A DNA stretch of 64,000 bases from Amoebophrya sp. A120 (lineage: Eukaryota; Protista; Dinoflagellata). Of the stretch, positions 1 through 64,000 are shown piece by piece. The stretch is taken from positions 2,408,089 to 2,472,088 of the forward strand of contig CAJINV010000001.1 of NCBI GenBank assembly GCA_905178155.1. The letters are read 5' to 3'. The notes below the pieces were generated by a model. That model was not told where the DNA came from. It did no database searches and was given only the letters and a program-made list of their open reading frames with translations. The first letter of the stretch is position 1. The number at the start of each line of letters is the position of its first letter. The translations under genes were made by a program, and so were the position numbers.

Positions 1-95
1 TTCTATTGCTTGTCATGCAACACAGATTTTTTCAGAATCCAAAAGTAGCATCACAAGTTGTATCCTTCCAGACCCAGATATATGGTAAAGGTGTA

Positions 96-230
96 GACCA
101 GGGCCCCTGGGACCAGGGCCCCTGGGACCAGGGCCCCTGGGACCAGGGCCCCTAGGACCAGGGCCCCTAGGACCAGGGCCCCTAGGACCAGGGCCCCTAC
201 GGACTGGGGCCCCTACGGACTGGGGCCCCA
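96..230. repeat. 15-16 bp tandem repeat GACCAGGGCCCCT(G/A)G, about 9 units (inverted set at ~956-1044)
   Basis: Directly visible; no spacers between units. Confidence 0.9.
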
Positions 231-331
231 GTCGTGTCTCAGAATCTGGCGTCCCGGAATCTGGTGTGCCGGCGTCTGGATCTGGAAGAGTTGGGGCGTC
301 CCTCTACGTACAAAAAAAGCACAGCTCGACT

Positions 332-593
332 TATGAACTGCAAATATGTCTGGGGCTGGAAGGATGCAACTTCTGATGCGGCCTTTGGATTCTACCAAAA
401 TCTGTATTGCGTGAGCAGCAAGAGGAGTTCAGTTTTTGCCACGCAGAGGGGGCATTTCTCATGCGGTGTAGGCATCAGGAAGCGCTCGCAAAGGGTGTGA
501 TGCTGGGGCATGCATCACAGGCATCATGGATCATGCAAAATGAGCATGAGAAATCTCACAACCTTCCAGACCCAGACATTTTTACATTTGATA
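332..593. mobile_element. Introner family A, nested in the foldback element
   Basis: TATGAACTGCAAATATGTCTGGG...CCCAGACATTTTTACATTTGATA; direct repeat CGACT. Confidence 0.85.
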
Positions 594-1074
594 CGACTTT
601 CATGGTGACAATTTGAGATGTCTCTCGTTAGCACTTTGAGCTGCATCCCTGTCCACTCAAGCAGTGATTTTGCTGGGAAACATTTCGAATACAAACGGCG
701 CCCGTCGCATTGTAAATAGATCTGGGTCTGCACAACTAAGAACTTGTGACGCGTGTCGAGGAATATAGAATAAAGCGAAAGAGATGCTCTGGGTAGTCAG
801 CAGACTGCGTCACATATTACGTGTGGCCTGCCTTCTTCCACCTCCTGGCCCGATGCTAGGACTTACAAGACATGCGTACTTGGTGGCCCAGATACGCTGG
901 CAGACAGCTCCGGTTCCGGCCGCGCCTCGCCGTGTACCAGATTCCGGGACGCCGTTCAGTCCGTAGGGGCCCCAGTCCGTAGGGGCCCTGGTCCTGGGGG
1001 CCCTGGTCCCAGGGGCCCTGGTCTGAGCAGGGGCCCTGGTCTACCCGGATACCCAGATATATTTGCAATGCATA

Positions 1075-1867
1075 TCCACCGCGTGAGACAGCAGTCCAGG
1101 TCGAACCGGAACACGGGCACGTCCTGGTTCTGGTTCTATCAAATGCAAATATCGATCTGGGTCTGGAACAAGATTGCAGAACTTGTCATGCCGGTTTTAC
1201 GTGACCATGTTGGTCTAGCATGCAAGCCCTAGCATCACAGGTTTTGAGCAGGAGGTATCCCAATGCTTAATCCGCATGACAAATGCCCTGCTTCGGTGAC
1301 AACAAGTGGGCGACTTTTGCTGGCCAAGCATGATAGATTTTGGCATGATGTAGGGTTCGCATCACAAGTTTTAGGCCTTCCAGACCCAGACATATTTGCA
1401 TTTGATAGATTCGACCCCCGCTCCATTTGCCCGGACAGCCCGTCCATGAGCATCTGCAAGGACCGCTGCGCCTGGTCCTGGTAGTTCTTCGTTTCATAGT
1501 TGTAAATGTTCTTTTTCGGCTTCTTCTTTTTACTCTTGGACTCTTTGTCTTTGCCTTTGAAAGGCGCGGCTGCATTTTTCTTTATCGGATCAGCATCTAA
1601 GTTGTTGTCCTTCTCGTGCTTCGCTGCTGAGTCTTGCAGTTCTTGCTCCAATGCGGAAAAATTCTTTGTTCGCAACCAATCCGCTCCCTCTCCCTCCTCT
1701 TCCGTGCCGGAATCTTCAGGCTTCCCGCCACTTCCGGCAATCGCACCGCTCTTGCTGGACTCATGTTCGACGTCGTCGTTGTGTGACGTGTCTTCGGAAC
1801 GGGATCCGCGCCTCCTGCTCGACGTCCAGGGCCTCTTCACAAAACTTGTCAGATTCTTAAACCACAT
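1075..1867 (-). CDS. Hypothetical protein, 5' part (continues past window start); exons 1867-1408 and ~1131-1075
   Basis: ORF MWFKNL...ERGSN joins in frame to QNQDVPVFRFDLDCCLTRW when introner 1137-1407 plus one repeat is removed. Confidence 0.7.
1137..1407. mobile_element. Introner family A (non-canonical intron)
   Basis: TATCAAATGCAAATAT...ATATTTGCATTTGATA; direct repeat GGTTC/GATTC. Confidence 0.85.
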
Positions 1868-2550
1868 AGTGACGTAAACTCCTTTGACCGGATATAATTC
1901 GACTGCAAAAAACTTAGTGTTAAAAGTACTTAGTTAACAACACAGCCAGTATACATGAAACGAAGAAACCTCCAAAACTTTTATTACTCACAGAAGCGAA
2001 ACTCGAAACTATTGCAGCTGAATGAAACGCAGGTTGACGTCGCACGCTCCAGGCCAGCCTAGGTAGTATCAATCTACATAGTATCTTCGACCTACGCAGA
2101 GTTTTCACTTGAGTGACAGAACAAACTTCCACAGATCTCACGGAACTTCCGGATCAAGATCGTGTTCGCCATCGCCGCACGGATATCTTCACCACGTGGG
2201 ATGCTTTGTTCACACAGAGGATGTTAAATAGGATCTACTTACAACTGTCAAATCTTTGCACCGATGAGAGTAATGAATTTCTTTGGAGACGAATAAAGGA
2301 ACGAACATGCTTGCGATCTACACCTACACGAAAATGATTGAATCATTGCGCTCACGAAAAAAAAACTTCGTCGTCTAGCTGCAGCGAACAACGGAAGCTG
2401 CTACTCTTTCTGAGTGCAATCCTAGGCGCATCTTCTTGTCTGCTCACCTGGGAATGCTTATCGTCTGCGAACCTGCGCTGCGCGAGCGGAAAGAAGTTTT
2501 GCAATATGGTAGGTACTTCTGCCTCCACTTGCGAACTGGTTAAATCTCCT

Positions 2551-5500
2551 CTACAGCCACTTGAGCGGCATAACGTAGTCGGGGGAATCTGAGTAGCCAA
2601 AGAACTCTAGATCGAAGGCAAAGTGTTCCCGGACCAGTCCTATGGTCTCTTCCGTCCACAAGGCTTCCCACGTGGTTTCGCAGTTCCGGTACTGCACTTT
2701 TTTCGCGTCGAAGGAGCAGATCGGTCGCTCCGTGTTGCTTGAGGGGAGGACTTTTGGAAACTTCTTCGGTGCCGGGTGGCAATAATTGTACTCTTCGCAC
2801 AGAAGCGCGTAAAGCTCTTCCAAGTCTGGCCCTATTGTCTCCAGATGCAGGACAAAAAAATCGTCCAAGTCCTGCACTGGCCCGTTTATTTGTAGAAAGA
2901 CCTCGTCGTTGAGCATGTCGAGAAAAGGCCGCATGTGAAAGATGTCGCTGACATCCACTTCCGACTCCAGGTGGACGCAGAACCCCTTGTCTGTACTATC
3001 GCTGTGGTCTTCCTCTTGTTCAGTAGGAGAAGCTGTACCCCCCTCACCAGGATCATCTTGTACGGATGTTGACACGTGGGAGGTCCTCTCGTCGGTCAGC
3101 TCTCGCGAGATTGTGTAGCCTGCGTCTTTCGCCTTCTGGATCATTTCTGGGGTCGACTTGTTCACGCACATTTTCGGGTTTTGTTTGTCCGCGAAGTTGT
3201 CGCTGATGTCCTTCGTGAACCCGATTCCGTTCAACTCTCGCCACTGCGACCGTAGGTACAGCATTCGGCTCAGCCACTTCCCGAAGTCCTTCCAGTCTTT
3301 ATACGGCCCCGCCCGTTTTCCGCCGCCCCCGTTCGTTGGCGGCGCACTCGTGTTATCCGCGCTGTCTTCGTCCGTCCTTTCCGCCTCCTTCGGCGGCTCG
3401 TTTGGATGCCGCTGCGTGGGAAGCCACGCGAACTGGTACATGGAGGCCATGCGGACGAAGGGGTTTCGCGCCAGCACCACCTTCTTTCGCCACTTCTGGC
3501 TCAGGCAGCAGTTCGGGCACAGATTTGCCGGCGGAAGAAACCGCATCCACGTCCAGTGCTGCTGCGTGTAGGAGTCGGGCGGAAACCGGTGCATCAACCG
3601 CTGCGACAGGTCTTGCACCACCTCGTTCTTGTCCATGTGGCCCCAGCTGATGTTTAATTATTTGCGATAATTTTACTTGATCTAGACCATGTTCATCTTT
3701 ATTGATCTGTGTTGTGCACTTGTTCTTGTTGCAGCAGCGCCGAAAACAGGTCAAGATTCCTCATCCATGCGAAAGTAAAAATTATAAGTAGAGGTGGACG
3801 TAGTCAATTGTTTGATGATATCTTCAGGGCACACGCAGACAAGTTTGTTTCCCCACCTTCAGCAGTCAGAAGACATGGGTTAGAAAAACTCTTTGCTCAT
3901 CGTCATCATCAAGAATAGATCGGCAGTAGTTATGTTGACAAGGGAGAATATGTCCTCGCATGCTAAGAAGATCCAATCAGGGCACACGCAGACAAGTTTG
4001 TTTCCCCATGACAGTTCGACTGGTGTCGGAAGACATGGGTTAGAATAAAACTCTTTGCTCATCATAGAGAACGTGAAGATCACAATCATTCACAATATCA
4101 TGCTGAAATAGAAATAGAAATTCAAATTCCGTGCCGTTGGAAATAATAAAGGTGCTATTAAGCTAGTACATCAGGGCACACGCAGACAAGTTTGTTTCCC
4201 CATCTTCAGCAGTCGGAAGACATGGGTTAGAAAAACTCTTTGCTCATCATGAGATTGGCCGTGGAACTTGTCCTAGATACGATTCAGGCTTGACCTTCGC
4301 TTTCTTGATGTATCTGTCACGTCGAGGTGCGGCGTCGTAGTTTTACTTTTCAAAAGCTGTTACTATCAATCACTTGGGAGGTACAAGAGATGCTTATTGC
4401 AGCAGTGCAGTGTGAGCAAACTACATCGACGAGATCTATCGAGGAAGAGACATTCAGCGTACTTCGAGAATGCTTGTTGTGCTGCGGCGCATCAGCAGCT
4501 GCTCTACGATATAAATTCAAATACAAGCAATCAAAATGAATAAGTACTAGTCCAGCTCCGTAGCGAGCCAATCGATCATGACCTTTGGCCGTTGCAGCAT
4601 GGCGTCCATTATGAACTGCAAAAGTATCGTACTAGTAGTAATTGCAATACAAATTAGCTCAGCATGACAAATGGGGTCTGTCATGCTGTTTTGCCTTGGG
4701 ATGGAGATTTGCAATGCAAGACATGCATTTATACGAGTACGATACTTTTGCACAGGATATCCATTGCGTTTGCGAGACTGGTTTTGATGTAGGGTTCCAA
4801 ATCCATAATGTAGTTCACCGCCGTATCAAATGCAAATGTGTCTGGGTCTGGGAGGATGGAGCTTGTGATGCGTCCTGTGGGTCACTCAAAAATCTGTGTT
4901 GCGTGATCACCAGCAAAAGTTCTCCTTTTATGACCAACATGAGCGGGAGTTTCTTATGCAGGATAGGCATGATAGAGATTTCGCAGAATCTGTCATGCTA
5001 GGTCCTGCATTCCAGACCAATTGGGGCATGGAAAATATGCATGACAAATCTGCACTCCTCCAGACCCAGACACTTTTGCATTTGATACGCCGAGCTTGTC
5101 CCGGACTTTGGCAGCATGAAGAACGCGATCGGCGCGCCCATGGGACTATCAGAAGGAAAAATTGCCCCTGCCCATATCGAAGCGGCACGTCTCAGAAAAT
5201 TTCTAATGCGGATCAGTGGCCACAAATCGCGTCTGTCTTGCAAGAAGGCAACTCCAGAGGCTCCGCCGCAATATGGTGGCTGTCTGTGATGCTGGTGGGC
5301 CTACAGCATGGACGTTTCTGATGCCAAACGCCTAGGCCAGCCCCTCTCTACTCAGGCGTGATATGGGCCTGCAGTCCTTCACTGCAAGACACAGCTGATT
5401 TGTGTACGCAAATCCAGCATCAGAAACTTCGTTTCGATATGGGGAGGGGGAATTTTTCCTTCTGATAGGGACAGTGGAATAGTTGCGTCAACATGCCGGA

Positions 5501-6848
5501 ATTCTGCCCGGGCTTCCAGATTTGACAGTTTGAATTCAGCAACACCTTCTGCCGATCGCGCAACTGCGGCTCAATGTACCGGTGCGCCTGCATGATGCAC
5601 ATCCCCCCGCCCGGGCCGTAGGCGTCGCAGTGGTCGGCCCGGAAAGTCGACACCTTTTCGAACAGCGTTGGCTCGGTTGGATCAGTACTAGCAACTGAAG
5701 CCGGCGCGCCCAAGCTGACCCGTGTCAACTTGTCCAGCGTTTCGGGGTGGAAGTCGAGGAAGTTCAGCATGTATCGTAAGGAAAAATCCTCCTCCCCATA
5801 TCAATAACGAACCCACAGAAAATCTGCAATGCTGATTTGTGACCGCAAATCGCCTCTGTCATACAAAAAAGCAACTCCACAGGCTCCGCCGAATTATAAG
5901 GGCGGTCTGTGATGCTGTTGTGCCTACAGTATGGACATTTGTAATGCTAGGCGCCTATGTATTTCAAACTCAAAGCCTTGCTTCCCAGGGTTTGCATATA
6001 ACTGCAGTCCTCTACCGCAAGACAAGTCTGATTTGTGTACGCAAATCTAGCATCACAAATTTCCTGTTCGATATGGGGAGGGAAGATTTTTCCTTTTGAT
6101 AGCATGTTCCCCTTCACTCGTTCCCGCAGGCCCGCGACGAACGCCGGCTCCGCCTCCTCGAACGCGGTTCACTATCCTGAGTAAAAACGTACCCCCACCA
6201 GAGTTGTAGTGCAGATTTGCAAAGACGGGAAGACTTGTAATGCGCATCCCCATGAGAGCCATTTCCAGTCGTGTTTTGGAATTTGTGATGCTGTGAACAG
6301 GATGAGCAGATGAATCTGTGATGCGGCTGCACTTGCTAACCTGCACTACACTGCAGAGTGCAACTTGTCATGCGTGACTCACAAAACTCCTAGGTTTGTG
6401 CTGCAAAATCCCCATCCTGACTCTGGTGTGGGTACGTTTTTACTCAGGATATCCACAAGTGCTTGTTTTCCGGCTCGAAAAGCAGCTTTGCGAGGTCCTG
6501 TTGCAGTTCCAAATTGAATTCAGCCACTTTTTCCGGGTCGCACAGGTGGTACCAGTGCAGCTCCGACTGCCGGTTGGGGACGCGGTACAAGGGCATCACG
6601 GTCTGCATCACGCGGTGGACCTGCTCCAGCATCACCGGCGGCTCCGTCTCGTTCCATGTGGGTGGGAACAGGAGGCCGCCCCGCTTGTTCTCGGACTGTT
6701 TTTTAGTAGTTTCAACATCTTGCCTGTCGTGGTCCTGCCCGGCAACGAGCAACTTCTGGCGGGAAGCAGTGAATGAACCGCTCGGCCACGCGAGAAAGAG
6801 CCACAAGAAAAGTATTCTGCGAGGATGAAGAACTGGTGCCATTTTCAT
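2551..6848 (-). CDS. Carbohydrate sulfotransferase-like protein (Sulfotransfer_2 type), 7 exons
   Basis: Hydrophobic N-terminus ILFLWLFLAW; 5'-PAPS motif LPKSGTSS (~5090-5115); 3'-PAPS motif RNPFVRMASMY. Frame is continuous after removing 5 introners and GT-AG intron 3647-4547. Paralog at 22062-24315. Confidence 0.8.
3824..3909 (-). ncRNA. Box C/D snoRNA, copy 1 (intronic)
   Basis: ATGATGA...CTAACCCATGTCTT-CTGA...GTGGGGA...GTGTGCC-CTGA, with terminal TCTT/AAGA stem. Confidence 0.65.
3977..4065 (-). ncRNA. Box C/D snoRNA, copy 2 (intronic)
   Basis: Box C ATGATGA, D' CCGA, C'-like ATGGGGA, box D CTGA; guides conserved, D'-C' loop divergent. Confidence 0.7.
4171..4250 (-). ncRNA. Box C/D snoRNA, copy 3 (intronic)
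   Basis: Same boxes and guides; similarity among copies ends at boxes C and D. Confidence 0.7.
4610..4759. mobile_element. Introner family D
   Basis: TATGAACTGCAAAAGTATCGTACT...AGTACGATACTTTTGCACAGGATA; direct repeat TCCAT. Confidence 0.85.
4824..5087. mobile_element. Introner family A
   Basis: TATCAAATGCAAA...TTTGCATTTGATA; direct repeat CGCCG. Confidence 0.9.
5147..5467. mobile_element. Introner family C
   Basis: TATCAGAAGGAAAAATT...AATTTTTCCTTCTGATA; direct repeat GGGAC. Confidence 0.9.
5772..6101. mobile_element. Introner family C
   Basis: TATCGTAAGGAAAAATC...GATTTTTCCTTTTGATA; direct repeat GCATG. Confidence 0.9.
6173..6451. mobile_element. Introner family B
   Basis: TATCCTGAGTAAAAACGTACCC...GGGTACGTTTTTACTCAGGATA; direct repeat TTCAC/TCCAC. 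Confidence 0.9.
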
Positions 6849-7366
6849 TTTTCCCTTAGTTCTATAGATACAACCGACCGTAGCGATCTGCGTACTTGCG
6901 CCGCGGCGATTGCGAGTCGAGTGTGGTCATTGAACAGAAAATTACGAAAAAACCGAACAGAGGAGATTTACCGTTCGACATTTGTGACCGATGAAATTCG
7001 AAAAGTCAGGACAACGAACGCGCTCCGTGATCAAGAATGAATGATGCTCAATCTTGATCTGTAGAAAACGAACAACAGGAGTGCCGCGGACTGCTTAAAA
7101 TGCAGACACGCGAGGCTTTCGCGCACCGCCCTGTCGGAAGCGCCACAGCCGCCAAAGGATTTTTTTTTCGTATGAAAGCAACTCTTTACATTCTGTAGAC
7201 AATACCTACACAAATGAATTTCCTGCCTTCAAATCAATTCAAATTCTAGCTTCAGCTCAACCGTTCGTAGATTACACCACTGTCAGGAGCGCTAGATTAG
7301 ATGCCTTTCAACAACTAGACTAGTGTCATGTTGAAGCTGCAAGAACAAGTGACGAAAAGTAGCCAC

Positions 7367-7477
7367 TTATTTCTTCTTCATGGACATCATCTTCATCTTC
7401 ATCGACATCTTCATGGACATCTTCTTCATGACCGGCGCGGCGTCTGCGGCCTTCATCATCTTCATCATCTTCGCCAT
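7367..7477 (-). CDS. 36-aa Met/Lys-rich micro-protein (DVNP N-terminus-like), copy 1
   Basis: MAKMMKMMKAADAAPVMKKMSMKMSMKMKMMSMKKK-TAA; AAAATG start context; peptide identical in 4 copies. Confidence 0.7.
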   Translation of the reverse strand: MAKMMKMMKAADAAPVMKKMSMKMSMKMKMMSMKKK

Positions 7478-8594
7478 TTTCAAGGTTTGGGGGTTTTGTT
7501 TGGAAAAAACTTTTCCGATTCGTTTCCCTATGTTCGGCAAAGCAAAATAATTTAACGACCAAATATCACAGCAAAGGGGCAAGAACCGGGAGCGGGTCAT
7601 GTGGTTTGTGAGTGGAGCAATGAGAAAGTGATTGTGGCTTTGCCTTACTAGACGAGTTCGACGAACGATCGCGATGGCGTGCTTGAATAAGTTCGATTCA
7701 CCACGACGGCCTTGTACGATCACTCGAATTTTCGCGAACGATTTGAGCACACCGAGATGACCTTGCGATGTCCTATCTTGTGTACGAACGACTTACTTGC
7801 TGCATGCATCATTTGAGAACCAAAGCCGATGGGTATCATCCTCCTCAGATGCTTACGGACCGTGGATCGGCGACACCGAGCAGAGGAGATTTACCGTTCG
7901 AAGTACCGATGAAATTGGAAAAGTGAAAACAACCAATGCATTTAATGCTCAGCATGAATGATCCCAATCTTGTTCTTGACCGACCGAGATAAACGCATAA
8001 CAGCAGTACCCAAAGGTGCGCCAAATGCAGACACGAAAGGGAAAGCCGTTCTCGCGCCGCCCTCTCAGAAGCGCCACAGCCGCCCAAGGATTTTTTTTCC
8101 GTATGAAAGCAACGTGGTGCTTTGTTCACGGAAGTGCGGTTTTCCGCTTGAAGTAGGTGCTGGTTTGTTCACGCGAAACTAGCTCTACCGCCACTTCTTC
8201 AAAGAAGTAAAATACTACTTGGCCAAACAGTCTTTTGCGTAGACCTGAGAAAAAACTAGAAAAATACTGAGACGATGCTCTGCCTCTTGGGAAGCTTGAA
8301 AGTTGGTGAAAAACGAAGCAAAAAGTAATAGCAAGCGTCTGACGTTAGCAAAAATCAAAATCATCTAACTGCTTTCCGTTTTTCAAGGTATATGGCAAAG
8401 TAGAAGCCGTCAGATTAGGACGCTCGTGATCTCACTACCTATCACATTATCTTGCAACTCTAAATAATATGCGTTTCGTTTTGGAGTGCGAACCATTTTT
8501 ACCAGAGCAGTACCATTACCACTAGCTACCAGAAGCCGAGCCATCTCGATCTTAATCTTTAGCAGGAGTAGGATATGGATATAATTCGTTCTCG

Positions 8595-9053
8595 TTACAT
8601 AATGACGCAGCGGCACATTTCTTTGTCTACTTGCGCCACCTGTGCCTTCGTTTCCTTCAGTTCCGCCTGGATTGCATCCATCTTCGCCTCGAACTTGTTG
8701 AGCTTCTCCACCAACAGGTTCCCCGCCGTCGCGGCCTCTGCCACGCTCCCCAGTCCCGCTTCCAACGCCCCGATGCGGAGCGCCGTTGTTTCTGCGTTCA
8801 CTGCAGTCTCCTGCAGTTTCAAGGTCACGGCACTCGGATCAATCGCCGTGCTGAGATTCGCCATCGCCGCGCGCAACGACTTCACGTCCTGGTGCGTCTG
8901 TATCACCCGGGGCAAGATGCTGGATTCGCACTTGGACACACTGGAAAGTATTTCGGCACTCCCTCTAGCAACTTTCTCGTCGGCCAACCAAATGGCCTGC
9001 GCTTGACGCACGTCGTCGGCACTCAGCAACGCTGATCCCGAAGCTGATTCCAT
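8595..9053 (-). CDS. Hypothetical coiled-coil protein, paralog 1
   Basis: AAAATG start MESASGS; heptad-like C-terminus LVEKLNKFEAKMDAIQAELKETKAQV; ORF kept in the duplicate. Confidence 0.65.
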   Translation of the reverse strand: MESASGSALLSADDVRQAQAIWLADEKVARGSAEILSSVSKCESSILPRVIQTHQDVKSLRAAMANLSTAIDPSAVTLKLQETAVNAETTALRIGALEAGLGSVAEAATAGNLLVEKLNKFEAKMDAIQAELKETKAQVAQVDKEMCRCVIM

Positions 9054-9951
9054 TTTGTGGCGAGACACGCAGGCACAGGCAGAGGGACGCAAGCGCAATA
9101 TATGACTGAGAGCGCTCAAAAACGAAACTCTTGAAATCTAGACTGCTCTGCCTCCCATTGTGAAAAATTCTCCGGCTCGCTTCCCCAACTATACTATTGA
9201 AAAGCAAAAGCCTGAAGGCCAAAATATTACAGCGAACTACGGACGACCGGAAGGAGGGGGTCACGCGGATATCAGTTTGCGGATGAAACGAAGACACAGA
9301 AGTAGTTGTGGCTTTAAACTGAGATAGATTGCCATACACGAGCTCTACGGACAACGATGCGTTTGCACGCTCCCGAATATTTGCAAGTGATTTCGTCACA
9401 AACGCGGCCGACAGCTTGCGATAATATCCTATGTCGCATACGACCGAGTTCCTTACGCTTACATCTCTAGAAGACCAAAGCCGATTATTAGCATCCTCGT
9501 CAGATGCCTATGGGCCGTGGACCGGCGACACCGAGCAGAAGAGGTTGACAGTTCGAAATACCGATGAAATTCGAAAAGTTAAAACAGACAATGCACTCAA
9601 TGCTCAGCATGAATGATCCCTTGTTCTTGACCGACCGAAATAAACGCACAACAGCAGAAGTACCCAAAGGTACGCCAAATGCAGACACGAAAGGGAAAAA
9701 CCTTTCTCGTGCCGCTCTCCCAGAAGCGCCACAGCCGCCCAAGGATTTTTTTTTGTATGAAAGCAACTCTTTACATTCTGTAGACAATACCTACACAAAT
9801 GAATTTCGTGCCTTCAAATCAATTCTAGCTTCAGCTCAACCGTTCGTAGATTACACCACTATCGGGAGCGCTAGATTCGATGCCTTTCAACAACTAGACT
9901 ACGACTAGTGTCATGTTGAAGTTTGAAGAACAAGCGACAGAAAAATGCCAC

Positions 9952-10062
9952 TTATTTCTTCTTCATGGACATCATCTTCATCTTCATCGACATCTTCATG
10001 GACATCTTCTTCATGACCGGCGCGGCGTCAGCGGCCTTCATCATCTTCATCATCTTCGCCAT
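9952..10062 (-). CDS. 36-aa Met/Lys-rich micro-protein, copy 2
   Basis: Same peptide; Ala11 codon GCT. Confidence 0.7.
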   Translation of the reverse strand: MAKMMKMMKAADAAPVMKKMSMKMSMKMKMMSMKKK

Positions 10063-10893
10063 TTTGAAGGTTGGGGGGTTTTGTTTGGAAAAAACTTTTC
10101 CGATTCGTTTCCCTATGATAAAGCAAAACAATTTAACGACCAAATTATATTACAGCAGAGGGGCAAGTAGAACCGGGAGCGGGTCATGCGGATAGTGGTT
10201 TGTGAGTGGAGCAATGAGAAAGTGATTCTCACTTTGCCTTTACTCGACGAGTTCGACGAACGATCACGATGGCGTGCTTGAATGAGTTCGATTCACCACG
10301 ACGGCCTTGTACGATCACCCGAATTTTCGCGAACGATTTGATCACACCGAGATGAGCTTGTGATGTCCTATGTTGTGTACGAGCGACTTACTTGCATGCA
10401 TCATTCGAGAACCAAAGCCGAGGGGTATCATCCTCATCAGATGCTTATGGACCGTGGATCGGCGACACCGAGCAGAGGAGGTTGACCGTTCGAAATACCG
10501 ATGAAATTCGAAAAGTTAAAACAAACAATGCACTCAATGCTATAGGATAAATGATCCCAATCTTGTTCTTGACCGACCGAAATAAACGCACAACAGCAGA
10601 AGTACCCAAAGGTGCACCAAATGCAGACACGGAAGGGAAAGCCTTTCTCGCGCCGCCCTCCCAGAAGCGCCACAGCCGCACAAGGATTTTTTTTCGTATG
10701 AAAGCAACTCTTTACATTCTGTAGAGTACCTACACAAATGAATTTCGTGCCTTCAAGTCAATTCTAGCTTCAGCTCAACCGTTCGTAGATTACACCACTG
10801 TCAGGAGCGCTAGATTTTTAGATGCCTTTCAACATCAACTAGACTAGTGTCATGTTGAAGTTCTTTGAAGAACAAGTGACGAAAAGTAGCCAC

Positions 10894-11004
10894 TTATTTC
10901 TTCTTCATGGACATCATCTTCATCTTCATCGACATCTTCATGGACATCTTCTTCATGACCGGCGCGGCGTCGGCGGCCTTCATCATCTTCATCATCTTCG
11001 CCAT
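10894..11004 (-). CDS. 36-aa Met/Lys-rich micro-protein, copy 3
   Basis: Same peptide; Ala11 codon GCC. Confidence 0.7.
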   Translation of the reverse strand: MAKMMKMMKAADAAPVMKKMSMKMSMKMKMMSMKKK

Positions 11005-11996
11005 TTTGACGGTGTGGGGGTTTTGTTTGGAAAAAACTTTTCCGATTCGTTTCCCTATGTATGGTAAAGCAAAATGATTCAACGACCAAATATCACAGCG
11101 AGGGGGCAAGAACCGGGAGCGGGTCATGCGGATAGTGGTTTGTGAGTGGGGCAATGAGAAAGTGATTCTGGCTTTACCTTACTAGACGAGTTCATCGACG
11201 AACGATCACGATGGCGTGCTTGAATGAGTTCGATTCACCACGACTCGCTTGCACGACCGCCCGAATTTTTGCGAACGATTTGATCACACCGAGATGAGCT
11301 TGTGATGTCCTATGTTGTGTACGACGACGAACGACTCACTTGCATGCATCATTCGAGAACCAAAGCCGATGGGTATCATCATCATCAGAGGCGTTCCATG
11401 AAACCGAGCAGAGGAGGCTGACTGCGCGAAATACAAACGAAATCCGAAAAGTGAAAACAACGAGATCTTCGCCATCTTGGCGACTTGGTGGTCTTTTTTG
11501 GAAAAACTTCTGTTTTTTTGATGTTCCGGGAAGTGCGGTTTTCCGCTTGAAGTAGGCGTTGGTTTGTTCACGCGAAACTAGCTCTAGCGCCACTTCTTCA
11601 AGGAAATAAGAAAGTAAATTAATACTTGGCCAAACACTCTTTTGCCAAGTAGACCTGAGAAAAAACTAGAAAAATACGGGTGAGAGGATGCTTTGCCTCT
11701 TGGGAAACTTCAAGGTTGGTGAAAAACGAAGCAAAAAGTAATAGCAAGCGTCTGACGTTAGCAAAAATCCAGTAAACTGCTTTCCGTTTTTTAGGGTATA
11801 TGGAAAAAAAGCCGCCAGATTGGGACGCTCGTGACCTCATTACCTATCATATTATCTTGCAAGTGCAACTCTAAATATGCGTTTCGTTTTGGAGTGCGAA
11901 CCATTTTTACCAGAGCACTAGCATTGCCACTCGCTACCCGAAGCCGAGCCATCTCGATCTTTAGCAGGAGTAGGGTATGGATATAATTCGTTCTCG

Positions 11997-12464
11997 TTAC
12001 ATAATGACGCAGCGACACATTTCTTTGTCTCCTTGCGCCACCACCTGTGCCTTCGTTTCTTTCACTTCCGCCTGGATTGCATCTATCTTCGCCTCGAGTT
12101 TGTTGAGCTTCTCCACCAACTGGCTCCCCACCGTCGCCGCCTCTGCCACGCTCCCCAACCCAGCTTCCAACCCCCCGATACGGAGCGCCGTTGTTTCTGC
12201 GTTCACTGCAGTCTCCTGCAGTTTTACGCTCACGGCACTCGGATCAATCACCGTGCTGAGATTCGCCATCGCCGCGCGCAACGACTTCACGTCCTGGTGC
12301 GTCTGTATCACCCGGGGCAAGATGCTGACTCCGATATAGTCTCTATGGTCAGCGAGGCGATGGCGATCGGAAGGATAGCCGCCTTCTCTGTCCTTTTGGA
12401 AGATGGCATACGTTTGACGGTAGTCGTCGGCAGTCAGCGACACCGATTCCGGTGCGAGCGCCAT
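11997..12464 (-). CDS. Hypothetical coiled-coil protein, paralog 2
   Basis: AAAATG start MALAPES; near-identical to paralog 1 from SILPRVIQTHQ onward. Confidence 0.65.
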   Translation of the reverse strand: MALAPESVSLTADDYRQTYAIFQKDREGGYPSDRHRLADHRDYIGVSILPRVIQTHQDVKSLRAAMANLSTVIDPSAVSVKLQETAVNAETTALRIGGLEAGLGSVAEAATVGSQLVEKLNKLEAKIDAIQAEVKETKAQVVAQGDKEMCRCVIM

Positions 12465-12503
12465 TTTGTCGCGAGGCACACACCGCCAGACAGACACAAT
12501 ATA

Positions 12504-13224
12504 CCAATAATAGCCGCGTCCGCGGAGGTAGTGAGGTCATGGCGGTCTTTTTGTCTTCACGCCAAAAAAGGACGCAACTTCTCTGCCCACCATGCCATCG
12601 TGAGTAATGTTATGCACGACGGCACGGCGGTCGCTAAAAATCTCAATCCAGAGGCGGCCCCCATTTGGTTTCGAATCGAAGAACCTTCCCCGCATGCTAT
12701 GGCCCCGCCAGGGCCCACGCCAGGGTCGGCCCCTTGGGAGCCCCAAATCGGGCCCATAGCATGCGGATTGGCTTTTTGCTTTTGGCGGTCTTTGTTTTTT
12801 TTGTTTTTTTTTTGGCAAAATGCTGCATCTTCTGGTCTTCAGTCCGCCTCTGAAATGGCGGATTTTGAAGGCGTCTTTTGCGCGGCCCGAATGTGGGGAA
12901 AAATGAGGCCCATACCATGCGGATTCTCTGTTTTTTTCGGAGTGCTGCTTTTTGGGCGCCCATTTTTGGGCGCCGCAAATCGCCAGAAACTAAGGCGGTG
13001 GGCGCCTCAGAAGGGCGCCCCTTTTGCCGGCTCCCCTGCGTCGTTTTATCAAGCGGGAATCGATAGAATCCGCCCGGGCTATTTTGCCGCAAACGCCCCG
13101 GCCGCTTGATAATTGAAAACTTTTTTTGTTAAAAAACACTTCCGGCCGCTTGAAAACTGCCGGTCGTTTTGCGTGATGCATGTCAAAAAAACCGCTAGGA
13201 TAGAACGTTCGTGACCTCACTACA
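12504..13224 (-). mobile_element. ~720-bp non-autonomous element with asymmetric inverted repeats (Helentron/DINE-like), copy 1
   Basis: Absent from the paralogous site at ~9097-9105 (CAATATATGA). Flanked by TA. Inverted pair GTAGTGAGGTCA (subterminal) and TGACCTCACTAC (terminal), with hairpin CCGC-n4-GCGG. Confidence 0.8.
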
Positions 13225-14049
13225 TATGATAGCGCTCAAAAATGAAACTCTTGAAATCTGGACCCTGTTCCCTATTGTGAAAAATTCTTCGGCTCGCTTC
13301 CCTAACTATTGAAAAACAAAAGCTTGAAGGTCAAAATGTCACAGCGAACAAATGATCGGAAGCAGGGGGGTCATGCGGATATCAGATTGCAGATGCAAAG
13401 AGGAAAGAGTAGTTGTGGCTTTAAACTGAGATAGATTGCCATAAACTAGCTCTACGGACCACGATGCGTTTGCACGCGCCCGAATTTTTGCAAATGATTT
13501 GGCCACAGATCACCGAGAGCTTGCGATAATATCCTATGTCGCATACGAACGACTTCCTTCCATCTCTGGAAGACCAAAACCGATTACTATCATCCTCATC
13601 AGATGATAGTGGACAGTGGATCGGCGACACCGACCAGAGCAGGTTGACCGTTCGAAATACCGATGAAATTCGAAAACTTAAAACAAAAAACGCACTCAAT
13701 GCTCAGGATGAATGATCCCAATCTTGTTCTTGACCGACCGAAATAAACGCACAACAGCAGAAGTACCCAAAGGTGCGCCATATGCAGACACGAAAGGGAA
13801 AGCCTTTCTCGCGCCGCCCTCTCAGAAGCGCCGCAGCCGCCCAAGGATTTTTTTTTCGTATGAAAGCAACTCTCTACATTCTGTAGACAATACCTACACA
13901 AATGAATTTCGTGCCTTCAAATCAATTCTAGCTTCAGCTCAACCGTTCGTAGATTACACCACAATCAGGAGCGCTAGATAAGATGCCTTTCAACAACTAG
14001 ACTAGTGTCATGTTGAAGTTTGAAGAACAAGCGGCGATAAAGTAGCCAC

Positions 14050-14160
14050 TTATTTCTTCTTCATGGACATCATCTTCATCTTCATCGACATCTTCATGGA
14101 CATCTTCTTCATGACCGGCGCGGCGTCGGCGGCCTTCATCATCTTCATCATCTTCGCCAT
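14050..14160 (-). CDS. 36-aa Met/Lys-rich micro-protein, copy 4
   Basis: Same peptide; Ala11 codon GCC. Confidence 0.7.
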   Translation of the reverse strand: MAKMMKMMKAADAAPVMKKMSMKMSMKMKMMSMKKK

Positions 14161-14503
14161 TTTGAAGGTTTGGGGGTTTTGTTTGGAAAAAACTTTTCCG
14201 ATTCGTTTCCCTATGGTAGCGCGAAAAATTTGAAGCCAAAATATCACAGCGAGCGGGCACCGGGGGCGGGTCATGCGGATATTGGTTTGAACAAGGTGAA
14301 GCAATGAGAAAACGATTGTGATTTCAGATTATGGGGGGGGTTGCTTTTACTTTCTACGGACGATGACGTGTTACTTCGAATGAGTTCTACGAACCACGAT
14401 GCGTTTCTAAGTACGACCGCCCGAATCACGATGTCTGAATTTGGTCTTGGTCATACCGAGAGATTGCAATATCCTAGGTTGTAGACGATGACGAACGACT
14501 TTA

Positions 14504-15223
14504 CCAATAATAGCCGCCTCAGCGGGGGTAGTGAGGTCGAGGCGGTTTTTTTGTCTTCACACCAAAAAAAGACGCGAATTCTATGCGCGCCATGGCATCG
14601 TGAGTAATGTTATGCACGACGGAACGGCGGCCGCTAAAAATCTCGATCCAGAGCTGGCCTCCATTTGGTTTCAAATCAAAAAACCTTCGCCGCATGCTAT
14701 GGACCCATCAGGGCCCTTGCCAGGGTCGGCCCCGTGGGAGCCCCAAATCGGGCCCATCGCATGCGGATTGGCTTTCTACTTTTGGCGGACTTTCGTTTTT
14801 ATTGTTTTTTTTGTCAAAATGCCGCATCTTCTGGCCTTAAGTCCGCCTCTGAAGTGGCGGGCTTTGGTGGCGTCTTTTGCGGGGCCCGAATGTGGGCCAA
14901 AATGAGGCCCATACCACGCGGATTCGCTGTTCTTTTCGGAGTGCTGCTTTTTGGGCGTCCCTTTTTCGGCGCCCCAAATCGCCAGAAACCAAGGCGGTGG
15001 ACGCCTCAGAAGGGCGCCCCTTTTGCCGGCTCCCCTGCGTCGTTTTATCAAGTGCGAATCGATAGTTTTCGACCGGGCTTGTTTGTTGGCAAAGCCCCGG
15101 CCGCTTGATAGTTGGAAATTTTTTATGTGCAAAAACACTTCCGCCCGCTTGAAAACTGCCGGTCGTTTTGCGTGATGCATGGCAAAAAAACCGCTAGGAT
15201 AGAACGTTCGTGACCTCACTACA
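14504..15223 (-). mobile_element. Helentron/DINE-like element, copy 2
   Basis: TA-CCAATAATAGCCGC...TGACCTCACTACA-TA; colinear with copy 1. Confidence 0.8.
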
Positions 15224-15225
15224 TA

Positions 15226-15915
15226 CAAACTACAGCCCTCCCCGAGTACAAAAAAAAGTCCCTTTGTTGGTGACCACCATAGCGTCGCGCATAACATTAC
15301 TCCCGATGGGGCGGTGGACCATAAAAAACACGGCCGGAGGTCGCGCACCTGCTGCTGTCAGCGGAGCAACGCTTTCCCGCATGCTATGGCCCCCAAGGGC
15401 CTCCGCCCGGGCCGGCCCCTTGGGCGCCCCAAATCGGGCCCATAGCATGCGGATTAGCTCTCGGACTTTGGCGGCCATTGTTTTTTTTAGTTTTTTTGTA
15501 GGAAAAGTCGCAACTTTTGCCCTGCTCCCCGCCTTACAAATGCCCGATTTTGGTGGCCGGCTTTGCGACCTCCAAACGTGGGCCAAAATGGGGCCCATAC
15601 CAATACCATGCGGATTCGCGCTTTTGTTCGTCTTGGCATTTTTGCGGCGCCCCTTTTTGGGCGCCCCAAATCGCCAGAAACCAAGGCGGTGGGCGCCTCA
15701 GAAGGGCGCCCCTTTTGGCGGCTCCCTTGCGTCGTTTTATCAAGTGCGAGTCGATAGTTTTCGACCGGGCTTGTTTGATGGCAAATCCCCGGCCGCTTGA
15801 TAATTGGAAATTTTTTATGTCAAAAAAGCCTTCCGGCCGCTTGAAAACTGCCGGTCGTTTTGCGTGATGCATGGCAAAAAAACCGCTAGGATAGAACGTT
15901 CGTGACCTCACTACA
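15226..15915 (-). mobile_element. Helentron/DINE-like element, copy 3 (divergent left end), head-to-tail with copy 2
   Basis: Right ~350 bp near-identical to the other copies and ends TGACCTCACTACA-TA; left end differs. Confidence 0.7.
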
Positions 15916-16249
15916 TATAATATACCTCGCTGAAAAGCCAAAACCGACTCACGTCAATATCATGCTTGGCAATATATACCAAAAACCGATTCTGTCGGGA
16001 TGTGAACAGGCGCTATCGTCGTAATGCGTCCATGGACGATGACAGTCTATGCGACGGCGAACAATCTCGCTCGCTTTTGACGACTTCTATCTTTCTGCTC
16101 CTTTCACGTTCAAAAACTTAACATCTACATCTGAGAAATTTTGTGGTACTATCGTTCGAGTGAAACCATTATTTCCACAACTGTAAGTTGCCAGAGGGCT
16201 GTGTACTCCTCGGTGGAAGAAGATACAACGAACTTCATGTTCAAACCTT

Positions 16250-19200
16250 TTAGTATCTTCTGCCGCCACCGCCCCACTGTCTCGGGTGGTTTGGATTGTG
16301 GTCGTAGGGGCCGCCTCTGGAGCTGTTGCTGTAGCCCCCGCCATTATTTCCCCAGTTGTTCTTGCCTCCGCCCTTATTTCTGTTCTTCCCGCCGCCTCCG
16401 CCCCAGTCGTTATCCCGTCCATACTGATTATGCCCCGCGGCTTTACTGCTCGTGCTCCCGCCGTAATTGTTGTTATAGTTATTTCCGTAATTGTTGTTTC
16501 GGTCGTACCTTCCCGTGTTGCTGTTGTAATTCGAGGGCGCCGCCCGGCCGGCCGCCGGGTTGTACTCTTCCCGCGGGGCCTGGTTGATCCTGATGGCCTT
16601 TCGCGTGTCCAAATCGTAAGTCCACTGGTTGTCATCCTGGTTATTTTGCCTTTTGTTTGACTGGTTCTGCATCTGGATCCAGGCGTTGGAACCAACTTCC
16701 GGTTCGTTCGAACCCCCAGCGCCTCCCTGGTCGTCGTAATTCTCGAAGTTTTGCCGCTGTTTGCCCTTCGCTTCCAAACCCTTCTTCCCGGTGGCTTTTC
16801 CCCCCTTGGTCCCCATCGTGTGGTTAATCTCTTCGAAAAAGGTCTGCAGCAAGTAGAACAGCTTCTGCAAAAATTGCGTCTCCTGCGGGGAGGGCGGGTT
16901 GTGCGGATTTTCGCAAAATTTCGCGAACACGAACTTCAGCGCCCGGCGGATTTGACAGATGGAGGTCGCGTGGTTTCCCTGCATGGTGAACTTGATCCAC
17001 CCGTCGTGGAGGGCCAGCTCGTTGTTTTCGAGTCTTTCTTCCCCGGCGATCAAACACAAAATCAGCGGGTGAACCAAGCTCATCTGTTTGATGCTGTAGC
17101 TCGACTCGACCTGCAGCAGCTCCTCGAAAATGCACCACTCGTCGTTCGCAATCACGTCTCCCAAGCCCCGGGACGTGCCGTAGCAGGTGGACATGTGCGC
17201 GCTGGCGCCGAGCTTGCCGCCCTTCACCTCCATCTCCCGCGTGTTTTTCCCGCACCGTTTCACGGCCACGTTCGGGTAAATCCCGGCAGTCAGGACGGAC
17301 AGAATCAAGTGATCCTGCCCGCAGTTACGGGACGCAAAACCGTCGGAATCGCCCAGACCTGATACGTTTTTTCATTTCACCAATTATATGTAGTGAGGTC
17401 ACGAACGTTCTACCCTAGTGGTTTTTTTGACATGCATCACGCAAAACGACCGGCAGGTTTCAAGCGGCCGGAGGTGTTTTTGCATATAAAAAATTTTCAT
17501 TTATCAAGCGGCCGGGGCTTTGATATCAAACAAGCCAGGTCGAAAACTATCGACTCCCGCTTGATAAAACGACGCAGGGGAGCCGGCAAAAGGGGCGCCC
17601 TTCTGAGGCGCCCACCGCCTTAGTTTCTGGCGGTTTGGGGCGCCCAGAAAGGGGCGCCCGAAAAGCAACAACCCGAAAAAACAGCAAATCCGCATGGTAT
17701 GGGCCCCATTTTGGCTTACATTCGGGCCCCGCAAAAGACGCCACCAAAATCCGCCATTTCAGAGGCGGACTGAAGGCCAGAAGATGCGGCATTTTAATAA
17801 AAAAAACAAAAAAAACAAAGTCCGCCAGAAGCAAAAAGCCAATCCGCACGCTATGGGCCCGATTTGGGGCTCCCAAGGGGCCAACCCTGGCGGGGGCCCT
17901 GGCGGGGCCATAGCATGCGGGGAAGGTTTTTCATGTCGAAACCAAATGGAGGCCACCTCTGGATCGAGATTTTTAGCGACCGCCGTGCCGTCGTGCATAA
18001 CATTACTCACGGCGGCATAGTGGGAAGGGAAGTCGCGTCGTTTTTTGGAGCGAAGACAAAAAAACCGCCATGACCTCACTACCCCCGCTGAGGCGGCTAT
18101 TATTGGTATGTGTTGGCTTTGGCATTGTCGTCGTGTGGAACGAATGGACAAGGACAATATGTCGAGTTGTCCTGACCATGAGCTAACTGAAAGTGCGCTC
18201 TTGTTGAATAAAACAGCTTCAGCCGTTTCTCTACTGCACAAATTTAAGTCTGGATCTGGAACTAGAAATATATTGCAATGATCTTCAAAAAGTACCTTGA
18301 TCCGGCAAGTCCGCTCGCAGTTTCTGTGACTGGTCCGCCATCTGTCGCACGGTTTTTGCGTTGAGCCCGTTATCGCGTAAGAAGTCCAACCGCGTCCCCT
18401 GTTTCGACTGGTCCAGCGCCCGGAGCAGCGCGATGTGGTCGGAAACGTACGGCGCCGCCAGGTTGGTTTTGTGCGTGCCCGAGGAGTATCAAATGCAAAA
18501 ATGTCTGGGTCTGGAAGATTACCAGGTTTGTCATGCATATTTTGCATAACCCATGATGCCTGTAATGCCTGGCCGCGCATCACAGATTTTTAAAGGGCCT
18601 TCTGATGCGTATTCCGCATGAGAAACGCGCACTCCGCGCAGCACAAACTGAACTCCTCTTGCTGGTCATGCAATACAGATTTTTTTTACCTTCCAAAGAC
18701 AGCATCACAAATTGCAACCTTCCAGACCCAGACACTTTTACATATGATAAGGAGGCAGAGGCGTCTCCCAACGTGGTCATTTCCGTTTCCAGTTCCCCCG
18801 TGACCGGGTTATCCTGTGCAAAAGTATCGCACTCGTTGTATTGCAATCATGCATTACAAATCTTTTTCTTAAGGTCGATCCGCATTACAAATTTTATTTC
18901 TCATGCTGAGGAAATTTGTAATGCATTTATACGAGTACGATATTTTTGCAATTCATACGGGTTGCGCGATTGCGATGTTTTTTCCGTCAGTTTCTTGCCC
19001 AGGGTAAGAAATGGATCGCGGCAGAAGGCCGTGGACCCCACGACCTTCAGCACGTCGTCGAGCACACCGAAAAGCGCGCTCCACATCACGGTCTTTGCCA
19101 GTGTCGGCGGCAGGGAACTGTTACAGAGGGCCTTACCGAGCGGCGTCAGCATCTCGGTTCCGTGGTCCAGAGCGCCGATGGACTTCAGCAGGTCCACCGC

Positions 19201-21400
19201 GTTGTTGACGCCCAGTTGCTCGGGCGGGGTGGGGGCCTTCCCTAGAAAGGTCTGAATACTGGTGTCCTCCTGCTCGGTCTCTAATAAGAGCATCTTTGCC
19301 GCCAAACACGTCTCCTCGAGCGGGGACCGGAGCAGCTCCGGCTCGGTGAAAGCGTCCATACCTGTATTTTTATTTTCATAGTTTTTTTTGTTAGGTATCA
19401 CTTGTTGACACCTCCAGTACTTACGTGATAGTACTTACATACTTTTTTCTAAAACAAATTGCCCGATGTGAAATATCAGATCTTGATGTCTAAGCAAGTG
19501 ATGCAAGTGTTTCCACCACACAGGGGTCTGCAAAACTGTCTCAAACAAAAAACATACCTTCATCGCGTCTTTTTTTCGAAAACAAGTGAAAGCAGAGGCC
19601 GTTCTGCGTTCGTCCCGCCCGACCCGCTCGTTGCGAAACGGATGCTTGCGAGATCCAGGACGTGGTCAGGGTGGCCACCTTCAAATACGGATCGTAGCTC
19701 GTTTCCTTCGCCCGTCCGCAATCAATCACGAATTCCACGTCCGGCACGGTGATCGATGCTTCCGCGATGTTGGTCGTCAAAACGATTTTCCTCACCCCGG
19801 GGGTTTCGATCGGCTTGAAGCACTCCTGCTGCTGCTCCATGGACACGGAACCGTGGAGGGGCAAAATGGTGAACTTCTCCTTGTCCAAATCCGATTCCAG
19901 AATCCTTTGGCACTTGTCAATGTCGTTCCAACCGGTGAGAAAAACGAGGATGGATCCGAGTGGCTTCGCTTTCAACTTTTCCTGCTCCGCCGGGTCGTCT
20001 TTTTTCTCTTCCAATTGGGTTTTCAACACGTCCTTGTAGTTCTTGTCGATCCACATGATGAGCGCTTCGATGATCGGGAAGTCAAAATCCAAGCTGGACT
20101 GCTGCAACACGTCCATCTTCGCCAAACCGTCGGAGAGCTTGTTTTTGGAAAATTTGTCCTGCTTGATCAACGGCCGAATGTGGTCCGCCAAGCCCCAGTA
20201 GCCGTCGCCCCCGCGGCCCTCGCGCTGAAACACCGTCCTTTTCCACTCCTTTTCGTCTTCCATTTCGATGCCCGCGGACAGGATGCCCGGGCCGAGCCAC
20301 TTGCGGAACCCGGGGACCTTCCACAGCGTCGGGACGATTTGGTCCAGGTACAGCTCCCGGACCGGAAAGGTGCGGCCCGGGATGTGGACCTTCTGCACGA
20401 TGCCCTCAAAATAGTTTTCGAACGTTTCCAGTTGCAAGGTCGCGGACATCAGCACCAGCCGCATGTCGGGCCTTCGCTGCACCAAGTCGCGGATGAAAAT
20501 CAACGCGAAGTCGGCGAGTTTGTCCCGCTCGTGGATCTCGTCGAACACAATGTGGGTGATGCCGCGCAGTTCCGGATCCGTGAACAGCCGGCGGCGCAGC
20601 ATCGCGGTGGTGCAGAAAGTCAGTCGGGTCTGTTGCCGCGCGCGCTTCTCCAGGGGAACGTGGTACCCGACGTCGTTCTTGCTCTGCCCGCCCCGCTCGT
20701 CCTGGACGCGCTTCGCCAGCGAGATCGCCGCGATGCGGCGCGGCTGCGCGACGAGAATGTGTGCGGACTCATTGCCGTCAAGGAGAAACTGCGGCACTTG
20801 CGTCGACTTTCCGCACCCGGTCTCGCCGGAGATCAAGGTGACCTGCGACATCTGGACCGCTTCGAGCACTTCCTGGCGCTGCTCCCACGCGGGAAGTTCC
20901 TTCCGGCGCTCCCCGAGGTTGTGAATCTCGCAGGCGGCGTTCACCGCGTCCAGGTCCATCGGGATATGGAGTAAATCATCGGGATTCACGCCGTTCGATA
21001 GCATTTTACTCCGATTCTTGTTCACCGTGGACACCACATTGGCCTTCGGCACCGGTCGGTCCAACGCCACCGCGAGTCTCGCGCAGTCTAGCAGCGCGTG
21101 CTCCTGCGGGCCCTTCAGCCGCACCTCGCCGGGCGCCTTCTTGCCGCGCTTGCCCCGACCCTTCGCCTCCTGCATCCCGCCGGTGGGGTCGGACACGTAG
21201 ACGCGAATGTGTCTGTCGGCGCCGGACCCCTCGGAGAGCGTGAACAGGCCGAAGCCCTCGGCAATGCGGTGGACGTACTTCCGGTCGGCGGAAGAGAGGG
21301 AGCTGGCAAAAGCGATGAACGCCTTGTCATCCTCATTCCCCTTCTCGACCAGCTCAGAGAGCTGCCGCGAAATGTCCTTGCGAAACGATTCGGTCGTCAT
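16250..21400 (-). CDS. DEAH-box RNA helicase with N-terminal R3H domain (YTHDC2/DHX36-like), 5 exons
   Basis: R3H motif DRKYVHRIAE; GETGCGKSTQ, QPRRIAA, DEIHER, MSAT, TNIAEASIT, QRAGRAGR; HA2 and OB regions; G/N/R-rich tail. GT-AG introns 19362-19557 and 17359-18295, plus two introners. Confidence 0.9.
17389..18106 (+). mobile_element. Helentron/DINE-like element, copy 4 (inverted, inside a GT-AG intron of the helicase)
   Basis: TA-TGTAGTGAGGTCA...TGACCTCACTAC-CCCCGCTGAGGCGG-CTATTATTGG-TA. Confidence 0.8.
18487..18749. mobile_element. Introner family A
   Basis: Family A TIRs; direct repeat AGGAG. Confidence 0.9.
18810..18957. mobile_element. Introner family D (ends reversed relative to 4610-4759)
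   Basis: TATCCTGTGCAAAAGTATCG...CGATATTTTTGCAATTCATA; direct repeat CGGGT. Confidence 0.85.
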
Positions 21401-22061
21401 GGCTTGTTTATTTGTCGGGCTGTTTTTGCTGGGTAACTAAGATGTATGATTTGAAGATACAACTCTGAATACAGAGCTGCAGGACATCAACCCCCGGGAG
21501 GTATGGTTGATCTTAGATTGCGTGTTGAAGAACTTGTGCTCTTTCACGACGCACATGGAGCTTGTGTCGGTTGTACTAATCCTAATGCAGCAGTTTTCAT
21601 GGCACTAAACATAAATTTTTTTCCTGTGATGATTGAAGCTGAAGAAAAAATTGACAATCACTTACATTGGTAGATCATTTGCGATTCTGGGGCACAATGG
21701 AAGAAGGCTGCAGAGGTCGAGTCCAGGTTTTGAGAGCTGAGAACTCTATTTTTTTTTCTGTGATTCTGGAAGATCGATTATAAAGGCATGAAGCTAAGGA
21801 ACGTGAGTTTGACTTGTTCGTTGAAGCTAAGTTGGTGTGAACGCTGCCGCGCTCTCATTCGTGTGGGTCTAGTTGCTGGAGAGCACAATTTACAGCACCG
21901 AAAATGGAGATGGTGCTTGAGTGCTTTTTTCTTTCCTTTTGACGATCGCCTTACGGGATTCTCAATTTTTTGGTTCATTTACATCTTTCAGTTCTCCGTT
22001 ACTGCGTACATTAGTGATAGACTCAACAACGCGAGCGCGACGAGGATAACTTACATACTAG

Positions 22062-24315
22062 TTACTTCACGAATTCTTCCAGTAGTCTCCGCACCTTCAC
22101 TTTATCCGTTCCCCCCTCCACCGGCATCACGGACGCGGGGTCCGCGCTATACCCGAACAACGCGAAATCCAACGCGTAGTGCTGCCGCACCAATTCGGCG
22201 AGCGCCCCGTCCTCTCCCCACAATTCCCCCCACGTCGTCAAACAATCTGCAGAGAACGATAAAGTTTTCGCGTCGAAGTCGCAGGCGTTCGCCCCCTCCG
22301 GCCGTTTGTTCGTGGTCGGGTAGACTTTGGGGAACGCGTGTCGCTCGTTGTATCTTGGGAGGATTACGTCCTTGTACTCCCCAAACCTACCATCCTCCAC
22401 ATAGTCAGAAGTCACCTCCAGTGGGTTGCCGGCGTCGTCTGCGACAAACATACGTCTTGATGAAGAAGGGTCGACTGCAGTAGTAGTGGTCTGTCCTGCT
22501 TCTGTGGAAGGAGTGGGTGATGTGTCTGCTGCACCATTTTCTGCTGCACGACAAAACCTTCCGTACAGTTCGCAAATCCTGTCGTACAGCTTTTCCAGAT
22601 CCTGTTTCATGGTCTCGAGGTGGAGAATGAAGATCTCGCCGCTGTCTGCGCTTTGGTCTACTTCTGTAGTTTCTGCTTGTTTATTTCCCGATCCCTGACC
22701 AAACAGAAACTTCTCCGGCTCTTCCCCGACCGTTTCCACAAATCTTTCGTCTTTCAGCATGTCGATTAGCGGTCGAATGTGGAAGATATCGCTCGCGTCG
22801 AACTCGAACGTAAAGTCCTGGCAGTGGTAAGCGCCAATATCAGCGGACTTCTCGCATTTTTTTGCCTTTTCCCGCGACTGAAACGCCGTGGCGTGGTCTT
22901 TGTGGAACGGCTGCAGACTGCGGAAATGCAGCAATTTCCGCACCCAAGCGCCAAAGTGCTTCCACGAGTAGTAGTAGCGGTCTTTCGTCCCCGGGAGAAA
23001 GCCCCGCTCCTCGTAGAAAAGCCCGGTGGACTGATTTTTGCTAGTCGCTGTCCCGACGTCGTCCGCATTGTCGACAACATCCACGTTGGGCAAAGCCGTT
23101 GCTGTTTTGGTCGTGCCTACTGCGAATAAACTTTCGTGGTTCTGCTCAGCCTCTTTCATGGTATCGTTGTATCCTTGCAGCCACCGGTACTTGTAGAACG
23201 AGACCAACCGCACGAACGGATTCCGTGCGACGAACACCCGCAACCGTCCGTGCCCCTTGGCGCAGCACAACGGGCAGAGGTGCGCGGGGGGCAGGAAGAG
23301 CCTTTTCTCCGCATTCATCTGCGTTTCTACATCCGCCGGCCAGCGGTGCATCACGCGGTTCGCGACGTGCGAAGCGGTTTCCTGGTCCACAACCCACCAG
23401 GAGGCTTCTTCGGAGAGCCAGTTCATCATATCTTGCGGCCGCAGCCGCATGTTCTCCGCGGCGTGGGATAATGTGGGCCAGACGTCCTCATGCTCCAATA
23501 GCCAGTTCAGACTGCTGGTCGTGCCGGACTTCGGCAGGACAAAGGCCGCGATGGGCAGATTTCGGGGGCAGTGGAACAGCTGGAAATAGAAGGGGCCGGC
23601 TTTGTCGGACCGCAGCTGGCAGTTGCTGTTGAGCAGGACGGTGTCTTCCTTCTTCGTGTTGTATCCTGAGTAAAAACGTACCCTGTAATGCAGATTTGCA
23701 AAGACAGGAAGACTTGTAATGCGCATCCGCATGAGTGCCATTTCTTATCGTGATTTGGAATTTGTGATGCTGTGAACAGGATGAGGAGGTGGATTTGTTA
23801 TGCGGCTTCCCTTGCTAAACTGCACTACAATACAGCCTGCAACTTGTCATGCGTGAGTCACAAAACTCCTAGGTTTGTGTTGCAAAATCCTCATCCTGAC
23901 TCTGGTGTGGGTACGTTTTTACTCAGAATATGTTGTTGCGCATCTTCGTGTGGAAGATGCACTGCGACGAGCCGTACGTGTACCAGTCGCAGTTATTCGC
24001 GTTTTGCTCGTCGCAGAGCGGAAACCAGAGCACCTGGTCCGCGTAGCCTGGGTTTTTGTAGCGCATAAACGACGCACGCCGGGCGTACCGGAGCTGCCGG
24101 AAAGTTTCCGCGTCGCGGGGCCAGGCATGGGCGGTTTTGATGTGTGCATTGAGGGCACTGTGCCGCAAAACCACAGCGACATTGATTTTCAAGACGCAAA
24201 GCGCGAAGTTTTGCAAAAATCGCTTGAGCTTTGAAAAAGGGACACTCCTTGAGCTTGCTTTACTTTCCGGCCTAGTGGAACAGCAAATTCCACACCCTGA
24301 AAAAACCTGGGTCAT
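22062..24315 (-). CDS. Carbohydrate sulfotransferase-like protein, paralog 2 (start uncertain)
   Basis: LPKSGTTSS and RNPFVRLVSFY motifs; shares VLLNSNCQ, QLFHCP, SDIFHxRP and LHLET with the 2551-6848 gene; frame joins across introner 23662-23930. Confidence 0.8.
23662..23930. mobile_element. Introner family B
   Basis: TATCCTGAGTAAAAACGTACCC...GGGTACGTTTTTACTCAGAATA; direct repeat TGTTG. Confidence 0.9.
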
Positions 24316-24569
24316 GACAGTCGTCGGAGCGAGCAGGCAGGATCAACAACGCCGATTTTCATTTTCCTATGATCAAAGGAAAAATTGCGATCTTCAACAG
24401 CTGAAGTCCGTTGACAAACGCAAAGAAAGCACCCGAAAACGAAAAACGCTGCGCCTCTGCATCTTCAACACCACCACGCATTCCTTCACTTGTGCTGCAA
24501 GTGCAAACGATGTCGATTTACGACGCGAACATCAGGCAAATCACAGCACTTGCTGACGTATGTGCGGAG

Positions 24570-26145
24570 ACCCGCGGAGCGGCTCCGCGTTTAAAAATTC
24601 CGTCGCCAGTCCGCATCTTCTTGGTGCCCTCTCACGCATTTGCACAGCGGCCCCACCCCGGCTGCATGGGGGCCACGAAAGAAAACGGCGGGCAACCCTC
24701 TCTGCAGCAGACAGGTTGCGCCGGCGGCCAAACAAAGCTGGCTCCCTCGGCAAGCACCCCGGGGCGCACATGCTATGCCGAATAATGTTCCAAAAATGCG
24801 TGGGCACAAGTGGGCATCGATTAGACTTCGCCCGCCCGCCGCCCCAAGGGGCGGGCGTCCCAGATGGCAACTCCTGTGCGGGGCGCATAAGAAAGAGAGA
24901 ATGGCCCCGGCGCAGCGGGCGCGCGCCCGGCCGCGGCACGGCGGGCCCCGTAGCAGGTTGCACAACAGAAGCGGCAGGCGCTTCGGCCCGGGCCAAACAC
25001 AGGCCGCGAGGCGCGCACGCACCCGGCGCCCTGCGAGCGCGGCCAAAGGCGGCGAGCGTGCGGGGCCCTCCTTTCTGTTGCTTGCCTCGACGTCGGCCAC
25101 ACCATCAGCATGGCGCGGCGGCTCCTGCCAATTCTGGGCCGATGAAGCCGATCCCTGCGCCGGATCCGCCGCCGCGGCGCGCAGCAGCGGGACGCCCTGG
25201 GCCGTTACCTGCTACCGCCAAGCGGCTTGGCTGGCGGGGCGAGGGGGCAGGCCGCGTTACGCGCCCGCGCCCAACTGGAGGCGCCTTTTTTGCACTCCTC
25301 CGCAAGGTCTTATGAGCGGCCTCGCCCGCCGGTTTCGATTCGCAGTTGGATGGCCGGCCGCAGCTTGGCGCATCCCGGGGCCAACAGGGCCGCCAACTCA
25401 ACAGCCGCGCCGGCGGTCTGGCGCAGCCGCGATGCCGCCCGCCCGGATTACCGGACCGGCGTCGTGGGCCCCCGGAAAGGGGCCCGCCCGCGGCCCCAAT
25501 CAGCCGAGCAGTGTGCTGCGGGCGCGGACGTCTAGGCCCCGCGGGCTCTGCATGCGATACAGCGCCCCGGCTGCGCCTCCGCCAGGCCGCGCGCCAGCAT
25601 TCTGAAGCAAAGGCCGTCCCAGGGGCCCCGCCACAGCGTGCGCCAGCGGCCCCGAGGCTGCGCCATCCGTCGCCAGGGCGCCCAACATGTCGAAGCTGTT
25701 GCCCGCCGGCCCCACCCTCCCGGCCCGCCGGAATCTTGTCCGGCGCCCTCTGTCTATGACGGCGAAGCGCTGCGCAGCTAGCCCTTGTTCCCCCGGTACA
25801 CATGGCCCGCGAAGTCGCACGGGGTTCATTCCGCCCGCTCTGCTGTATTCGCGAAAGGCTGCGCGCCCTCTCTCTTTCGGAAGGCACGCGCAACAGACAC
25901 ACGGCCGGCCGGGCCATGAGGGTGCGCCTGGCCACCTCGGGGCGGCGCCGCCCATTTGGCTGCGCTCTTTTTTCTGCGTCGCTGGATGCCCCCAAAACTT
26001 CAGAATTGCTAAGGCGCTCGAGGATGCAGCAACTCGCTTCGCGTAGGGAACTGCAAAATGAACAACGAAAGAAAGTCATGGGCTCAGCCTTCGGCTAAGG
26101 CTGGCGTACTTTGCTGCTCAGATTGAAAAACATCTGGCGACTTGA
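24570..26145. other. GC-rich non-coding island, possible mobile element
   Basis: Abrupt GC increase; only P/R/A/G-rich ORFs in all frames; hairpins at both edges. Confidence 0.35.
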
Positions 26146-26461
26146 ATGCGACGTTTCATTTCCGAGCTAAGCTCCACGTCCGCGTGTTCTTTTTCGGAAT
26201 CCGAAAGATATCAGAGGTCCTCAGCACCACAATACTAATACTAAGATTCTGCACATACGCTAAGTGCCAAGCACAACAAGAGTCCTCGAATTCATAAATA
26301 CTTTATGAGCAACTTCATCTACACTCTATTCTCAAATAAACGCAAGAGTCGAAGAACCGCACTCAAGTGCCAAGCCGCGTCTTGGAAAGCCGCGCAGAGG
26401 ATGAAGAGAAGAATAGGATAGATACATACTAAGTCCATGAAAAAATATCGGCATAGCAGCA

Positions 26462-29400
26462 TCAAATCGTCCTGTGTCCTCCGAAAACGAAGTTCAACTC
26501 GGGGGAGAAATCGTACCCCGAGGAACCTCGCCACATCGACGCCGAAGCTCGCCTCTCCCTCGCCCTCAAACGGTTCCGGCGCTCCAGAATATCGCGCACG
26601 GCGTAGGCGTCGGCAAGAATGCGGCTGGTCAAGTGGCCCCACCAGTTGTTTACTTCTTCCGATATCCTGGGCGTGTCTGGAATCCCAGGCTTAGTTTCAA
26701 AAAATACGTCACTGCCGATTCTTGTCTCCTTCGGTCTGGTCGTAGCCGGAGAGGAAGATGAGGGAGATGACGACTCCCTGTCAGCAGGAGCTGTTGCACC
26801 AGTCACAAGATTTGTGCTGCAGTTGCAACACTCTTCGAAGTAACTTTGCATTTTTGCAGGAGTCGTAGTAACTGTAATCGTCGTCGTGGGTGGCAGTGGT
26901 AGAGGACCAACAATTTCTCGCAAGGTTTTCGTCCCCGTTTGCGTCGGAGGATGAGCGCATGGACCAGGACCGCACTCCAACGCCTCCAATAACAACTGTT
27001 GCCCAGCAGCCGCTCGAGAGGGGGAGTTGTCGGCACTGCTAGTCGTCCCAGTGGTTGTTCCGGCTGTCGTTGAGGATGAACCCGAAGACGTCGAAAGTTG
27101 CACCGCCGACCGTGCGGCCGCGGCCAGATTGGTCCGAGCCTGTTCTTTGTCAAACTCCGGATTTGAGAGAAAAGGATCAATGAGTCGGGGCGACATAATT
27201 CTTCTAGGCTCTGCATTTATTTCATCACCATCCGACTCCACCGTTTCGGCGTCCATCTCGTCTCGCTTATCAAAAGGCACTTCCAGCACATCGTCAAGCA
27301 GCACAACCGGCGAGGTCGGAGACAAAGACGACCCCGAGGGCGCGTTATTGTGCAGGGAGGAGGTCGGGGACAGAAGCCGGTCCGCCGACCCCAGCGGGAT
27401 CCCGACCACGTCGCACACGGAGGCTAAATCCTGTTCCGCTTCGTCATCCGCAAGTATGCCTAGCAGCCCGGCATCCACATCCTCTATCCACCGTTTTTTG
27501 AATTCTTGATCATTCGGATCAATCCCCAACGTGAGAGCCAGCTTCTCCGCCTCGAGTTCTCTGTTATCTTGGCTAGACGAGGGAGCTGCACCAGCGGGGG
27601 ATGTTCCAGCAGCTGCTTTTCTGCCCTGGTAATTTTCGTTCAGTCCGGCAATCTCTGCCGCTCGCGCTCGCGCTTCCGCACCCGCCTGAATCGCGTCGGC
27701 GACAACGTGTTCCATCGTCACGTTACTGTCTGTACTGGTGTTCGGGGTGCTCGGGACCGTGTCTGGAGGTAGCATCTCTTGCCACGTTTCCCCCGAGGGG
27801 ATCGTTGGTAAAGTCGCTAGATGTACCTTCCGGTATTTGTGCTTGGTCCGGCTCCCGAGCGTCGGAGGGTCGACCGGCGGAGGCAAGGGCTCTTTTCTTT
27901 CGTCCGGTCTTCCTGGCGGCGGAGGCGGCGACCAGTCGACCGAACCGTTTCGGCGGTGCCGGTAGAACCGTTTCACCGGTTGCACGTCGCCGACTGCGCC
28001 GGACGAGCTGGTCTCGTCCCCGCCCGAGTTGGCGCCCGCGCTCTGCGAGTCTGCGGTTCCGTCCGAGTGGTCCGACACTGGCTTATTTGCCTCCACCTCC
28101 TGCTTCCTGCGCGGCAAGGGCGCGATGCGGCCGGAGACGTGTTGGTTCAAGATCCAGTCGCTGGCGGACTTACTACTTGGCGCACTTCCGTGCTGCCGGA
28201 CGGCTTCGCGAAGATTACAGAAGTATTCGTCCTCGTTCAAAGCCTGCAAGATCTCGATCAGAGTCGCGGCCGTCCGCGTTTCCAGCGGCAGGAGGCTTTC
28301 CAGCAACTTTTCCGGGTCAACCACGGCATCGTAGTGGTTGCCCACGTGGAGAATGGGCAGGTTGACGTCTCTTCCAGATTCGTCATCCGGGAAAAAAAGC
28401 GACCCGCCAGTGCAGTGGTCAACCACTTCAACGCGAATCTGTAGACAGTTTGTACACGTAGTACAGTAAAACTATTTTTCAGTGAGAGGGCCATTTATTG
28501 AGACGGAGCATCAATCCTCATGCTGAAAGTGAAACGACGACGAGAATGAAACCACGACATCCAAAAACACGTGCCGCTAGTTGTACGTACCCTACCTGCG
28601 GCCATAGTTTGGTCAGCGCCCATATTTCCAGATTGCCCGCCCAGGTATCGGGACTCCGCAACTTGTCTAGATGCGACTTCCGCGTTCCGCCCAGCAGCTC
28701 CGGCCCCAGGGTTTCGTCGTCGCCGAAATCGCCAAAAATGTTTTCCCAGGCTGCCTCCATGAAATCGCACATGTAGTGGCGAAAATCGCCGGAGCTAAAA
28801 GGGAGAAGTTTGAACCTGGCATCCTCCTCCGACCAGTTCTGAGTCTGCTTGATATCAACCTTCTTCTCTGCATCTTCACTTGATGAAGAGGAACTTTCGT
28901 CCCCATCCGCTGCACTTTGTTCGTGGTTCCGAGTACTGGTTCCGATGTTATCCTCGTCTACATCTTCAGCGTCAGCCCATCTACTTACCCTTCCAGCATT
29001 GTGTCTCTTGAATATGCCACCGCGTCTGCGGTCGTCGTGCCGTGGCGTCATTTCTTCGTCTTCTTCAAAGACAAACTTCACGTCCTCGCTGTCTCCTACC
29101 CGGTCCGGCCGCAATAGAGACTTGCTCTTCTTGATGCTCGTTCGCTGCCGTTGGGGCTTGGTCTCTTTATTATTTCCACTTTTCTTCCGAAAACCAGCAT
29201 TCTGCTTTGATTTTGCTGTGCTTTGCCCCACTCGCCTTAGGATGTCCGTCAGCGTACTGCGATCTTTCTCCGTGCAGCCGTGTCTCGTTGTGCTTGCGGC
29301 GGCAGTGCTGAGAAACGAGAAGCAGGAGCTGCATCCCTCGGCCGTTGCGTCTCTCTGTAGTCGGTTAGAAGTAGTAGAGTCCGGGCTGGTTTCCGGAGCC

Positions 29401-31123
29401 AGGTCGGGTGGTCGGTTTATTTTTTCTCCGTTGATATTCTTGTTTATTGTTCCGGTTGTCGATGCTAAATCCATATCGTCTGTTCGATCCATGCTGTTGA
29501 GCTTTCGTATTGCCAAGCCGTCGTCCTCATCTTCCGGTGCGACCGTCCCGTGCGTTCTGTCTGGGTCGCTCGAGCACGTGATGATAGCAGCTTCCTGCGC
29601 AACAGGCTCGGGCCGTGCGGCGGTGCTGGCTTTAGTTGCTGTTGAACTATTGTTCTGTCTGACAGGCTTTGGCTCGCACAGAGAATCCGGCACCGCTGCT
29701 GCGCAGGTGGATCCGAAACAACTACTGGAACAGCTATCTTTGGGTCGTTTTAACATCGCTTCTTCCACGGAGCTCTCCTCTACCTCGGTTGTGCGGTGAT
29801 TTTCCGCTTCTTGTTCCGCCCCATCAACGCTCTTCGTCTTCACCGCAGCACCGAATTTCTCTGGAAAATTCACACTCAAAACCTGCCGCACGACGGCCCT
29901 GAGCCGGGGTAAGTAGGCGAGTTGCCAGTGCAGTTGGAACTGGATGCTGGAGAACCAGCAGCTGTATGCAATACAAATATGTCTGGGTCTGGAAGGGGGC
30001 GAGGTTTGTCATGCTTTGTGAAGCGTGTCCAAGATGAGACCGCTTTGCTTGTCATGCGAGAGCGCAGTTCGTCATGCCAAAAACGCAACACTACGTAAGC
30101 AGCGCAGATATTTTTCATGCTTGGCTGTGCACTACAGCGTACTCACTATTCCCCACTCAGCATTACAAGTTTCCAGACCCAAAAATGTTTGCAGTGGATA
30201 AGCTGTTATCGGGATCAATCTTCACCGCTTTCGCCGTCCCCCTCACCAACGCACCGTCCCTGGGGAGCACCTTCAAGGGGCGCGGTCTCGTTGGTCTGGG
30301 AGACCGATCTGCGGGATCTCGCCGGTCGGCGTGGTCCCGTTTTTTTGCGGCGCTGCATGGACTGCTGCTACTGCTCCACTTAGATGCACGATAGGGGTCG
30401 GGACTGCCAGCACATTGGTCCTCTCCGGGGTGGACCAGGTGGTGCGAGCTCGCGTCCCAAATCCAGGGGTTGTCGCCATCTGTATAATGCATTTGATTTC
30501 AAGTCGATAGTTCTAGGATACTTCCTTCGCGAGGAGGTGCGACGTAAACATTCACGAATATTAAAATCAATTCACCGGCTCACAGTTGGTTCATATGAAG
30601 AGCAAAAAACCCGTACGTTGCAAGAATTGGTACAGTCCCCGCAAAATCCCCCTTCCCGCTGGGCCCCGAACATGTCAAAGCCATCATCGTCGAGGCAGCT
30701 GCCCGGGGTGGCGGGATGGAATTGCCCGATCAGCGGCATCCCGTCCTCATCCGTGCCTTCCGCACGGGATCGACTCGGTCGGTTGTCCAGCTGCAGTGGC
30801 GACACGAAGAGGCGAGTAGGCCGCCGAGCGCCCAGCTTGTTGCTGGACGGAGTGTAGTGCGCTGCGCTTGACGAGGAACTTGCGGATGCGGAGGAGGATC
30901 CTGCATTATTTCTCGCGGACATGCCGGTGGCTGCACTCCTGCCCGCTAGCAGAGAAGCCTGCGCAAGTTGGGGCTCGCGGCTCATGGCGGAAAAAACGCC
31001 AGCCTCGTTCGCACACCTCATGGCCCCCCAACATCCGGGGACAATCAGTGATCCGCACGTGACTGCGGCAGAGGACGGCATTTGGTTCTGATCCAGGCGA
31101 ACAAAACGGGAGGGTAGAGACAA
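26462..31123 (-). CDS. OTU-family cysteine protease (deubiquitinase-like) with long low-complexity insertions; start uncertain
   Basis: Cys box KIDPDNSCWFSSI is formed across introner 29965-30200; also WAGNLEIWAL and His box LHVGNHYDAV; GT-AG intron 28439-28594 is in frame. Confidence 0.7.
29965..30200. mobile_element. Introner family A
   Basis: Family A TIRs; direct repeat AGCTG. Confidence 0.9.
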
Positions 31124-31682
31124 GGCACGTTTTCGTGCTTGCGGCTGGGGGACAAAAACTCAAAACATACCTTAGGTGCTTCACCAGAGCAGAAAAAGTA
31201 CAATGCTGGGAACGATCGGAATGGAAGATGATCTCGGAATTCTTGCTGTTCACGTTTCTAAGAAGGATCTACTGTCGATCCCTATGTTTAAGTAGACGTT
31301 TCTCTCCATAGCCCGCACCTGGAGAAAGGTGGATCTGCTTCGATCTGGAAGTGGATCTCTAATCGTAATCGTACGGGACGAACAATAGCAAAAAACAACA
31401 TTGAAACAAAGTTCTTGGCTCGCTGCCGCAGGAGAGCAAGGTGGATGTCCGTCGTGTCCGTAGTAGACTTTGAAATCGAAAATGGCGACGGCTATGGCAA
31501 CGCAGAAAGATAACAACATTCAAGAACTGCAACTGTCTGCATTCAAGGTTTGAATTCGAATCAGATCCTACATTTGTGATGTGCTTACATACTCAGAAGT
31601 TCTGCTTTCTCTATCTCATTCGCAACGCATGTTCGACTGAAGCTGTTCATTCAAAAAAAACGCACATCAAGAACTCTTCCGC

Positions 31683-32321
31683 CTACCAATCCACCGGCAC
31701 TGGGAAGAGCACCTGCGTATTGGTCGGATCGAGCGGAAACCCGAAGGGTGCCTTGGCCTGAAACCTTTTCTCCTCGGCGTACTGAATCCCAGCCTTCTCC
31801 GCCTCCCCCCGCTCGTTATCCGGGATTTTCTGCCCCGTTTCCGGGTCTATCATGTTCATGTCGTTCGCCCGTAAAGATCCTTCGGTCTCTTCCTTCAGCT
31901 TCCGCGTCTCCGCCGACTGCAGCACCAGCGGTTGTGTCGCTAAGGCCGGGTGGTGGCTTTGCGGGTAGAGGGTAACGAGCTTGTACTCATTCAACGGCTG
32001 CTTCTCTGGAAATGGCGGCGGAATCAGCTTTTTCATCACGGACATGAGGCTGAAACTCGTGCTGCGTAATGGTTTATTTCTTTTGCCTGATGTGGTCCAC
32101 CTGGCGGACGCGTTCGCGACCTGGTGCCAATCTGGAACTGGTAGGCAGCTTGTCAGTGGTGAAGATGAGGACATTGATGATCCTGCAGCACCTCCTGAGA
32201 GAAGCCCCTGCTTACAAAGCTGCGAAACCGCTTTTGTGTTTGTCTCTGCGTTGGCGCATGACGAAGAACCAAAATGAAAGCCCTGGTGCGGGCCCAGCAA
32301 ACTTTCAAGAAGAACGCCCAT
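31683..32321 (-). CDS. Hypothetical protein
   Basis: 212-aa ORF with protein-like C-terminal half (AKAPFGFPLDPTNTQVLFPVPVDW); no family recognised. Confidence 0.5.
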   Translation of the reverse strand: MGVLLESLLGPHQGFHFGSSSCANAETNTKAVSQLCKQGLLSGGAAGSSMSSSSPLTSCLPVPDWHQVANASARWTTSGKRNKPLRSTSFSLMSVMKKLIPPPFPEKQPLNEYKLVTLYPQSHHPALATQPLVLQSAETRKLKEETEGSLRANDMNMIDPETGQKIPDNERGEAEKAGIQYAEEKRFQAKAPFGFPLDPTNTQVLFPVPVDW

Positions 32322-33222
32322 CGTGTTCTTGATATTGATGCGATAAGCGACAAAATTTACGGGGAACCAGTCATCTATATCTTCTGCATTAAGTGTTTAT
32401 TACGTGACTTAGACCTATCGTGCCCGTGATGATCAAGATAGACAAGGACAACTCACGCACGATACAGAAACGAAGTGACGGCAACGAGCGAATTTCAAAA
32501 AGCGATATCAAGCTCGGTAAAACGACGACGTCGAAGAAACGAATGCCACATACGAAAGATGACCAAGTTCACTCTCAGGTAAAAGGTGTTCTATCATGAA
32601 TGTCTGTTGCACTTCGACAAAAAGAAAAGCCGGACGCCTTGCCCTTGCATCAACCCGTTATTGCCAAAACCGTCGTGATCATTTTGCGTACACATTTTCT
32701 GTCATCATGACAAGGCTCTTCGTATGGTCCTCCACCTTTCGTGGATTCTAGATAGCAGGAGCTGCTTGTTTACTTCATCTTCCAAGTCGACGTTTCCGAA
32801 ACGACTATACTTCCAGTCTGATTCTTCCTGTTGTCAACGAAACTCCTAAAAGTCATCTTACAAAGAAAACCGCTTGGAAAATCCTTCAGGCGGGTTACGC
32901 CCGAGCGAGAAGCTAGAACGATATTTTACCGTGTAGAACTTTTTTAGAAGTTTTTCCGAGCAGCAGCAGCTGCTAAAAATACAAATAGTGTGTGTGTGCT
33001 TATTGTAAATTATAAAAGAAACCTTCGAGGAATGGGACTCTGTCAAACTCAAAAGTGCCAAGTACGGCAGCTGGGATACTTGTTAATAAAACTCAATTCG
33101 AAAAGGGGTAGGGGCACATCGTCGTCGCGAGGATAGCGGATTGCTATGCAGAGATACCTGACTGATTCTAAGTAGGCTGGCTAAGAAGACATCATGATCA
33201 ACGGGTACGACAAATTTGTCGA

Positions 33223-35525
33223 CTACTTCTTTTGCTTTTTCAGCGCCGGGCCTGCTGAGCTCGAAGAAGCCACTGCCGCGGCGGTGCTGGCCTTCTCTTT
33301 TTCTCTCAGCGCCTCCAGCTGCGCGACGTTCTTCATCCATTTGGGGGCGTTCGGTCGCTGGGCCTTCTTCGCGATCTGGTTTGATTTGTTGATGAGATTT
33401 TATTTTCGGTATCAATTTGTTTTGAAGATCAGCATAAAACTCAAACTCAACGACAGGAACACTTGATGTCCGCTTTCACAACAAAATATGCGCACCAAAC
33501 AACAACATTTTGATGTTGCAACAAATCTAAATCACAACATCAAAATCAATACCTCTGCCGCCCAAGTATTTATCTCCTTCGCCTGCGTGATCGGGAACAC
33601 TTCCGCCACTGCGGCTTCGAATCCCCTCTCTATCAAAAGGAAAAATCCCCCCTCCCCATATCGAAACGAAGTTTCTGATGCTGGATTTCCATACACAAAT
33701 CAGATTTGTATTGCAGTAGAGGAGTGCAGGCATATGCCAAGCCTCAGTCGAGAGGCTTTGACGTATGCGCCTAGCATGACAAACGTGTATGCTCTAAGCC
33801 AAACAGCATGAAAAACCGCCTGCAAAATGCGGAAGGCTTTCTGGACTTGCCTTCTTGCAAGACAGACAGGATTTGAGGTCACAAATGCGCATCACAAATT
33901 TTCAGACGGATACGTTTTCGATATGGGGTGGGGGGATTTTTCCTTTTGATACTCTCGTCCAACTGTTCAAACCGGTACCCGACGTGGGGCTATGCATTGC
34001 AAAAGTGTCTGGGTCTGGAAACTTGTGATGCAAATCTAGGAATTGTGGGCGCACTGCAATACGCAGCCCAGCATGACAAGTTTTTGCGCTGCTGTGTGTT
34101 TCGTTTTTCGCATGACAAACTGCGCTTTTGCATGACAGGCAAGAGGCCCTTTGCCTGCTCATGCATCACAGATTTAAGACTCATGCCAGACAAGCATGAC
34201 AAACTTACATTCTTCCAGACCCAGACATATTTGCATTGGATAGGGGCCGCAGCTTGACAAACTTGTCGAGGATCACCTTGTTACCGGACTTTTGCCTCAT
34301 GGAGTGCTCGGTGTAGGATTTGTAATTCTGGGCCCACTCCTTGACGAGAAACGCCTCGGTGATCTCATGCTTTAAGGGAATGAACTTGTTTCTTCGCCGC
34401 GCATTCGCAGGGGGGAGCGCGATATCGACCAAGTCCTCGTGCGTGCCCGTAAAGACGGATCTCCCGTAGTGGAAAATTTGCTGCATGGGGAGGTCCGCCT
34501 CCAGGAGCCGTCGCAATTCGTCCGACAAAGACCGGAGATTCAGCACCTGAAACATCCCGGCGGAGGAAGAGGACCCGGAGTAGGATTCTGTTTTTTTAGT
34601 AGCTTTGATGCACATATTTATTGTCCTTCTTACGAACTTCTCACATCTTCAAATTAAAACCAAAGGTAGGACAATGGAATAAAATTCATTGTTGAAAAGC
34701 AAAAGTAGAAAAATTTTTTCTTCTGCAAATTTTGAATATGATGTACGTTCCGATCCATCGTCGCTGTCTTCGAAGTCAGATTCCCAGTCGTTCTTGCCCT
34801 TCTGCTTGGGCGGTTTGTACTGCACCGGGTAGACCTCGCCCAGTTCCTTCTCGAACTGATTCCTGACCGCCCGTTCGGTCGACAAGCGGGCCAACACGGC
34901 AGGGATTTCCTCGTCCGACTTCTTGAGAAATTTGTCAGTCTTCCTCGGCACGTCAATCCACTCGAGTCCTTGTGCCCCGGTTTCCCCGTCTTCCTGCAAC
35001 CGGCCGAGCACGCGGTAGGTGGGGCGGTGTGCGTGCTTCTCGGTGTAGACGTTCTTCAGCAGGACAAAAAGTTCGCTGGAATCTTCATCGTCACCGTACC
35101 GCATCGCGTTCCCCTGCCAATGCTTCACGGGCTGTTGTGTTGACTTGATATCTTCAATTTTTCATGTCAAGAAATACTTGGTGCTGCTTCTTGCAACTTA
35201 ACATGTTCGATTCATGAGAAAGAGAAGGTATCTATGATGGCATTCCAATAAACTCAAATCGCAAAACAAGAATGAAGTGAGTTGTATTTTATACATTCGA
35301 TCTGCCGTCAATCCTGACCGATGCCGCGCCACTTTCGCTGGGTTGTTGCAGCAAGACATTGTTCTGAACGCCGCCAAGCTTCGCCAGATTCTTCGCGTTA
35401 ACCGGTTGTGGCGGGGCCGCGGCTTCCGCGATCGGTGCCTTGGACGAAACGGACTTAGAGGGAGCGGACTTTGACGCCTTCATGTCCACAGACTTCGAAG
35501 ACTTCAACACACCGGCCTTCGGCAT
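33223..35525 (-). CDS. Hypothetical multi-exon protein
   Basis: ORFs 35289-35525, 34649-35128 and 34205-34615 continue in frame across two introners (KLRP-HVGYRFEQLDER-GFEAAV) and a GT-AG intron to ...KKQKK-TAG. The upstream junctions were not verified. Confidence 0.65.
33631..33951. mobile_element. Introner family C (opposite orientation to 5772-6101)
   Basis: TATCAAAAGGAAAAATCCCCC...GGGGGATTTTTCCTTTTGATA; direct repeat CTCTC. Confidence 0.9.
33991..34242. mobile_element. Introner family A
   Basis: Family A TIRs; direct repeat GGGGC. Confidence 0.9.
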
Positions 35526-36813
35526 GACGAATGGAAATTTATTTCAAGGGTAAAAAGAAGCAAAGAAATCTTGCTCCACGAAAGAAACAAAACCAGTTTA
35601 TATTCGAAGATGGGTTCTTCGATTTTTACACTGGAAGATGTTTTGATGTTGAAAAGATAAAGACTTTATTTAACCAAGACAATAACAATAAGCGTGGTCC
35701 AATTTCGATCAGCTTTGAAACGATTTTTGAAATACGACGTTGTCCAAGTTGTACAATTTAACCAATGACTCTCTCAACGAAAAAACTCCGACGATCCCTA
35801 TTTTTTCAGTCGAATGATGAATTTTTTGGATTTGGCGATCCCAACGTAACGAACGATATTTTTTGTTCGGGATGATTTCAGCAGATTTTTTTCCCAAGAA
35901 AAATACGCAAACTGATTTTATACCGATGCGATGCGGATCAAGTCAGTGTCGTGCAGTTCCCTCTTTTACTTTTAGAATTTTCTTTTTCTGTATGTGAACG
36001 TACGAAAAGGAGATAGGAAATCTTACGATACAAATCAATTCCTATTCGCTCTTTGAGACGCTCTCCTGGTGGTTGTCAGTGCGACGATTCTAATCGTACG
36101 ACGTTGGATAGCCACATGGGAGTTGTCACGCAGTAGCGATATGCATTTGGGTTAAATACAATACCCGTATTGATTGGGGACCTGAAAGAAGTTTTGAGGA
36201 ATTAGCCGGAGCGTAGACGATTTGTTTGGTGCATCTTTTTGTTCATGCCACAGTCCCTTGCCGAAACACATGTCGCTCGGGTTTCTCTCACAACTCATTG
36301 TCGCCATCTCATCAATAAAGATGATGAAACAACACCAAAAAAATACTCTACTTGAAAGCATCTCCTGGCACTGCGTGCCACCTCGTAAAAAATCGAAAAA
36401 AATTTAGACTGAGCAAAGTCCCATGGCTCTGAACACTGTTGAATTCTTGGTAGCACTGCTTTCTCTCTGCAGCATGAAGCTTGAGATTCCTTTCTCCTCG
36501 TGATACATTTTTGCTTCTGTTCGCGAGCTGTCGCGAAACTTCATTCCTCAGAAAGCGCATTTACAGGTTGTTGGGGTGTTCGTTCTTAGTACACAAAGCT
36601 AGTACAATCGACAGAGTTTAGAAGGAGCTCCAGAGCCGTGTTCATTGTTTCGATACTTCGGTTTTCTTCGTCCGTAAAGGACATTTGTCATCAATTAGGT
36701 ATAGTGCTTTCAGTTACTCCAGAAACGCGTCTTCCTTAGTGATGCGCCTCGAATATAGATCGGATGCGATACCTGAGGTTGAGAAGAATGTCGGATATTA
36801 GCTATAATAATAA

Positions 36814-38346
36814 TTACTGTTGTAGGCTCACAAACAAACTGGACCAGAGAAGTTGTGCTGTTCTTATTGCTGGCGGAGGAAGAAAGTGCAAACGCATTCT
36901 GGGAAATGGTATTGAGAAAAACAAGTGAACTAAGAAGTACGCTCCAGGTCCTGGGCCCTTCTGACGCGGATCGTCGTTCGAGTCAAATTTCGTCGAAATC
37001 GTGATATCATACCTGTTTTTTGAGTTGATGCATTGCAATTGGCGCTAGAGAACTTGTTTTGCATATATGCGTCCCGTCGAGCATAATCCGCATGCCAAAC
37101 AGTAACATGCAATACAGTGTCCCGTGTTTGATCGGGTAGTTTTTTCCTGGCTTCCCTGCGACGTTGTACCGTCCCGGACCTGGCTTTCCCTCTTCCTCTA
37201 TCAAATGCAAAAATGTCTGGGTCTGGAAGAATGCAAGATTTGTCATGCATCTTTCTCATGACCCATGATGCCTGTAATACATGACCTAGCATTGCAGACT
37301 TCTAGAGGGCTTCCTGATGCACCTTCGGCATGAGAAATGCCCTGTCCGTGTAGCAAAAACTGTGCCCCTCTTGCTGGTCATGCAATACAAATTTTTTTAG
37401 AGTCCAAAAACAGCATGACAAGTTGCAATCTTCCAGACCCAGACATTTTTGCAGTTCATATCCTCGTTCAGTTTCGAATTGTCCAAGTACTTAGCTGGGA
37501 TCGTCCATTTTGGGTTACCCGACCCTCGCTGCAGGCCCCCGTCGCCCGCGCTATACCTCGTATCGTATTTCGCCGGACCGGGACCGCTGTGTCTCGGGTT
37601 ACCTGCCGTCTTCTCCTCGATACTTGGAAACCTAGAGTTTTTATTTGCATGGGACATTGCAGAAGAAAAATAGCGCATGATGCTGCCATGCATGGCCAAA
37701 CTAGGCTCATCCGCCGAAGAAAGAACAAAAACAATTTATCAGCACGTCAATATTACCTTGGCTTGATTTTAAGGTCTTTTATGACGATGTCTTTTCTTAT
37801 TGCGGAAAACTTCTTGGACACATCGCCGTAGTGGTCTGGTCCTGGTTTGCTCCGGCTTTCGGGATCCATGCCATATTCGTTTCGCTTTTCTGAACCAATT
37901 TTTGCGTGCGGCCCCTTTTCCCACTTCCCGAGAAACAGTCGGCTCTCTCGGTAGTAGTTCGGTCCACCGGGGGTTGCGCGACCTAGAGAAAGTGAAAGAC
38001 GAGATGCGAGATGGTGCATGATAGTCTGCAGCAAGTGCAAAATCGCAACAACCATTTCCCTTGAATTACCGTACGATTTTCTTTGTCACGCCGGCGAGAA
38101 CAAAAATATCGGGAATAAGTAAGTACCTTGCTTCACAATGCACGGATCGTCGACGTAACTTCTGCAAACCTTGCCAAACCCGTTGCCCTTACTGTGCCAT
38201 GAAGAGAAGGGCGGACCTCCCTCGTTAAAACTGGAATTTAGCTGGACCATGATAGCAGCACCCTCCTGGCGCGCAAGTCGGAGGAGTGTTGCTTGATTGC
38301 CAAGTGTCCCGTTCGTTTGATCGAAGGTGGACGCGGAGAGTTGCAC
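36814..38346 (-). CDS. SHIPPO/STPG (PGP-repeat, ODF3-like) axonemal protein; ends approximate
   Basis: Repeats PGGPNYY, PGPDHY, PGPAKY, PGPGRY and PGPGAY across exons separated by three GT-AG introns and one introner. Confidence 0.7.
37199..37460. mobile_element. Introner family A
   Basis: Family A TIRs; direct repeat TCCTC; closely related to 44250-44515. Confidence 0.9.
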
Positions 38347-39535
38347 ACTAAAGTACTCTTCCAGTCGCTTGCGACCGTGCGGTTCCCAGAACGTTTCGTC
38401 GCTTTTCGGTGTGCAAGGTCAGACGCCAAGGTCAATTGGAAACCACGTGTGAAAAGCTTTTTGGGATTGGGATGTTCTCACTTTCGTATACGCGGAAGCG
38501 GCGATGAGAGCGGCAAATACGGGGGCATGCGGGAACTTACTCCGGGTACTGATTTCCATCTACACTGCGCTTGGTTGCGGGTGGTTGTTTCTGAGTTGTA
38601 GACAAAGATCAAGGACATTGAAACAATGCGAGAGCAGAACCTGTTCTCTCTCGTCTGTCTCACCAAACAGCTCCTTCACTCGATTCTACAACTAGCGCTC
38701 TCAGCTCCTCGAAACATCGACAATTATCGAAGCACGCGGAATTAGAAGCAGGCCTGCGAGTTGCTTCACAGAATCGATGCATCGATGGGACCTATCAACA
38801 CCGACAATTTGATTGAGTTTGAAGTTCGTTGAATGTCGCCTATGGCAACTCCGACATTGCAAAATACCTGGCTTAAATTTCGTTTCAATATCCCTCGTCA
38901 CGCATTTTCTTTCGAAGTGGACTTCGCTAGAAGTCCACTATGCAATTTGAAAGAAGCTTCAAAATTGGAATTGCGGGATGCCTAGGTGAGGACAAAAAAA
39001 GTTCACCTGAGGAAAATAATGAGACGAAAAGTTATAAAGAAATGAGCTCGATTTTGACGATTCGGAAAATTGCGTGTGTCTTCTGCTGTGATACAGAAAA
39101 TGGAATAGGGAAATCGGAAAATGTGATGTAAACAGTCAGAGTCGAAGAAAGCGATGAGTTTGGAATAATTTCACTTGCCTGCGCGGAAAAGGGGAGCTGC
39201 GCATTCTTGTTGCAAGTGGAAGCGCAGGAGCAGCAGCAAGTGCAACCGACTCCAGAAAATAATAAAATCAGCAATCTCTGGCTAGAAGTTAAAGTAAGCT
39301 CTTGGTAGAAAAAAAAACAAGTTCGCAACGGAAAATAGTTCGACGATTCATTGAAATTCATTTTTATTGTGAGGATGTTGCTCGGTAGCTTGGGAAAAGA
39401 TGAAAAATTCTCAAAGACATTAGTGCCGCAAGTTCACCTTGTTGATCAATCTGTGCTACATTTCACATTCAGTTATGGTGAAAAAGAATTTCATTCTATT
39501 TTGACCTCCCCATTTCGTATCTTCACCTTTTCCCT

Positions 39536-42422
39536 TCACCGCTGGGCATACAGTCCAAAGTCGACTGCAGCAGCCCGCATCCGATCCAGAATCTTCGTTT
39601 TCTTCTTCAAGGACTTTTCCAAGTCCTTCACGAGTTGCGAGTCGATGGTGGATGTAGGAGCTTCGTCACCACAGGTCCGCACGCCCTTGGGTGGCTCATC
39701 GTGCTGACTCCAGTACCGCAGTCCCGTCTTGTACTCGTCTCGATACTTTCGACTTCGTGCTAGAGCAACAACGCGACTTCGCGTGACACCGGACCATTTC
39801 GGCAACTTGGCTTTGTGTAGGTAGATCGAGACCGTCTGGTCCGCCTTCGGTAAGCCGCTATGGGAACCCATGCGGACGGCTCGCCCACAAAGCTGCGCGT
39901 ACTCTGTGGCAGAAAGGGGGATGTCGAGGGCATGAAAGTCGCGCACCCCTCGAAATTCGATCCCTGTTTTGATCGAGAAAAAGCTGAATGAAGTTCAATT
40001 GCAGACCACAGCTATTTGTGCAAGCAAAAAGCTCATCTCGCACGGTCATGGCATCGCACAAGATCAAGAGTCAGCATCGCTAAGTAATGTAGCCAGTCGC
40101 AAAAAAGTGCTTTTACCCTCGCCGCATTCTTCCCGAGTGGCCAACATAATGACAAATTTCTCACCCCGCAAATTTGTCTCGCCACAGTTAAAGCGACTGA
40201 GATCCTCAAAAAAGGCGACCTTGCCGGGAAACGCGTGCTCCAGCAGCCTCTTCGCAGCAAGAAATCCCGTCCGTCGTGCCACAATGACAAGTGTCTTCAA
40301 TGACCTTTCCCTTGTCATGCTTATCACCTGAGGATGGTGTAAGAGACGAAATCGAAATGAATACTGAACATATTAATTGAAGTAGTGCTTGCATACTTTC
40401 TACCTATGATCGAAACAACTCAGTAAATACCTTGCAGATTTTCGGGCACAGCTCTTTTCTCAGCTCGATCAGCTGTGCGTCTTCCATTTTGCCGATGGTC
40501 TGCGGTGGCAGAGCAGAAACGGTGTAGACGGACAGTTTCTTGACCCTCTGGGCGTCTTGGTCGCCGACCTCGACGGCGTGCTTCAACACATACCGTGCTG
40601 CGGACCGGCCTTTCAAGCCCACGGGTAAAGAGCCCGACAACTGCAGCCCGCTTCCGAGTTTCTTGTCGACATCCGGACGGTTCATAACGACACGAGGGTA
40701 GTGCTCCTTCAGCTCCTCGTGCATGGTCGAAATAAACCCTTCATCCGTGCGGTCGTCGCGCCCCTTGCCTTTTACGATGTCGAGCAAAGCCCGCGGGTTC
40801 TGGCCGACGATAACAGGCGTGGCGGTCATCAAATAGACCCAGGTGCCGGGCTTGCTTTTCGTTCCCCGCGCGGACGTGGACGAGATGGCCTCGCGAAGGC
40901 GCTGCAGCGGCAACTTGAATCGTTCCTCCGTCGGTCGGATGAGATTGTGGGCCTCATCCATAATCACCAGCTTCCCGGCCAACGCGTTCTCAGGATTAAG
41001 CCTGAACTTCAAAGCCGGATCGACTGCCTGCGTCTTCAATCCTTCCCTGTTGTAGCCCATTGCGCGTCCACCCGCTGTTGCGTAGGAGAAAATTCGCAGT
41101 GGAGCCGCGGGCGGGGTGATGCCCTTGTCCATTTCAAAATTCGCTGCCCAGCCGCTCTTCACTTTTCCTTGGACAATTTGTCCCTTCAACCCCACGACAT
41201 CGCAGAACTGCGAGCACAACTGTGCCGTCATGTTGACCTTCCACTTCTCCTCCTTCTTTGCGACCCAGTTATTGGTGCCGAGGAGCTCGTAAACGGACTC
41301 AGCACAAGAGGCCGCGAAGAAATCACGCCAAATGTTCGGCCAAGTGAGGAATTCCTTCACCAAATTCTCCACGTGGTGTCGCTTTGGTAGGACAATCACT
41401 TTTGCGCGTGCAATGGCGTAATCCGCAGACAGCATCGCAATCTGTGTCCGGGTTTTTCCGCTCCCCGTGCGATGGTCGACCACCATACGCGTACACCTCC
41501 CCGTTTCGAAGAGGTACAGCAGTGCTTTTTGATGCGGGAGGAGCTGCACTAACTTGTCCGCGGCTGACGCGCCGGGATCGAGTTTCTTGAAAGCAAACGT
41601 TTTGAAAAAAGTCCCGGTATGAAGGAATTTCACAAACCCCTTGTCGCCCGGTTGCAAACCGCCGGGGTTGGGAAATTCATCTGGCTGCAGACCGTCGTCC
41701 TCCTCTTCAAGATCACCTTCCAGCAAGCTCTCGCTATCATGATCGCTGCAAGAGGACTGCGAATCTTCGTCCGACAGGTACTTCGGTTCATCCCCCTCGA
41801 CCAGGTCCTCCTGTTCCGACTCCGCTGCGACCGGATCGGGCTGTTTGCGTTTCAACACTCCCGCATCCACTAGCTTGTTCCGCAGCTCCGCCTCGCCTCC
41901 CCCTGTACGGACCGCTCGACGGATATCCCGCAGGAAGTCGGCGGTGAGTTCAGGCCCGGATGAGCTCTCGCCGTCGCTGTCGAGAGAATTGACGCGGTCG
42001 ACTTTTTGGTTTTGGTGCTGGTTTTGATTATTTGGTTGCGGTTGGCTGACTGCTGGTGCTGCTGCTAGCGCTGCGGCTGCTCCCGGCGCGGCATCATTAG
42101 CATTTCCGATGCCGCTTTCACTAGTCCCGCTTTCGGATTCGGAGTCGGAGCTGGCAAACTGAGATTCATCGTCAGACTCCTCGCCGTTTTTTGCCGTGTT
42201 GGACGACTCAGAGTCAGCCTCCTCCCCTTCCTCGTCGTCGCTGGAGCTCAGCAAAACCACCACGTTTTGGCTCTCGTTTTTGCTGACTCGTGGCGGCGTG
42301 CGCGAGCGTAGAAGTGGGGATGCAGCCGGTCTTCCAGGTCGAGTCCTGGGCGGGGTTGATCCACCCGTGTTAGGCGCCGCCAATCGTCCGTGGGAAGAAG
42401 ATGAGGAGCTTAAATTCGGCAT
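39536..42422 (-). CDS. Superfamily 2 helicase resembling NCLDV D6/D11 (VETF-S/NPH-I) helicases, 3 exons
   Basis: LLPHQ, TGSGKT, DEAHNL, MTATP, EGIEFRGVRDFH, QLCGRAVRMGSHSGLP; GT-AG introns 40328-40430 and 39964-40116 join in frame. Confidence 0.8.
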
Positions 42423-43178
42423 TTGCTTAGTTTGTCTGTTTGCAATTGTATAAATGAAAAACGGATGGAAATCTAACTGAAAACAGAAGTAGAAGTTCCA
42501 GATCAGCTCACTAGCGAAAGTGGATCAATTTGATCGAGTTCAAAAGGCAAACTGTTTAAAAAATTCGAAGAAGAAACGTTGGGAAAACCTTAGATCAAGT
42601 TGTCCGAATTTTTTACTACCTGCAGCTGTTTTTTCGAAATTAAAAAGAGGGTGCTGGCGGTGGCCTCAATCCTTTGACTTCGTGAAGAGGAAGATGAACA
42701 AACAACGACAGACCACGAATTGCGATAGCGAAAGCGATTTTGCGAAGCATATTTGAAAGCACTCTCGTGCGATTTTCAGACTCTGTATGCCGCTGCCCCA
42801 ATTATTTGCGTGACAATTTGCAACAACTCCATCGACGAATGCTAACAAAAATGCTTGCGTGGCGTCGACGTTTCTCAGTACAAGCAAAAAGAAAAGTCCG
42901 ACAAAAGACAGAACAAGAAAACCTTCAATCAAGCGAAAAAAGAAAAACACCGAAAACGATTTGAGGAGCACATGACCAACCACGGCGTCTTCTCTCGGTT
43001 AAATGTATTCATTTCGCTGATAGCATACAACGTGCATTGATATTCAGTACAGAGCCTACAGCATCACGAGACGTTTTCAAATAAAACAGCGACATAGGGT
43101 CATCCTCGTCTTTGTTTCACATTCGTAGTTTACTTGTTTTTGAAACAGAAAAATCCAGCGGCACTTAACTCAAGAAAC

Positions 43179-46100
43179 TCACTGTGCAAAATCTCCGTTC
43201 CAGGGCTTCAACTTTTCGAAGGTTTCCCGCCTTCCGCTGATCGGGTTGGTCCAGCCCTCCGCACCGTACCCCGGCGTGTTGATTAGCCACCGGTAGCCCT
43301 TCGCCCCCTTTGCCGCAGGAATCATGCCGTTCAGACCGCCCTCCATCGGCGGCGCGATCGGTGGGCGGCCGTCGTCCATGGAGTCCAAGGGTGCGTGCGT
43401 CATGTTGGTCCACCAGTAGTAGCCGTGCGAGTCGTGCATCGGGAACCACGTGCCCGCTTCCTGGTCCGGGTTCTTCACGAAGAAGTCCGGGTCCGCGTCC
43501 TTGTACAACCTGCGCTCGAACTCGGTGGGCCACCGCGGCATGAAACTGCGGTCGCTCTGCTTTATCCTGTGTAAAAACGTCCCCACACCATAGTTGTCAT
43601 GCAAATCTGCATGCTTAAAATGTTTCTCATGCGGAGCCCCATGAGAAGCATTTTCTAATGGTGTTTCGAAATTTGTCATGCTCCAATCAGCATGAGAGAC
43701 TAGATCTGTAATGCTGCTGAACTAGCTCAAACACAACTACACTACGCGTCCAAATTTGTCATGCGAAACAACCAAAGCTTGGGGATTTGTCTAGCCGATT
43801 CCCCATCTTGACTATGGGGTGGGTACGTTTTTACATAGGATATGCTTGGAAAAGTCCTTGCCCGCGTCCGCCCGGCACTCGTCGACGTTCAGGAAGTTGT
43901 CCGGGTCGTCGCACCGGTATCCTGAGTAAAAACGTCCCCACCCCATAGTCAAGTTGTGAACTCTGCAACACAAATCTAGGAGTTTTGGAAGCCATGCATG
44001 ACAAGTTCGTCTTTGTAGTGTAGTGCAGGTTAGGAAGGACAGTCGCATGACAAACTCATCTCCTCATCCTGTTTACAGGATTACAAATGCCAAAACACGA
44101 TTGGAAATGCCTCTGATGTAGATGCGCATTACAAATGTTCCTGTCATTGCAAATCTGCATGACAACTCTGGGGTGGGGACGTTCTTGCTCAGGATAACCG
44201 GTCGCTCTGGCTCAACCAGTAGTCCCGTTTCGGGTTCCCGACCAGGTTCTATCAAATGCAAAAATGTCTGGGTCTGGAAGAATGCAAGATTTGTCATGCA
44301 TATTTCTCATGACCCATGATTGTCTGTGATGTATGCCCTAGCATCACAGGTTTTTAGAACCCTTCCTGATGCCCTTTCCGCATGAGAAATGCCCTGTCCG
44401 TGTAGCACAAAGCGCACCCCTCTTGCTGGTCATGCAACACAAATTTTTTTAGAGTCCAAAAAAAGCATGACAAGTTGCAATCTTCCACCAGACCCAGACA
44501 TTTTTGCAGTTGATAGGTTCTCGCGCATGGCAATCATCGCTAGCGGGTTCTGCGGCGCCATCCCCGCCATGAACGTGTTCGGGTTTTCCATGATCGGGTG
44601 TCTTTGCACCGTGAACCCGATGTGCGCGGCGCGGTATCGTATTTGAAAACGTCTCCACCCCAAAGCTGTAATGCAAATCTGTATGCTGAAAATGTCTCTG
44701 CTCATGCGGAGCCCCATGAGAAGCATTTTCTAGTCGTGTTGTGGAATTTGTCATGCTCCAATCAGCGCGATGCACTAGATCTGTGATTCTTCTGCACCTG
44801 CTAGAAACGATTACACTACGGGACCAAACTTGTCATGCGCAACAACCAAAGTTGACAGATTTGTCTAGCAAACTTCCCATCTTGACTCTGGGGTGGGGAC
44901 GTGGTTTTTTCTCCGGATACCCGCCCCCCGATGTTCTCCCAGCCCTCTTTCCAGTGCTCGATCTCCTTCGGCTTGAACCGCGCCACTATGCAAAGAAAAA
45001 AGTGTCACAGTTACAAATTGCTTTGCAAAACATGCAAGACAGACGACCTCTGTCATGCGCAAAATGCATGCGTGTCTCGTTTTGTGTGCGTTTTGCCTTA
45101 TGATCTCTGCATTACAAGTTTTCAGCGTCATGCGAGGCAAATTTGTGATGCTTTATTCACTACAAATGTGTAACTGTAACACTTTTTTCCTTGCATAGCC
45201 ACGGACGTGATTTTCATGTCGAACCAGTGCGGCCGCGGGTCCCACTTCGGCGTGCAGGGAAGGATTAACGTCTTCTGCGACCCGCCGATGGCAACCATAG
45301 TGCTGAAGTCCCAGTGTCCCGGCTCCGGGTGCTTCAACCTATGACAGTGCACAACGGCGCCTCCCCCCTCACTTGTCATGCAGAACCGCGATTCCAGTCG
45401 CTGCCTCATGGCACTCTTTGCATGACAAGTTCTGGTAGCCCAAATAGCACTACACTCCGGTGGAAATCTGTCATGCAAGACCGGCATTCTTGTTGATGCT
45501 TGTATTACCGTCCATGCTATACAAATGAGGGGGAGGGGGAGTTGTGCACTCTCATACAACCCCACCCGGCTGTCGAAGATCGCGTCCCACAAAATCCGGT
45601 CGGATTTCCCGTCCATCCTATGCATCGCAAAAGCATCGCAGTTGTACTTCATGAATCGCATGACAAACTTTTCAAGCGGAAAGATGAAATCTGTCATGCA
45701 GATTTCGGTAAGAGCCTACGGGTCTGTCATGCAAAACTGCGTTTTACACCAGCAGTCTTCGCTACTTTTGCACCTGGGATACATACCGAATTCCTTCAAT
45801 TCGACCCGGATTCTCCCGTCGCTGAGCGGCCCCTTCTTGTCCCGGAAGTTCACGGCTGGCAGTTGAAACATTCTGTTCGTGCCCCCGAGAAACGCTTTCG
45901 CGGTCTGCGTCTGCTCCACGGTCCCCCCGCCGCCCCTGGAGAACGGCGGACGGTCCGTGCAGGTGAACCGCCCCTTCCGGCCGAAACCGGTCTCCCCGAT
46001 GTTTACCATGGGGAGGGAGGACTTCGCGATGTTGGTGCTGTAGATGTCTGCCGTCTGGTACTGCAGGTGAATGAAGGCGGGGCCGAGGTGGGGGCCCTTC

Positions 46101-47116
46101 GCGAGGTTGTTCCACACATACGCGGCGCCCTCGGCCGGGGTCCACCGGTCCATCGCACGCCGCTGCCAGAGCTTGTCCACCAAATCATTGATGTAATCCT
46201 TGTTCGGGTTCTCGCGCTCGTGGGGAAGCGCGAACACAGTCTTGATTCTCTTGTTGCGATGATGTGACGCAAATAAAGCTCTATTCCCTGGGGTCAACGC
46301 GAGAGTAGAGCTCGCTGTACTGGAAGTAGAGTGCTCTTCATCTATCGGAGCCCGAAAGTAACCCGTCGTTTGAACATTCGCTAGAAACGAGCTAGGGTTG
46401 CGAACGGCAGTCCAGCCTGCGATGTTCCTCTTCCCCTGACGTCTGCGCGCTCCTCCGCAGTAAAACTGCAATGGTGCTGTTCCGCCCGTGGGACCTGCGC
46501 AGCTCGCGGTGTCTTTATTCTTGAAGGATGATTCAACAGAGAACGTTGTGTCGCTGTCCCCCTCGTGTGTTTTCGTCTCGTGCCTACTGAAAAAAGCCGT
46601 ACTCGTCCGACCGTGATTATGGTTTGCCCCACGACTACAGTTTTTCGCATTCTTGCACAATATTGACCAAATATCGGCTCCTGTCGCCCCTACTGTGGTT
46701 GCGGCTGCTGACTTCGCGCGGCCCGCGCTGCTTGTCGTGTTGACTGCACTTACGTAGTCCAGAAGCTCTGTTAACAGCGAAGACGTCCCCGATCCGGAAA
46801 ACATCGTCGTGCAGCTGGCAGTAATAGAATGCTGAGTGGTCTGTAGTTTCTTTCCTAGTAACTTACGTCTCACTACAGAACCTAGAAGACCACAGGAGGT
46901 AAGTACTTTACGCAAGTATCTTTTCTTTGGCTTCACTTTCATTGACGCCAGCACGCTCACCCGATCTTCAACATCCGAACCTTCATCTCCCAGGAGGTAG
47001 CTGCTACTGCACGATACTTCGACAGACGAGCGAAGTTTGTTCTTACGAGATGGATCAGCGAGTCCAAAGAATACGACGAAACGCACGAGCATCGACAAAG
47101 AGAAAGTAGACCTCAA
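43179..47116 (-). CDS. Hypothetical protein with 7 introner introns (start uncertain)
   Basis: One continuous frame after excising all seven elements: KEFGM-DGKSD...SRVG-LKHPE...TSVA-RFKPK...IGGR-AAHIG...MREN-LVGNP...QSDR-CDDPD...FSK-QSDRSF...FAQ. Confidence 0.75.
43563..43842. mobile_element. Introner family B
   Basis: TATCCTGTGTAAAAACGT...ACGTTTTTACATAGGATA; direct repeat TGCTT. Confidence 0.9.
43918..44196. mobile_element. Introner family B (opposite orientation)
   Basis: Family B TIRs; body is the reverse complement of 6173-6451; direct repeat ACCGG. Confidence 0.9.
44250..44515. mobile_element. Introner family A
   Basis: Family A TIRs; direct repeat GGTTC. Confidence 0.9.
44635..44919. 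mobile_element. Introner family B (degenerate TIRs)
   Basis: Body matches 43563-43842; direct repeat CGCGG/CCCGC. Confidence 0.8.
44987..45197. mobile_element. Introner family E
   Basis: TATGCAAAGAAAAAAGTGTCACAGTTACA...TGTAACTGTAACACTTTTTTCCTTGCATA; direct repeat GCCAC. Confidence 0.9.
45340..45556. mobile_element. Introner family F
   Basis: TATGACAGTGCACAAC...GTTGTGCACTCTCATA; direct repeat CAACC. Confidence 0.9.
45619..45781. mobile_element. Introner family D-like
   Basis: TATGCATCGCAAAAG...CTTTTGCACCTGGGATA; direct repeat CATCC/CATAC. Confidence 0.75.
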
Positions 47117-47252
47117 AGACTTCTTGATTGTTGCGGAAAATCAATAGATAGGAACGGCCTGGTGTTTGTTCAGACAAATATTCGTCTGGTCTTTCTTGGT
47201 GATCTTCATCGTGGTTTTAAACTACAAAAACGCGAAGTAGAATGTAGGGTCG

Positions 47253-49294
47253 CTATGCTTCCTTGGCCTCGGCCTTATCACCCTCAGGAGCCTTCTCACC
47301 CTCTACTTCTTTCGACGCTTCATCATCGCCTGCGGCCTTGTCGCCGTTTTTATCATCCCCCTCAGCCTTTTCGCCCTCGGCCTCGCCTTCCGTCTTCGCT
47401 TCGTCCTTCCCTTCCGCGGGCTTTTCTCCTGCTGTTTCGGACGGTTTCTCTTCTTCCGCCGGTTTCTCTCCTCCTTCCGCCGGGGGCTTCTCCGCCTCAG
47501 TCCCCACAGCACCTGCTCCGAACCGCTGTCTAATTGGTTTCATCTCGCTTCCTGGCGGCGCCGTTGACTTATCCAGCGTTTTGGCAGCTTTTGCGAAAAA
47601 TGCCTCGTTCAATTCACCATTCTTCCCGGCATCCTCCGTGCACTTCTCCACCTGCGCCGCCGCCAGCACTAACTGCTGTGTCGGCGAGCCCTTGGGCAGG
47701 GCGCCCATTTCGAGCCGGCACTCGGGCGGCTCGTGCAAAAGGGCGACGTTGCCGGTCTTCGGGTTGCGTCGCACGTAGTACTGAATAATGTTTTTCTGCG
47801 CCTCCGCACAAAATTGGTACGCCCGGGAAGTTTCGTGCACCGCGTCGGCAGCTTCCGCGAGCTTTTCCGGTGGGGGGCACTCCTTGCCGGTTGTGCCCAG
47901 AAGCTTGTCGACCTGGTAAAGGTCGTCAAGATACTTACTTTTATCAACTACAAATGCGTTCGCGTCATCATGTGCCGTGCGGCCATGCACCACTCTTCAA
48001 CATATCGACAATACCCTCCGAACAAACACAACTCCAAACACGTCGAAAAAGATGAATAAAAAGAACTTTACTGCTATACAGCTTAAGTACCTTCCCTGCC
48101 GCAGTCTCCAGAGCGTCGTTGACGTGCTCCGCGCCTTTTGCCAGCCACTCGCCGTACTTCGCCACCGTGTTCCCCCTGCCGAAGAGAAACTCCCCCGTCA
48201 CCAAATCGAAGTTGTCTGGCGGCTTGACCGGGTGTTCGTACAGGATTGCGTCGCCCGAAAGAGGTTCTGTAGTTCCTGCAGCTTCCCCTTCTGCGGCACT
48301 TTGGTTTGAATTATCCCCCTCCGCCTTCGGCTGCATTTCCGTCTGCAAGTTCACCACCCGATACACGATGTCCCCGCCCTTCACCGCTTCCTTGTACTTC
48401 TTCGCCGCCTCGCTCTGCGCCTCCCCCGTATCGAGTGCATATATGTCTGGGTCTGGAAGAATGTTAGTGTAATGCTGTTTGTGCATGACACAGAAGATCT
48501 AGCATGCCAGTCCTAGCAACACAGGTTTTGAGCACCTTAGGCGATGCCCAATCCGCATGACAATTTCCCTCTTTTGGTGACGAGAAATGCGCAAGTTTTG
48601 CGGCCCATGCATGACAGATTTTTTTCTGGTCTTCAATGCGCATCAGAAGTTTACATGTTTCCAGACCCAGACGTATTTGCAATGCATAGCCCGTACCCAT
48701 GCGCAGTCTCTCCGGACGCCGCCCCGCCGTTCGCACGCAGATGCAGTCGCTCGGGTGCGCGCACAGGCTCGGGGAGTACGCAACAGGAGAGAAACTGTAG
48801 CAGGCCTTGTCCTTCGCCCCCAATCCGTTTTTCAACCCGAGCTCGCACAGCTCCTTCACGACCTTGTCTTGCCGCCCCGTCACGGGACAGCCATCTTCGA
48901 ACTCGTACCCCATGCCGCTTCCCTTGCCGCTCATCAGCATCACGCCTTGGGGCATCCCGTTGCTGGGCTTCTCCTTGTCCTCGTCCCCGGACGAGGTCAT
49001 CTGCGTTTCCAAGTCCTCCTTGGTGGGCATGAAGCCAAACTTTTTCACGTTCGCGACGCATTTGTACCCCACGTCGCAGAGCTTCAAATCACCACTACCT
49101 GCAGCGTCGGCAAAGGAAGTCGGACGGTGGTCGTGGGTACCAGATATAGAGGTGTAGTGAGGATCATGTGAAGAGGTCTCCGCAGAAAGAACCGGCGACC
49201 AGTGCTGCTGAAATTGGTCCAGAAACGCACGGAGCAAGGCGGGCATGGTGCGGTGTTGATTTACATTTGTTTTCAACTTCTTGTTTCCTTTCAC
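47253..49294 (-). CDS. Hypothetical Cys-containing protein with E/K/A-rich C-terminus (start uncertain)
   Basis: ORF 48464-49294 joins 47968-48486 across an introner (RMGTG-EAQSE), then ORF 47253-47993 across a GT-AG intron at ~47913-48091. Confidence 0.65.
48429..48688. mobile_element. Introner family A
   Basis: Family A TIRs; direct repeat CCCCG/GCCCG. Confidence 0.85.
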
Positions 49295-49992
49295 TTAATG
49301 CAAACGATAGGAGTTCCTGGACAAGAACTTGCCGAAGAAGAATCGCCCTGTAACAACTTTCTAGAGAATGCCGAAGAAACAATGACTCTGCATTCGACCA
49401 CCGAAAAGATGCAGCGGAAAGCGACGATTTCGATTTGCGAAGGTAGATAATGCGCGACGGCAGAAACTTCGATGTGAAGAAAAAATCGCAATCACGACTT
49501 GTTCACAAAACGATGCATCACGACGATCGCCGACACGCGAAATTCCTTCACGGCTAAGCGTTTTATTAATTTTTTCCACACGAAATAGTGATTCAGTCGG
49601 TACTACGTAAAAGACCTATCAACCGCGAAGGTCAGCATCATTTCTCTGCGTGACAAGCGCACAACAGCTACACTAGATTTGTAGGCACACAACTGCTCCA
49701 CCAGCGTCCGCATGTCGTCGTGACCTATGCCATGAACAGAATCGGAAAGCAGCTGTCCATTAGTACCCACCATAGCATTTCATTCTCTCCTTATGCCTTT
49801 TTTCCTTATCAACATGAGTTGCAAAATGAATATGAAGCAAAAAAAATGCACAAGAAGAATTATTCCACGGTAACTGAGTACTATCTCACATTATGCAGCA
49901 GGAACGTGCTCGTCTTTATTCTCACTGGGGGTTTTCAAGAAGTTTTTATGAAGAATGTGTATGAGTCTTTCTATGATCATCGCCACTGTCAT

Positions 49993-51310
49993 TTAAGCCA
50001 GCCGCCTCTTCTTCCGGTTATTTTTTCCTTGCAAAGGTCGTTCGTCGTCTTCTCCATCAGTCAATAGCCTCTTCCCGCCGGTGGAAGCCAAGGCGTCCAG
50101 TCCTCCGTGAATGCGGGAAGATCCATCTTCCTCTTCGGATTGCTCATCGGAACATTCCTCATCGGATGAAGATTCTTCGTCGGAAGCTTCCTCACAGGAA
50201 GACTCCTCAACATCGGAAGATTCCTCATCGGGACGAGATTCCTCTTCGCATTGCTCCCCAAACTGCACCGTCATGTCCAACGTAACCGATGCCAAACTGG
50301 ATTCGTTGTAGGACATCCCGTAGTAGGACAAAAATTTTCGGAGGTGCTCCGGATATGAAATGCAAAAGTGTCTGGGTCTGGAAGGATGTAACATGTGATG
50401 CGCATTTCGGAACACACAAAAATCTCTCATGCATGGGTAGCAAAAGCTGCGCACTTTCTGGCTCCAAAGTGGGGGGTTTGTCATGCGGGTTCGGCATTGC
50501 GGAAGCTTCTCGAAACCTGTGATGCCAGAGCTTCCATGCCAGACCTTCTGTGTCATGCAGAAACAGCATGACTCTTCCAGACCCAGACATTTTTACACTT
50601 GATACCGGACCCGCGGCGACCATTTTTGCCGCAAATCTCCGATAGTGCGGTATCGCGTACCGCAAAACATCGACTGTTGCCACTTCCTCCGTGCTGATGC
50701 GAATATAAGAAGGTTCTTCGCTCCGCGCGACCATCTGCTCGTACGCCGCGACGAGATGCGGCTTTTGGCGGCAAGTCTCTGCGAACAGGTTTACCTTGTC
50801 GCAAAATTTCTGCCCGTGCTTCTTCACTAACTGAGGGGTCCCAAAAGAACGCAAACGCAACTCTTTAACAGCCTGGTCGATTTTCTTATCGCGATAAAAC
50901 GAATTTGGAAAAACAGTCTCCGCGAAAAAAGTGAAGGCGCTGTTGTAGAGAAAGTGGTCCACAACGTCCTGCAGTGTCCGTCGCTGTTCCTTGAAGAGAA
51001 ACGTTCGTCGCTTCGACATCAGCGCGTCCGACCTTCGCAGTTTCAGGATTTTCTGCCGCGACCCGGTAAACCGCGTGCTTGCCTCAGTAAGGTACATGGC
51101 GAGAAGCCACTCTCGCAGCTCGTCTTTGTTCTCAAAGTCTCTCAGCTCCGCCGGGGACGCGTCCGTAAAGAGCCAGGTGAAACACAAAGCCACCATGTAA
51201 GAGTGCAAGGCCTCGAACAAGCCAGGCGGGTGCAGGCGCACAGTCACGTCCTGTTCTCCCTCGGCTGAATATGAGGTTGGAGAACTTGAACTTCTCTTCC
51301 CCGTCGTGCT
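49993..51310 (-). CDS. Hypothetical protein segment with acidic tail; possibly the 3' exons of the RING gene
   Basis: ORF 50225-51247 joins 49993-50556 across an introner (AAGP-EHLRKF); an in-frame AG acceptor lies near 51311. Confidence 0.6.
50354..50604. mobile_element. Introner family A
   Basis: Family A TIRs; direct repeat CCGGA. Confidence 0.9.
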
Positions 51311-51599
51311 CTAGTCATTATTTCTTGTGATGCTCAAAAAAGAACGCCAACCACTGCCTTTCGTTTCCCTTTTGGCAGCATTTTTGCAATGACAAGTTCC
51401 GCAAGGAGCCGATGCCGAACTAGCCTCACAGCCCCCCCGGTCTCATTCTCATACCGATGCCTGGGCCCGCCCGGGCATGGTGTTGAGACCATCTTGCTAT
51501 GCAAAGGAAACACTGATTTTCAACATTTGGCTTCATCATCTGATGCTCTTCAAATGAGCCGACGGAGGGAAGTTTTTTGCACTACCATAGCCAGCTCAC

Positions 51600-54500
51600 C
51601 TTTACCGAAAACACTATCAAATGTAAAAATGTCTGGGTTTGGAAATTTCTGAGACTTGTCATGCACGTTTTGCATGGGCCATGATGTCTGTGATGCATGC
51701 CCTAGCATCACAGACTTTTTGAGGGCTTCGCGATGCCTATTCCGCATGGCAAATTCCCTCTCCGCGTAGCCAAAATTGCATTCCCTTTGCTGCTTATGCA
51801 ATACAGATTTCTTTGGAATGCAAATGCAGCATCACAACTTCCAATCTTTCAGAGCCAGACATTTTTACAGTTGATAAACACCTGTTGCAGGCAGTGGAGA
51901 AATATGCATTGCAAAAATGTCTGCGTCTGGAAGAATGCATGTTTGTCATGCTTGTCTGGCATGACTCTTAAATCTGTCATGCACGTTACCCAAAAGCTCC
52001 ACTTTTCTGTGATGCAGAAACGCAGTTCGTCATGCAAAGTAAGTAGGCAACACCCAGAAGCTCAGAAACTTGTCATGGTGAGCCAGCACTTGTGGCCTCA
52101 TCATGAGACGCCACCCAGCATCACAAGTTTCCAGACCCAGACATTTTTGCATTTGATAAGAAAGTCTCGCGGCGAGACGGCGCGTGCTCCTGCACCTCCT
52201 CCCAGGGGCAGATGCTGCTCCCACTCGCGGGACAGGAGACTGAGCAGCGCGGCCTGGGCGATCACCGTTTCTTCCAGCGGCGTGTCCCGGAAAATTGCAG
52301 AAGAAGAAGCTGCAGTAAATCGGTGCCTCCGCAAAGCGTTATCCATTTCAAACTTTTTCACGTAATCTGCGAAAGAAAAGGGCACGGTAGAAGTTGCACC
52401 TACGGAGGTCCCGCAGCCGCAACTTTCCTCCATCTCGCGCACCGCATTCTTCCGCTCTTCGTATCGCAGCAGCGCCGCACTCAGACCCAGTGGATGCGAG
52501 AAGGGAGTCTTCGGCTCCTGCACTGGAAAGAGCGGCTTTGGTTTTTCCTTGTCTACTTCATCATTTTTCCCAGTAGGAGTTGCACTGCCGTCATAATCGC
52601 GGAGGTCCTCGTATGTTGTATCCAACTTGTCCACCACAAACGGGTGCAGCGTGCGGGCGTAAAACTGCTTCCACACGTCGTACTCATGTTCACTGCAGTC
52701 AAAATCCAAACTCACTCGCAACGCCGATGCGATCGCTTTCAAGTGCGGCAGCTCCCACCGCTGAAAGGGGCGGCTCGATCCCCGCAGCGGGAACACCATC
52801 GTCATCCATATTTCGTCGAGGGCGGGCTTGCAATCTTCCGTGAACTCCTCTTCTTCTTGGATCGTGGGCAAGGTGGGTAGCGGCGGCCCACTGCTGGAGG
52901 TGGTCTGGTAGAACCTACGGCGCTCGTACAAGTCCTCGTGGTCGTTTCGTCCGGCACTCAAAAGGAGAGGCCCGTCCTCGACCGGCCTCTCGATGGGGGC
53001 TTCAACACCCCCGCCGTCGACATCAAACGGCGCCTCGATGAACGGGGGCCTTGGTGTCCCCGTCGTCCTACTCGTGCCTCCTTTGGCGGTGCGCCGCACC
53101 AAGCCGAGGTACTGCTGCCACCGGCGTTCCGTCCCCGCTAGCCGCACCTTCCGCTCCGACGCTAGGGCGAGCTGGACCAGCCGCGCAGCCTCTTGCCGCA
53201 ACAAGCGCACGCGCTTCGATCGGGCTTCGTAGTACAGCGCGATGGGATGGACGGTCGAGGTAAAGCAGGCATCTGCTGTTGTACTGATGGTGCAACGGTC
53301 AGGATTAAGGTGCTGGTAGAAAGAAGAGGCTGCGCCCGTAGTTGACGAAGAGCTGGATGTTGAAAAACCGCCTCGTTTGTCGCTTCTTTCCTGCACGCTG
53401 GCTGCCAGTTGTCGGCTATTGTAGTTACTATCACAATGTGCGGAGTTTCCTTCCCCATAGCACAGCAGCGCGGCCACGTCATGCACTTTCCGTTCGTGGT
53501 TTTCGTCCGCAGAGACAATACGCAGGGCCTGCTCAAAGGCCGCTTTGTTTGTGAACTTGCACTCCTCTTCGTAGTGGTCCCGAAACTTCGCCAGCTCTCC
53601 GCTCCAGCCGCATCCGCGGTCTTTGTGGCAGCAGAAAACGGAGACTTCCGGACAAACGCGGTGCGCGTGGTGCTCGAACCGGTCGAACCGCGCAATCGCC
53701 GCCTTGCACTTGCTGCACGACCCTTTCTGCATCATCACCATGCGCTTGATGGGCAAGGCCGGCGTGACGCCATGGAACTTTTTGCGGCACAGGGGGCAGG
53801 CCTTGTACGTGGATCCGTCTTCCCGCTTCTTCACCATGTGTTCTGACTCCACGCACTCGCGGCACATCGCTTGCCCCCCGCAGCAGTTGAGCAGGACCGG
53901 GTCCTGCACGGTTTGCAGGCAAATCGGACACTTGCACTCCTCTTCCGCCTCCTTGTTGTCAAACACGAAGTCGGGCAGCGAGTCTGGTAACCTCTCGCAC
54001 TGCTGCGCCTGTGCAGCCGCGTCCCCCAAGTCGTCCTCGTTCGCCCCCTTGTAGTCCGGCCGGACCTTGGTGATCCCGTGGCAGATCTCCGAGAAGGAAT
54101 ACAGCGAAAGGAGATCCCTGCTCCGGGGCTGCTCCATCACTTTCCACAAACTCGTCTTCGACGTGGGAGAAAAGGGATCCGCCTTCTCCAGGGTATCAAA
54201 TGCAAATATGTCTGGGTCTGGAACGTTTGTAGATTTGGCATGCATATTTTCGATGACCCATTATGTCTGTGATGCATGCCGTAGCATCACACATTTTCCG
54301 AGGGCTTTGTGATACCTCTACCGCATGAGAAATGCCCTCTCGGCGTCGCACAAACTAACTGGAGCCCTCTTGCTGGTCATGCAATACAATTTTTTTTGGA
54401 ACCCAGAGACAGCATCACAAGTTTAGAATCTTACAGACCCAGACATATTTGCATTTGATACAGGGCCTGCTGCAGCAAATCGTTGTAGAAGGGGATGGGC

Positions 54501-55834
54501 ATCACGGCTGGCACGATATCCTCGCAAATAAGCCACTCTTTGCTGATTACCTGAAACTTAAACTCCGCCTTCACGACCGCCTGTAGATTATCCTTGGAGG
54601 CGTGAAGATCTTCACGCGGCCCGAGAGGAAGGCTCTTCCCCTCCACGATGCGGTACAGCGCAATGCGGAACCGCGTGGGCGTGCCGAGCATGGCACTTTC
54701 GTCCACGAGCGCAGCCTGGTGCGCATGCTCCACAGGCAGCCCGCTCTTGTTGAGAAAACAGTAGGAACAGCTCGCGTTGTTCTCGTTTGTGTATCCGCAC
54801 AGGGAAGGATGCAGGCTGGCGGTCGTCCCCGGCTTCTCCAACTTTGTCAGGCGCAAGCCGGACGAAAATTGTCCATCTTCATCATCATCACGCAGCAGCT
54901 CATCTATTTCATCACTTAACTCATCTCTGACACCCAGTGGTTCTCGCTTAGAGGAAGATCGTGTCCATAACGCGAAGGTTTGCAGTATGTGGTATTTTTC
55001 TTCTTCGTCGATTTCCCCAGCGGCCCCTGCGCCAAGAAAGCAGATCTGCGACTTCGATGCCTGTTGGGGCACGAGGAGGTGATGCACTTGCGCGCCGGCG
55101 CGGGCTGCCGCTGCATTCGTGCTGCCGCCGATTGCAGTTGTGACGGCTGGTAGTTTTTTTCGGAAATAGAAATCTTTGACGGAACAATTCATGCCGGTAT
55201 CATCTTGTTCATGACGATTTGTTCCCGTCCCCTCCCAGAGTTTTTGTGCGACCTTGGTTTTGGATGTCTCGTCCAGTGTGTTTGCTTGTGCCGACTTGAT
55301 GCTCGTCACGGGTGAAGCTGCTGCATCCGTTCTGCTTGCAAAAACTGCGGACGAAGTGGAGTTATGTTGCTTTCCCGTTCTAGTACTTTGGGGACATGAT
55401 AACAAAGATGAAGAAGCGGAAGAAGAAGCAGCTCCTGGAGTGGATGAAGAACTTTTACACGACGACCGGGGACGAGCACTTCTTCTCGCTCCTGCTGAAC
55501 TCGAAAAGTTCCGCTCGCTTTCTTCCTCCAGAATGCTTTGCAAGCCCGGCGCGCAAGAGACGGTGGACTTCGATCCTGTAGCACAACAGCCCGATGCAAC
55601 TGCGGCCATCGTTCCTGCTGCAGCGGAGCAGAAGTCGGACACATGCGCGTCAAACGCAGACAAGGCAGTGTCCAGCTCTTCGTCTAGCTGCTCCGACGAG
55701 GGCAAGGGGCTGCTGCTGCTCCCCGTCTCGGTCAGAAAGGAGGCCTCGTCGTCATCAGGCACTTGGGAGTGCTCTCCATCGTGGTGGTCCTGCGACACGT
55801 CCAAAAGGTTCGCAAGAGTCGTGTTTGATGTCAT
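51600..55834 (-). CDS. RING finger plus TRAF-type zinc finger protein (putative E3 ligase)
   Basis: CPICLQTVQDPVLLNCCGGQAMCRECV...CPLCR followed by CSKC...HHAHRVCPEVSVFCCHKDRGCGW...HYEEEC; frame joins across three introners. Confidence 0.75.
51615..51876. mobile_element. Introner family A
   Basis: Family A TIRs; direct repeat AACAC. Confidence 0.9.
51903..52158. mobile_element. Introner family A
   Basis: Family A TIRs; direct repeat AGAAA. Confidence 0.9.
54194..54460. mobile_element. Introner family A
   Basis: TATCAAATGCAAATATGTCTGGGTCTG...CAGACCCAGACATATTTGCATTTGATA; direct repeat CAGGG. Confidence 0.9.
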
Positions 55835-57368
55835 GGTTCGTGTAAGTAGTTATGTATCAGGAGAGTCGTGATCGCAAATTGATGAGCTCATGCGAGCGAT
55901 TTATAGTAAATCAACAGACAACTGTGGTCGTCGATCTCATACTGTATACTTTTATTTCAAAATTTCTGCCGAAAAGACTCCGAAGAAAACTTGACAAAGG
56001 TCTTGGCATACATATCCAGATGCTGTTGACGCCACGATTTTGAGTTTATCCTCCTATCGATCCTGACGGCAATTCTTGTACTTCGCTGTGTGAAAGCAAG
56101 CGGATGTTGTCCAAGATCTGTGCTGCATTCTATCGCTTTTTCCGTTGCGAAGACTTGTGAAGTCGTCAAAGAAAGAAGGATCGTGCTGCAAAAAGAACCA
56201 CGACATCCAAAAACTTTGTTGGCTACAGGGAACAAGAGATTGCAACGCCCATGAAGAACACAAGGGGGCGCACGTATCAAATGGAAATCCGCAAAACTTT
56301 TTTTGCCATGATTTTACTCTTCATCAAGAATAGGGCTGTAAAACAAAATAGGAGCCTCCTCATCTAAACTCTGGATCCCTACATGATCGTAACAATAAAT
56401 AATCAAAAGTAAGATCAATAAAATAGAAGCCTTGACAGCCTCTCCTGAACCATTTCTGCATCGTTGGCTCAACAGTACCGGAACAGGGGCGGAAACGGTG
56501 CGCATGTGAAGCAGAAAGAAAAAACGGAGGTCGCGGCCACGGGGAAAACCGCTTCATAGCTGAAGGCAGCTCGCAAGACGTGTGGTATGTACATATCCAC
56601 AAAAACTTAGAAAGTCAAGCAGGTCAAGAACTCGCGTTCAAGATTTCGATAAAAATGTGGACTTAGGGAGTTTAAAAGAAAGCGCAGCCTGCGGACCCTA
56701 AACCGAGGTTCGCTACCTGGCGAGGGTTCTAAAAGCTCTGTGAAAGTTCTCAAAGTCGAAAGCTTGCTAGCCCGCATAAATTCTAAATTACTGAAGAGTT
56801 GAAAAGTTGTCGCTACTTAAAGTCGTGCGCGTTCGGTTTTTTTGTTTGTTTATTTGTAGCTTTTTGTTATTGTTTTCTTGGTAGTGCAATCGAGTGTCTT
56901 GAAGCGCTCAAGTTAGGAATCAGAATCAAAATTATCAGGATTAAACATCACTTTAACTCTTTAATATCCTTCCTTCAAAAATAGCTTTGTAATAAGGACC
57001 TGGACAAAGTTGCCCGTTAGTCTGTTTAGTACCAATAAAAAATCTTGTGTCTGTTGATAGAGTTTTATTTGGTCGTCAAAAACAGAATTAAAGTGGAGTA
57101 AGTAAGTGTCTTCATAGAAGATTCTAGGTTGCGCATCACGACTGCCCGACAGGGAATATAGTCGGTTTAGTGCCTGCAAATCTTGCGTCTGTCAGTAGTA
57201 CCACTTTGTTCAATCTGTTTCTCATCGAAATCATACCTTGCTCCGCGTGGCGAACAACATTGTGACCTAAAACTAACGCTGCGGAAAATATCAATAAATG
57301 CTACGTACAATGAATAAGAATACGACTACCGTGTAATACTTTATCGTCTCAAAAATACCAAAAACCTT

Positions 57369-60300
57369 TCATTTCACTTCGCCCTCGAAAGTAGCACCAT
57401 GCGTGTCCGCTTCCCCATCATCAGTCGACTGGGGCCTCGGGGAATCAAGTTCAAGAAGAGCATCCAACTCGTCCTCAATATCGGCACCATCGACAGCTTG
57501 TTCACTGTGCAAGAAGGGTGGTTCGTCGCAGTCTTCTGGGGCGTCGTCGTGCACACGGTGTTCTGACCTGGAACTTGTGTTGAACATCCAGCGTTCGTCC
57601 GACGGGAAGACGTGGCCATGGCCGGCTGTACGACTCCACGGGGTCGCTGTCGTTGCCGACGTATCTGGAGTCGCCCAGGGCGGCGAAGTAGGCAGCAGCT
57701 CCGTCGTGGAGAACAAGTCTCCTTGTTCTCCTGCTCTCATATTACCACAGTGCTGCCCTCTCGTCTCTTCAGAAAAGCCTGGCGAAGGTCGAAGAGTCAG
57801 ACGAAATAAAGCGCTGTCTTCCACCACCCTGTGCGAGGAAGTGCTATGCGGCCTTGAAGATGACGGTGCTGGAGGCACGACTCGTCCTGCAGTGGAAAAT
57901 AAATCACTACTCCGATCCGTTGTTTCGGCTGCGGGATGATCGCGAATGTAACTAGTACTAGACGCCGGACTAGATGAATTGTGCGCCGGAGCTATAGTCG
58001 AAGCCGTGGCGGGATCGGGCTCTCGGTTGTTCCGTTCTTCCCATGGCCTTCTCCGGAACACTTCTGCCCATCTCTGACTCGTCTCCCGCAAGACTCTTTC
58101 TGTTTCAGCTCTGCTTCCTCCACTGTTGTCGCGCTCCGCTGGTCGTGACGGTGCGGTGACCTGAGTTGCGCTTACCTGAGGCGCGATGACCTGCATTTGA
58201 GTTTCTTCGAACAAATAGTACACATGCACATGCAGTCCACCACGACGTGACGCTGAAAGTAAATTCATCAGTTTCCTAAACGAAAATGAAAACAAAAAGC
58301 TCAAGCTCCTATAAAAAGCAACACGTTGGATCTACTTAGGCTATCAAAAGCAGACCAAACATTTTTACCGTAGATATGGCCGCCGTACCACCGCGCGGAT
58401 GTCCAAGGGGCACCACCGGCGATACAATTTCCGCAATTGCGGTGGCTGAATAGTCTTCATCGCGCTGAGTGCTGCAAGAAACACCAGGATTACTGCGAAG
58501 GCTTCTACCACTCGTAGTAACGTTGGCTGCAGCTTCCGAATTTGCAGCTAATGCCGCTGTGTTACTACTGCTGGAAGTGGAACTACTGCTTGCCCGTTCT
58601 TGCGCTGTCGCGGGATGTTGTTGTTGCTGTCCTCCTCCTCCACCCCCTCGTGCACCATCTACTGCTGCACCACAACGCGTTTCAAGATACCGATACCGAA
58701 GAACTTCTTCCTCTTCCAGGCCTATTTTGTTCCTGCCCGAATTGTTCAGAATTTCGGTGCTGCACTCGTACTGATTGAAAAGAAGCTGCTTCTCAGCTTC
58801 CGTAAGATTCTGGTCACCGGTCGTAAGAACGTCTCGGATGAGATTGATACCGTCGGATGAATCATATGGAGCCTGCTCGTCTATGATCGCTTGGAGCTCC
58901 GTCAGGCTCATCTTCATCAGATTCTCAGGTCGAAAGCGGGGATCCGGATCTTCATTCGCTGGATGGGCCTAGAATTAAGATTTTTCTTTATTGTTTTTCG
59001 ATATAAACAGGTATATCTTCATGATCAGTTTCACAATGTTTATACTTCGACCCCAAACGCATGCGTGCCTGTGCTGACACATGAAACGTCATGCGACAAA
59101 AATGTATCGCCCAAAGGCGGTAAAACAACCACGTAGTTATTGTAATTTTTACTACCGCAGCAGGCTCTTGCTGTAGCTCTTGTTCTGCGTCAACTTCGAG
59201 TTGTTCCTGTGTTGCACGAGTCGTGGCGGGGGCTGCCTCACGTGAATGATCCAGCGGAAGATTACTGCTGGTACTAATTCCCCCCACCTCCACCTGACTC
59301 CCGTGCGCGTCCCGCGGTTCATCCAGTTGCTCTGATACCGCCCCTTGCGTCGGCCGCTCCTGCCTTTCTTCCTCTTCTTCTCGGTCCCTAGCCTCCCACC
59401 GTTCGGTACTATCGATCTCCCGTGCCTGTTCTATCGGGCTATTATTTCTGGGAGGATCGCCCGGCTGACTAAGAGCAAATGAAGTTGGAGCTGCGCCCAA
59501 AAAATCTCTGCTCAAGCAGATGTTGCTCGTGGTAGTTGTCGTAATAGTACTCCCGCCTTGCGTCGCTTGCAGTGTCGTATCAGTGGGCAATCTACCCGCC
59601 GCTGAGCGAGAATTTGTATCTGTTCCACTTACATGGAGCCGCTTGCTGTCCCTGCTCTCCGGATAAACAACATCAACATCTTCTTCCCTGTTAGAATCGG
59701 ATGTAGTTATTAAATCAGCTGCAGCAGTAGCAACTCTATTACCTTGGATTCGTTCATCACTTGCCGCTTCGCCTCCTGGTCTTCGTACTACTGCTGTGTT
59801 AGCAGCTGTCAAGATTTCGCGTGCTGCGTTAGCACTTAGCGAAAGAAAGCGCGGAACCGCAGCAGTTCTCCTGCTTCTACGCGCAGGTTGTGTGCTGTTG
59901 CTGGCCAAATTCTCGCTTGTTGCAGAAGAAGAAGTTGAAGTTGTTCCATTCGCAACGTTCCACCTCAGCGACGCACTACTACCGCTATGGTTCCTCTCGT
60001 CGAGCAGTCCTCTTTGTTCCACCTGTCCGTGGTCGTCCTGGCTTTCGTCTACAACGTCCGTCCCGGCTGGAGCCCCTCTAGTTGTACTCGACGGAAGGAG
60101 CTCCTCGCTCGGCTGCCTCGGTTCTTGCCTTGCTGTTTGGTGTTCCCTTATGGCTTGCTCGCCGCGTCGCCCCGCCCGGTCATTTCGTCGTAGACGGCTT
60201 CTGCTGCTTCGTTCTTCTCCATACCGTCTCACAGGCCTCGATGATGAAGATGAACTCGACGTACTCTGCGCTGCGTCGGACGACGAGCGCCGGGCCCCAT

Positions 60301-62121
60301 TTCTTCTTGTCCGCTCGCCTCGCTCTATTCCGCGCAAGACAGCGTCCACCAGAAAATTACTCTGTGGTCCTTCTCGCGCCAACCCTCTGGCTGGAGCGCA
60401 CAATAGCTCCAAAATTCTCGGTGTTGATCTAGTATCGGTACTAGTAGTTGTAGCTGTTTGTCGTGTTTCTCCATTTCGCCTCCCTGTCTGGTCGTCCATT
60501 TCTACTGCGTGCCCGTTCCCACATTGCTGGTTGCTCATGATCTGCTCGTCGAGATGAGAAGGTTCGTCGCTTGTTCTTGCATTCGACGTTGTTGTCGAGG
60601 GAAGTAGATTTGCAGGGGCACTACTCACGCTCGGACGAGATGTTGACCCGCCCATGGCTTCTAAAAAACCTTCTGCGTCCTCGTTCGTGTCCTCAGCATC
60701 AGCTTGCGGCAGCTGCAACAGTCCCCGCTGTGTCTTCCACCAAAAAGATCCAGGCTCTGTGACGGAAAAGATCCCCTCTTCAGCCGCACTTCTCGGGAAG
60801 AAGACCTCCGCACTATAAATGTTATTCGTCGTTGTACTCGATGTCGAACAAACGGTCGTTCCGCCGGCGGCTGAGGTCGTTGAAGACGATGTCGATGCTG
60901 TGCTGCTGGTTGCGATCGCATCCGCGTTCTCGCGCGGCACTGCGAGCTCTGACATTTCATTTCCAGCAATGTCACCAGCTGCATCAGCTTCTAGTTGTGA
61001 TGTGGTTCCTCTTGAATCATTGCTCAAAAATTCGCCTGTGAGACGCGATATTGTTCCGGCCGCGTTAGATTGCATGTGAGCATGCCTCGCAAGGGTCGTG
61101 TCAAGCGATTCGTAGTCTGAAGACGAGGTGGAGTCTTCCTCATCGTCTGAAGACGACGAATCCTCCCCATCCTCGCCGTCTTCGCTGTCGCTATCGTTCT
61201 CGGAAGACGAGAACTATGCCTTGCAAAAGTATCACACTCGTACTAATTGCAAATATGCCATGCATGAGCATGGTAACGTAAAACAGCATTACAAATTCCA
61301 CTTCTCTTGTTCTTGCCAAAATTTCTTGTAATGCTATTCATACTAGTAAGTACGTTGCTTTTGCAATGCATAAGAACGGTTCTCGTACAACATCCGCCTC
61401 TTCATGAAGATCTGCGTCTACTTGTTCGATCCGTGGATTTAATACCATTGGCTCGTCGTTATCCTGCAGTAGCCCCGCCGCTCTGAAGGTCGCGTTTAGG
61501 TTCTCTTCGAACCAACTCCGGGGAGTTGGGGAGGACTGTGTTTTTGTTTCGGTTTCCAATTCTTTTATACAACTCGATACCCGTTTATAATTTTCATTTT
61601 GCTTTTTTACGAGCAACAGAACACGCGAAGATGCTTTATTTCCTGTCAACACCACCTGCACACCATTTTTGCGTACGTTCGCCAATTCATGATCTTTTTT
61701 CAAAGCTATGGACGTTGAAATCAATCCAATGGAATGATCCAAGAGGTTGTAACTACAAGGGTAGTACCGTATTAACTCCACTCCGCGACAGTCCTGCGGC
61801 TCTTCCCGCCGGGCGCGTAATATGCCGGCCGGGCGAGGATTCGATAAAGGGCATACGCGGCCTCTCCGGACGAGGATGTGTCCCGTTCTTGGGGCGTCTA
61901 GTGGGCGTCGTGCCTGTGGTTGCGAAAAGTTTGTGACCAGGACGGTGCCATTGCATGTAGAGGTAGACAGTGACAGATCTTCGGTAATAGAATTGCGTAC
62001 TACGCGACGCCGAACAGCAACGGGGCGGTTCGTAAACATAACCACGCTCGAGAAAAACGACAGCAATTAGGCACAATCTTTCTCTTTCATTCCTTAGGGT
62101 CAATAAAAATAACATCATCAT
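57369..62121 (-). CDS. Large low-complexity (S/T/A/R-rich) hypothetical protein, several exons
   Basis: Consecutive long minus-strand ORFs 61338-62066, 58988-61075, 58336-58917 and 57369-58304. The first two join in frame across introner 61215-61372 (REPF-SSSENDS). Confidence 0.55.
61215..61372. mobile_element. Introner family D-like
   Basis: TATGCCTTGCAAAAG...CTTTTGCAATGCATA; direct repeat AGAAC. Confidence 0.85.
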
Positions 62122-62494
62122 GAAGATGACGAAGTGCTATACTTGCGTCCACACTGCTGTTGCCGCGGACCTGCCACACCGCGGACCGCTGCTGCCCGTC
62201 GGTCTCAATATTACGCGAGCTGCGGGACCCGGGCTCGTTAGGTAGCAACGACTATTAGTAAGAATGGAAATTGTTCAAGAAAATTATTAGTCCGAATAAC
62301 ATGATCATTAGTGTGTATCTTCAACTCCATAGCAACTTGATGATGTGAAGTAGGGCTGTACACGACGTCTCGCGAAGAAGTGCTTTCTCGTTTATTACGC
62401 ACCAGGGGCCAGATGATTCGCCGTTTGTTTTTTGTTGCTATTTTCAAGAACATACAGAAAGGCTGGCAGTCCGAGCTTCTCAAAAAATCTCCTA

Positions 62495-63928
62495 CTACAA
62501 AAATACCTGTGTGCCGTTCGCCGTGTGAAGCGATGCCCCTACCGCGCTTTGTTCATCCGAACGAACCGGAGGGCCGCATGGTTGAATTCGACATCGAATT
62601 TCAACAGGCTTGCGCACAGGAGACTCGTAAAATCGATCCCTTCCAGCGGTGGAGCAGGATCGCCGCAGCTCGATGCGGCGCTTCCGAAGACGCTCGTATC
62701 TCACTTGTGTAGCGCACGACTCTACACAAAGTCGCAACTCGGCCGGTGTTGTGGACCACCAGTGGGAGAATGACGGTTTACTTGTACGCGTCCGGCAATA
62801 TCCCCGTTCCTTCGCAACCAGTACTACTTTTCGGGATTTTCCACCTTGGCCCATGATGAAATTATTCTTGAAAGAGTTATTTAAAAATTTCTGCCGCCAC
62901 TTCTCCGCTCTTCGTTGATGCCGCACCATGCGCTCAGCCCCTCTGCGAGCAGCGCGAAGCCGCCACGAGACCATGCTCACGCACGGGACGACCTTGCCCG
63001 ACAGCTGCCCTTTCGGTTGCCGCGTCGCCCGCGAGATCACGCGGTTGGTTTGTAAACAGTACCGCTCGCACTGCGCGGGACTGTATCGAAATGTTGCCGT
63101 CGCGCTGTCCTCCTCACAGAAAAGCTTACAGGCCGACCTGCTGTTTTCGGACCAAGCGGATTCCAACACGGAGCGCAAATGCCGCACGTACTCAGCCCAC
63201 TTGGGCAACTTGGGTTTCTCGTCCCAGGCTTCCAAATTCATCGGGCACGTGTTGTCCCTCAGAGATTCCGGTAACCACTCCCAAACCCGCTGAAAAAACG
63301 CGTTCCGAGTCTTCCGCACCGTGAAGGTGGAAAAACGCGTCTTCTGGGCCGCCCCCGCAAAGGCCTCGTCTGGCTGGTCGGAAGGACGAGTCTCACCTTC
63401 TTCTTGCTCCTCCTGCGCAGTACTAGAAGAACAATTATCGTGCACGACGACCGGTAGGCCGAGGTTGTCATGGTCACTCTTCAGGAACGCGTTGCGCACG
63501 GCCCGGTGGTAGGCATATTTTCTCATCTCCTGCTTCGCCTTCTGGGGCAGTTGCGTGTTGGTCCACATCCCATTTGGATCGCCGAGCCCGTCCGGCCCCG
63601 GCCGGCGCGCCAGTTCGGCCAGGCCGAACAGGACGCGCAGGGAGGGGTCCAGACACCCTGGCAAAACCGAGGCCCAGTCGAACTCGTTCGCACGTGTCTC
63701 GGTCTGCCGCTGGTGCCGGGTTGTGGATGAGGTGGTCGTGGGAGGCAATACTACCCGACGTGGAGGACAACTACCTTCTCGGGAGGCGGTTCTCGTCGCG
63801 CTGCTACTGTTATTCGACGACATATTCCCGCGGCCAGTTCCACTAGCACTGGTGGTGTCCTCGTCGTCCCTTCTGCCCGCTGACGACGACACAGACGACG
63901 CCGAGGAGCTACTGTTCGTGGTTGACAT
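62495..63928 (-). CDS. Hypothetical protein
   Basis: 477-aa ORF on the same strand as all other genes; no family recognised. Confidence 0.55.
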   Translation of the reverse strand: MSTTNSSSSASSVSSSAGRRDDEDTTSASGTGRGNMSSNNSSSATRTASREGSCPPRRVVLPPTTTSSTTRHQRQTETRANEFDWASVLPGCLDPSLRVLFGLAELARRPGPDGLGDPNGMWTNTQLPQKAKQEMRKYAYHRAVRNAFLKSDHDNLGLPVVVHDNCSSSTAQEEQEEGETRPSDQPDEAFAGAAQKTRFSTFTVRKTRNAFFQRVWEWLPESLRDNTCPMNLEAWDEKPKLPKWAEYVRHLRSVLESAWSENSRSACKLFCEEDSATATFRYSPAQCERYCLQTNRVISRATRQPKGQLSGKVVPCVSMVSWRLRAARRGAERMVRHQRRAEKWRQKFLNNSFKNNFIMGQGGKSRKVVLVAKERGYCRTRTSKPSFSHWWSTTPAELRLCVESCATQVRYERLRKRRIELRRSCSTAGRDRFYESPVRKPVEIRCRIQPCGPPVRSDEQSAVGASLHTANGTQVFL

Positions 63929-64000
63929 TGTTCCACCGCTTGTAGTGATTTCTGGAGAAGTACATGAAAGCTCGGACCACGCCGCGCGGCTACGGCTCGA

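Follow-up and report, generated by a model that had tools for sequence, protein, structure and literature searches.

The window analyzed here, the whole 64-kb stretch of Amoebophrya sp. A120 DNA, holds a sulfotransferase-like gene (deposited protein P0006), a DEAH-helicase gene, a RING-finger gene and the genes of the deposited proteins P0001 and P0002, together with short elements bounded by terminal inverted repeats (TIRs). An ungapped TIR scan requiring TAT/ATA ends reports 26 complete elements, the 27th (45619-45781) carrying an insertion in one TIR. These 27 complete elements (148-330 bp) and a copy entering the window at positions 1-83 make up the 28 elements of a preliminary description of this DNA. 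The TAT...ATA ends and 5-bp flanking repeats given there are also recovered by the scan, with 22 of the 27 repeats perfect; the elements starting at 1137, 6173, 45619 and 48429 match at 4/5 positions, and that at 44635 at 3/5. Family A comprises 13 complete copies (plus the incomplete one), B 4, C 3, D 5, and E and F one each, slightly different from the former counts of 5 for B and 4 for D. Stricter clustering thresholds split family A into two groups and leave 45619 and 61215 outside any multi-member cluster. The features are as follows:

1-1074, no strand: family A, 3' part; left end before the window; TIR broken at 83/84 by a nested insert, resuming at 1063-1074 (ATA end)
84-1053, no strand: foldback-like nested insert; 9-bp repeat at 75-83 and 1054-1062; GC-rich tandem-repeat arms
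332-593, no strand: family A; perfect 5-bp repeat; inside 84-1053, not exonic
1137-1407, minus: family A; repeat 4/5, difference synonymous; based on ORF continuity only
4610-4759, minus: family B; intron of the sulfotransferase-like gene (P0006)
4824-5087, minus: family A; intron where the PKSGTSS motif of P0006 ends; A25 homologue gap-free here
5147-5467, minus: family C; intron in P0006 (LFH/CP)
5772-6101, minus: family C; intron in P0006
6173-6451, minus: family D; P0006; repeat 4/5, with the Trp of P0006 read from the upstream copy and a stop from the downstream one
18487-18749, minus: family A; DEAH-helicase gene; ORF continuity
18810-18957, minus: family B; DEAH-helicase gene; ORF continuity
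23662-23930, minus: family D; intron in P0002
29965-30200, minus: family A (second subgroup); ORF continuity
33631-33951, minus: family C; ORF continuity
33991-34242, minus: family A (second subgroup); ORF continuity
37199-37460, minus: family A; ORF continuity
43563-43842, minus: family D; intron in P0001
43918-44196, minus: family D; intron in P0001
44250-44515, minus: family A; intron in P0001
44635-44919, minus: family D; intron in P0001; repeat 3/5, P0001 peptide obtained in every register
44987-45197, minus: family E; intron in P0001
45340-45556, minus: family F; intron in P0001; sole element able to slide to GT-AG
45619-45781, minus: B-like; intron in P0001; gapped TIR, repeat 4/5
48429-48688, minus: family A; repeat 4/5 (synonymous); ORF continuity
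50354-50604, minus: family A; 50348 directly followed by 50605 in an RNA-derived contig (element and 5 bp gone)
51615-51876, minus: family A; ORF support weak (short exons)
51903-52158, minus: family A (second subgroup); RNA contig terminates exactly at 52159
54194-54460, minus: family A; RING-finger gene; 1155-codon ORF once removed
61215-61372, minus: B-like; 971-codon ORF once removed

The family A copy at the left edge, previously called partial, reaches to 1074, where its ATA end lies, and the insert that interrupts it belongs to an element class other than the TAT...ATA elements. The element 332-593, formerly placed in a host reading frame, is instead nested within this insert. The mean flank match of the 26 scanned elements is 0.96 at a length of 5 bp versus 0.22-0.35 at lengths 2-4 and 6-9, and every length other than 5 bp is at chance level both in these elements and in 258 further copies. 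The 52 ends share the profile TAT[CG]...ATA followed by five variable nucleotides, and fit TAT, seven variable bases and AAA, with A-rich positions 11-15. When TIRs are located by an internal motif, which tests the end rule apart from the scan that requires it, 267 of 281 family-A TIRs start with TAT. The elements resemble miniature inverted-repeat transposable elements (MITEs): they are short, TIR-bounded, repeated, and flanked by a site-specific repeat. A bias for G at repeat position 1 (13/27 in the window) was not reproduced in the further loci (22/89).

Among the 258 copies at further A120-like loci, 203 have a perfect 5-bp repeat and 243 match at 4/5 or better. The JACKZZ01 loci come from the same species, since the exons of locus L049 are essentially identical to those of A120 P0010, and represent a larger sample of it rather than an independent confirmation. 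This near-identity also disposes of an interspecies horizontal transfer, to which a 71% match had pointed. A second assembly also contains the elements in DNA, and a search of viral contigs returned no match to them.

Precise loss from transcripts, foreseen in the preliminary description, is seen at one RNA junction among the matches listed: the flanks of 50354-50604 are joined in an RNA-derived contig, the loss amounting to the element and 5 bp exactly. At least 1 of 13 element junctions is visible in RNA among the matches listed for the stretch compared. "RNA-derived" refers here to assembled contigs, the run, whose library type is not on file, being judged to hold spliced RNA because another of its contigs lacks two introns that can slide to GT-AG. 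Two raw RNA runs from 2026 return 55 and 42 matching reads, 55 and 40 of them partial, mostly over elements.

For all 13 elements within P0001, P0002 and P0006, which are deposited A120 proteins and hence gene models rather than raw data, only removal of the element plus 5 bp reproduces the junction peptide, out of 12 lengths tried (0-11). These proteins match the window exons (100% for long exons); P0001 accounts for seven elements, P0006 for five, and P0010, at the further loci, for three. At the protein level, an A25 homologue aligns gap-free across 5147, 4824 and 4610, and at several sites both this homologue and a paralogue align without gaps. The PKSGT motif of P0006 is a putative catalytic motif, Pfam analysis giving only sub-threshold sulfotransferase matches. 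Retention breaks the ORF in 25 of 26 elements. ORF continuity alone scores the element plus 2, 5 or 8 bp alike, which fixes the frame and not the exact length; the exact 5-bp loss rests on the RNA contig junction and on the deposited protein junctions. The earlier claim that removing an element with one repeat restores host frames therefore holds for the frame, except at 332-593, and takes its exact length from these junctions.

The window elements (n=27) do not as a set have the GT/GC-AG or AT-AC ends of U2/U12-type introns. Sliding within the repeat yields GT-AG in one of 27 (45340), GA-AG in one and AT-AC in two, where 1.6 of 27 GT/GC-AG registers are expected by chance; the further loci give 5/89 versus 5.4 expected. 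The former statement that, in the junctions tested, sliding does not provide GT and AG together agrees with 26 elements and needs correction for 45340. For 19 of the 27, no frame-keeping GT..AG pair exists within 12 nt. Elements occur in both orientations within transcripts, family A showing no bias (22:23), and 191 distinct 5-mers are found among 210 perfect repeats, so that no base is conserved at the 3' cut.

A reading that concerns catalysis only, and to which we give somewhat less than an even chance, is that a modified U2/U5/U6 spliceosome acts without U1 and without reading GT-AG, as in Fritillaria, the TIR providing, whichever way it faces, an invariant 5' UAU and a U-tract close to the 3' end. 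The A-rich end positions 11-15 would indeed place a U-tract ahead of ATA in both orientations, GT-AG introns are present in this region too, sharing a gene with the elements in L049, and the accessible text of Farhat et al. 2021 reports that A120 keeps U2, U4, U5, U6 and most spliceosomal proteins, U1 not being found (PMC7789003). Against it stand the unconserved 3' cut, the balanced orientation of family A, and the predicted folding, in which a long stem would sequester the 5' site together with any branch point close to the 3' end.

Imperfect repeats inform on the position of the cut. At 6173, only the upstream copy gives the Trp of P0006. Within L049, the 3771-4074 junction encodes Lys in 9 of 11 homologues and His in none, and the 5298-5553 junction encodes Gly in 11 of 11. 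All three informative repeats keep the upstream copy, a polarity based on three elements, two of them in one gene, and only two of which confine the 5' cut to 0-1 nt. The Ala at the Rab junction of L058 would fit the upstream copy, going by the Rab consensus; a PDB check of this junction found nothing relevant. Repeat position 5 was probed via L053, whose sole match is a gene call that reads through an intron. Folding predicts pairing of the terminal three bases (P above 0.4) in 21 of 27 elements and not in the other 6, and the folding z of one element is -5.4. To judge from these sequences, the 5' cut likely falls where the hairpin begins and the 3' cut 4-5 nt outside its base, the upstream copy being retained.

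An unlikely alternative is homology-guided removal, in which the cut slides anywhere within the 5-bp repeat and either copy may reach the mRNA. The excess of synonymous mismatches between repeat copies hints at such sliding: the further loci have 19 synonymous mismatches out of 31 and the window 5 out of 6, against expected shares of 0.29 in the absence of selection, 0.45 for a cut at a fixed place and 0.5-0.67 if both copies are constrained. The excess over 0.45 has p 0.046, and p 0.01 with the window added, for a small sample and frames predicted by a codon model. However, 12 of the 31 mismatches are non-synonymous, the downstream base at 6173 creates a stop, and the upstream copy is kept in 3 of 3 informative elements. 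An enrichment of mismatches at repeat positions 4-5 (12/18 at first) was abandoned, better frames giving p 0.12-0.27.

It is very improbable that reverse-transcriptase template switching made the joined forms and that the elements are ordinary gene-disrupting MITEs: a strong hairpin with a short direct repeat is a known recipe for such artefacts in the accessible part of the source (PMC2923612) and the RNA evidence is an assembled contig alone, yet reading frames and conservation persist in the exons where retention would break nearly every ORF, P0006 with its five elements being 54% identical to the A25 homologue and P0010 with its three 86%, while P0001 has seven. DNA-level excision at some life stage, like that of ciliate internal eliminated sequences, would leave a similar picture, with inverted and direct repeats and one copy lost precisely, and one DNA run was compared, but we consider it just as improbable, since contigs of that run, at single-copy depth (41-46), run into or through elements, one spanning the whole of 45619-45781, and the second assembly carries the elements too. 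The empty sites that the preliminary description proposed to look for, that is flank-to-flank joins, do not appear among the DNA-run matches listed, a negative weakened by the loss of rare variants from DNA contigs.

All six families share a TGTCATGC-type motif, found 767 times in 70.8 kb of elements versus 9.5 expected, and 3 times in 56.4 kb outside them, with a sense to antisense ratio of 139:134. Together with the shared ends and uniform repeat, this cross-family motif favours a single mobilising machinery. The preliminary description had proposed one transposase type and family-independent removal; the latter is upheld, and the former is favoured only, no transposase ORF or TIR-bounded coding element, such as the long DDE-coding elements with the same TIRs suggested there as a search target, being found in the window or in 554 kb of overlapping loci. 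Four longer TIR-bounded copies resemble ordinary copies with extra internal sequence, and Pfam analysis of two ORFs returned no match.

Taken together, the elements are very probably MITE-derived introns, removed at the RNA level through a family-independent recognition of structure. These non-coding TIR elements interrupt exons and are flanked there by 5-bp repeats; a single integrase-type transposase likely inserted them, and a hairpin-guided cut-and-join machinery blind to GT-AG likely excises them from pre-mRNA with one repeat copy. With somewhat better than even confidence, the repeat would be a target-site duplication (TSD) made by a GingerRoot/IS3EU-like DDE enzyme binding the TGTCATGC-type motif. 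To a similar degree, we infer that the two TIRs pair in RNA and serve as a ruler that sets the 5' cut no more than 1 nt from TAT and the 3' cut 4-5 nt past ATA, the upstream copy being left in place. Whether catalysis would be of the endonuclease/ligase type, as proposed for Euglena nonconventional introns, and not lariat splicing, is about an even bet. If the ruler is right, it would let a host tolerate exon-inserting transposons without GT-AG. The window provides rules: a single repeat length, no need for a junction sequence, independence of orientation and, probably, retention of the upstream copy. Imperfect repeats offer a genome-wide readout of cut position. A bolder proposal, possible but doubtful, is that A120 has a second, sequence-blind splicing pathway measuring from the TIR hairpin base, with one cut directly before the 5' TAT and the other five bases after the 3' ATA, so that the 5-bp duplication is erased exactly. 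All elements mobilised by one integrase-type group of transposons would then become seamless introns in either orientation, convergent with the Euglena code and more precise, and the TGTCATGC-type motif could serve the mobilising and the removing protein alike.

The window elements are the published A120 introner elements, which make up 17% of the A120 assembly with about 29,850 copies, and so are not new; the preliminary description rightly linked them to the repeat-bounded non-canonical introners of Amoebophrya. They share the genome, the inverted-repeat pattern, a 3-5 nt direct repeat and the non-canonical removal. The accessible text of Farhat et al. 2021 describes A120 inverted-repeat motifs with TAT, seven variable bases and three or more As, junctions marked by direct repeats, a hairpin and a mean non-canonical intron length of 240 nt, and names the 5-bp repeat in the Fig. 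S19 legend (PMC7789003). Repeats of 3-5 nt varying in length and position are described there, whereas here they are uniformly 5 bp and adjoin TAT/ATA; the same text argues against general mobilisation by a transposase (PMC7789003). The polarity of the junctions and the internal motif common to the families, absent from that text as accessible, are added here. The earlier statement that the mobilising transposase is unresolved is only partly true, as Gozashti et al. 2025 assign A120 family 38 to Ginger, recording "5-bp TSD, TA/TA Termini" together with integrase-like ORFs (PMC12130899). Many of the families they list are 105-350 bp with TIRs, as here, and automated TSD calls in their table range from 2 to 6 (PMC12130899). 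The window copies, short and non-coding unlike family 38, are likened to it by description, the uniform 5-bp/TA..TA signature tying these short families to it (PMC12130899). The TG..CA termini of Ginger1/Ginger2 are not seen, the element ends being TA..TA. IS3EU and GingerRoot resemble the window elements in their TA..TA termini, TIRs and lack of a sequence-specific target, and the repeats are GC-rich (57% here, 61% in GingerRoot), but their TSD is usually 6 bp (PMC10045372, PMC6839031); the IS3EU signature suggested earlier fits the ends and fails on length, with 0/26 window elements and 0/258 further copies perfect at 6 bp.

The canonical introners of Micromonas, Aureococcus and Polarella likewise have TIRs and TSDs and create introns with unchanged mRNA length, but carry spliceosomal splice sites or co-opt them from the TSD, whereas here GT/GC-AG is at chance (PMC9860276). 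Euglenid nonconventional introns, of likely MITE origin and coexisting with GT-AG introns as in A120, also lack GT-AG and have direct repeats that let junctions slide; they require the end pairing that is proposed for A120, and circular excised RNA is reported for them (PMC12501133, PMC11282704). Their paired motif lies 3 nt from the 5' cut versus 5-6 nt from the 3' cut, the 5' side being nearer, as proposed here; their CAG/CTG motif with a purine after the intron, N3CDG...CHGN5-6|R, is not found at the element ends of A120, an unrelated lineage (PMC12501133, PMC11282704). By this analogy, the A120 elements appear to work like euglenid introns and are not members of that class.

Comparing the whole window with itself and scanning it for TIRs yields 26 complete elements that start with TAT, end with ATA and have paired ends, to which a 27th, with a small insertion in one arm, is added. 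The complete elements measure 148-330 bp each and together represent 10.6% of the window. Perfect 5-bp repeats flank 22 of the 26 elements of the TIR scan (mean match 0.96), and the match at lengths 2-4 and 6-9 is 0.22-0.35 for the same 26. The imperfect repeats agree at 4/5 positions at the elements starting at 1137, 6173, 45619 and 48429, and at 3/5 at 44635. The TAT...ATA elements with 5-bp repeats are real and the preliminary description of them is accurate; one correction is that the element 332-593 sits within a larger insert instead of a host exon. The features concerned are:

1-1074, element copy entering the window at base 1, with a 970-bp insert (84-1053) breaking it close to its end
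332-593, TAT element inside that insert
2554-6926 and 22065-24342, sulfotransferase-like paralogues, which carry 5 and 1 elements respectively, at differing positions
16253-21436, minus strand, DEAH/RHA helicase (domains R3H, DEAD, Helicase_C, HA2, OB) with two introners
45619-45781, the 27th complete element

The insert 84-1053, which lies within a family-A element's TIR and carries another A copy, is foldback-like, with a perfect 9-bp flanking repeat, GC-rich tandem-repeat arms and imperfect TIRs (12/16) beginning with G. From its TSD length we take it to be Mutator-like; no relatives were found in the loci fetched from assembly JACKZZ01. An identical Lys/Met-rich ORF of 36 codons occurs four times on the minus strand (7367-7477, 9952-10062, 10894-11004, 14050-14160) within ~1.1-kb repeats; since these repeats are only 83-87% identical, purifying selection on the ORF is suggested. 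It appears similar to the N-terminal tail of DVNP proteins from dinoflagellates, and returned no Pfam match. A second repeat family (~727 bp, 84-90% identical, both orientations: 12501-13230, 14502-15228, 15372-15922, 17383-18109) does not follow the TAT/ATA rule, its last copy lying within an apparently GT-AG intron of the helicase gene.

Protein searches with exons of the window find deposited Amoebophrya sp. A120 proteins at 100% identity. Text passages of Farhat et al. 2021 describe 29,850 A120 introners beginning with TAT, with 3-5-nt direct repeats and hairpins, and the legend of their Fig. S19 names 5-bp repeats (PMC7789003). The window elements are this published introner system, an already known feature; canonical introners are described in PMC9860276.

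A motif scan of JACKZZ01, covering 11 of 64 parts of the assembly, led to 173 fetched loci. At the one gene tested, the match of their exons to A120 is almost complete, and we therefore assign them to the same species. Every window family is present there (76-95% identity). The 5-bp repeat is perfect in 203/258 elements and matches at least 4/5 in 243/258, a perfect 6-bp repeat occurs in none, and repeats are site-specific (191 distinct among 210). Family-A ends begin with TAT in 267/281 cases, TAT not being imposed in the search. With a codon model for which exons of the window served as training set, a reading frame could be assigned to 118 of 269 non-overlapping elements, the other 151 being dropped; family-A orientation among framed elements is 22:23. 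The repeat begins at the third codon position in 49/89 framed elements, a phase bias.

Regarding mobilisation, the IS3EU signature suggested earlier holds for the ends alone: IS3EU and GingerRoot have TA..TA ends with a TSD of usually 6 bp, Ginger ending in TG..CA (passages of PMC10045372, PMC6839031), and the elements, with 5 bp, are therefore not assigned to IS3EU/GingerRoot. The best candidate partner, judging by its description, is A120 family 38 of Gozashti et al. 2025, listed as Ginger with 5-bp TSD and TA/TA termini, with integrase-like homology described as well (PMC12130899; 41 of the 58 A120 rows of one supplementary table). Four longer TIR-bounded copies in the JACKZZ01 loci contain no recognisable transposase. 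Members of A120 fam3 (3852 copies) list integrase (PF00665) and Copia-type RT matches in the part of the PMC12130899 dataset considered, which could reflect nested retrotransposons or point towards the mobiliser.

Removal at the RNA level through family-independent recognition is highly probable. Contig 9 of the RNA-derived run X3 joins 50348 to 50605, the exact loss of element plus 5 bp that the preliminary description had proposed to check; of the 13 elements in the part of the window compared with the runs, this is the one whose junction is seen, in a listing of 15 joints (889 in all) and 16 pieces (~20,470 in all). X3 contains spliced RNA, since its contig 12 is devoid of two introns that can slide to GT-AG. 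As to empty sites in DNA, contigs of the DNA run X1 extend into elements at depth 41-46 among the few rows listed. For 13/13 elements in three deposited A120 proteins, which are gene models, loss of element plus 5 bp alone reproduces the junction peptide; alignment with an A25 homologue is gap-free over three of these 13 junctions, and that of the A120 protein matching the JACKZZ01 locus L049 with A25 at all three junction regions examined. The other 12 exonic elements are supported by ORF continuity, weakly for 51615 and 51903. Long minus-strand ORFs are regained on deleting element plus 2, 5 or 8 bp and with no other length, and retention would disrupt the ORF in 25/26 exonic cases. The sulfotransferase-like pair offers a built-in empty-site comparison. 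Reads of the 2026 RNA runs X9 and X10 at 50573-50609 and 43778-43813 have element-like ends with different flanks, pointing to related TAT elements in transcripts of another strain or locus.

Sliding inside the repeat, said earlier not to give GT and AG together in the junctions tested, fails to do so in 26 of 27 elements, 45340 being the exception (one further GA-AG, two AT-AC; 1.6/27 GT/GC-AG expected by chance). No frame-keeping GT..AG pair lies within 12 nt of 19/27 elements; 50354 has such pairs nearby, and the RNA contig is nevertheless joined at the repeat junction. No U1 snRNA was identified in A120, according to passages of PMC7789003. Putative non-spliceosomal catalysis appears an even bet, and a modified spliceosome is a slightly weaker contender. 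The excision mechanism is absent from titles and abstract openings of the papers listed on Amoebophrya introners, non-canonical introns and spliceosome or U1 snRNA.

Perfect repeats mask the cut, and imperfect ones can reveal it. At 6173 the Trp of the deposited protein derives from the upstream copy, the downstream base giving TGA. At the first site of L049, Lys, from the upstream copy, occurs in 9/11 homologues and His in none; at the second, Gly, also from the upstream copy, occurs in 11/11 and Glu in none. Two of these three informative elements restrict the 5' cut to at most 1 nt from TAT, and therefore the 3' cut to 4-5 nt beyond ATA. Repeat mismatches are synonymous at 19/31 sites versus a fraction of 0.45 expected with a free intronic copy (p 0.046), which counts against a strict rule. 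A ruler geometry retaining the upstream copy is somewhat favoured. Structure prediction pairs the terminal bases in 21/27 elements and leaves them unpaired in 6. Element sequence totalling 70.8 kb contains 767 copies of the motif TGT[CG]AT[GA]C, versus 9.5 in shuffles, and 56.4 kb of window DNA outside the elements contains 3. Found in each multi-member cluster without strand bias, the motif may be a subterminal protein-binding site common to the families. Text passages of PMC7789003 and PMC12130899 describe neither junction polarity nor this motif, although Figs. S19-S25 may bear on both. The probable cut offset resembles that of the Euglena code, whose spacers measure 3 nt at the 5' side and 5-6 nt at the 3' side and which requires pairing, according to the passages of PMC12501133; excised euglenid introns are described as circles in those of PMC11282704.

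Follow-up and report, generated by a model that had tools for sequence, protein, structure and literature searches.

In the marine parasite Amoebophrya A120, introners have been described as elements with inverted repeats that begin with TAT and continue with about seven variable bases and a run of at least three A; they have short direct repeats of 3–5 nt, belong to many families and are spliced non-canonically (sections on A120 introners in PMC7789003 and PMC12130899). In the first of these sources, Farhat et al. reported no transposase in A120 and rejected a general transposase-mediated mobilisation. In Hermes, phased subterminal repeats are bound by BED domains, and their AAGT word is also found in Tol2 (passages on these repeats in PMC10368747); Lemi1 recognises motifs in the subterminal region of a MITE (as presented in parts of PMC1636448). 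The target duplication of hAT elements is usually 8 bp long, and 5 bp in the hAT5 group (hAT passages of PMC12730594).

The elements analyzed here lie in a 64-kb stretch of A120 DNA (the window) and match the published A120 introners in their TAT ends, A run, direct repeats, multiplicity of families and non-canonical splicing. The published descriptions deal with ends and repeats; in addition to these, we observed a shared internal motif, a lattice formed by its copies, their phasing to the element tip and a target word specific for each end class. None of the four was found in the passages on A120 introners in PMC7789003 and PMC12130899, and literature searches did not reveal the motif.

Elements of the window and their internal motif

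The element ends read TAT...ATA, and the duplications at their boundaries are 5 bp long, being exact direct repeats in 22 of the 27 whole window elements. All 26 family ends start with TAT, and 18–24 of them have A at positions 11–15; since the element finder required TAT, only the A run counts as independent support.

The motif observation is confirmed. Of 97 strict matches to GCATNACA/TGTNATGC, 90 are located in elements (27 whole and one truncated), with one to six sites in each whole element. The element DNA comprises 6,866 bp, and the remaining 57,134 bp contain seven matches, versus 5.5 expected from an order-1 model. The density is 13.1/kb within elements and 0.12/kb elsewhere, the latter being the chance level, and the enrichment is about 100-fold. 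Rarity outside the elements, previously judged by eye for flanking exons, has now been counted, and the lack of enrichment over background that might have spoken against the motif was not observed. Element bodies (elements minus 30 nt at each end) contain 87 matches, as compared with a mean of 2.0 and a maximum of 6 in 300 dinucleotide shuffles. At least one strict site was also present in 312 of 323 further elements, which together with the 27 from the window formed a comparison set of 350. The extended consensus is GCAT[G/C/T]ACA[A/G][A/G]TTT. The preliminary description had distinguished six unrelated families, A to F; the comparison set contains 13 families with at least three copies, a few of which (F6–F8, F5–F11) share body ancestry. 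The motif was found at all 18 positions listed there, with an offset of 0–2 nt; sites given at 5939, 18916, 45050, 45142, 45373 and 45468 are real, but their starts were placed 1–2 nt too early.

F1 (family A) includes an element truncated by the window edge (1–83, sites 11− and 48+) and whole copies at 332–593 (duplication CGACT, sites 496− and 512+), 1137–1407 (one duplication mismatch, four sites), 4824–5087 (three sites), 18487–18749 (four sites, including the inverted 16-bp pair 18561−/18577+), 37199–37460 (two sites), 44250–44515 (three sites, with strict matches at 44341 and 44465), 48429–48688, 50354–50604 and 51615–51876 (four sites each) and 54194–54460 (three sites). F2 has A-type ends and a different body (29965–30200, three sites; 33991–34242, six; 51903–52158, four). 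F3 (family D) is represented at 4610–4759 (two sites) and 18810–18957 (18851+, 18882+, 18917−). F6 (family C) occupies 5147–5467 (one strict and five one-mismatch sites), 5772–6101 (5908−, 5940−, 6050+) and 33631–33951 (two sites). Three sites each were revealed in F5 (family E; 44987–45197, strict matches at 45051, 45109 and 45144), in F7 (family F; 45340–45556, strict matches at 45374, 45420 and 45469) and in the single-copy element F14 (45619–45781), and two in another single-copy element, F15 (61215–61372).

F4 (family B) bears on the statement that the motif occurs on both strands of each element, which does not hold for all families: strict F4 sites have one orientation in 27 of 29 copies (93 versus 1 sites), and those of F10 in 6/6. 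Window copies of F4 are located at 6173–6451 (four sites in a single orientation, spacings 48/33/49), 23662–23930 (five, single orientation), 43563–43842, 43918–44196 (four each; strict matches in the latter at 43996, 44045, 44126 and 44157) and 44635–44919 (three sites, duplication decayed).

Between 43000 and 52300, nine of the 11 elements are skipped as the element plus 5 nt, without GT-AG, as read from contigs of runs X3–X6, which come from one sample of presumed RNA; raw RNA reads X11 and X12 were left out, as they matched repeat pieces only and no exons. The skipped lengths, in the order of the elements, are 285 nt (43563), 284 (43918), 271 (44250), 290 (44635), 216 (44987), 222 (45340), 168 (45619), 265 (48429) and 256 nt (50354). 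No joint is listed for 51615–51876, whose flanks score as non-coding, or for 51903–52158.

Conservation of the motif across families

Among the 350 elements, column conservation was 0.94 in the motif (238 columns), 0.77 in the other body columns (1,118) and 0.73 at the fifth motif position, N (34), which is free to vary. Motif columns exceeded neighbouring body columns in 10/10 families, significantly in each, and the excess survived base matching and exclusion of CpG. With the motif masked, a score higher than in any of 60 shuffles was obtained for only three of the 78 family pairs. The elements are therefore not one family alignable from end to end with a motif no better conserved than its surroundings, and both the enrichment and the column conservation support the common cis code proposed earlier.

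The same data bear on the suggestion that the motifs are relics of an ancestral internal repeat, inherited by common descent and devoid of present function. Masked body sequence is indeed common to F6–F8 and to F5–F11, and local matches of 50–60 nt occur between other families. However, the neighbours of the motif and its own N position are far less conserved than the motif columns, and spacer length has been kept although spacer sequence has diverged (0.31 identity). We consider this origin very unlikely; it is largely refuted by the conservation at the level of columns.

Strand symmetry and RNA-level readings

Besides a binding site for the transposition machinery, the preliminary description had considered a splicing-factor site and internal stems folding the intron into a rod; neither of the latter two is supported. 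In 222 confidently oriented copies, the sites are distributed symmetrically with respect to the transcript strand (334 versus 343), elements with a single site orientation are split 36 versus 36, and F4 is inserted 13 versus 11 ways. This symmetry disfavours the motif as the target of a single-stranded RNA-binding splicing factor, even though all nine skipped elements have 3–4 strict sites. Moreover, single-orientation elements are skipped whichever way round they lie: the F4 copies at 43563 (4/0) and 43918 (0/4), in one gene, present four GCAUNACA sites on the minus-strand transcript and four UGUNAUGC sites on the transcript, respectively, and both are skipped. Such a factor is therefore extremely improbable. 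A resemblance of the motif to PUF and Rbfox sites was dropped, given that the sites are symmetric between strands and the fifth position is free.

Pairing of inverted copies in the pre-mRNA is favoured by predicted in-register motif–motif pairing of 0.3–0.74 in families of mixed orientation and by the greater folding stability of trimmed bodies relative to shuffles (mean z −0.4 to −5.9; six copies per family, both strands). Selected stems should nevertheless leave covariation at the free position, and none was revealed between inverted copies: 1,164 of 3,161 N–N pairs are complementary, versus 1,151 expected. For the 34/81 pair of F2, just four of 49 copies have complementary N bases facing each other. 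Predicted pairing is low in F4 (0.14–0.17) and F10 (0.01–0.21), which hardly form stems, yet three of three tested F4 copies are skipped. Rod formation as the selected property is thus very improbable. A search of Rfam with 43000–52300 gave no matches.

The symmetric ends together with the duplication account better than the internal motif for the orientation-independent splicing itself. No motif site lies in the single GT-AG intron supported by RNA (47911–48088). Among 48 ab initio GT-AG candidates, three strict sites were found versus 1.6 in shuffles, with an unreliable intron finder that overlooked 47911–48088 and placed introns on the plus strand of the window.

Site lattice, docking and the life of a copy

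Same-orientation motif pairs 31–33 bp apart number 21 versus 3.0 expected, a value reached in 0 of 3,000 randomisations, and inverted pairs 14–17 bp apart number 10 versus 2.9, in distance windows picked after inspection of the data. The sites form a lattice with same-orientation recurrence at 31–33 bp and inverted recurrence at about 16 bp, and a degenerate inverted site lies in the middle of the 21 spacers. A scan of viral contigs for the lattice pattern gave no matches. Measured from the tip, the first site is located at about 33, 43 or 54 bp; in the 19 family ends, the first inward TGTNATGC lies at 33–34 (six ends), 41–47 (ten) or 53–56 bp (three). These distances are phased (Rayleigh R 0.79 at a period of 10.5 bp), and 27 ends from families with fewer than three copies have an unchanged phase (R 0.52). 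When the ends were reduced manually to 12 values, P was 0.0015 for the fixed 10.5-bp period and 0.056 for a free one. The site spacings match turns of the DNA helix, while a period of 11 fits as well as 10.5 (R 0.77 versus 0.79), so that the periodicity by itself is equally compatible with double-stranded RNA. DNA binding by the transposition machinery is the only one of the three mechanisms proposed earlier that fits.

Like the repeats of Hermes, Ac and Tol2, the A120 sites are short, conserved, interior to the TIR, present in both orientations, asymmetric between ends and phased exactly to the TIR, and one word serves different families, as in Hermes and Tol2 (repeat passages of PMC10368747). 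Unlike them, the A120 word is longer (GCATNACA plus a tail versus AAG[T/C]), its 16/32-bp lattice is regular and spans the whole 110–330 bp body, and its carriers are spliced introns, the likeness being one of DNA. The 5-bp duplication misses the usual 8 bp of hAT and fits hAT5 (hAT passages of PMC12730594). The Emigrant MITE offers a further parallel: there, the transposase Lemi1, acting in trans, binds repeated internal motifs in a cooperative manner (motif sections of PMC1636448). The TA..TA termini recall IS3EU/GingerRoot, but the duplication there is usually 6 bp and the fungal TAYGG..CCRTA ends are unmatched (PMC10045372, PMC12730594); membership in this group was rejected on account of the 5-bp duplication. 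The ZBED1 site TGTCG(C/T)GA(C/T)A, as given in part of PMC7471704, has only TGTC in common with the motif and is not evidence.

On balance, it seems likely that the motif is a subterminal docking site, in double-stranded DNA, for a DNA-binding domain common to related transposases, which are probably hAT-like given the published hAT5 group. One binding word would be used by several transposases that differ in the ends and targets they recognise, and several protomers would dock on one helix face and form the complex for excision and insertion. Copies losing sites would stop spreading, which may conserve the sites family-wide despite the slow decay of every inserted copy; the paired ends and the 5-bp duplication, rather than the motif, would be what splicing relies on.

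Target-site preferences are one-sided and own to each end class. The word T-N-G at −15/−13 accompanies 94/118 F1, 33/47 F2 and 26/41 F3 copies but few or none of F4 (4/29) and F8 (0/7), F4 and F8 having other words. Its side depends neither on element orientation (F1, 61 versus 51) nor on transcript direction (97 versus 88). These class-specific preferences suggest several related transposases with one common docking word. A resemblance of the F1–F3 target word to the outer half of the motif was rejected, since 11% of column-permuted matrices score equally well.

It should be mentioned that a shared host protein accounts equally for the DNA geometry. All the transposases may use, as an architectural cofactor, a single DNA-binding protein of the host (or an accessory one encoded by an element), the role still being in transposition. 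TIRs and target preferences vary by end class, yet the motif and its N tolerance are alike across 10/10 families, and the word (seven fixed bases and a tail) exceeds the 4-bp Hermes repeat. The seven matches outside window elements, however, leave no evident host sites, and a common subterminal word of different hAT families is already known from Tol2 (repeat passages of PMC10368747). We regard such a cofactor as rather unlikely.

None of the 19 window ORFs matched a transposase family in Pfam, and no autonomous element was found in the window or the loci examined. A 6.2-kb "long element" in locus L073 was a false call, its ends being internal segments of two F3 copies, and a long call in L069 (also L070) proved to be adjacent short elements in a run. 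The report of Farhat et al., in the part of PMC7789003 cited above, stands against docking, as do the slower decay of the motif and motif pairs in stretches without ends.

The motif erodes with copy age: mismatch rises from 0.051 in 146 copies with symmetric ends to 0.112–0.118 in 63 copies with asymmetry above 0.13. The slope is 0.16 ± 0.03 versus 0.24 ± 0.04 for other conserved body columns, somewhat slower for the motif; in 57 copies with diverged ends the values are 0.10 versus 0.22, confounded by subfamilies. In several ordinary-intron-like stretches without detectable ends (e.g., L028, L053, L040, L060 and L024), motif pairs 32–35 bp apart survive.

The slower decay and these surviving pairs would suit a host protein that, bound to the DNA lattice, marks the element for co-transcriptional removal, with intron definition partly on the chromosome. 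This marking would work in either orientation, and U1 snRNA was not found in the genus Amoebophrya (according to a section of PMC7789003). Against it, the motif erodes nonetheless; copies in non-coding-looking context keep it like coding ones (0.052 versus 0.059); in the 26 closest pairs, differences at motif columns are three times as frequent as at conserved end columns, the ratio for distant pairs being 1.5 (z 2.1); the phasing relative to the DNA tip speaks for the transposase; and the sole RNA-supported GT-AG intron lacks it. Chromosomal marking is therefore distinctly improbable.

Only slightly less doubtful is a combination in which one host protein polymerises on the 16/32-bp lattice, as a loading platform for several transposases and a chromosomal flag for removal from nascent RNA. 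Were this true, introns would owe their identity to a mark in double-stranded DNA; both orientation-independent splicing in the absence of GT-AG and U1 and the persistence of motif pairs in old introns whose ends are gone would then be accounted for.

The results separate two jobs, the internal sites likely serving mobility and the paired ends likely serving splicing, and target words that differ between classes imply that these introns were made by several enzymes under a common docking code. A phased DNA word common to all families can serve as bait in pull-downs and for testing candidate master elements by sequence, and it bears on the spread of tens of thousands of non-canonical introns in Amoebophrya A120.

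The motif and the elements that carry it

A short motif with a free fifth position, GCATNACA/TGTNATGC, has 97 strict matches in the window, and the 18 motif coordinates named in the preliminary description proved correct to within 2 nt. We found 27 whole introners (small mobile, spliced introns), 148–330 bp long, that have inverted TAT...ATA ends and are flanked by 5-bp duplications; one further element is cut by the window edge. Motif density is 13.1/kb in the elements (90 matches in 6,866 bp) versus 0.12/kb outside them (7 matches in 57,134 bp, 5.5 expected), and element bodies trimmed of their ends contain 87 matches versus 2.0 in shuffled sequence. The ends agree with the A120 introner description in PMC7789003 (TAT, about 7 variable bases, A run). 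Nine out of 11 elements in 43000–52300 are skipped as exactly the element plus 5 nt in putative RNA contigs, which come from four runs of one sample and whose RNA nature was guessed; these contigs list no joint for elements 51615 and 51903. Contigs of a DNA-like run extend into the elements, where summed depth reaches tens of thousands versus about 44 elsewhere; thus, the elements are high-copy repeats.

Other repeats were also seen in the window. One of about 735 bp, separate from introners (12492–13230, 14502–15228, ~15300–15921 and 17383–18118), carries a rare variant, GCATAACA, making up four out of the seven matches outside elements. One of its copies, inverted relative to the others and bearing a 12-bp inverted repeat close to its termini, is located in a predicted GT-AG intron (~17340–18297) of a DEAH-helicase gene. 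Region 7100–14330 contains repeats, both dispersed and in tandem, spaced at ~940 bp; a pair of related 180-aa ORFs also lies there (8595–9137, with no Pfam match, and 11997–12536). A 15-bp tandem array with a Gly-Pro-rich frame (96–227) has a shorter inverted copy about 800 bp off (950–1023), and a unit of about 80 bp is present in three copies between genes (~3826–4250).

A scan for family A ends in one metagenome assembly gave 157 overlapping loci (539,808 bp, family A being overrepresented) with 323 further elements, 312 of them containing the motif. Since the loci do not overlap the window genes and their longest element matches show 77–95% identity, we infer that the loci belong to the same or a close species. 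Together, 350 elements form 13 families with at least three copies, plus 26 single copies. Families A to F of the preliminary description correspond to F1 (with F2), F4, F6, F3, F5 and F7, respectively. Their portrayal as otherwise unrelated mostly held, except that three out of 78 family pairs (F6–F8, F5–F11 and F6–F13) beat all 60 shuffles with motifs masked, which reduces the power of the comparison. At TIR positions 4–9, the same few variants recur across F1, F2 and F3 and the two ends of one copy often differ, so families may have swapped or converted ends among themselves.

Selection on the motif and the level at which it is read

The motif is a real, selected, DNA-level code common to many introner families. 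In 10 out of 10 families its seven fixed columns exceed the rest of the body in conservation (pooled 0.94 vs 0.77; copies share kinship, so that P values overstate independence). This excess persists for G/C and A/T columns taken separately; conservation is not raised in the N column (0.73), and CA/TG columns outside the motif reach only 0.77.

The age analysis covered 404 out of 436 profile-detected copies (32 with identity below 68% or too few end columns were left out). Motif mismatch rises from 0.051 with symmetric ends to 0.112–0.118 with decayed ends, and that of other conserved body columns from 0.072 to 0.130–0.159. Fifty copies in a non-coding-looking context retain the motif no worse than copies in coding context, and in the closest copy pairs conserved end columns are better protected than the motif (z 2.1). 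These three features fit selection acting mainly during transposition. Against this reading, the motif decays somewhat more slowly than comparable columns (slopes 0.16 and 0.24), and outside recognisable elements the loci contain 94 matches in 388 kb, twice chance, with at least 17 clusters and at least six pairs 32–35 bp apart. Several of these are in stretches resembling GT-AG introns beginning G-TAT. A DNA-level splicing mark, for which such stretches speak and against which the non-coding-looking copies speak, is a possible but improbable reading.

The host strand was callable in 222 out of 299 scored copies, whose transcript strand carries 334 GCAUNACA and 343 UGUNAUGC; copies with one kind only number 36 vs 36, and no family has an insertion orientation bias. 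One gene contains a pair of F4 copies whose transcript-strand counts are 4/0 and 0/4, and both are skipped. Element bodies fold more stably than shuffles, and predicted folding pairs motifs in mixed-orientation families (0.3–0.74). However, the earlier suggestion of internal stems folding the intron into a rod found no backing in covariation, facing N positions of inverted sites being complementary in 1,164 out of 3,161 cases vs 1,151 expected, and F4 and F10 barely form motif-motif stems. We read the predicted stems as a by-product.

Site spacing, target words and putative docking sites

Spacing was counted in 13 family majority sequences (sites with at most one mismatch), in windows chosen after inspection of the data. 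Same-orientation pairs are enriched at 31–33 bp (21 vs 3.0 expected) and depleted at 8–29 bp (10 vs 24.6), while inverted pairs are enriched at 14–17 bp (10 vs 2.9) and 45–50 bp (11 vs 3.3); for the opposite inverted arrangement at 45–50 bp the excess is not significant (6 vs 3.4). The 21 spacers of the 31–33 bp pairs have little sequence in common (0.31, against 0.24 when shuffled), but halfway along they hold a degenerate inverted site, so that alternating sites form a lattice with a 16-bp step. Counting inward from the tip, the first site is TGTNATGC at 19 out of 26 ends (at 33–34, 41–47 or 53–56) and in reverse orientation at the other seven (at 35–48). Tip phasing of the 19 ends gives R 0.79 at 10.5 bp, a period of 11 describing it as well; with the ends collapsed to 12 end-class values, fixing the period gives P 0.0015 and leaving it free gives P 0.056.

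From the window and the loci, 340 empty target sites were rebuilt. Of these, 190 have T-N-G at −15/−13 relative to the centre of the duplication, nearly always on one side (one side in 176, both in 14; neighbouring offsets 6–16%). This word depends on the end class: F1 (94/118), F2 (33/47) and F3 (26/41), but F4 (4/29) and F8 (0/7). Other classes have words of their own at −18 to −12: GA in the F4 group (19/31), A-T in the F5 group (24/39), AA in the F6 group (12/22), TT in the F7 group (9/15), TA in F8 (7/7) and A--A in F9/13 (8/9). Each of these remains significant after allowing for the 1,344 patterns tested in every group. Extended words, 12–18 bp from the duplication centre, are A-A-A-T-Y-G-T-like in F1–F3, T-G-A-A in F4 and A-N-T-A in F8; one-sided words are independent of element and transcript orientation. 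Because ends and target words differ between classes, the sequences suggest several transposases with asymmetric target capture, in which case the shared motif would be recognised either by a domain that these enzymes have all kept or by a cofactor that they share.

The motif sites are probably transposase docking sites; binding by a host cofactor is possible but unlikely. In Hermes, BED domains recognise short subterminal repeats for which correct phasing relative to the TIR is essential, and the same word is present in Tol2 (PMC10368747); Lemi1 binds subterminal motifs in the Emigrant MITE (PMC1636448). The introner motif would act like hAT subterminal repeats, which makes the elements candidate members of that group; the window and the loci yielded no transposase. 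Duplications of hAT5 are given as 5 bp (PMC12730594, citing Repbase Reports), whereas IS3EU, with similar TA..TA ends, is listed with 6-bp rather than 5-bp duplications (PMC10045372). The text supplement of PMC7789003 has 0 matches in either spelling, and its figures S19–S25 may bear on the motif; the accessible parts of PMC7789003 and PMC12130899 yielded no description of it, nor did any title or abstract start among the papers listed by literature searches.

Splice boundaries and possible old introners

Five intron-like stretches without detectable paired ends, with 2 or 3 motif sites each, were seen in the metagenome loci: L028 (~1730–1890), L053 (~4570–4740), L040 (~455–565), L024 (~3315–3495) and L074 (~3775–3935). 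They begin G-TAT and end AG (boundaries by eye, predicted from DNA), with motif spacing of 32–35 bp in four out of five and 46 in L074. Possibly, these are old introners turned ordinary introns.

Imperfect duplications at 44635–44919, 45619–45781 and 48429–48688 together bracket the cut: the intron on the transcript is one base, the element and four bases (three elements, one rule being assumed for all). If this rule holds, an element landing at xxAG|G would produce a canonical GT...AG intron.

What the first reader, a model, noticed from the sequence alone, without database searches (positions are those of the whole stretch)
7367..14160. Four-copy 36-aa Met/Lys micro-protein resembling a stand-alone DVNP tail
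Seen: MAKMMKMMKAADAAPVMKKMSMKMSMKMKMMSMKKK (14 Met, 11 Lys) is identical in four copies. The only coding difference I found is synonymous (Ala11 GCA/GCT/GCC/GCC), whereas the flanks carry many substitutions and indels. Each copy has an AAAATG start, and upstream conservation breaks at a CATAG about 50 nt before the ATG, like a trans-splice acceptor. A truncated relic MAKI lies at ~11463-11474. Established: dinoflagellate DVNP chromatin proteins have Met/Lys/Ala-rich N-termini. No DVNP core domain follows here. Inference: a protamine-like DNA-condensing peptide, or a sulfur-storage or redox peptide, below normal gene-calling thresholds.
Basis: partly seen in the sequence, partly recalled or inferred. 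Interest (0 to 1): 0.78.

Follow-up and report, generated by a model that had tools for sequence, protein, structure and literature searches.

The report
Core-less DVNP-tail peptide gene array
Four tandem copies of a tiny gene, likely from the marine parasite Amoebophrya, encode the same 36-residue methionine/lysine peptide, which starts exactly like the tail of two DVNP DNA-packing proteins but has no DVNP core, and which likely works on its own as a small DNA-condensing peptide.

Summary
Four minus-strand ORFs give the identical 36-aa peptide (14 Met, 11 Lys, 4.19 kDa, pI 10.65). One of 111 coding columns varies, synonymously, against 23 of 239 in the flanks (p=0.0012). An AG lies exactly 50 nt before each ATG.

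The peptide stands alone. None of 159 minus-strand frames hits the DVNP family. An independent metagenome contig (L002) encodes a complete 28-aa version. RNA reads from related organisms stop at or near the same place, behind different UTRs.

Kinship to DVNP tails is specific but was read by eye. Two entries of a published DVNP alignment (CAD79 accessions, probably Amoebophrya) begin with the same eight residues. HMMER searches did not recover them.

One RNA-like run holds the UTRs of copies 2 and 3 far deeper than the flanks. Part of the coding-region depth may come from DVNP mRNA.

Not shown: spliced leader, translation, location, function. Two copies are already in databases as unnamed 77-aa ORFs, probably with the wrong start.

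Best reading (0.5): a free DVNP-tail peptide that co-condenses DNA. Rivals: DVNP modulator, Met/Lys store. New variant of a known kind; interest 0.68.

The parts
7367..7477 (-). Peptide gene copy 1, CDS with TAA
   Evidence: annotated as 77-aa P0004 from an upstream ATG
9952..10062 (-). Peptide gene copy 2, CDS; no upstream in-frame ATG, so 36 aa is the only form common to all copies
10894..11004 (-). Peptide gene copy 3, CDS
   Evidence: annotated as 77-aa P0003
14050..14160 (-). Peptide gene copy 4, CDS
7478..7529 (-). 50-nt leader and acceptor-like AG (7529-7528) of copy 1; same layout at 10063-10114, 11005-11056 and 14161-14212; T-rich tract upstream (T 0.40-0.50). Trans-splice acceptor inferred, not shown
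7170..7366 (-). Conserved proximal 3' region (likely 3' UTR) of copy 1; homologues at 9755-9951, 10696-10893 and 13858-14049; weakly alignable to the 3' region of L002
11464..11506 (-). Relic of a diverged paralogue: leader plus first codons (MAKI at 11475-11464), cut off by a duplicated flank
8099..8131 (.). Junction where a distal 3' flank module meets the DNA found upstream of the relic, with no CDS between: probably a deleted copy
8595..9053 (-). Interleaved co-oriented ORF (152 aa, coiled-coil-like, ends in CVIM), duplicated with the array; link to the peptide not shown
11997..12464 (-). Second copy of the interleaved ORF (155 aa, ends in CVIM)

Best explanation
The array is four co-oriented copies of a gene whose whole reading frame is a 36-residue Met/Lys peptide with the same first eight residues as two DVNP tails and no DVNP core; it is likely trans-spliced, likely translated in bulk, and predicted to act as a small DNA-condensing partner of DVNP in a likely Amoebophrya parasite. 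Steps: (1) Shown: identical ORFs under constraint, no core downstream, and a complete 28-aa relative on another contig. (2) Supported but not proven: RNA covers the copies and their 3' UTRs. (3) Inferred: a spliced leader joins at the AG 50 nt before the ATG. (4) Inferred: at 4 kDa the peptide enters the nucleus freely, and its 11 lysines (net charge about +9.5) neutralise DNA phosphates. (5) Inferred: the 14 methionines give soft hydrophobic contacts between peptides and with the like-worded DVNP tails, which bridges DNA segments. The Ala/Pro linker is the part that varies between relatives. (6) Speculative: demand is highest when chromatin recondenses for the dinospore stage.
For: Constraint: 1/111 versus 23/239 variable columns, p=0.0012. 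L002 differs by 3 synonymous changes, 2 linker substitutions and an in-frame loss of 8 codons. Its 3' region is only weakly alignable (0-5 of 2000 shuffles reach the score). Stand-alone: 0 of 159 minus-strand frames in 1-14400 hit DVNP in Pfam; four core-like motifs are absent from all six frames of the window. Stops in relatives' RNA: 358 raw reads of X17 match through the TAA and then diverge; 27 reads of X16 and 25 of X18 end in a slightly shorter Met/Lys run and a stop; contigs of X2 and X8 do likewise. These were decoded by hand from loose ends. Expression: in X1, contigs with indels specific to copies 2 and 3 have depth 2,255-2,456 and total 3' depth is 6,279-11,413, against 0-381 in the bins 6501-7031 and 7563-9500. 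Runs on record as RNA (X5 polyA, X8) hold the 3' region with 0-6 other letters per contig. Tail kinship: CAD7944557.1 and CAD7962998.1 start with the same 8 residues and are the only two entries of that alignment file that show this start as text. Chance for a sequence of this composition is 3e-4, or 0.002 for one of 7. DVNP binds DNA and has a Lys-rich N-terminal extension that viral DVNPs lack (PMC6723414). Amoebophrya chromatin is condensed in dinospores and decondensed in trophonts (PMC9478091).
Against: No peptide, Ribo-seq, location or binding data exist. No spliced leader was seen or 29 (loose-end tables were cut: 141 and 18 rows hidden). X1 and X2 are only guessed to be RNA, and contig depth is a poor measure of expression. 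The very high coding-region depths (120,590 at one site in X1, about 160,000 in X2) may come largely from other genes: 94% of the X1 depth at 7403 has a letter that no window copy has, and some X2 contigs run on into DVNP-tail-like words. Profile and word searches did not link the peptide to any DVNP, so the kinship rests on a by-eye match in low-complexity sequence. The peptide has no Arg or Cys, unlike protamines (recalled). In the histone-like protein HCc3 the N-terminal domain bound no DNA and served oligomerisation (PMC1885672). No stage data were obtained.
Confidence: 0.5

Rival explanations
1. Tail-only modulator of DVNP. The peptide does not condense DNA itself. It competes with DVNP tails for tail-tail contacts, import factors or modifying enzymes, and so tunes or loosens chromatin, as single-domain 'microProteins' do in plants.
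For: Same start as DVNP tails. An N-terminal tag abolished DVNP toxicity in yeast, through impaired function or lower expression (PMC5906630). The HCc3 N-domain oligomerises and modulates DNA binding. The microProtein idea was seen only in a search listing (PMC9638782).
Against: Several copies and deep RNA coverage fit a bulk structural product better than a regulator (with its caveats). A net charge of +9.5 makes DNA binding hard to avoid.
Confidence: 0.17
2. Met/Lys (sulfur and nitrogen) store. The parasite digests sulfur-rich host chromosomes and banks the amino acids in a minimal polypeptide for the free-swimming dinospore.
For: 0.39 sulfur atoms per residue. Host chromosomes hold about 8.5 times more S than the parasite and are engulfed (PMC9478091). 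Length varies freely, 28 versus 36 aa.
Against: A store should tolerate substitutions, yet 0 of 94 non-synonymous sites vary among the copies (P about 7e-5 at the UTR rate; gene conversion could also cause this), and 22 of the first 24 residues are kept in L002. The exact DVNP-like start is not needed for storage.
Confidence: 0.13
3. RNA- or ribosome-binding basic peptide (nucleolar, or like small basic ribosomal proteins), or a Met-based oxidant sink.
For: Tiny, basic, multi-copy and deeply covered in RNA-like data, as such factors are (inference). A cationic DVNP N-terminus was suggested to target nucleoli. Surface Met residues scavenge oxidants (recalled).
Against: No Pfam match at E up to 1. 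The shared start with DVNP tails points to chromatin. Nothing here links it to redox stress.
Confidence: 0.12
4. Not a functional peptide: duplicated DVNP-tail fragments kept alike by recent duplication or gene conversion and transcribed without useful translation, or another frame is the true one.
For: No protein evidence. A relic and a probable deletion show turnover in the array. 3-nt indels are expected from slippage in ATG/AAG runs whether or not the DNA codes.
Against: The CDS is far more conserved than the DNA on both sides. Start, frame and stop are kept in L002, whose flanks have nearly lost similarity. The acidic minus frame has a TGA in copy 2, and the plus-strand frames run into variable flanks. 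Adapter orientation in X17 reads points to a minus-strand RNA (adapter identity recalled).
Confidence: 0.08

Closest known systems
DVNP (dinoflagellate/viral nucleoprotein, Pfam PF19060), N-terminal extension, in particular CAD7944557.1 and CAD7962998.1
   Same: Same first eight residues and the same Met/Lys/Ser/Ala wording; strongly basic; co-oriented tandem copies, as reported for DVNP genes (bioRxiv 2024.02.09.579734).
   Different: No conserved core: a stop follows the terminal lysines where DVNPs run on into the core. It has an Ala/Pro linker in the middle and is 28-36 aa long. No HMM match to the family.
Protamines and other small lysine-rich sperm nuclear basic proteins
   Same: Very small, very basic and of low complexity; would condense DNA by charge neutralisation. 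The analogy to sperm nuclei is discussed in PMC6723414.
   Different: No Arg or Cys, 39% Met, no sequence relation; found in a protist parasite; stage restriction untested. Protamine features are recalled.
Dinoflagellate histone-like proteins (HLP, e.g. HCc3)
   Same: Small basic nuclear proteins with an N-terminal part that oligomerises and modulates DNA binding.
   Different: HLPs have an HU-derived C-terminal DNA-binding domain and are reported absent from early-branching taxa. No such domain is here.

Membership tests
DVNP | Conserved DVNP core domain (PF19060) | tested here: not met
   No hit for the peptide, for 159 of 159 minus-strand frames of 28 aa or more in 1-14400, or for the L002 frame; four core-like motifs absent from six frames
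DVNP | Lys-rich N-terminal extension | tested here: met
   The whole peptide is such a stretch; first 8 residues identical to 2 of 7 CAD79 DVNP entries. By-eye comparison; HMMER searches gave no DVNP
DVNP | mRNA carries the dinoflagellate spliced leader | tested here: inconclusive
   AG 50 nt upstream in 4 of 4 copies, similar site in L002; no leader visible in the loose ends shown (tables cut)
DVNP | Among the most abundant transcripts | tested here: inconclusive
   Deep coverage in X1, X2 and X8 contigs, but depth cannot rank genes and may include DVNP mRNA
DVNP | Nuclear, chromatin-bound, binds dsDNA | not testable with these tools
   Needs MS, imaging and binding assays
Protamine-type proteins | Arg-rich (often Cys-rich) composition (recalled) | tested here: not met
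   0 Arg and 0 Cys in 36 residues
Protamine-type proteins | Stage-restricted replacement of bulk chromatin proteins | not testable with these tools
   Runs are coded and carry no stage labels
Dinoflagellate HLP | HU-like DNA-binding domain | tested here: not met
   No Pfam hit; the peptide holds only 7 residue types

The most novel reading that the evidence does not exclude
The Met/Lys tail is an independent gene family of syndinian parasites: a protamine-like peptide made for spore-stage chromatin condensation. It is also the free-standing module from which, by fusion or continuing gene conversion, this lineage's DVNPs got the N-terminal extension that viral DVNPs lack. That would add a further class of nuclear protein to dinoflagellates and explain where the DVNP tail came from.
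Probability: 0.17. Interest if true: 0.87.

Novelty: new variant of a known kind. Interest (0 to 1): 0.68.

Why it matters
How dinoflagellates pack DNA without nucleosomes is a long-standing question, and the role of the tail that cellular DVNPs have and viral ones lack is unknown. A natural tail-only gene separates tail from core. At 36 residues it can be synthesised and tested at once for DNA binding, condensation and interplay with DVNP, which is itself reported hard to express. DVNP surveys that start from the core domain or from full DVNP queries would likely miss it, and a 4-kDa peptide could be lost from ordinary gels (inference). It may therefore be an overlooked abundant product of a common group of marine parasites.

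Tried and rejected
No whole genome is held, so copy number elsewhere and this genome's own DVNP genes could not be read.

Searches that gave nothing useful:
- Rfam on 5500-18500: 0 matches at E up to 1.
- Pfam on the peptide: 0 families.
- 1.84 billion representatives: only the window's own P0003.
- Word-seeded searches: 42-135 aa, 1 of 7 candidates scored (P0003); 136-2000 aa, 0 of 1; 20-70 aa with a 4-row alignment, 0 of 163. These also missed the DVNPs later seen in print, so they are weak evidence.
- ESM Atlas: one unnamed 43-aa cluster at 0.92 with low recognition (1064), a weak lead; no named cluster.
- Viral contigs: 0 pattern matches.
- Metagenome scan: 2 matches, of which L001 was rejected as antisense to a bacterial-type membrane-protein ORF.
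- AlphaFold gives one helix (pLDDT 83, pTM 0.40, 4-row alignment). This is a common default for short peptides and was not used as evidence. No strong Met/Lys periodicity.
- Earlier findings of the scan: none by sequence, place or combined words. The 8 shown of 48 for 'DVNP' concern viral proteins and were not used.

Readings rejected:
- The acidic Asp/Glu frame (TGA in copy 2).
- The 77-aa annotation: its ATG lies upstream of the acceptor-like AG, and copy 2 has no such frame.
- An 18-nt match between the relic and the 3' region of L002 (E 0.20), treated as chance.
It matches copy 2, so copies 1 and 4 have no copy-specific RNA evidence here.
Full report
Observation. All give MAKMMKMMKAADAAPVMKKMSMKMSMKMKMMSMKKK and a TAA. 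The single difference is the third base of codon 11. The peptide has 14 Met and 11 Lys, 4.19 kDa, pI 10.65 and a net charge of about +9.5. No other Met/Lys-rich stretch occurs in the six frames of the window. Among the four copies, 1 of 111 coding columns varies. The figures for the flanks are 4 of 50 in the leader, 19 of 189 (7 indel events) in the proximal 3' region, 23 of 82 (11 indels) before the leader, and 34 of 110 further 3'. CDS against both UTRs gives p=0.0012, and none of about 94 non-synonymous sites varies. Gene conversion within the array could add to this. A CATAG puts an AG exactly 50 nt before the ATG in 4 of 4 copies, behind a T-rich tract. The relic reads MAKI at 11475-11464 and shares 42 nt of leader and start at 79-81%. 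A junction near 8099-8131 looks like a further copy with its CDS deleted.

Which frame and which start. The Asp/Glu-rich minus frame is broken by TGA in copy 2, the third minus frame is full of stops, and the two open plus-strand frames run into variable flanks. Copies 1 and 3 are in NCBI nr/EukProt as unnamed 77-aa ORFs. Their ATG lies upstream of the AG and copy 2 has no such extension, so 36 aa is the only form common to all copies. That exact peptide is not among 15 billion sequences.

Organism. The source is not given. Dispersed repeats of about 240-330 bp have exact terminal inverted repeats of 9-22 nt in 20 of 21 elements checked, while most of 2,000 random spots give 4-7 nt. This fits the introners with 8-20-nt inverted repeats described for Amoebophrya (PMC7789003, passages). 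With the DVNP match below, I infer an Amoebophrya-type syndinian. No whole genome was held.

It stands alone. All 159 minus-strand stop-to-stop frames of 28 aa or more in 1-14400 were scanned against Pfam and none hit DVNP. Four core-like motifs are absent from the window. Laid reads and contigs show no joint from the CDS to another exon. The one joint next to it (7296-7366) lies after the stop; 3 rows were hidden there, and one search lists none. A scan of JGI contigs gave 2 matches. L001 is a false hit. L002 (Ga0314669_10175121) encodes a complete MAKMMKMMKAAAPAPVMKKMSMKMMKKK and stop. It differs from copy 3 by 3 synonymous changes, 2 linker substitutions and an in-frame loss of 8 codons. 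It has a TAGGGAAA about 50 nt upstream like the window copies. Its 3' region aligns weakly but above chance (0-5 of 2000 shuffles), and its 5' side does not (121-439 of 2000). Its upstream neighbour is a B-box protein, not the window's neighbour.

RNA. Of 18 listed runs I laid 8. In raw reads of three 2026 runs with the same species label, only a relative's gene is seen. In X17, 358 reads match through the stop codon and then continue in a foreign UTR; 238 reads end at 7414 in what I recall as a template-switch adapter, which would place the RNA on the minus strand. In X16 and X18, 27 and 25 reads leave the window at 7408 into a short Met/Lys run and a stop, and 19 and 15 reads leave just behind the ATG into foreign leaders (decoded by hand). 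In X1 (contigs, RNA by guess only), indels that belong to copies 2 and 3 lie in contigs of depth 2,255-2,456, and total depth over the 3' region is 6,279-11,413. Bins at 6501-7031 have 0 and bins at 7563-9500 have 11-381. X5 (polyA) and X8, both on record as RNA, hold the 3' region at depth 4-10 with 0-6 other letters per contig. X2 and X8 hold deep coding-region contigs; in X2 most carry the same Ala/Pro linker as L002. Both show a stop at the same place, followed by a different UTR. Caveats: contig depth is no measure of expression, holes prove nothing, and no spliced leader appears in the loose ends shown (141 and 18 rows hidden). The extreme coding-region depths should not be credited to this array: 113,878 of 120,590 at position 7403 in X1 carry a letter absent from all four copies, and some X2 contigs continue into words typical of DVNP tails.

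Relation to DVNP. Standard searches found no relative except the window's own annotation (Pfam; Atlas). The DVNP alignment in supplementary file 5 of PMC11953307 (passages seen) holds 7 entries with CAD79 accessions. The file does not name their organism. One other CAD79 accession is given as Amoebophrya in PMC12787238 (one passage), and the rest is my recall. Two of the 7, CAD7944557.1 and CAD7962998.1, begin with the same eight residues as the peptide, use the same Met-Ser-Met-Lys wording, and then run into the DVNP core. They are the only entries of the file that show this start as text (gap placement could hide others; the paper analysed 718 DVNPs). The two Hematodinium-type entries shown (DVNP.5, DVNP.10) have Lys/Ser/Gly-rich tails with few Met. 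For a sequence of the peptide's own composition, the chance of these eight residues is 3e-4, or 0.002 for one of seven. So the likeness is more than composition, but it was judged by eye, and DNA-level homology could not be tested. The peptide is not a member of the DVNP family, since the defining core is missing. It is best seen as the tail module on its own. The direction is open: loss of the core from a DVNP copy is the simpler history, but viral DVNPs lack the tail (PMC6723414, passages), so a free tail gene could also have been the donor.

How it likely works. I favour (0.5) a bulk basic peptide that binds DNA through its lysines and bridges strands through Met-rich contacts with itself and with DVNP tails. 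Shown: gene, constraint, independence from a core, charge. Supported: transcription. Inferred: trans-splicing, translation, nuclear location, condensation. Speculative: a role at sporulation, since Amoebophrya chromatin is condensed in dinospores and opens in trophonts (PMC9478091, passages). Against it: no protein data; no Arg; the N-terminal domain of the histone-like protein HCc3 bound no DNA (PMC1885672, passages). Rivals are a tail-only modulator of DVNP (0.17), a Met/Lys store filled from digested, sulfur-rich host chromosomes (0.13), an RNA-binding or antioxidant peptide (0.12), and a non-functional fragment (0.08). The AlphaFold helix was given no weight.

Novelty. Ten full-text searches showed no title or abstract start describing a core-less DVNP-tail peptide. 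The library lacks most subscription papers, including the original DVNP paper. Verdict: a real feature and a new variant of a known kind, cheap to test and bearing on an open question; interest 0.68.

Noticed in passing
window 8595-9053 (-) and 11997-12464 (-): Two copies of a 152/155-aa coiled-coil-like ORF sit inside the array. Both end in CVIM, a CaaX-type prenylation signal (motif recalled). Each is a singleton cluster with no Pfam family above cut-off. A membrane or nuclear-envelope anchor is possible.
   Followed up: partly
window 3' regions (e.g. 10696-10893) and L002:105-233: Two short motifs survive between the window copies and L002. One folds in 5 of 5 sequences as a 4-bp hairpin with a UGUA-containing loop. 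It may be an mRNA control element; the stem does not vary, so there is no covariation evidence.
   Followed up: partly
run X6 laid on window 10912-10956: A 2,250-nt contig of organism B (probably DNA, depth 207) carries the second half of the Met/Lys block and a stop, but codons that are not Met/Lys-rich before it (decoded by hand): a diverged member, or the block used as a C-terminal tail.
   Followed up: no
runs X1 and X2 laid on the CDS: Longer paralogues with other Ala/Pro/Lys linkers and 255 or more unlaid letters are present. Some may be true DVNP mRNAs.
   Followed up: no
window 12501-13230, 14502-15225, 15372-15921, 17383-18109: A repeat of about 730 bp (one copy partial, one inverted) at 82-90% identity flanks and interrupts the array. 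It may be a non-autonomous mobile element that helped the duplications.
   Followed up: no
window-wide, e.g. 18483-18751, 37195-37463, 44245-44518, 6173-6454, 5144-5471: At least three families of 240-330-bp dispersed elements with terminal inverted repeats, introner-like.
   Followed up: partly
window 19541-21436 (-) and the frames down to 16250: R3H plus DEAD/DEAH helicase gene upstream of the array on the same strand.
   Followed up: no
window 2551-3657 (-) and 22062-23744 (-): Two ORFs that look related by eye; the second has weak sulfotransferase hits below cut-off.
   Followed up: no
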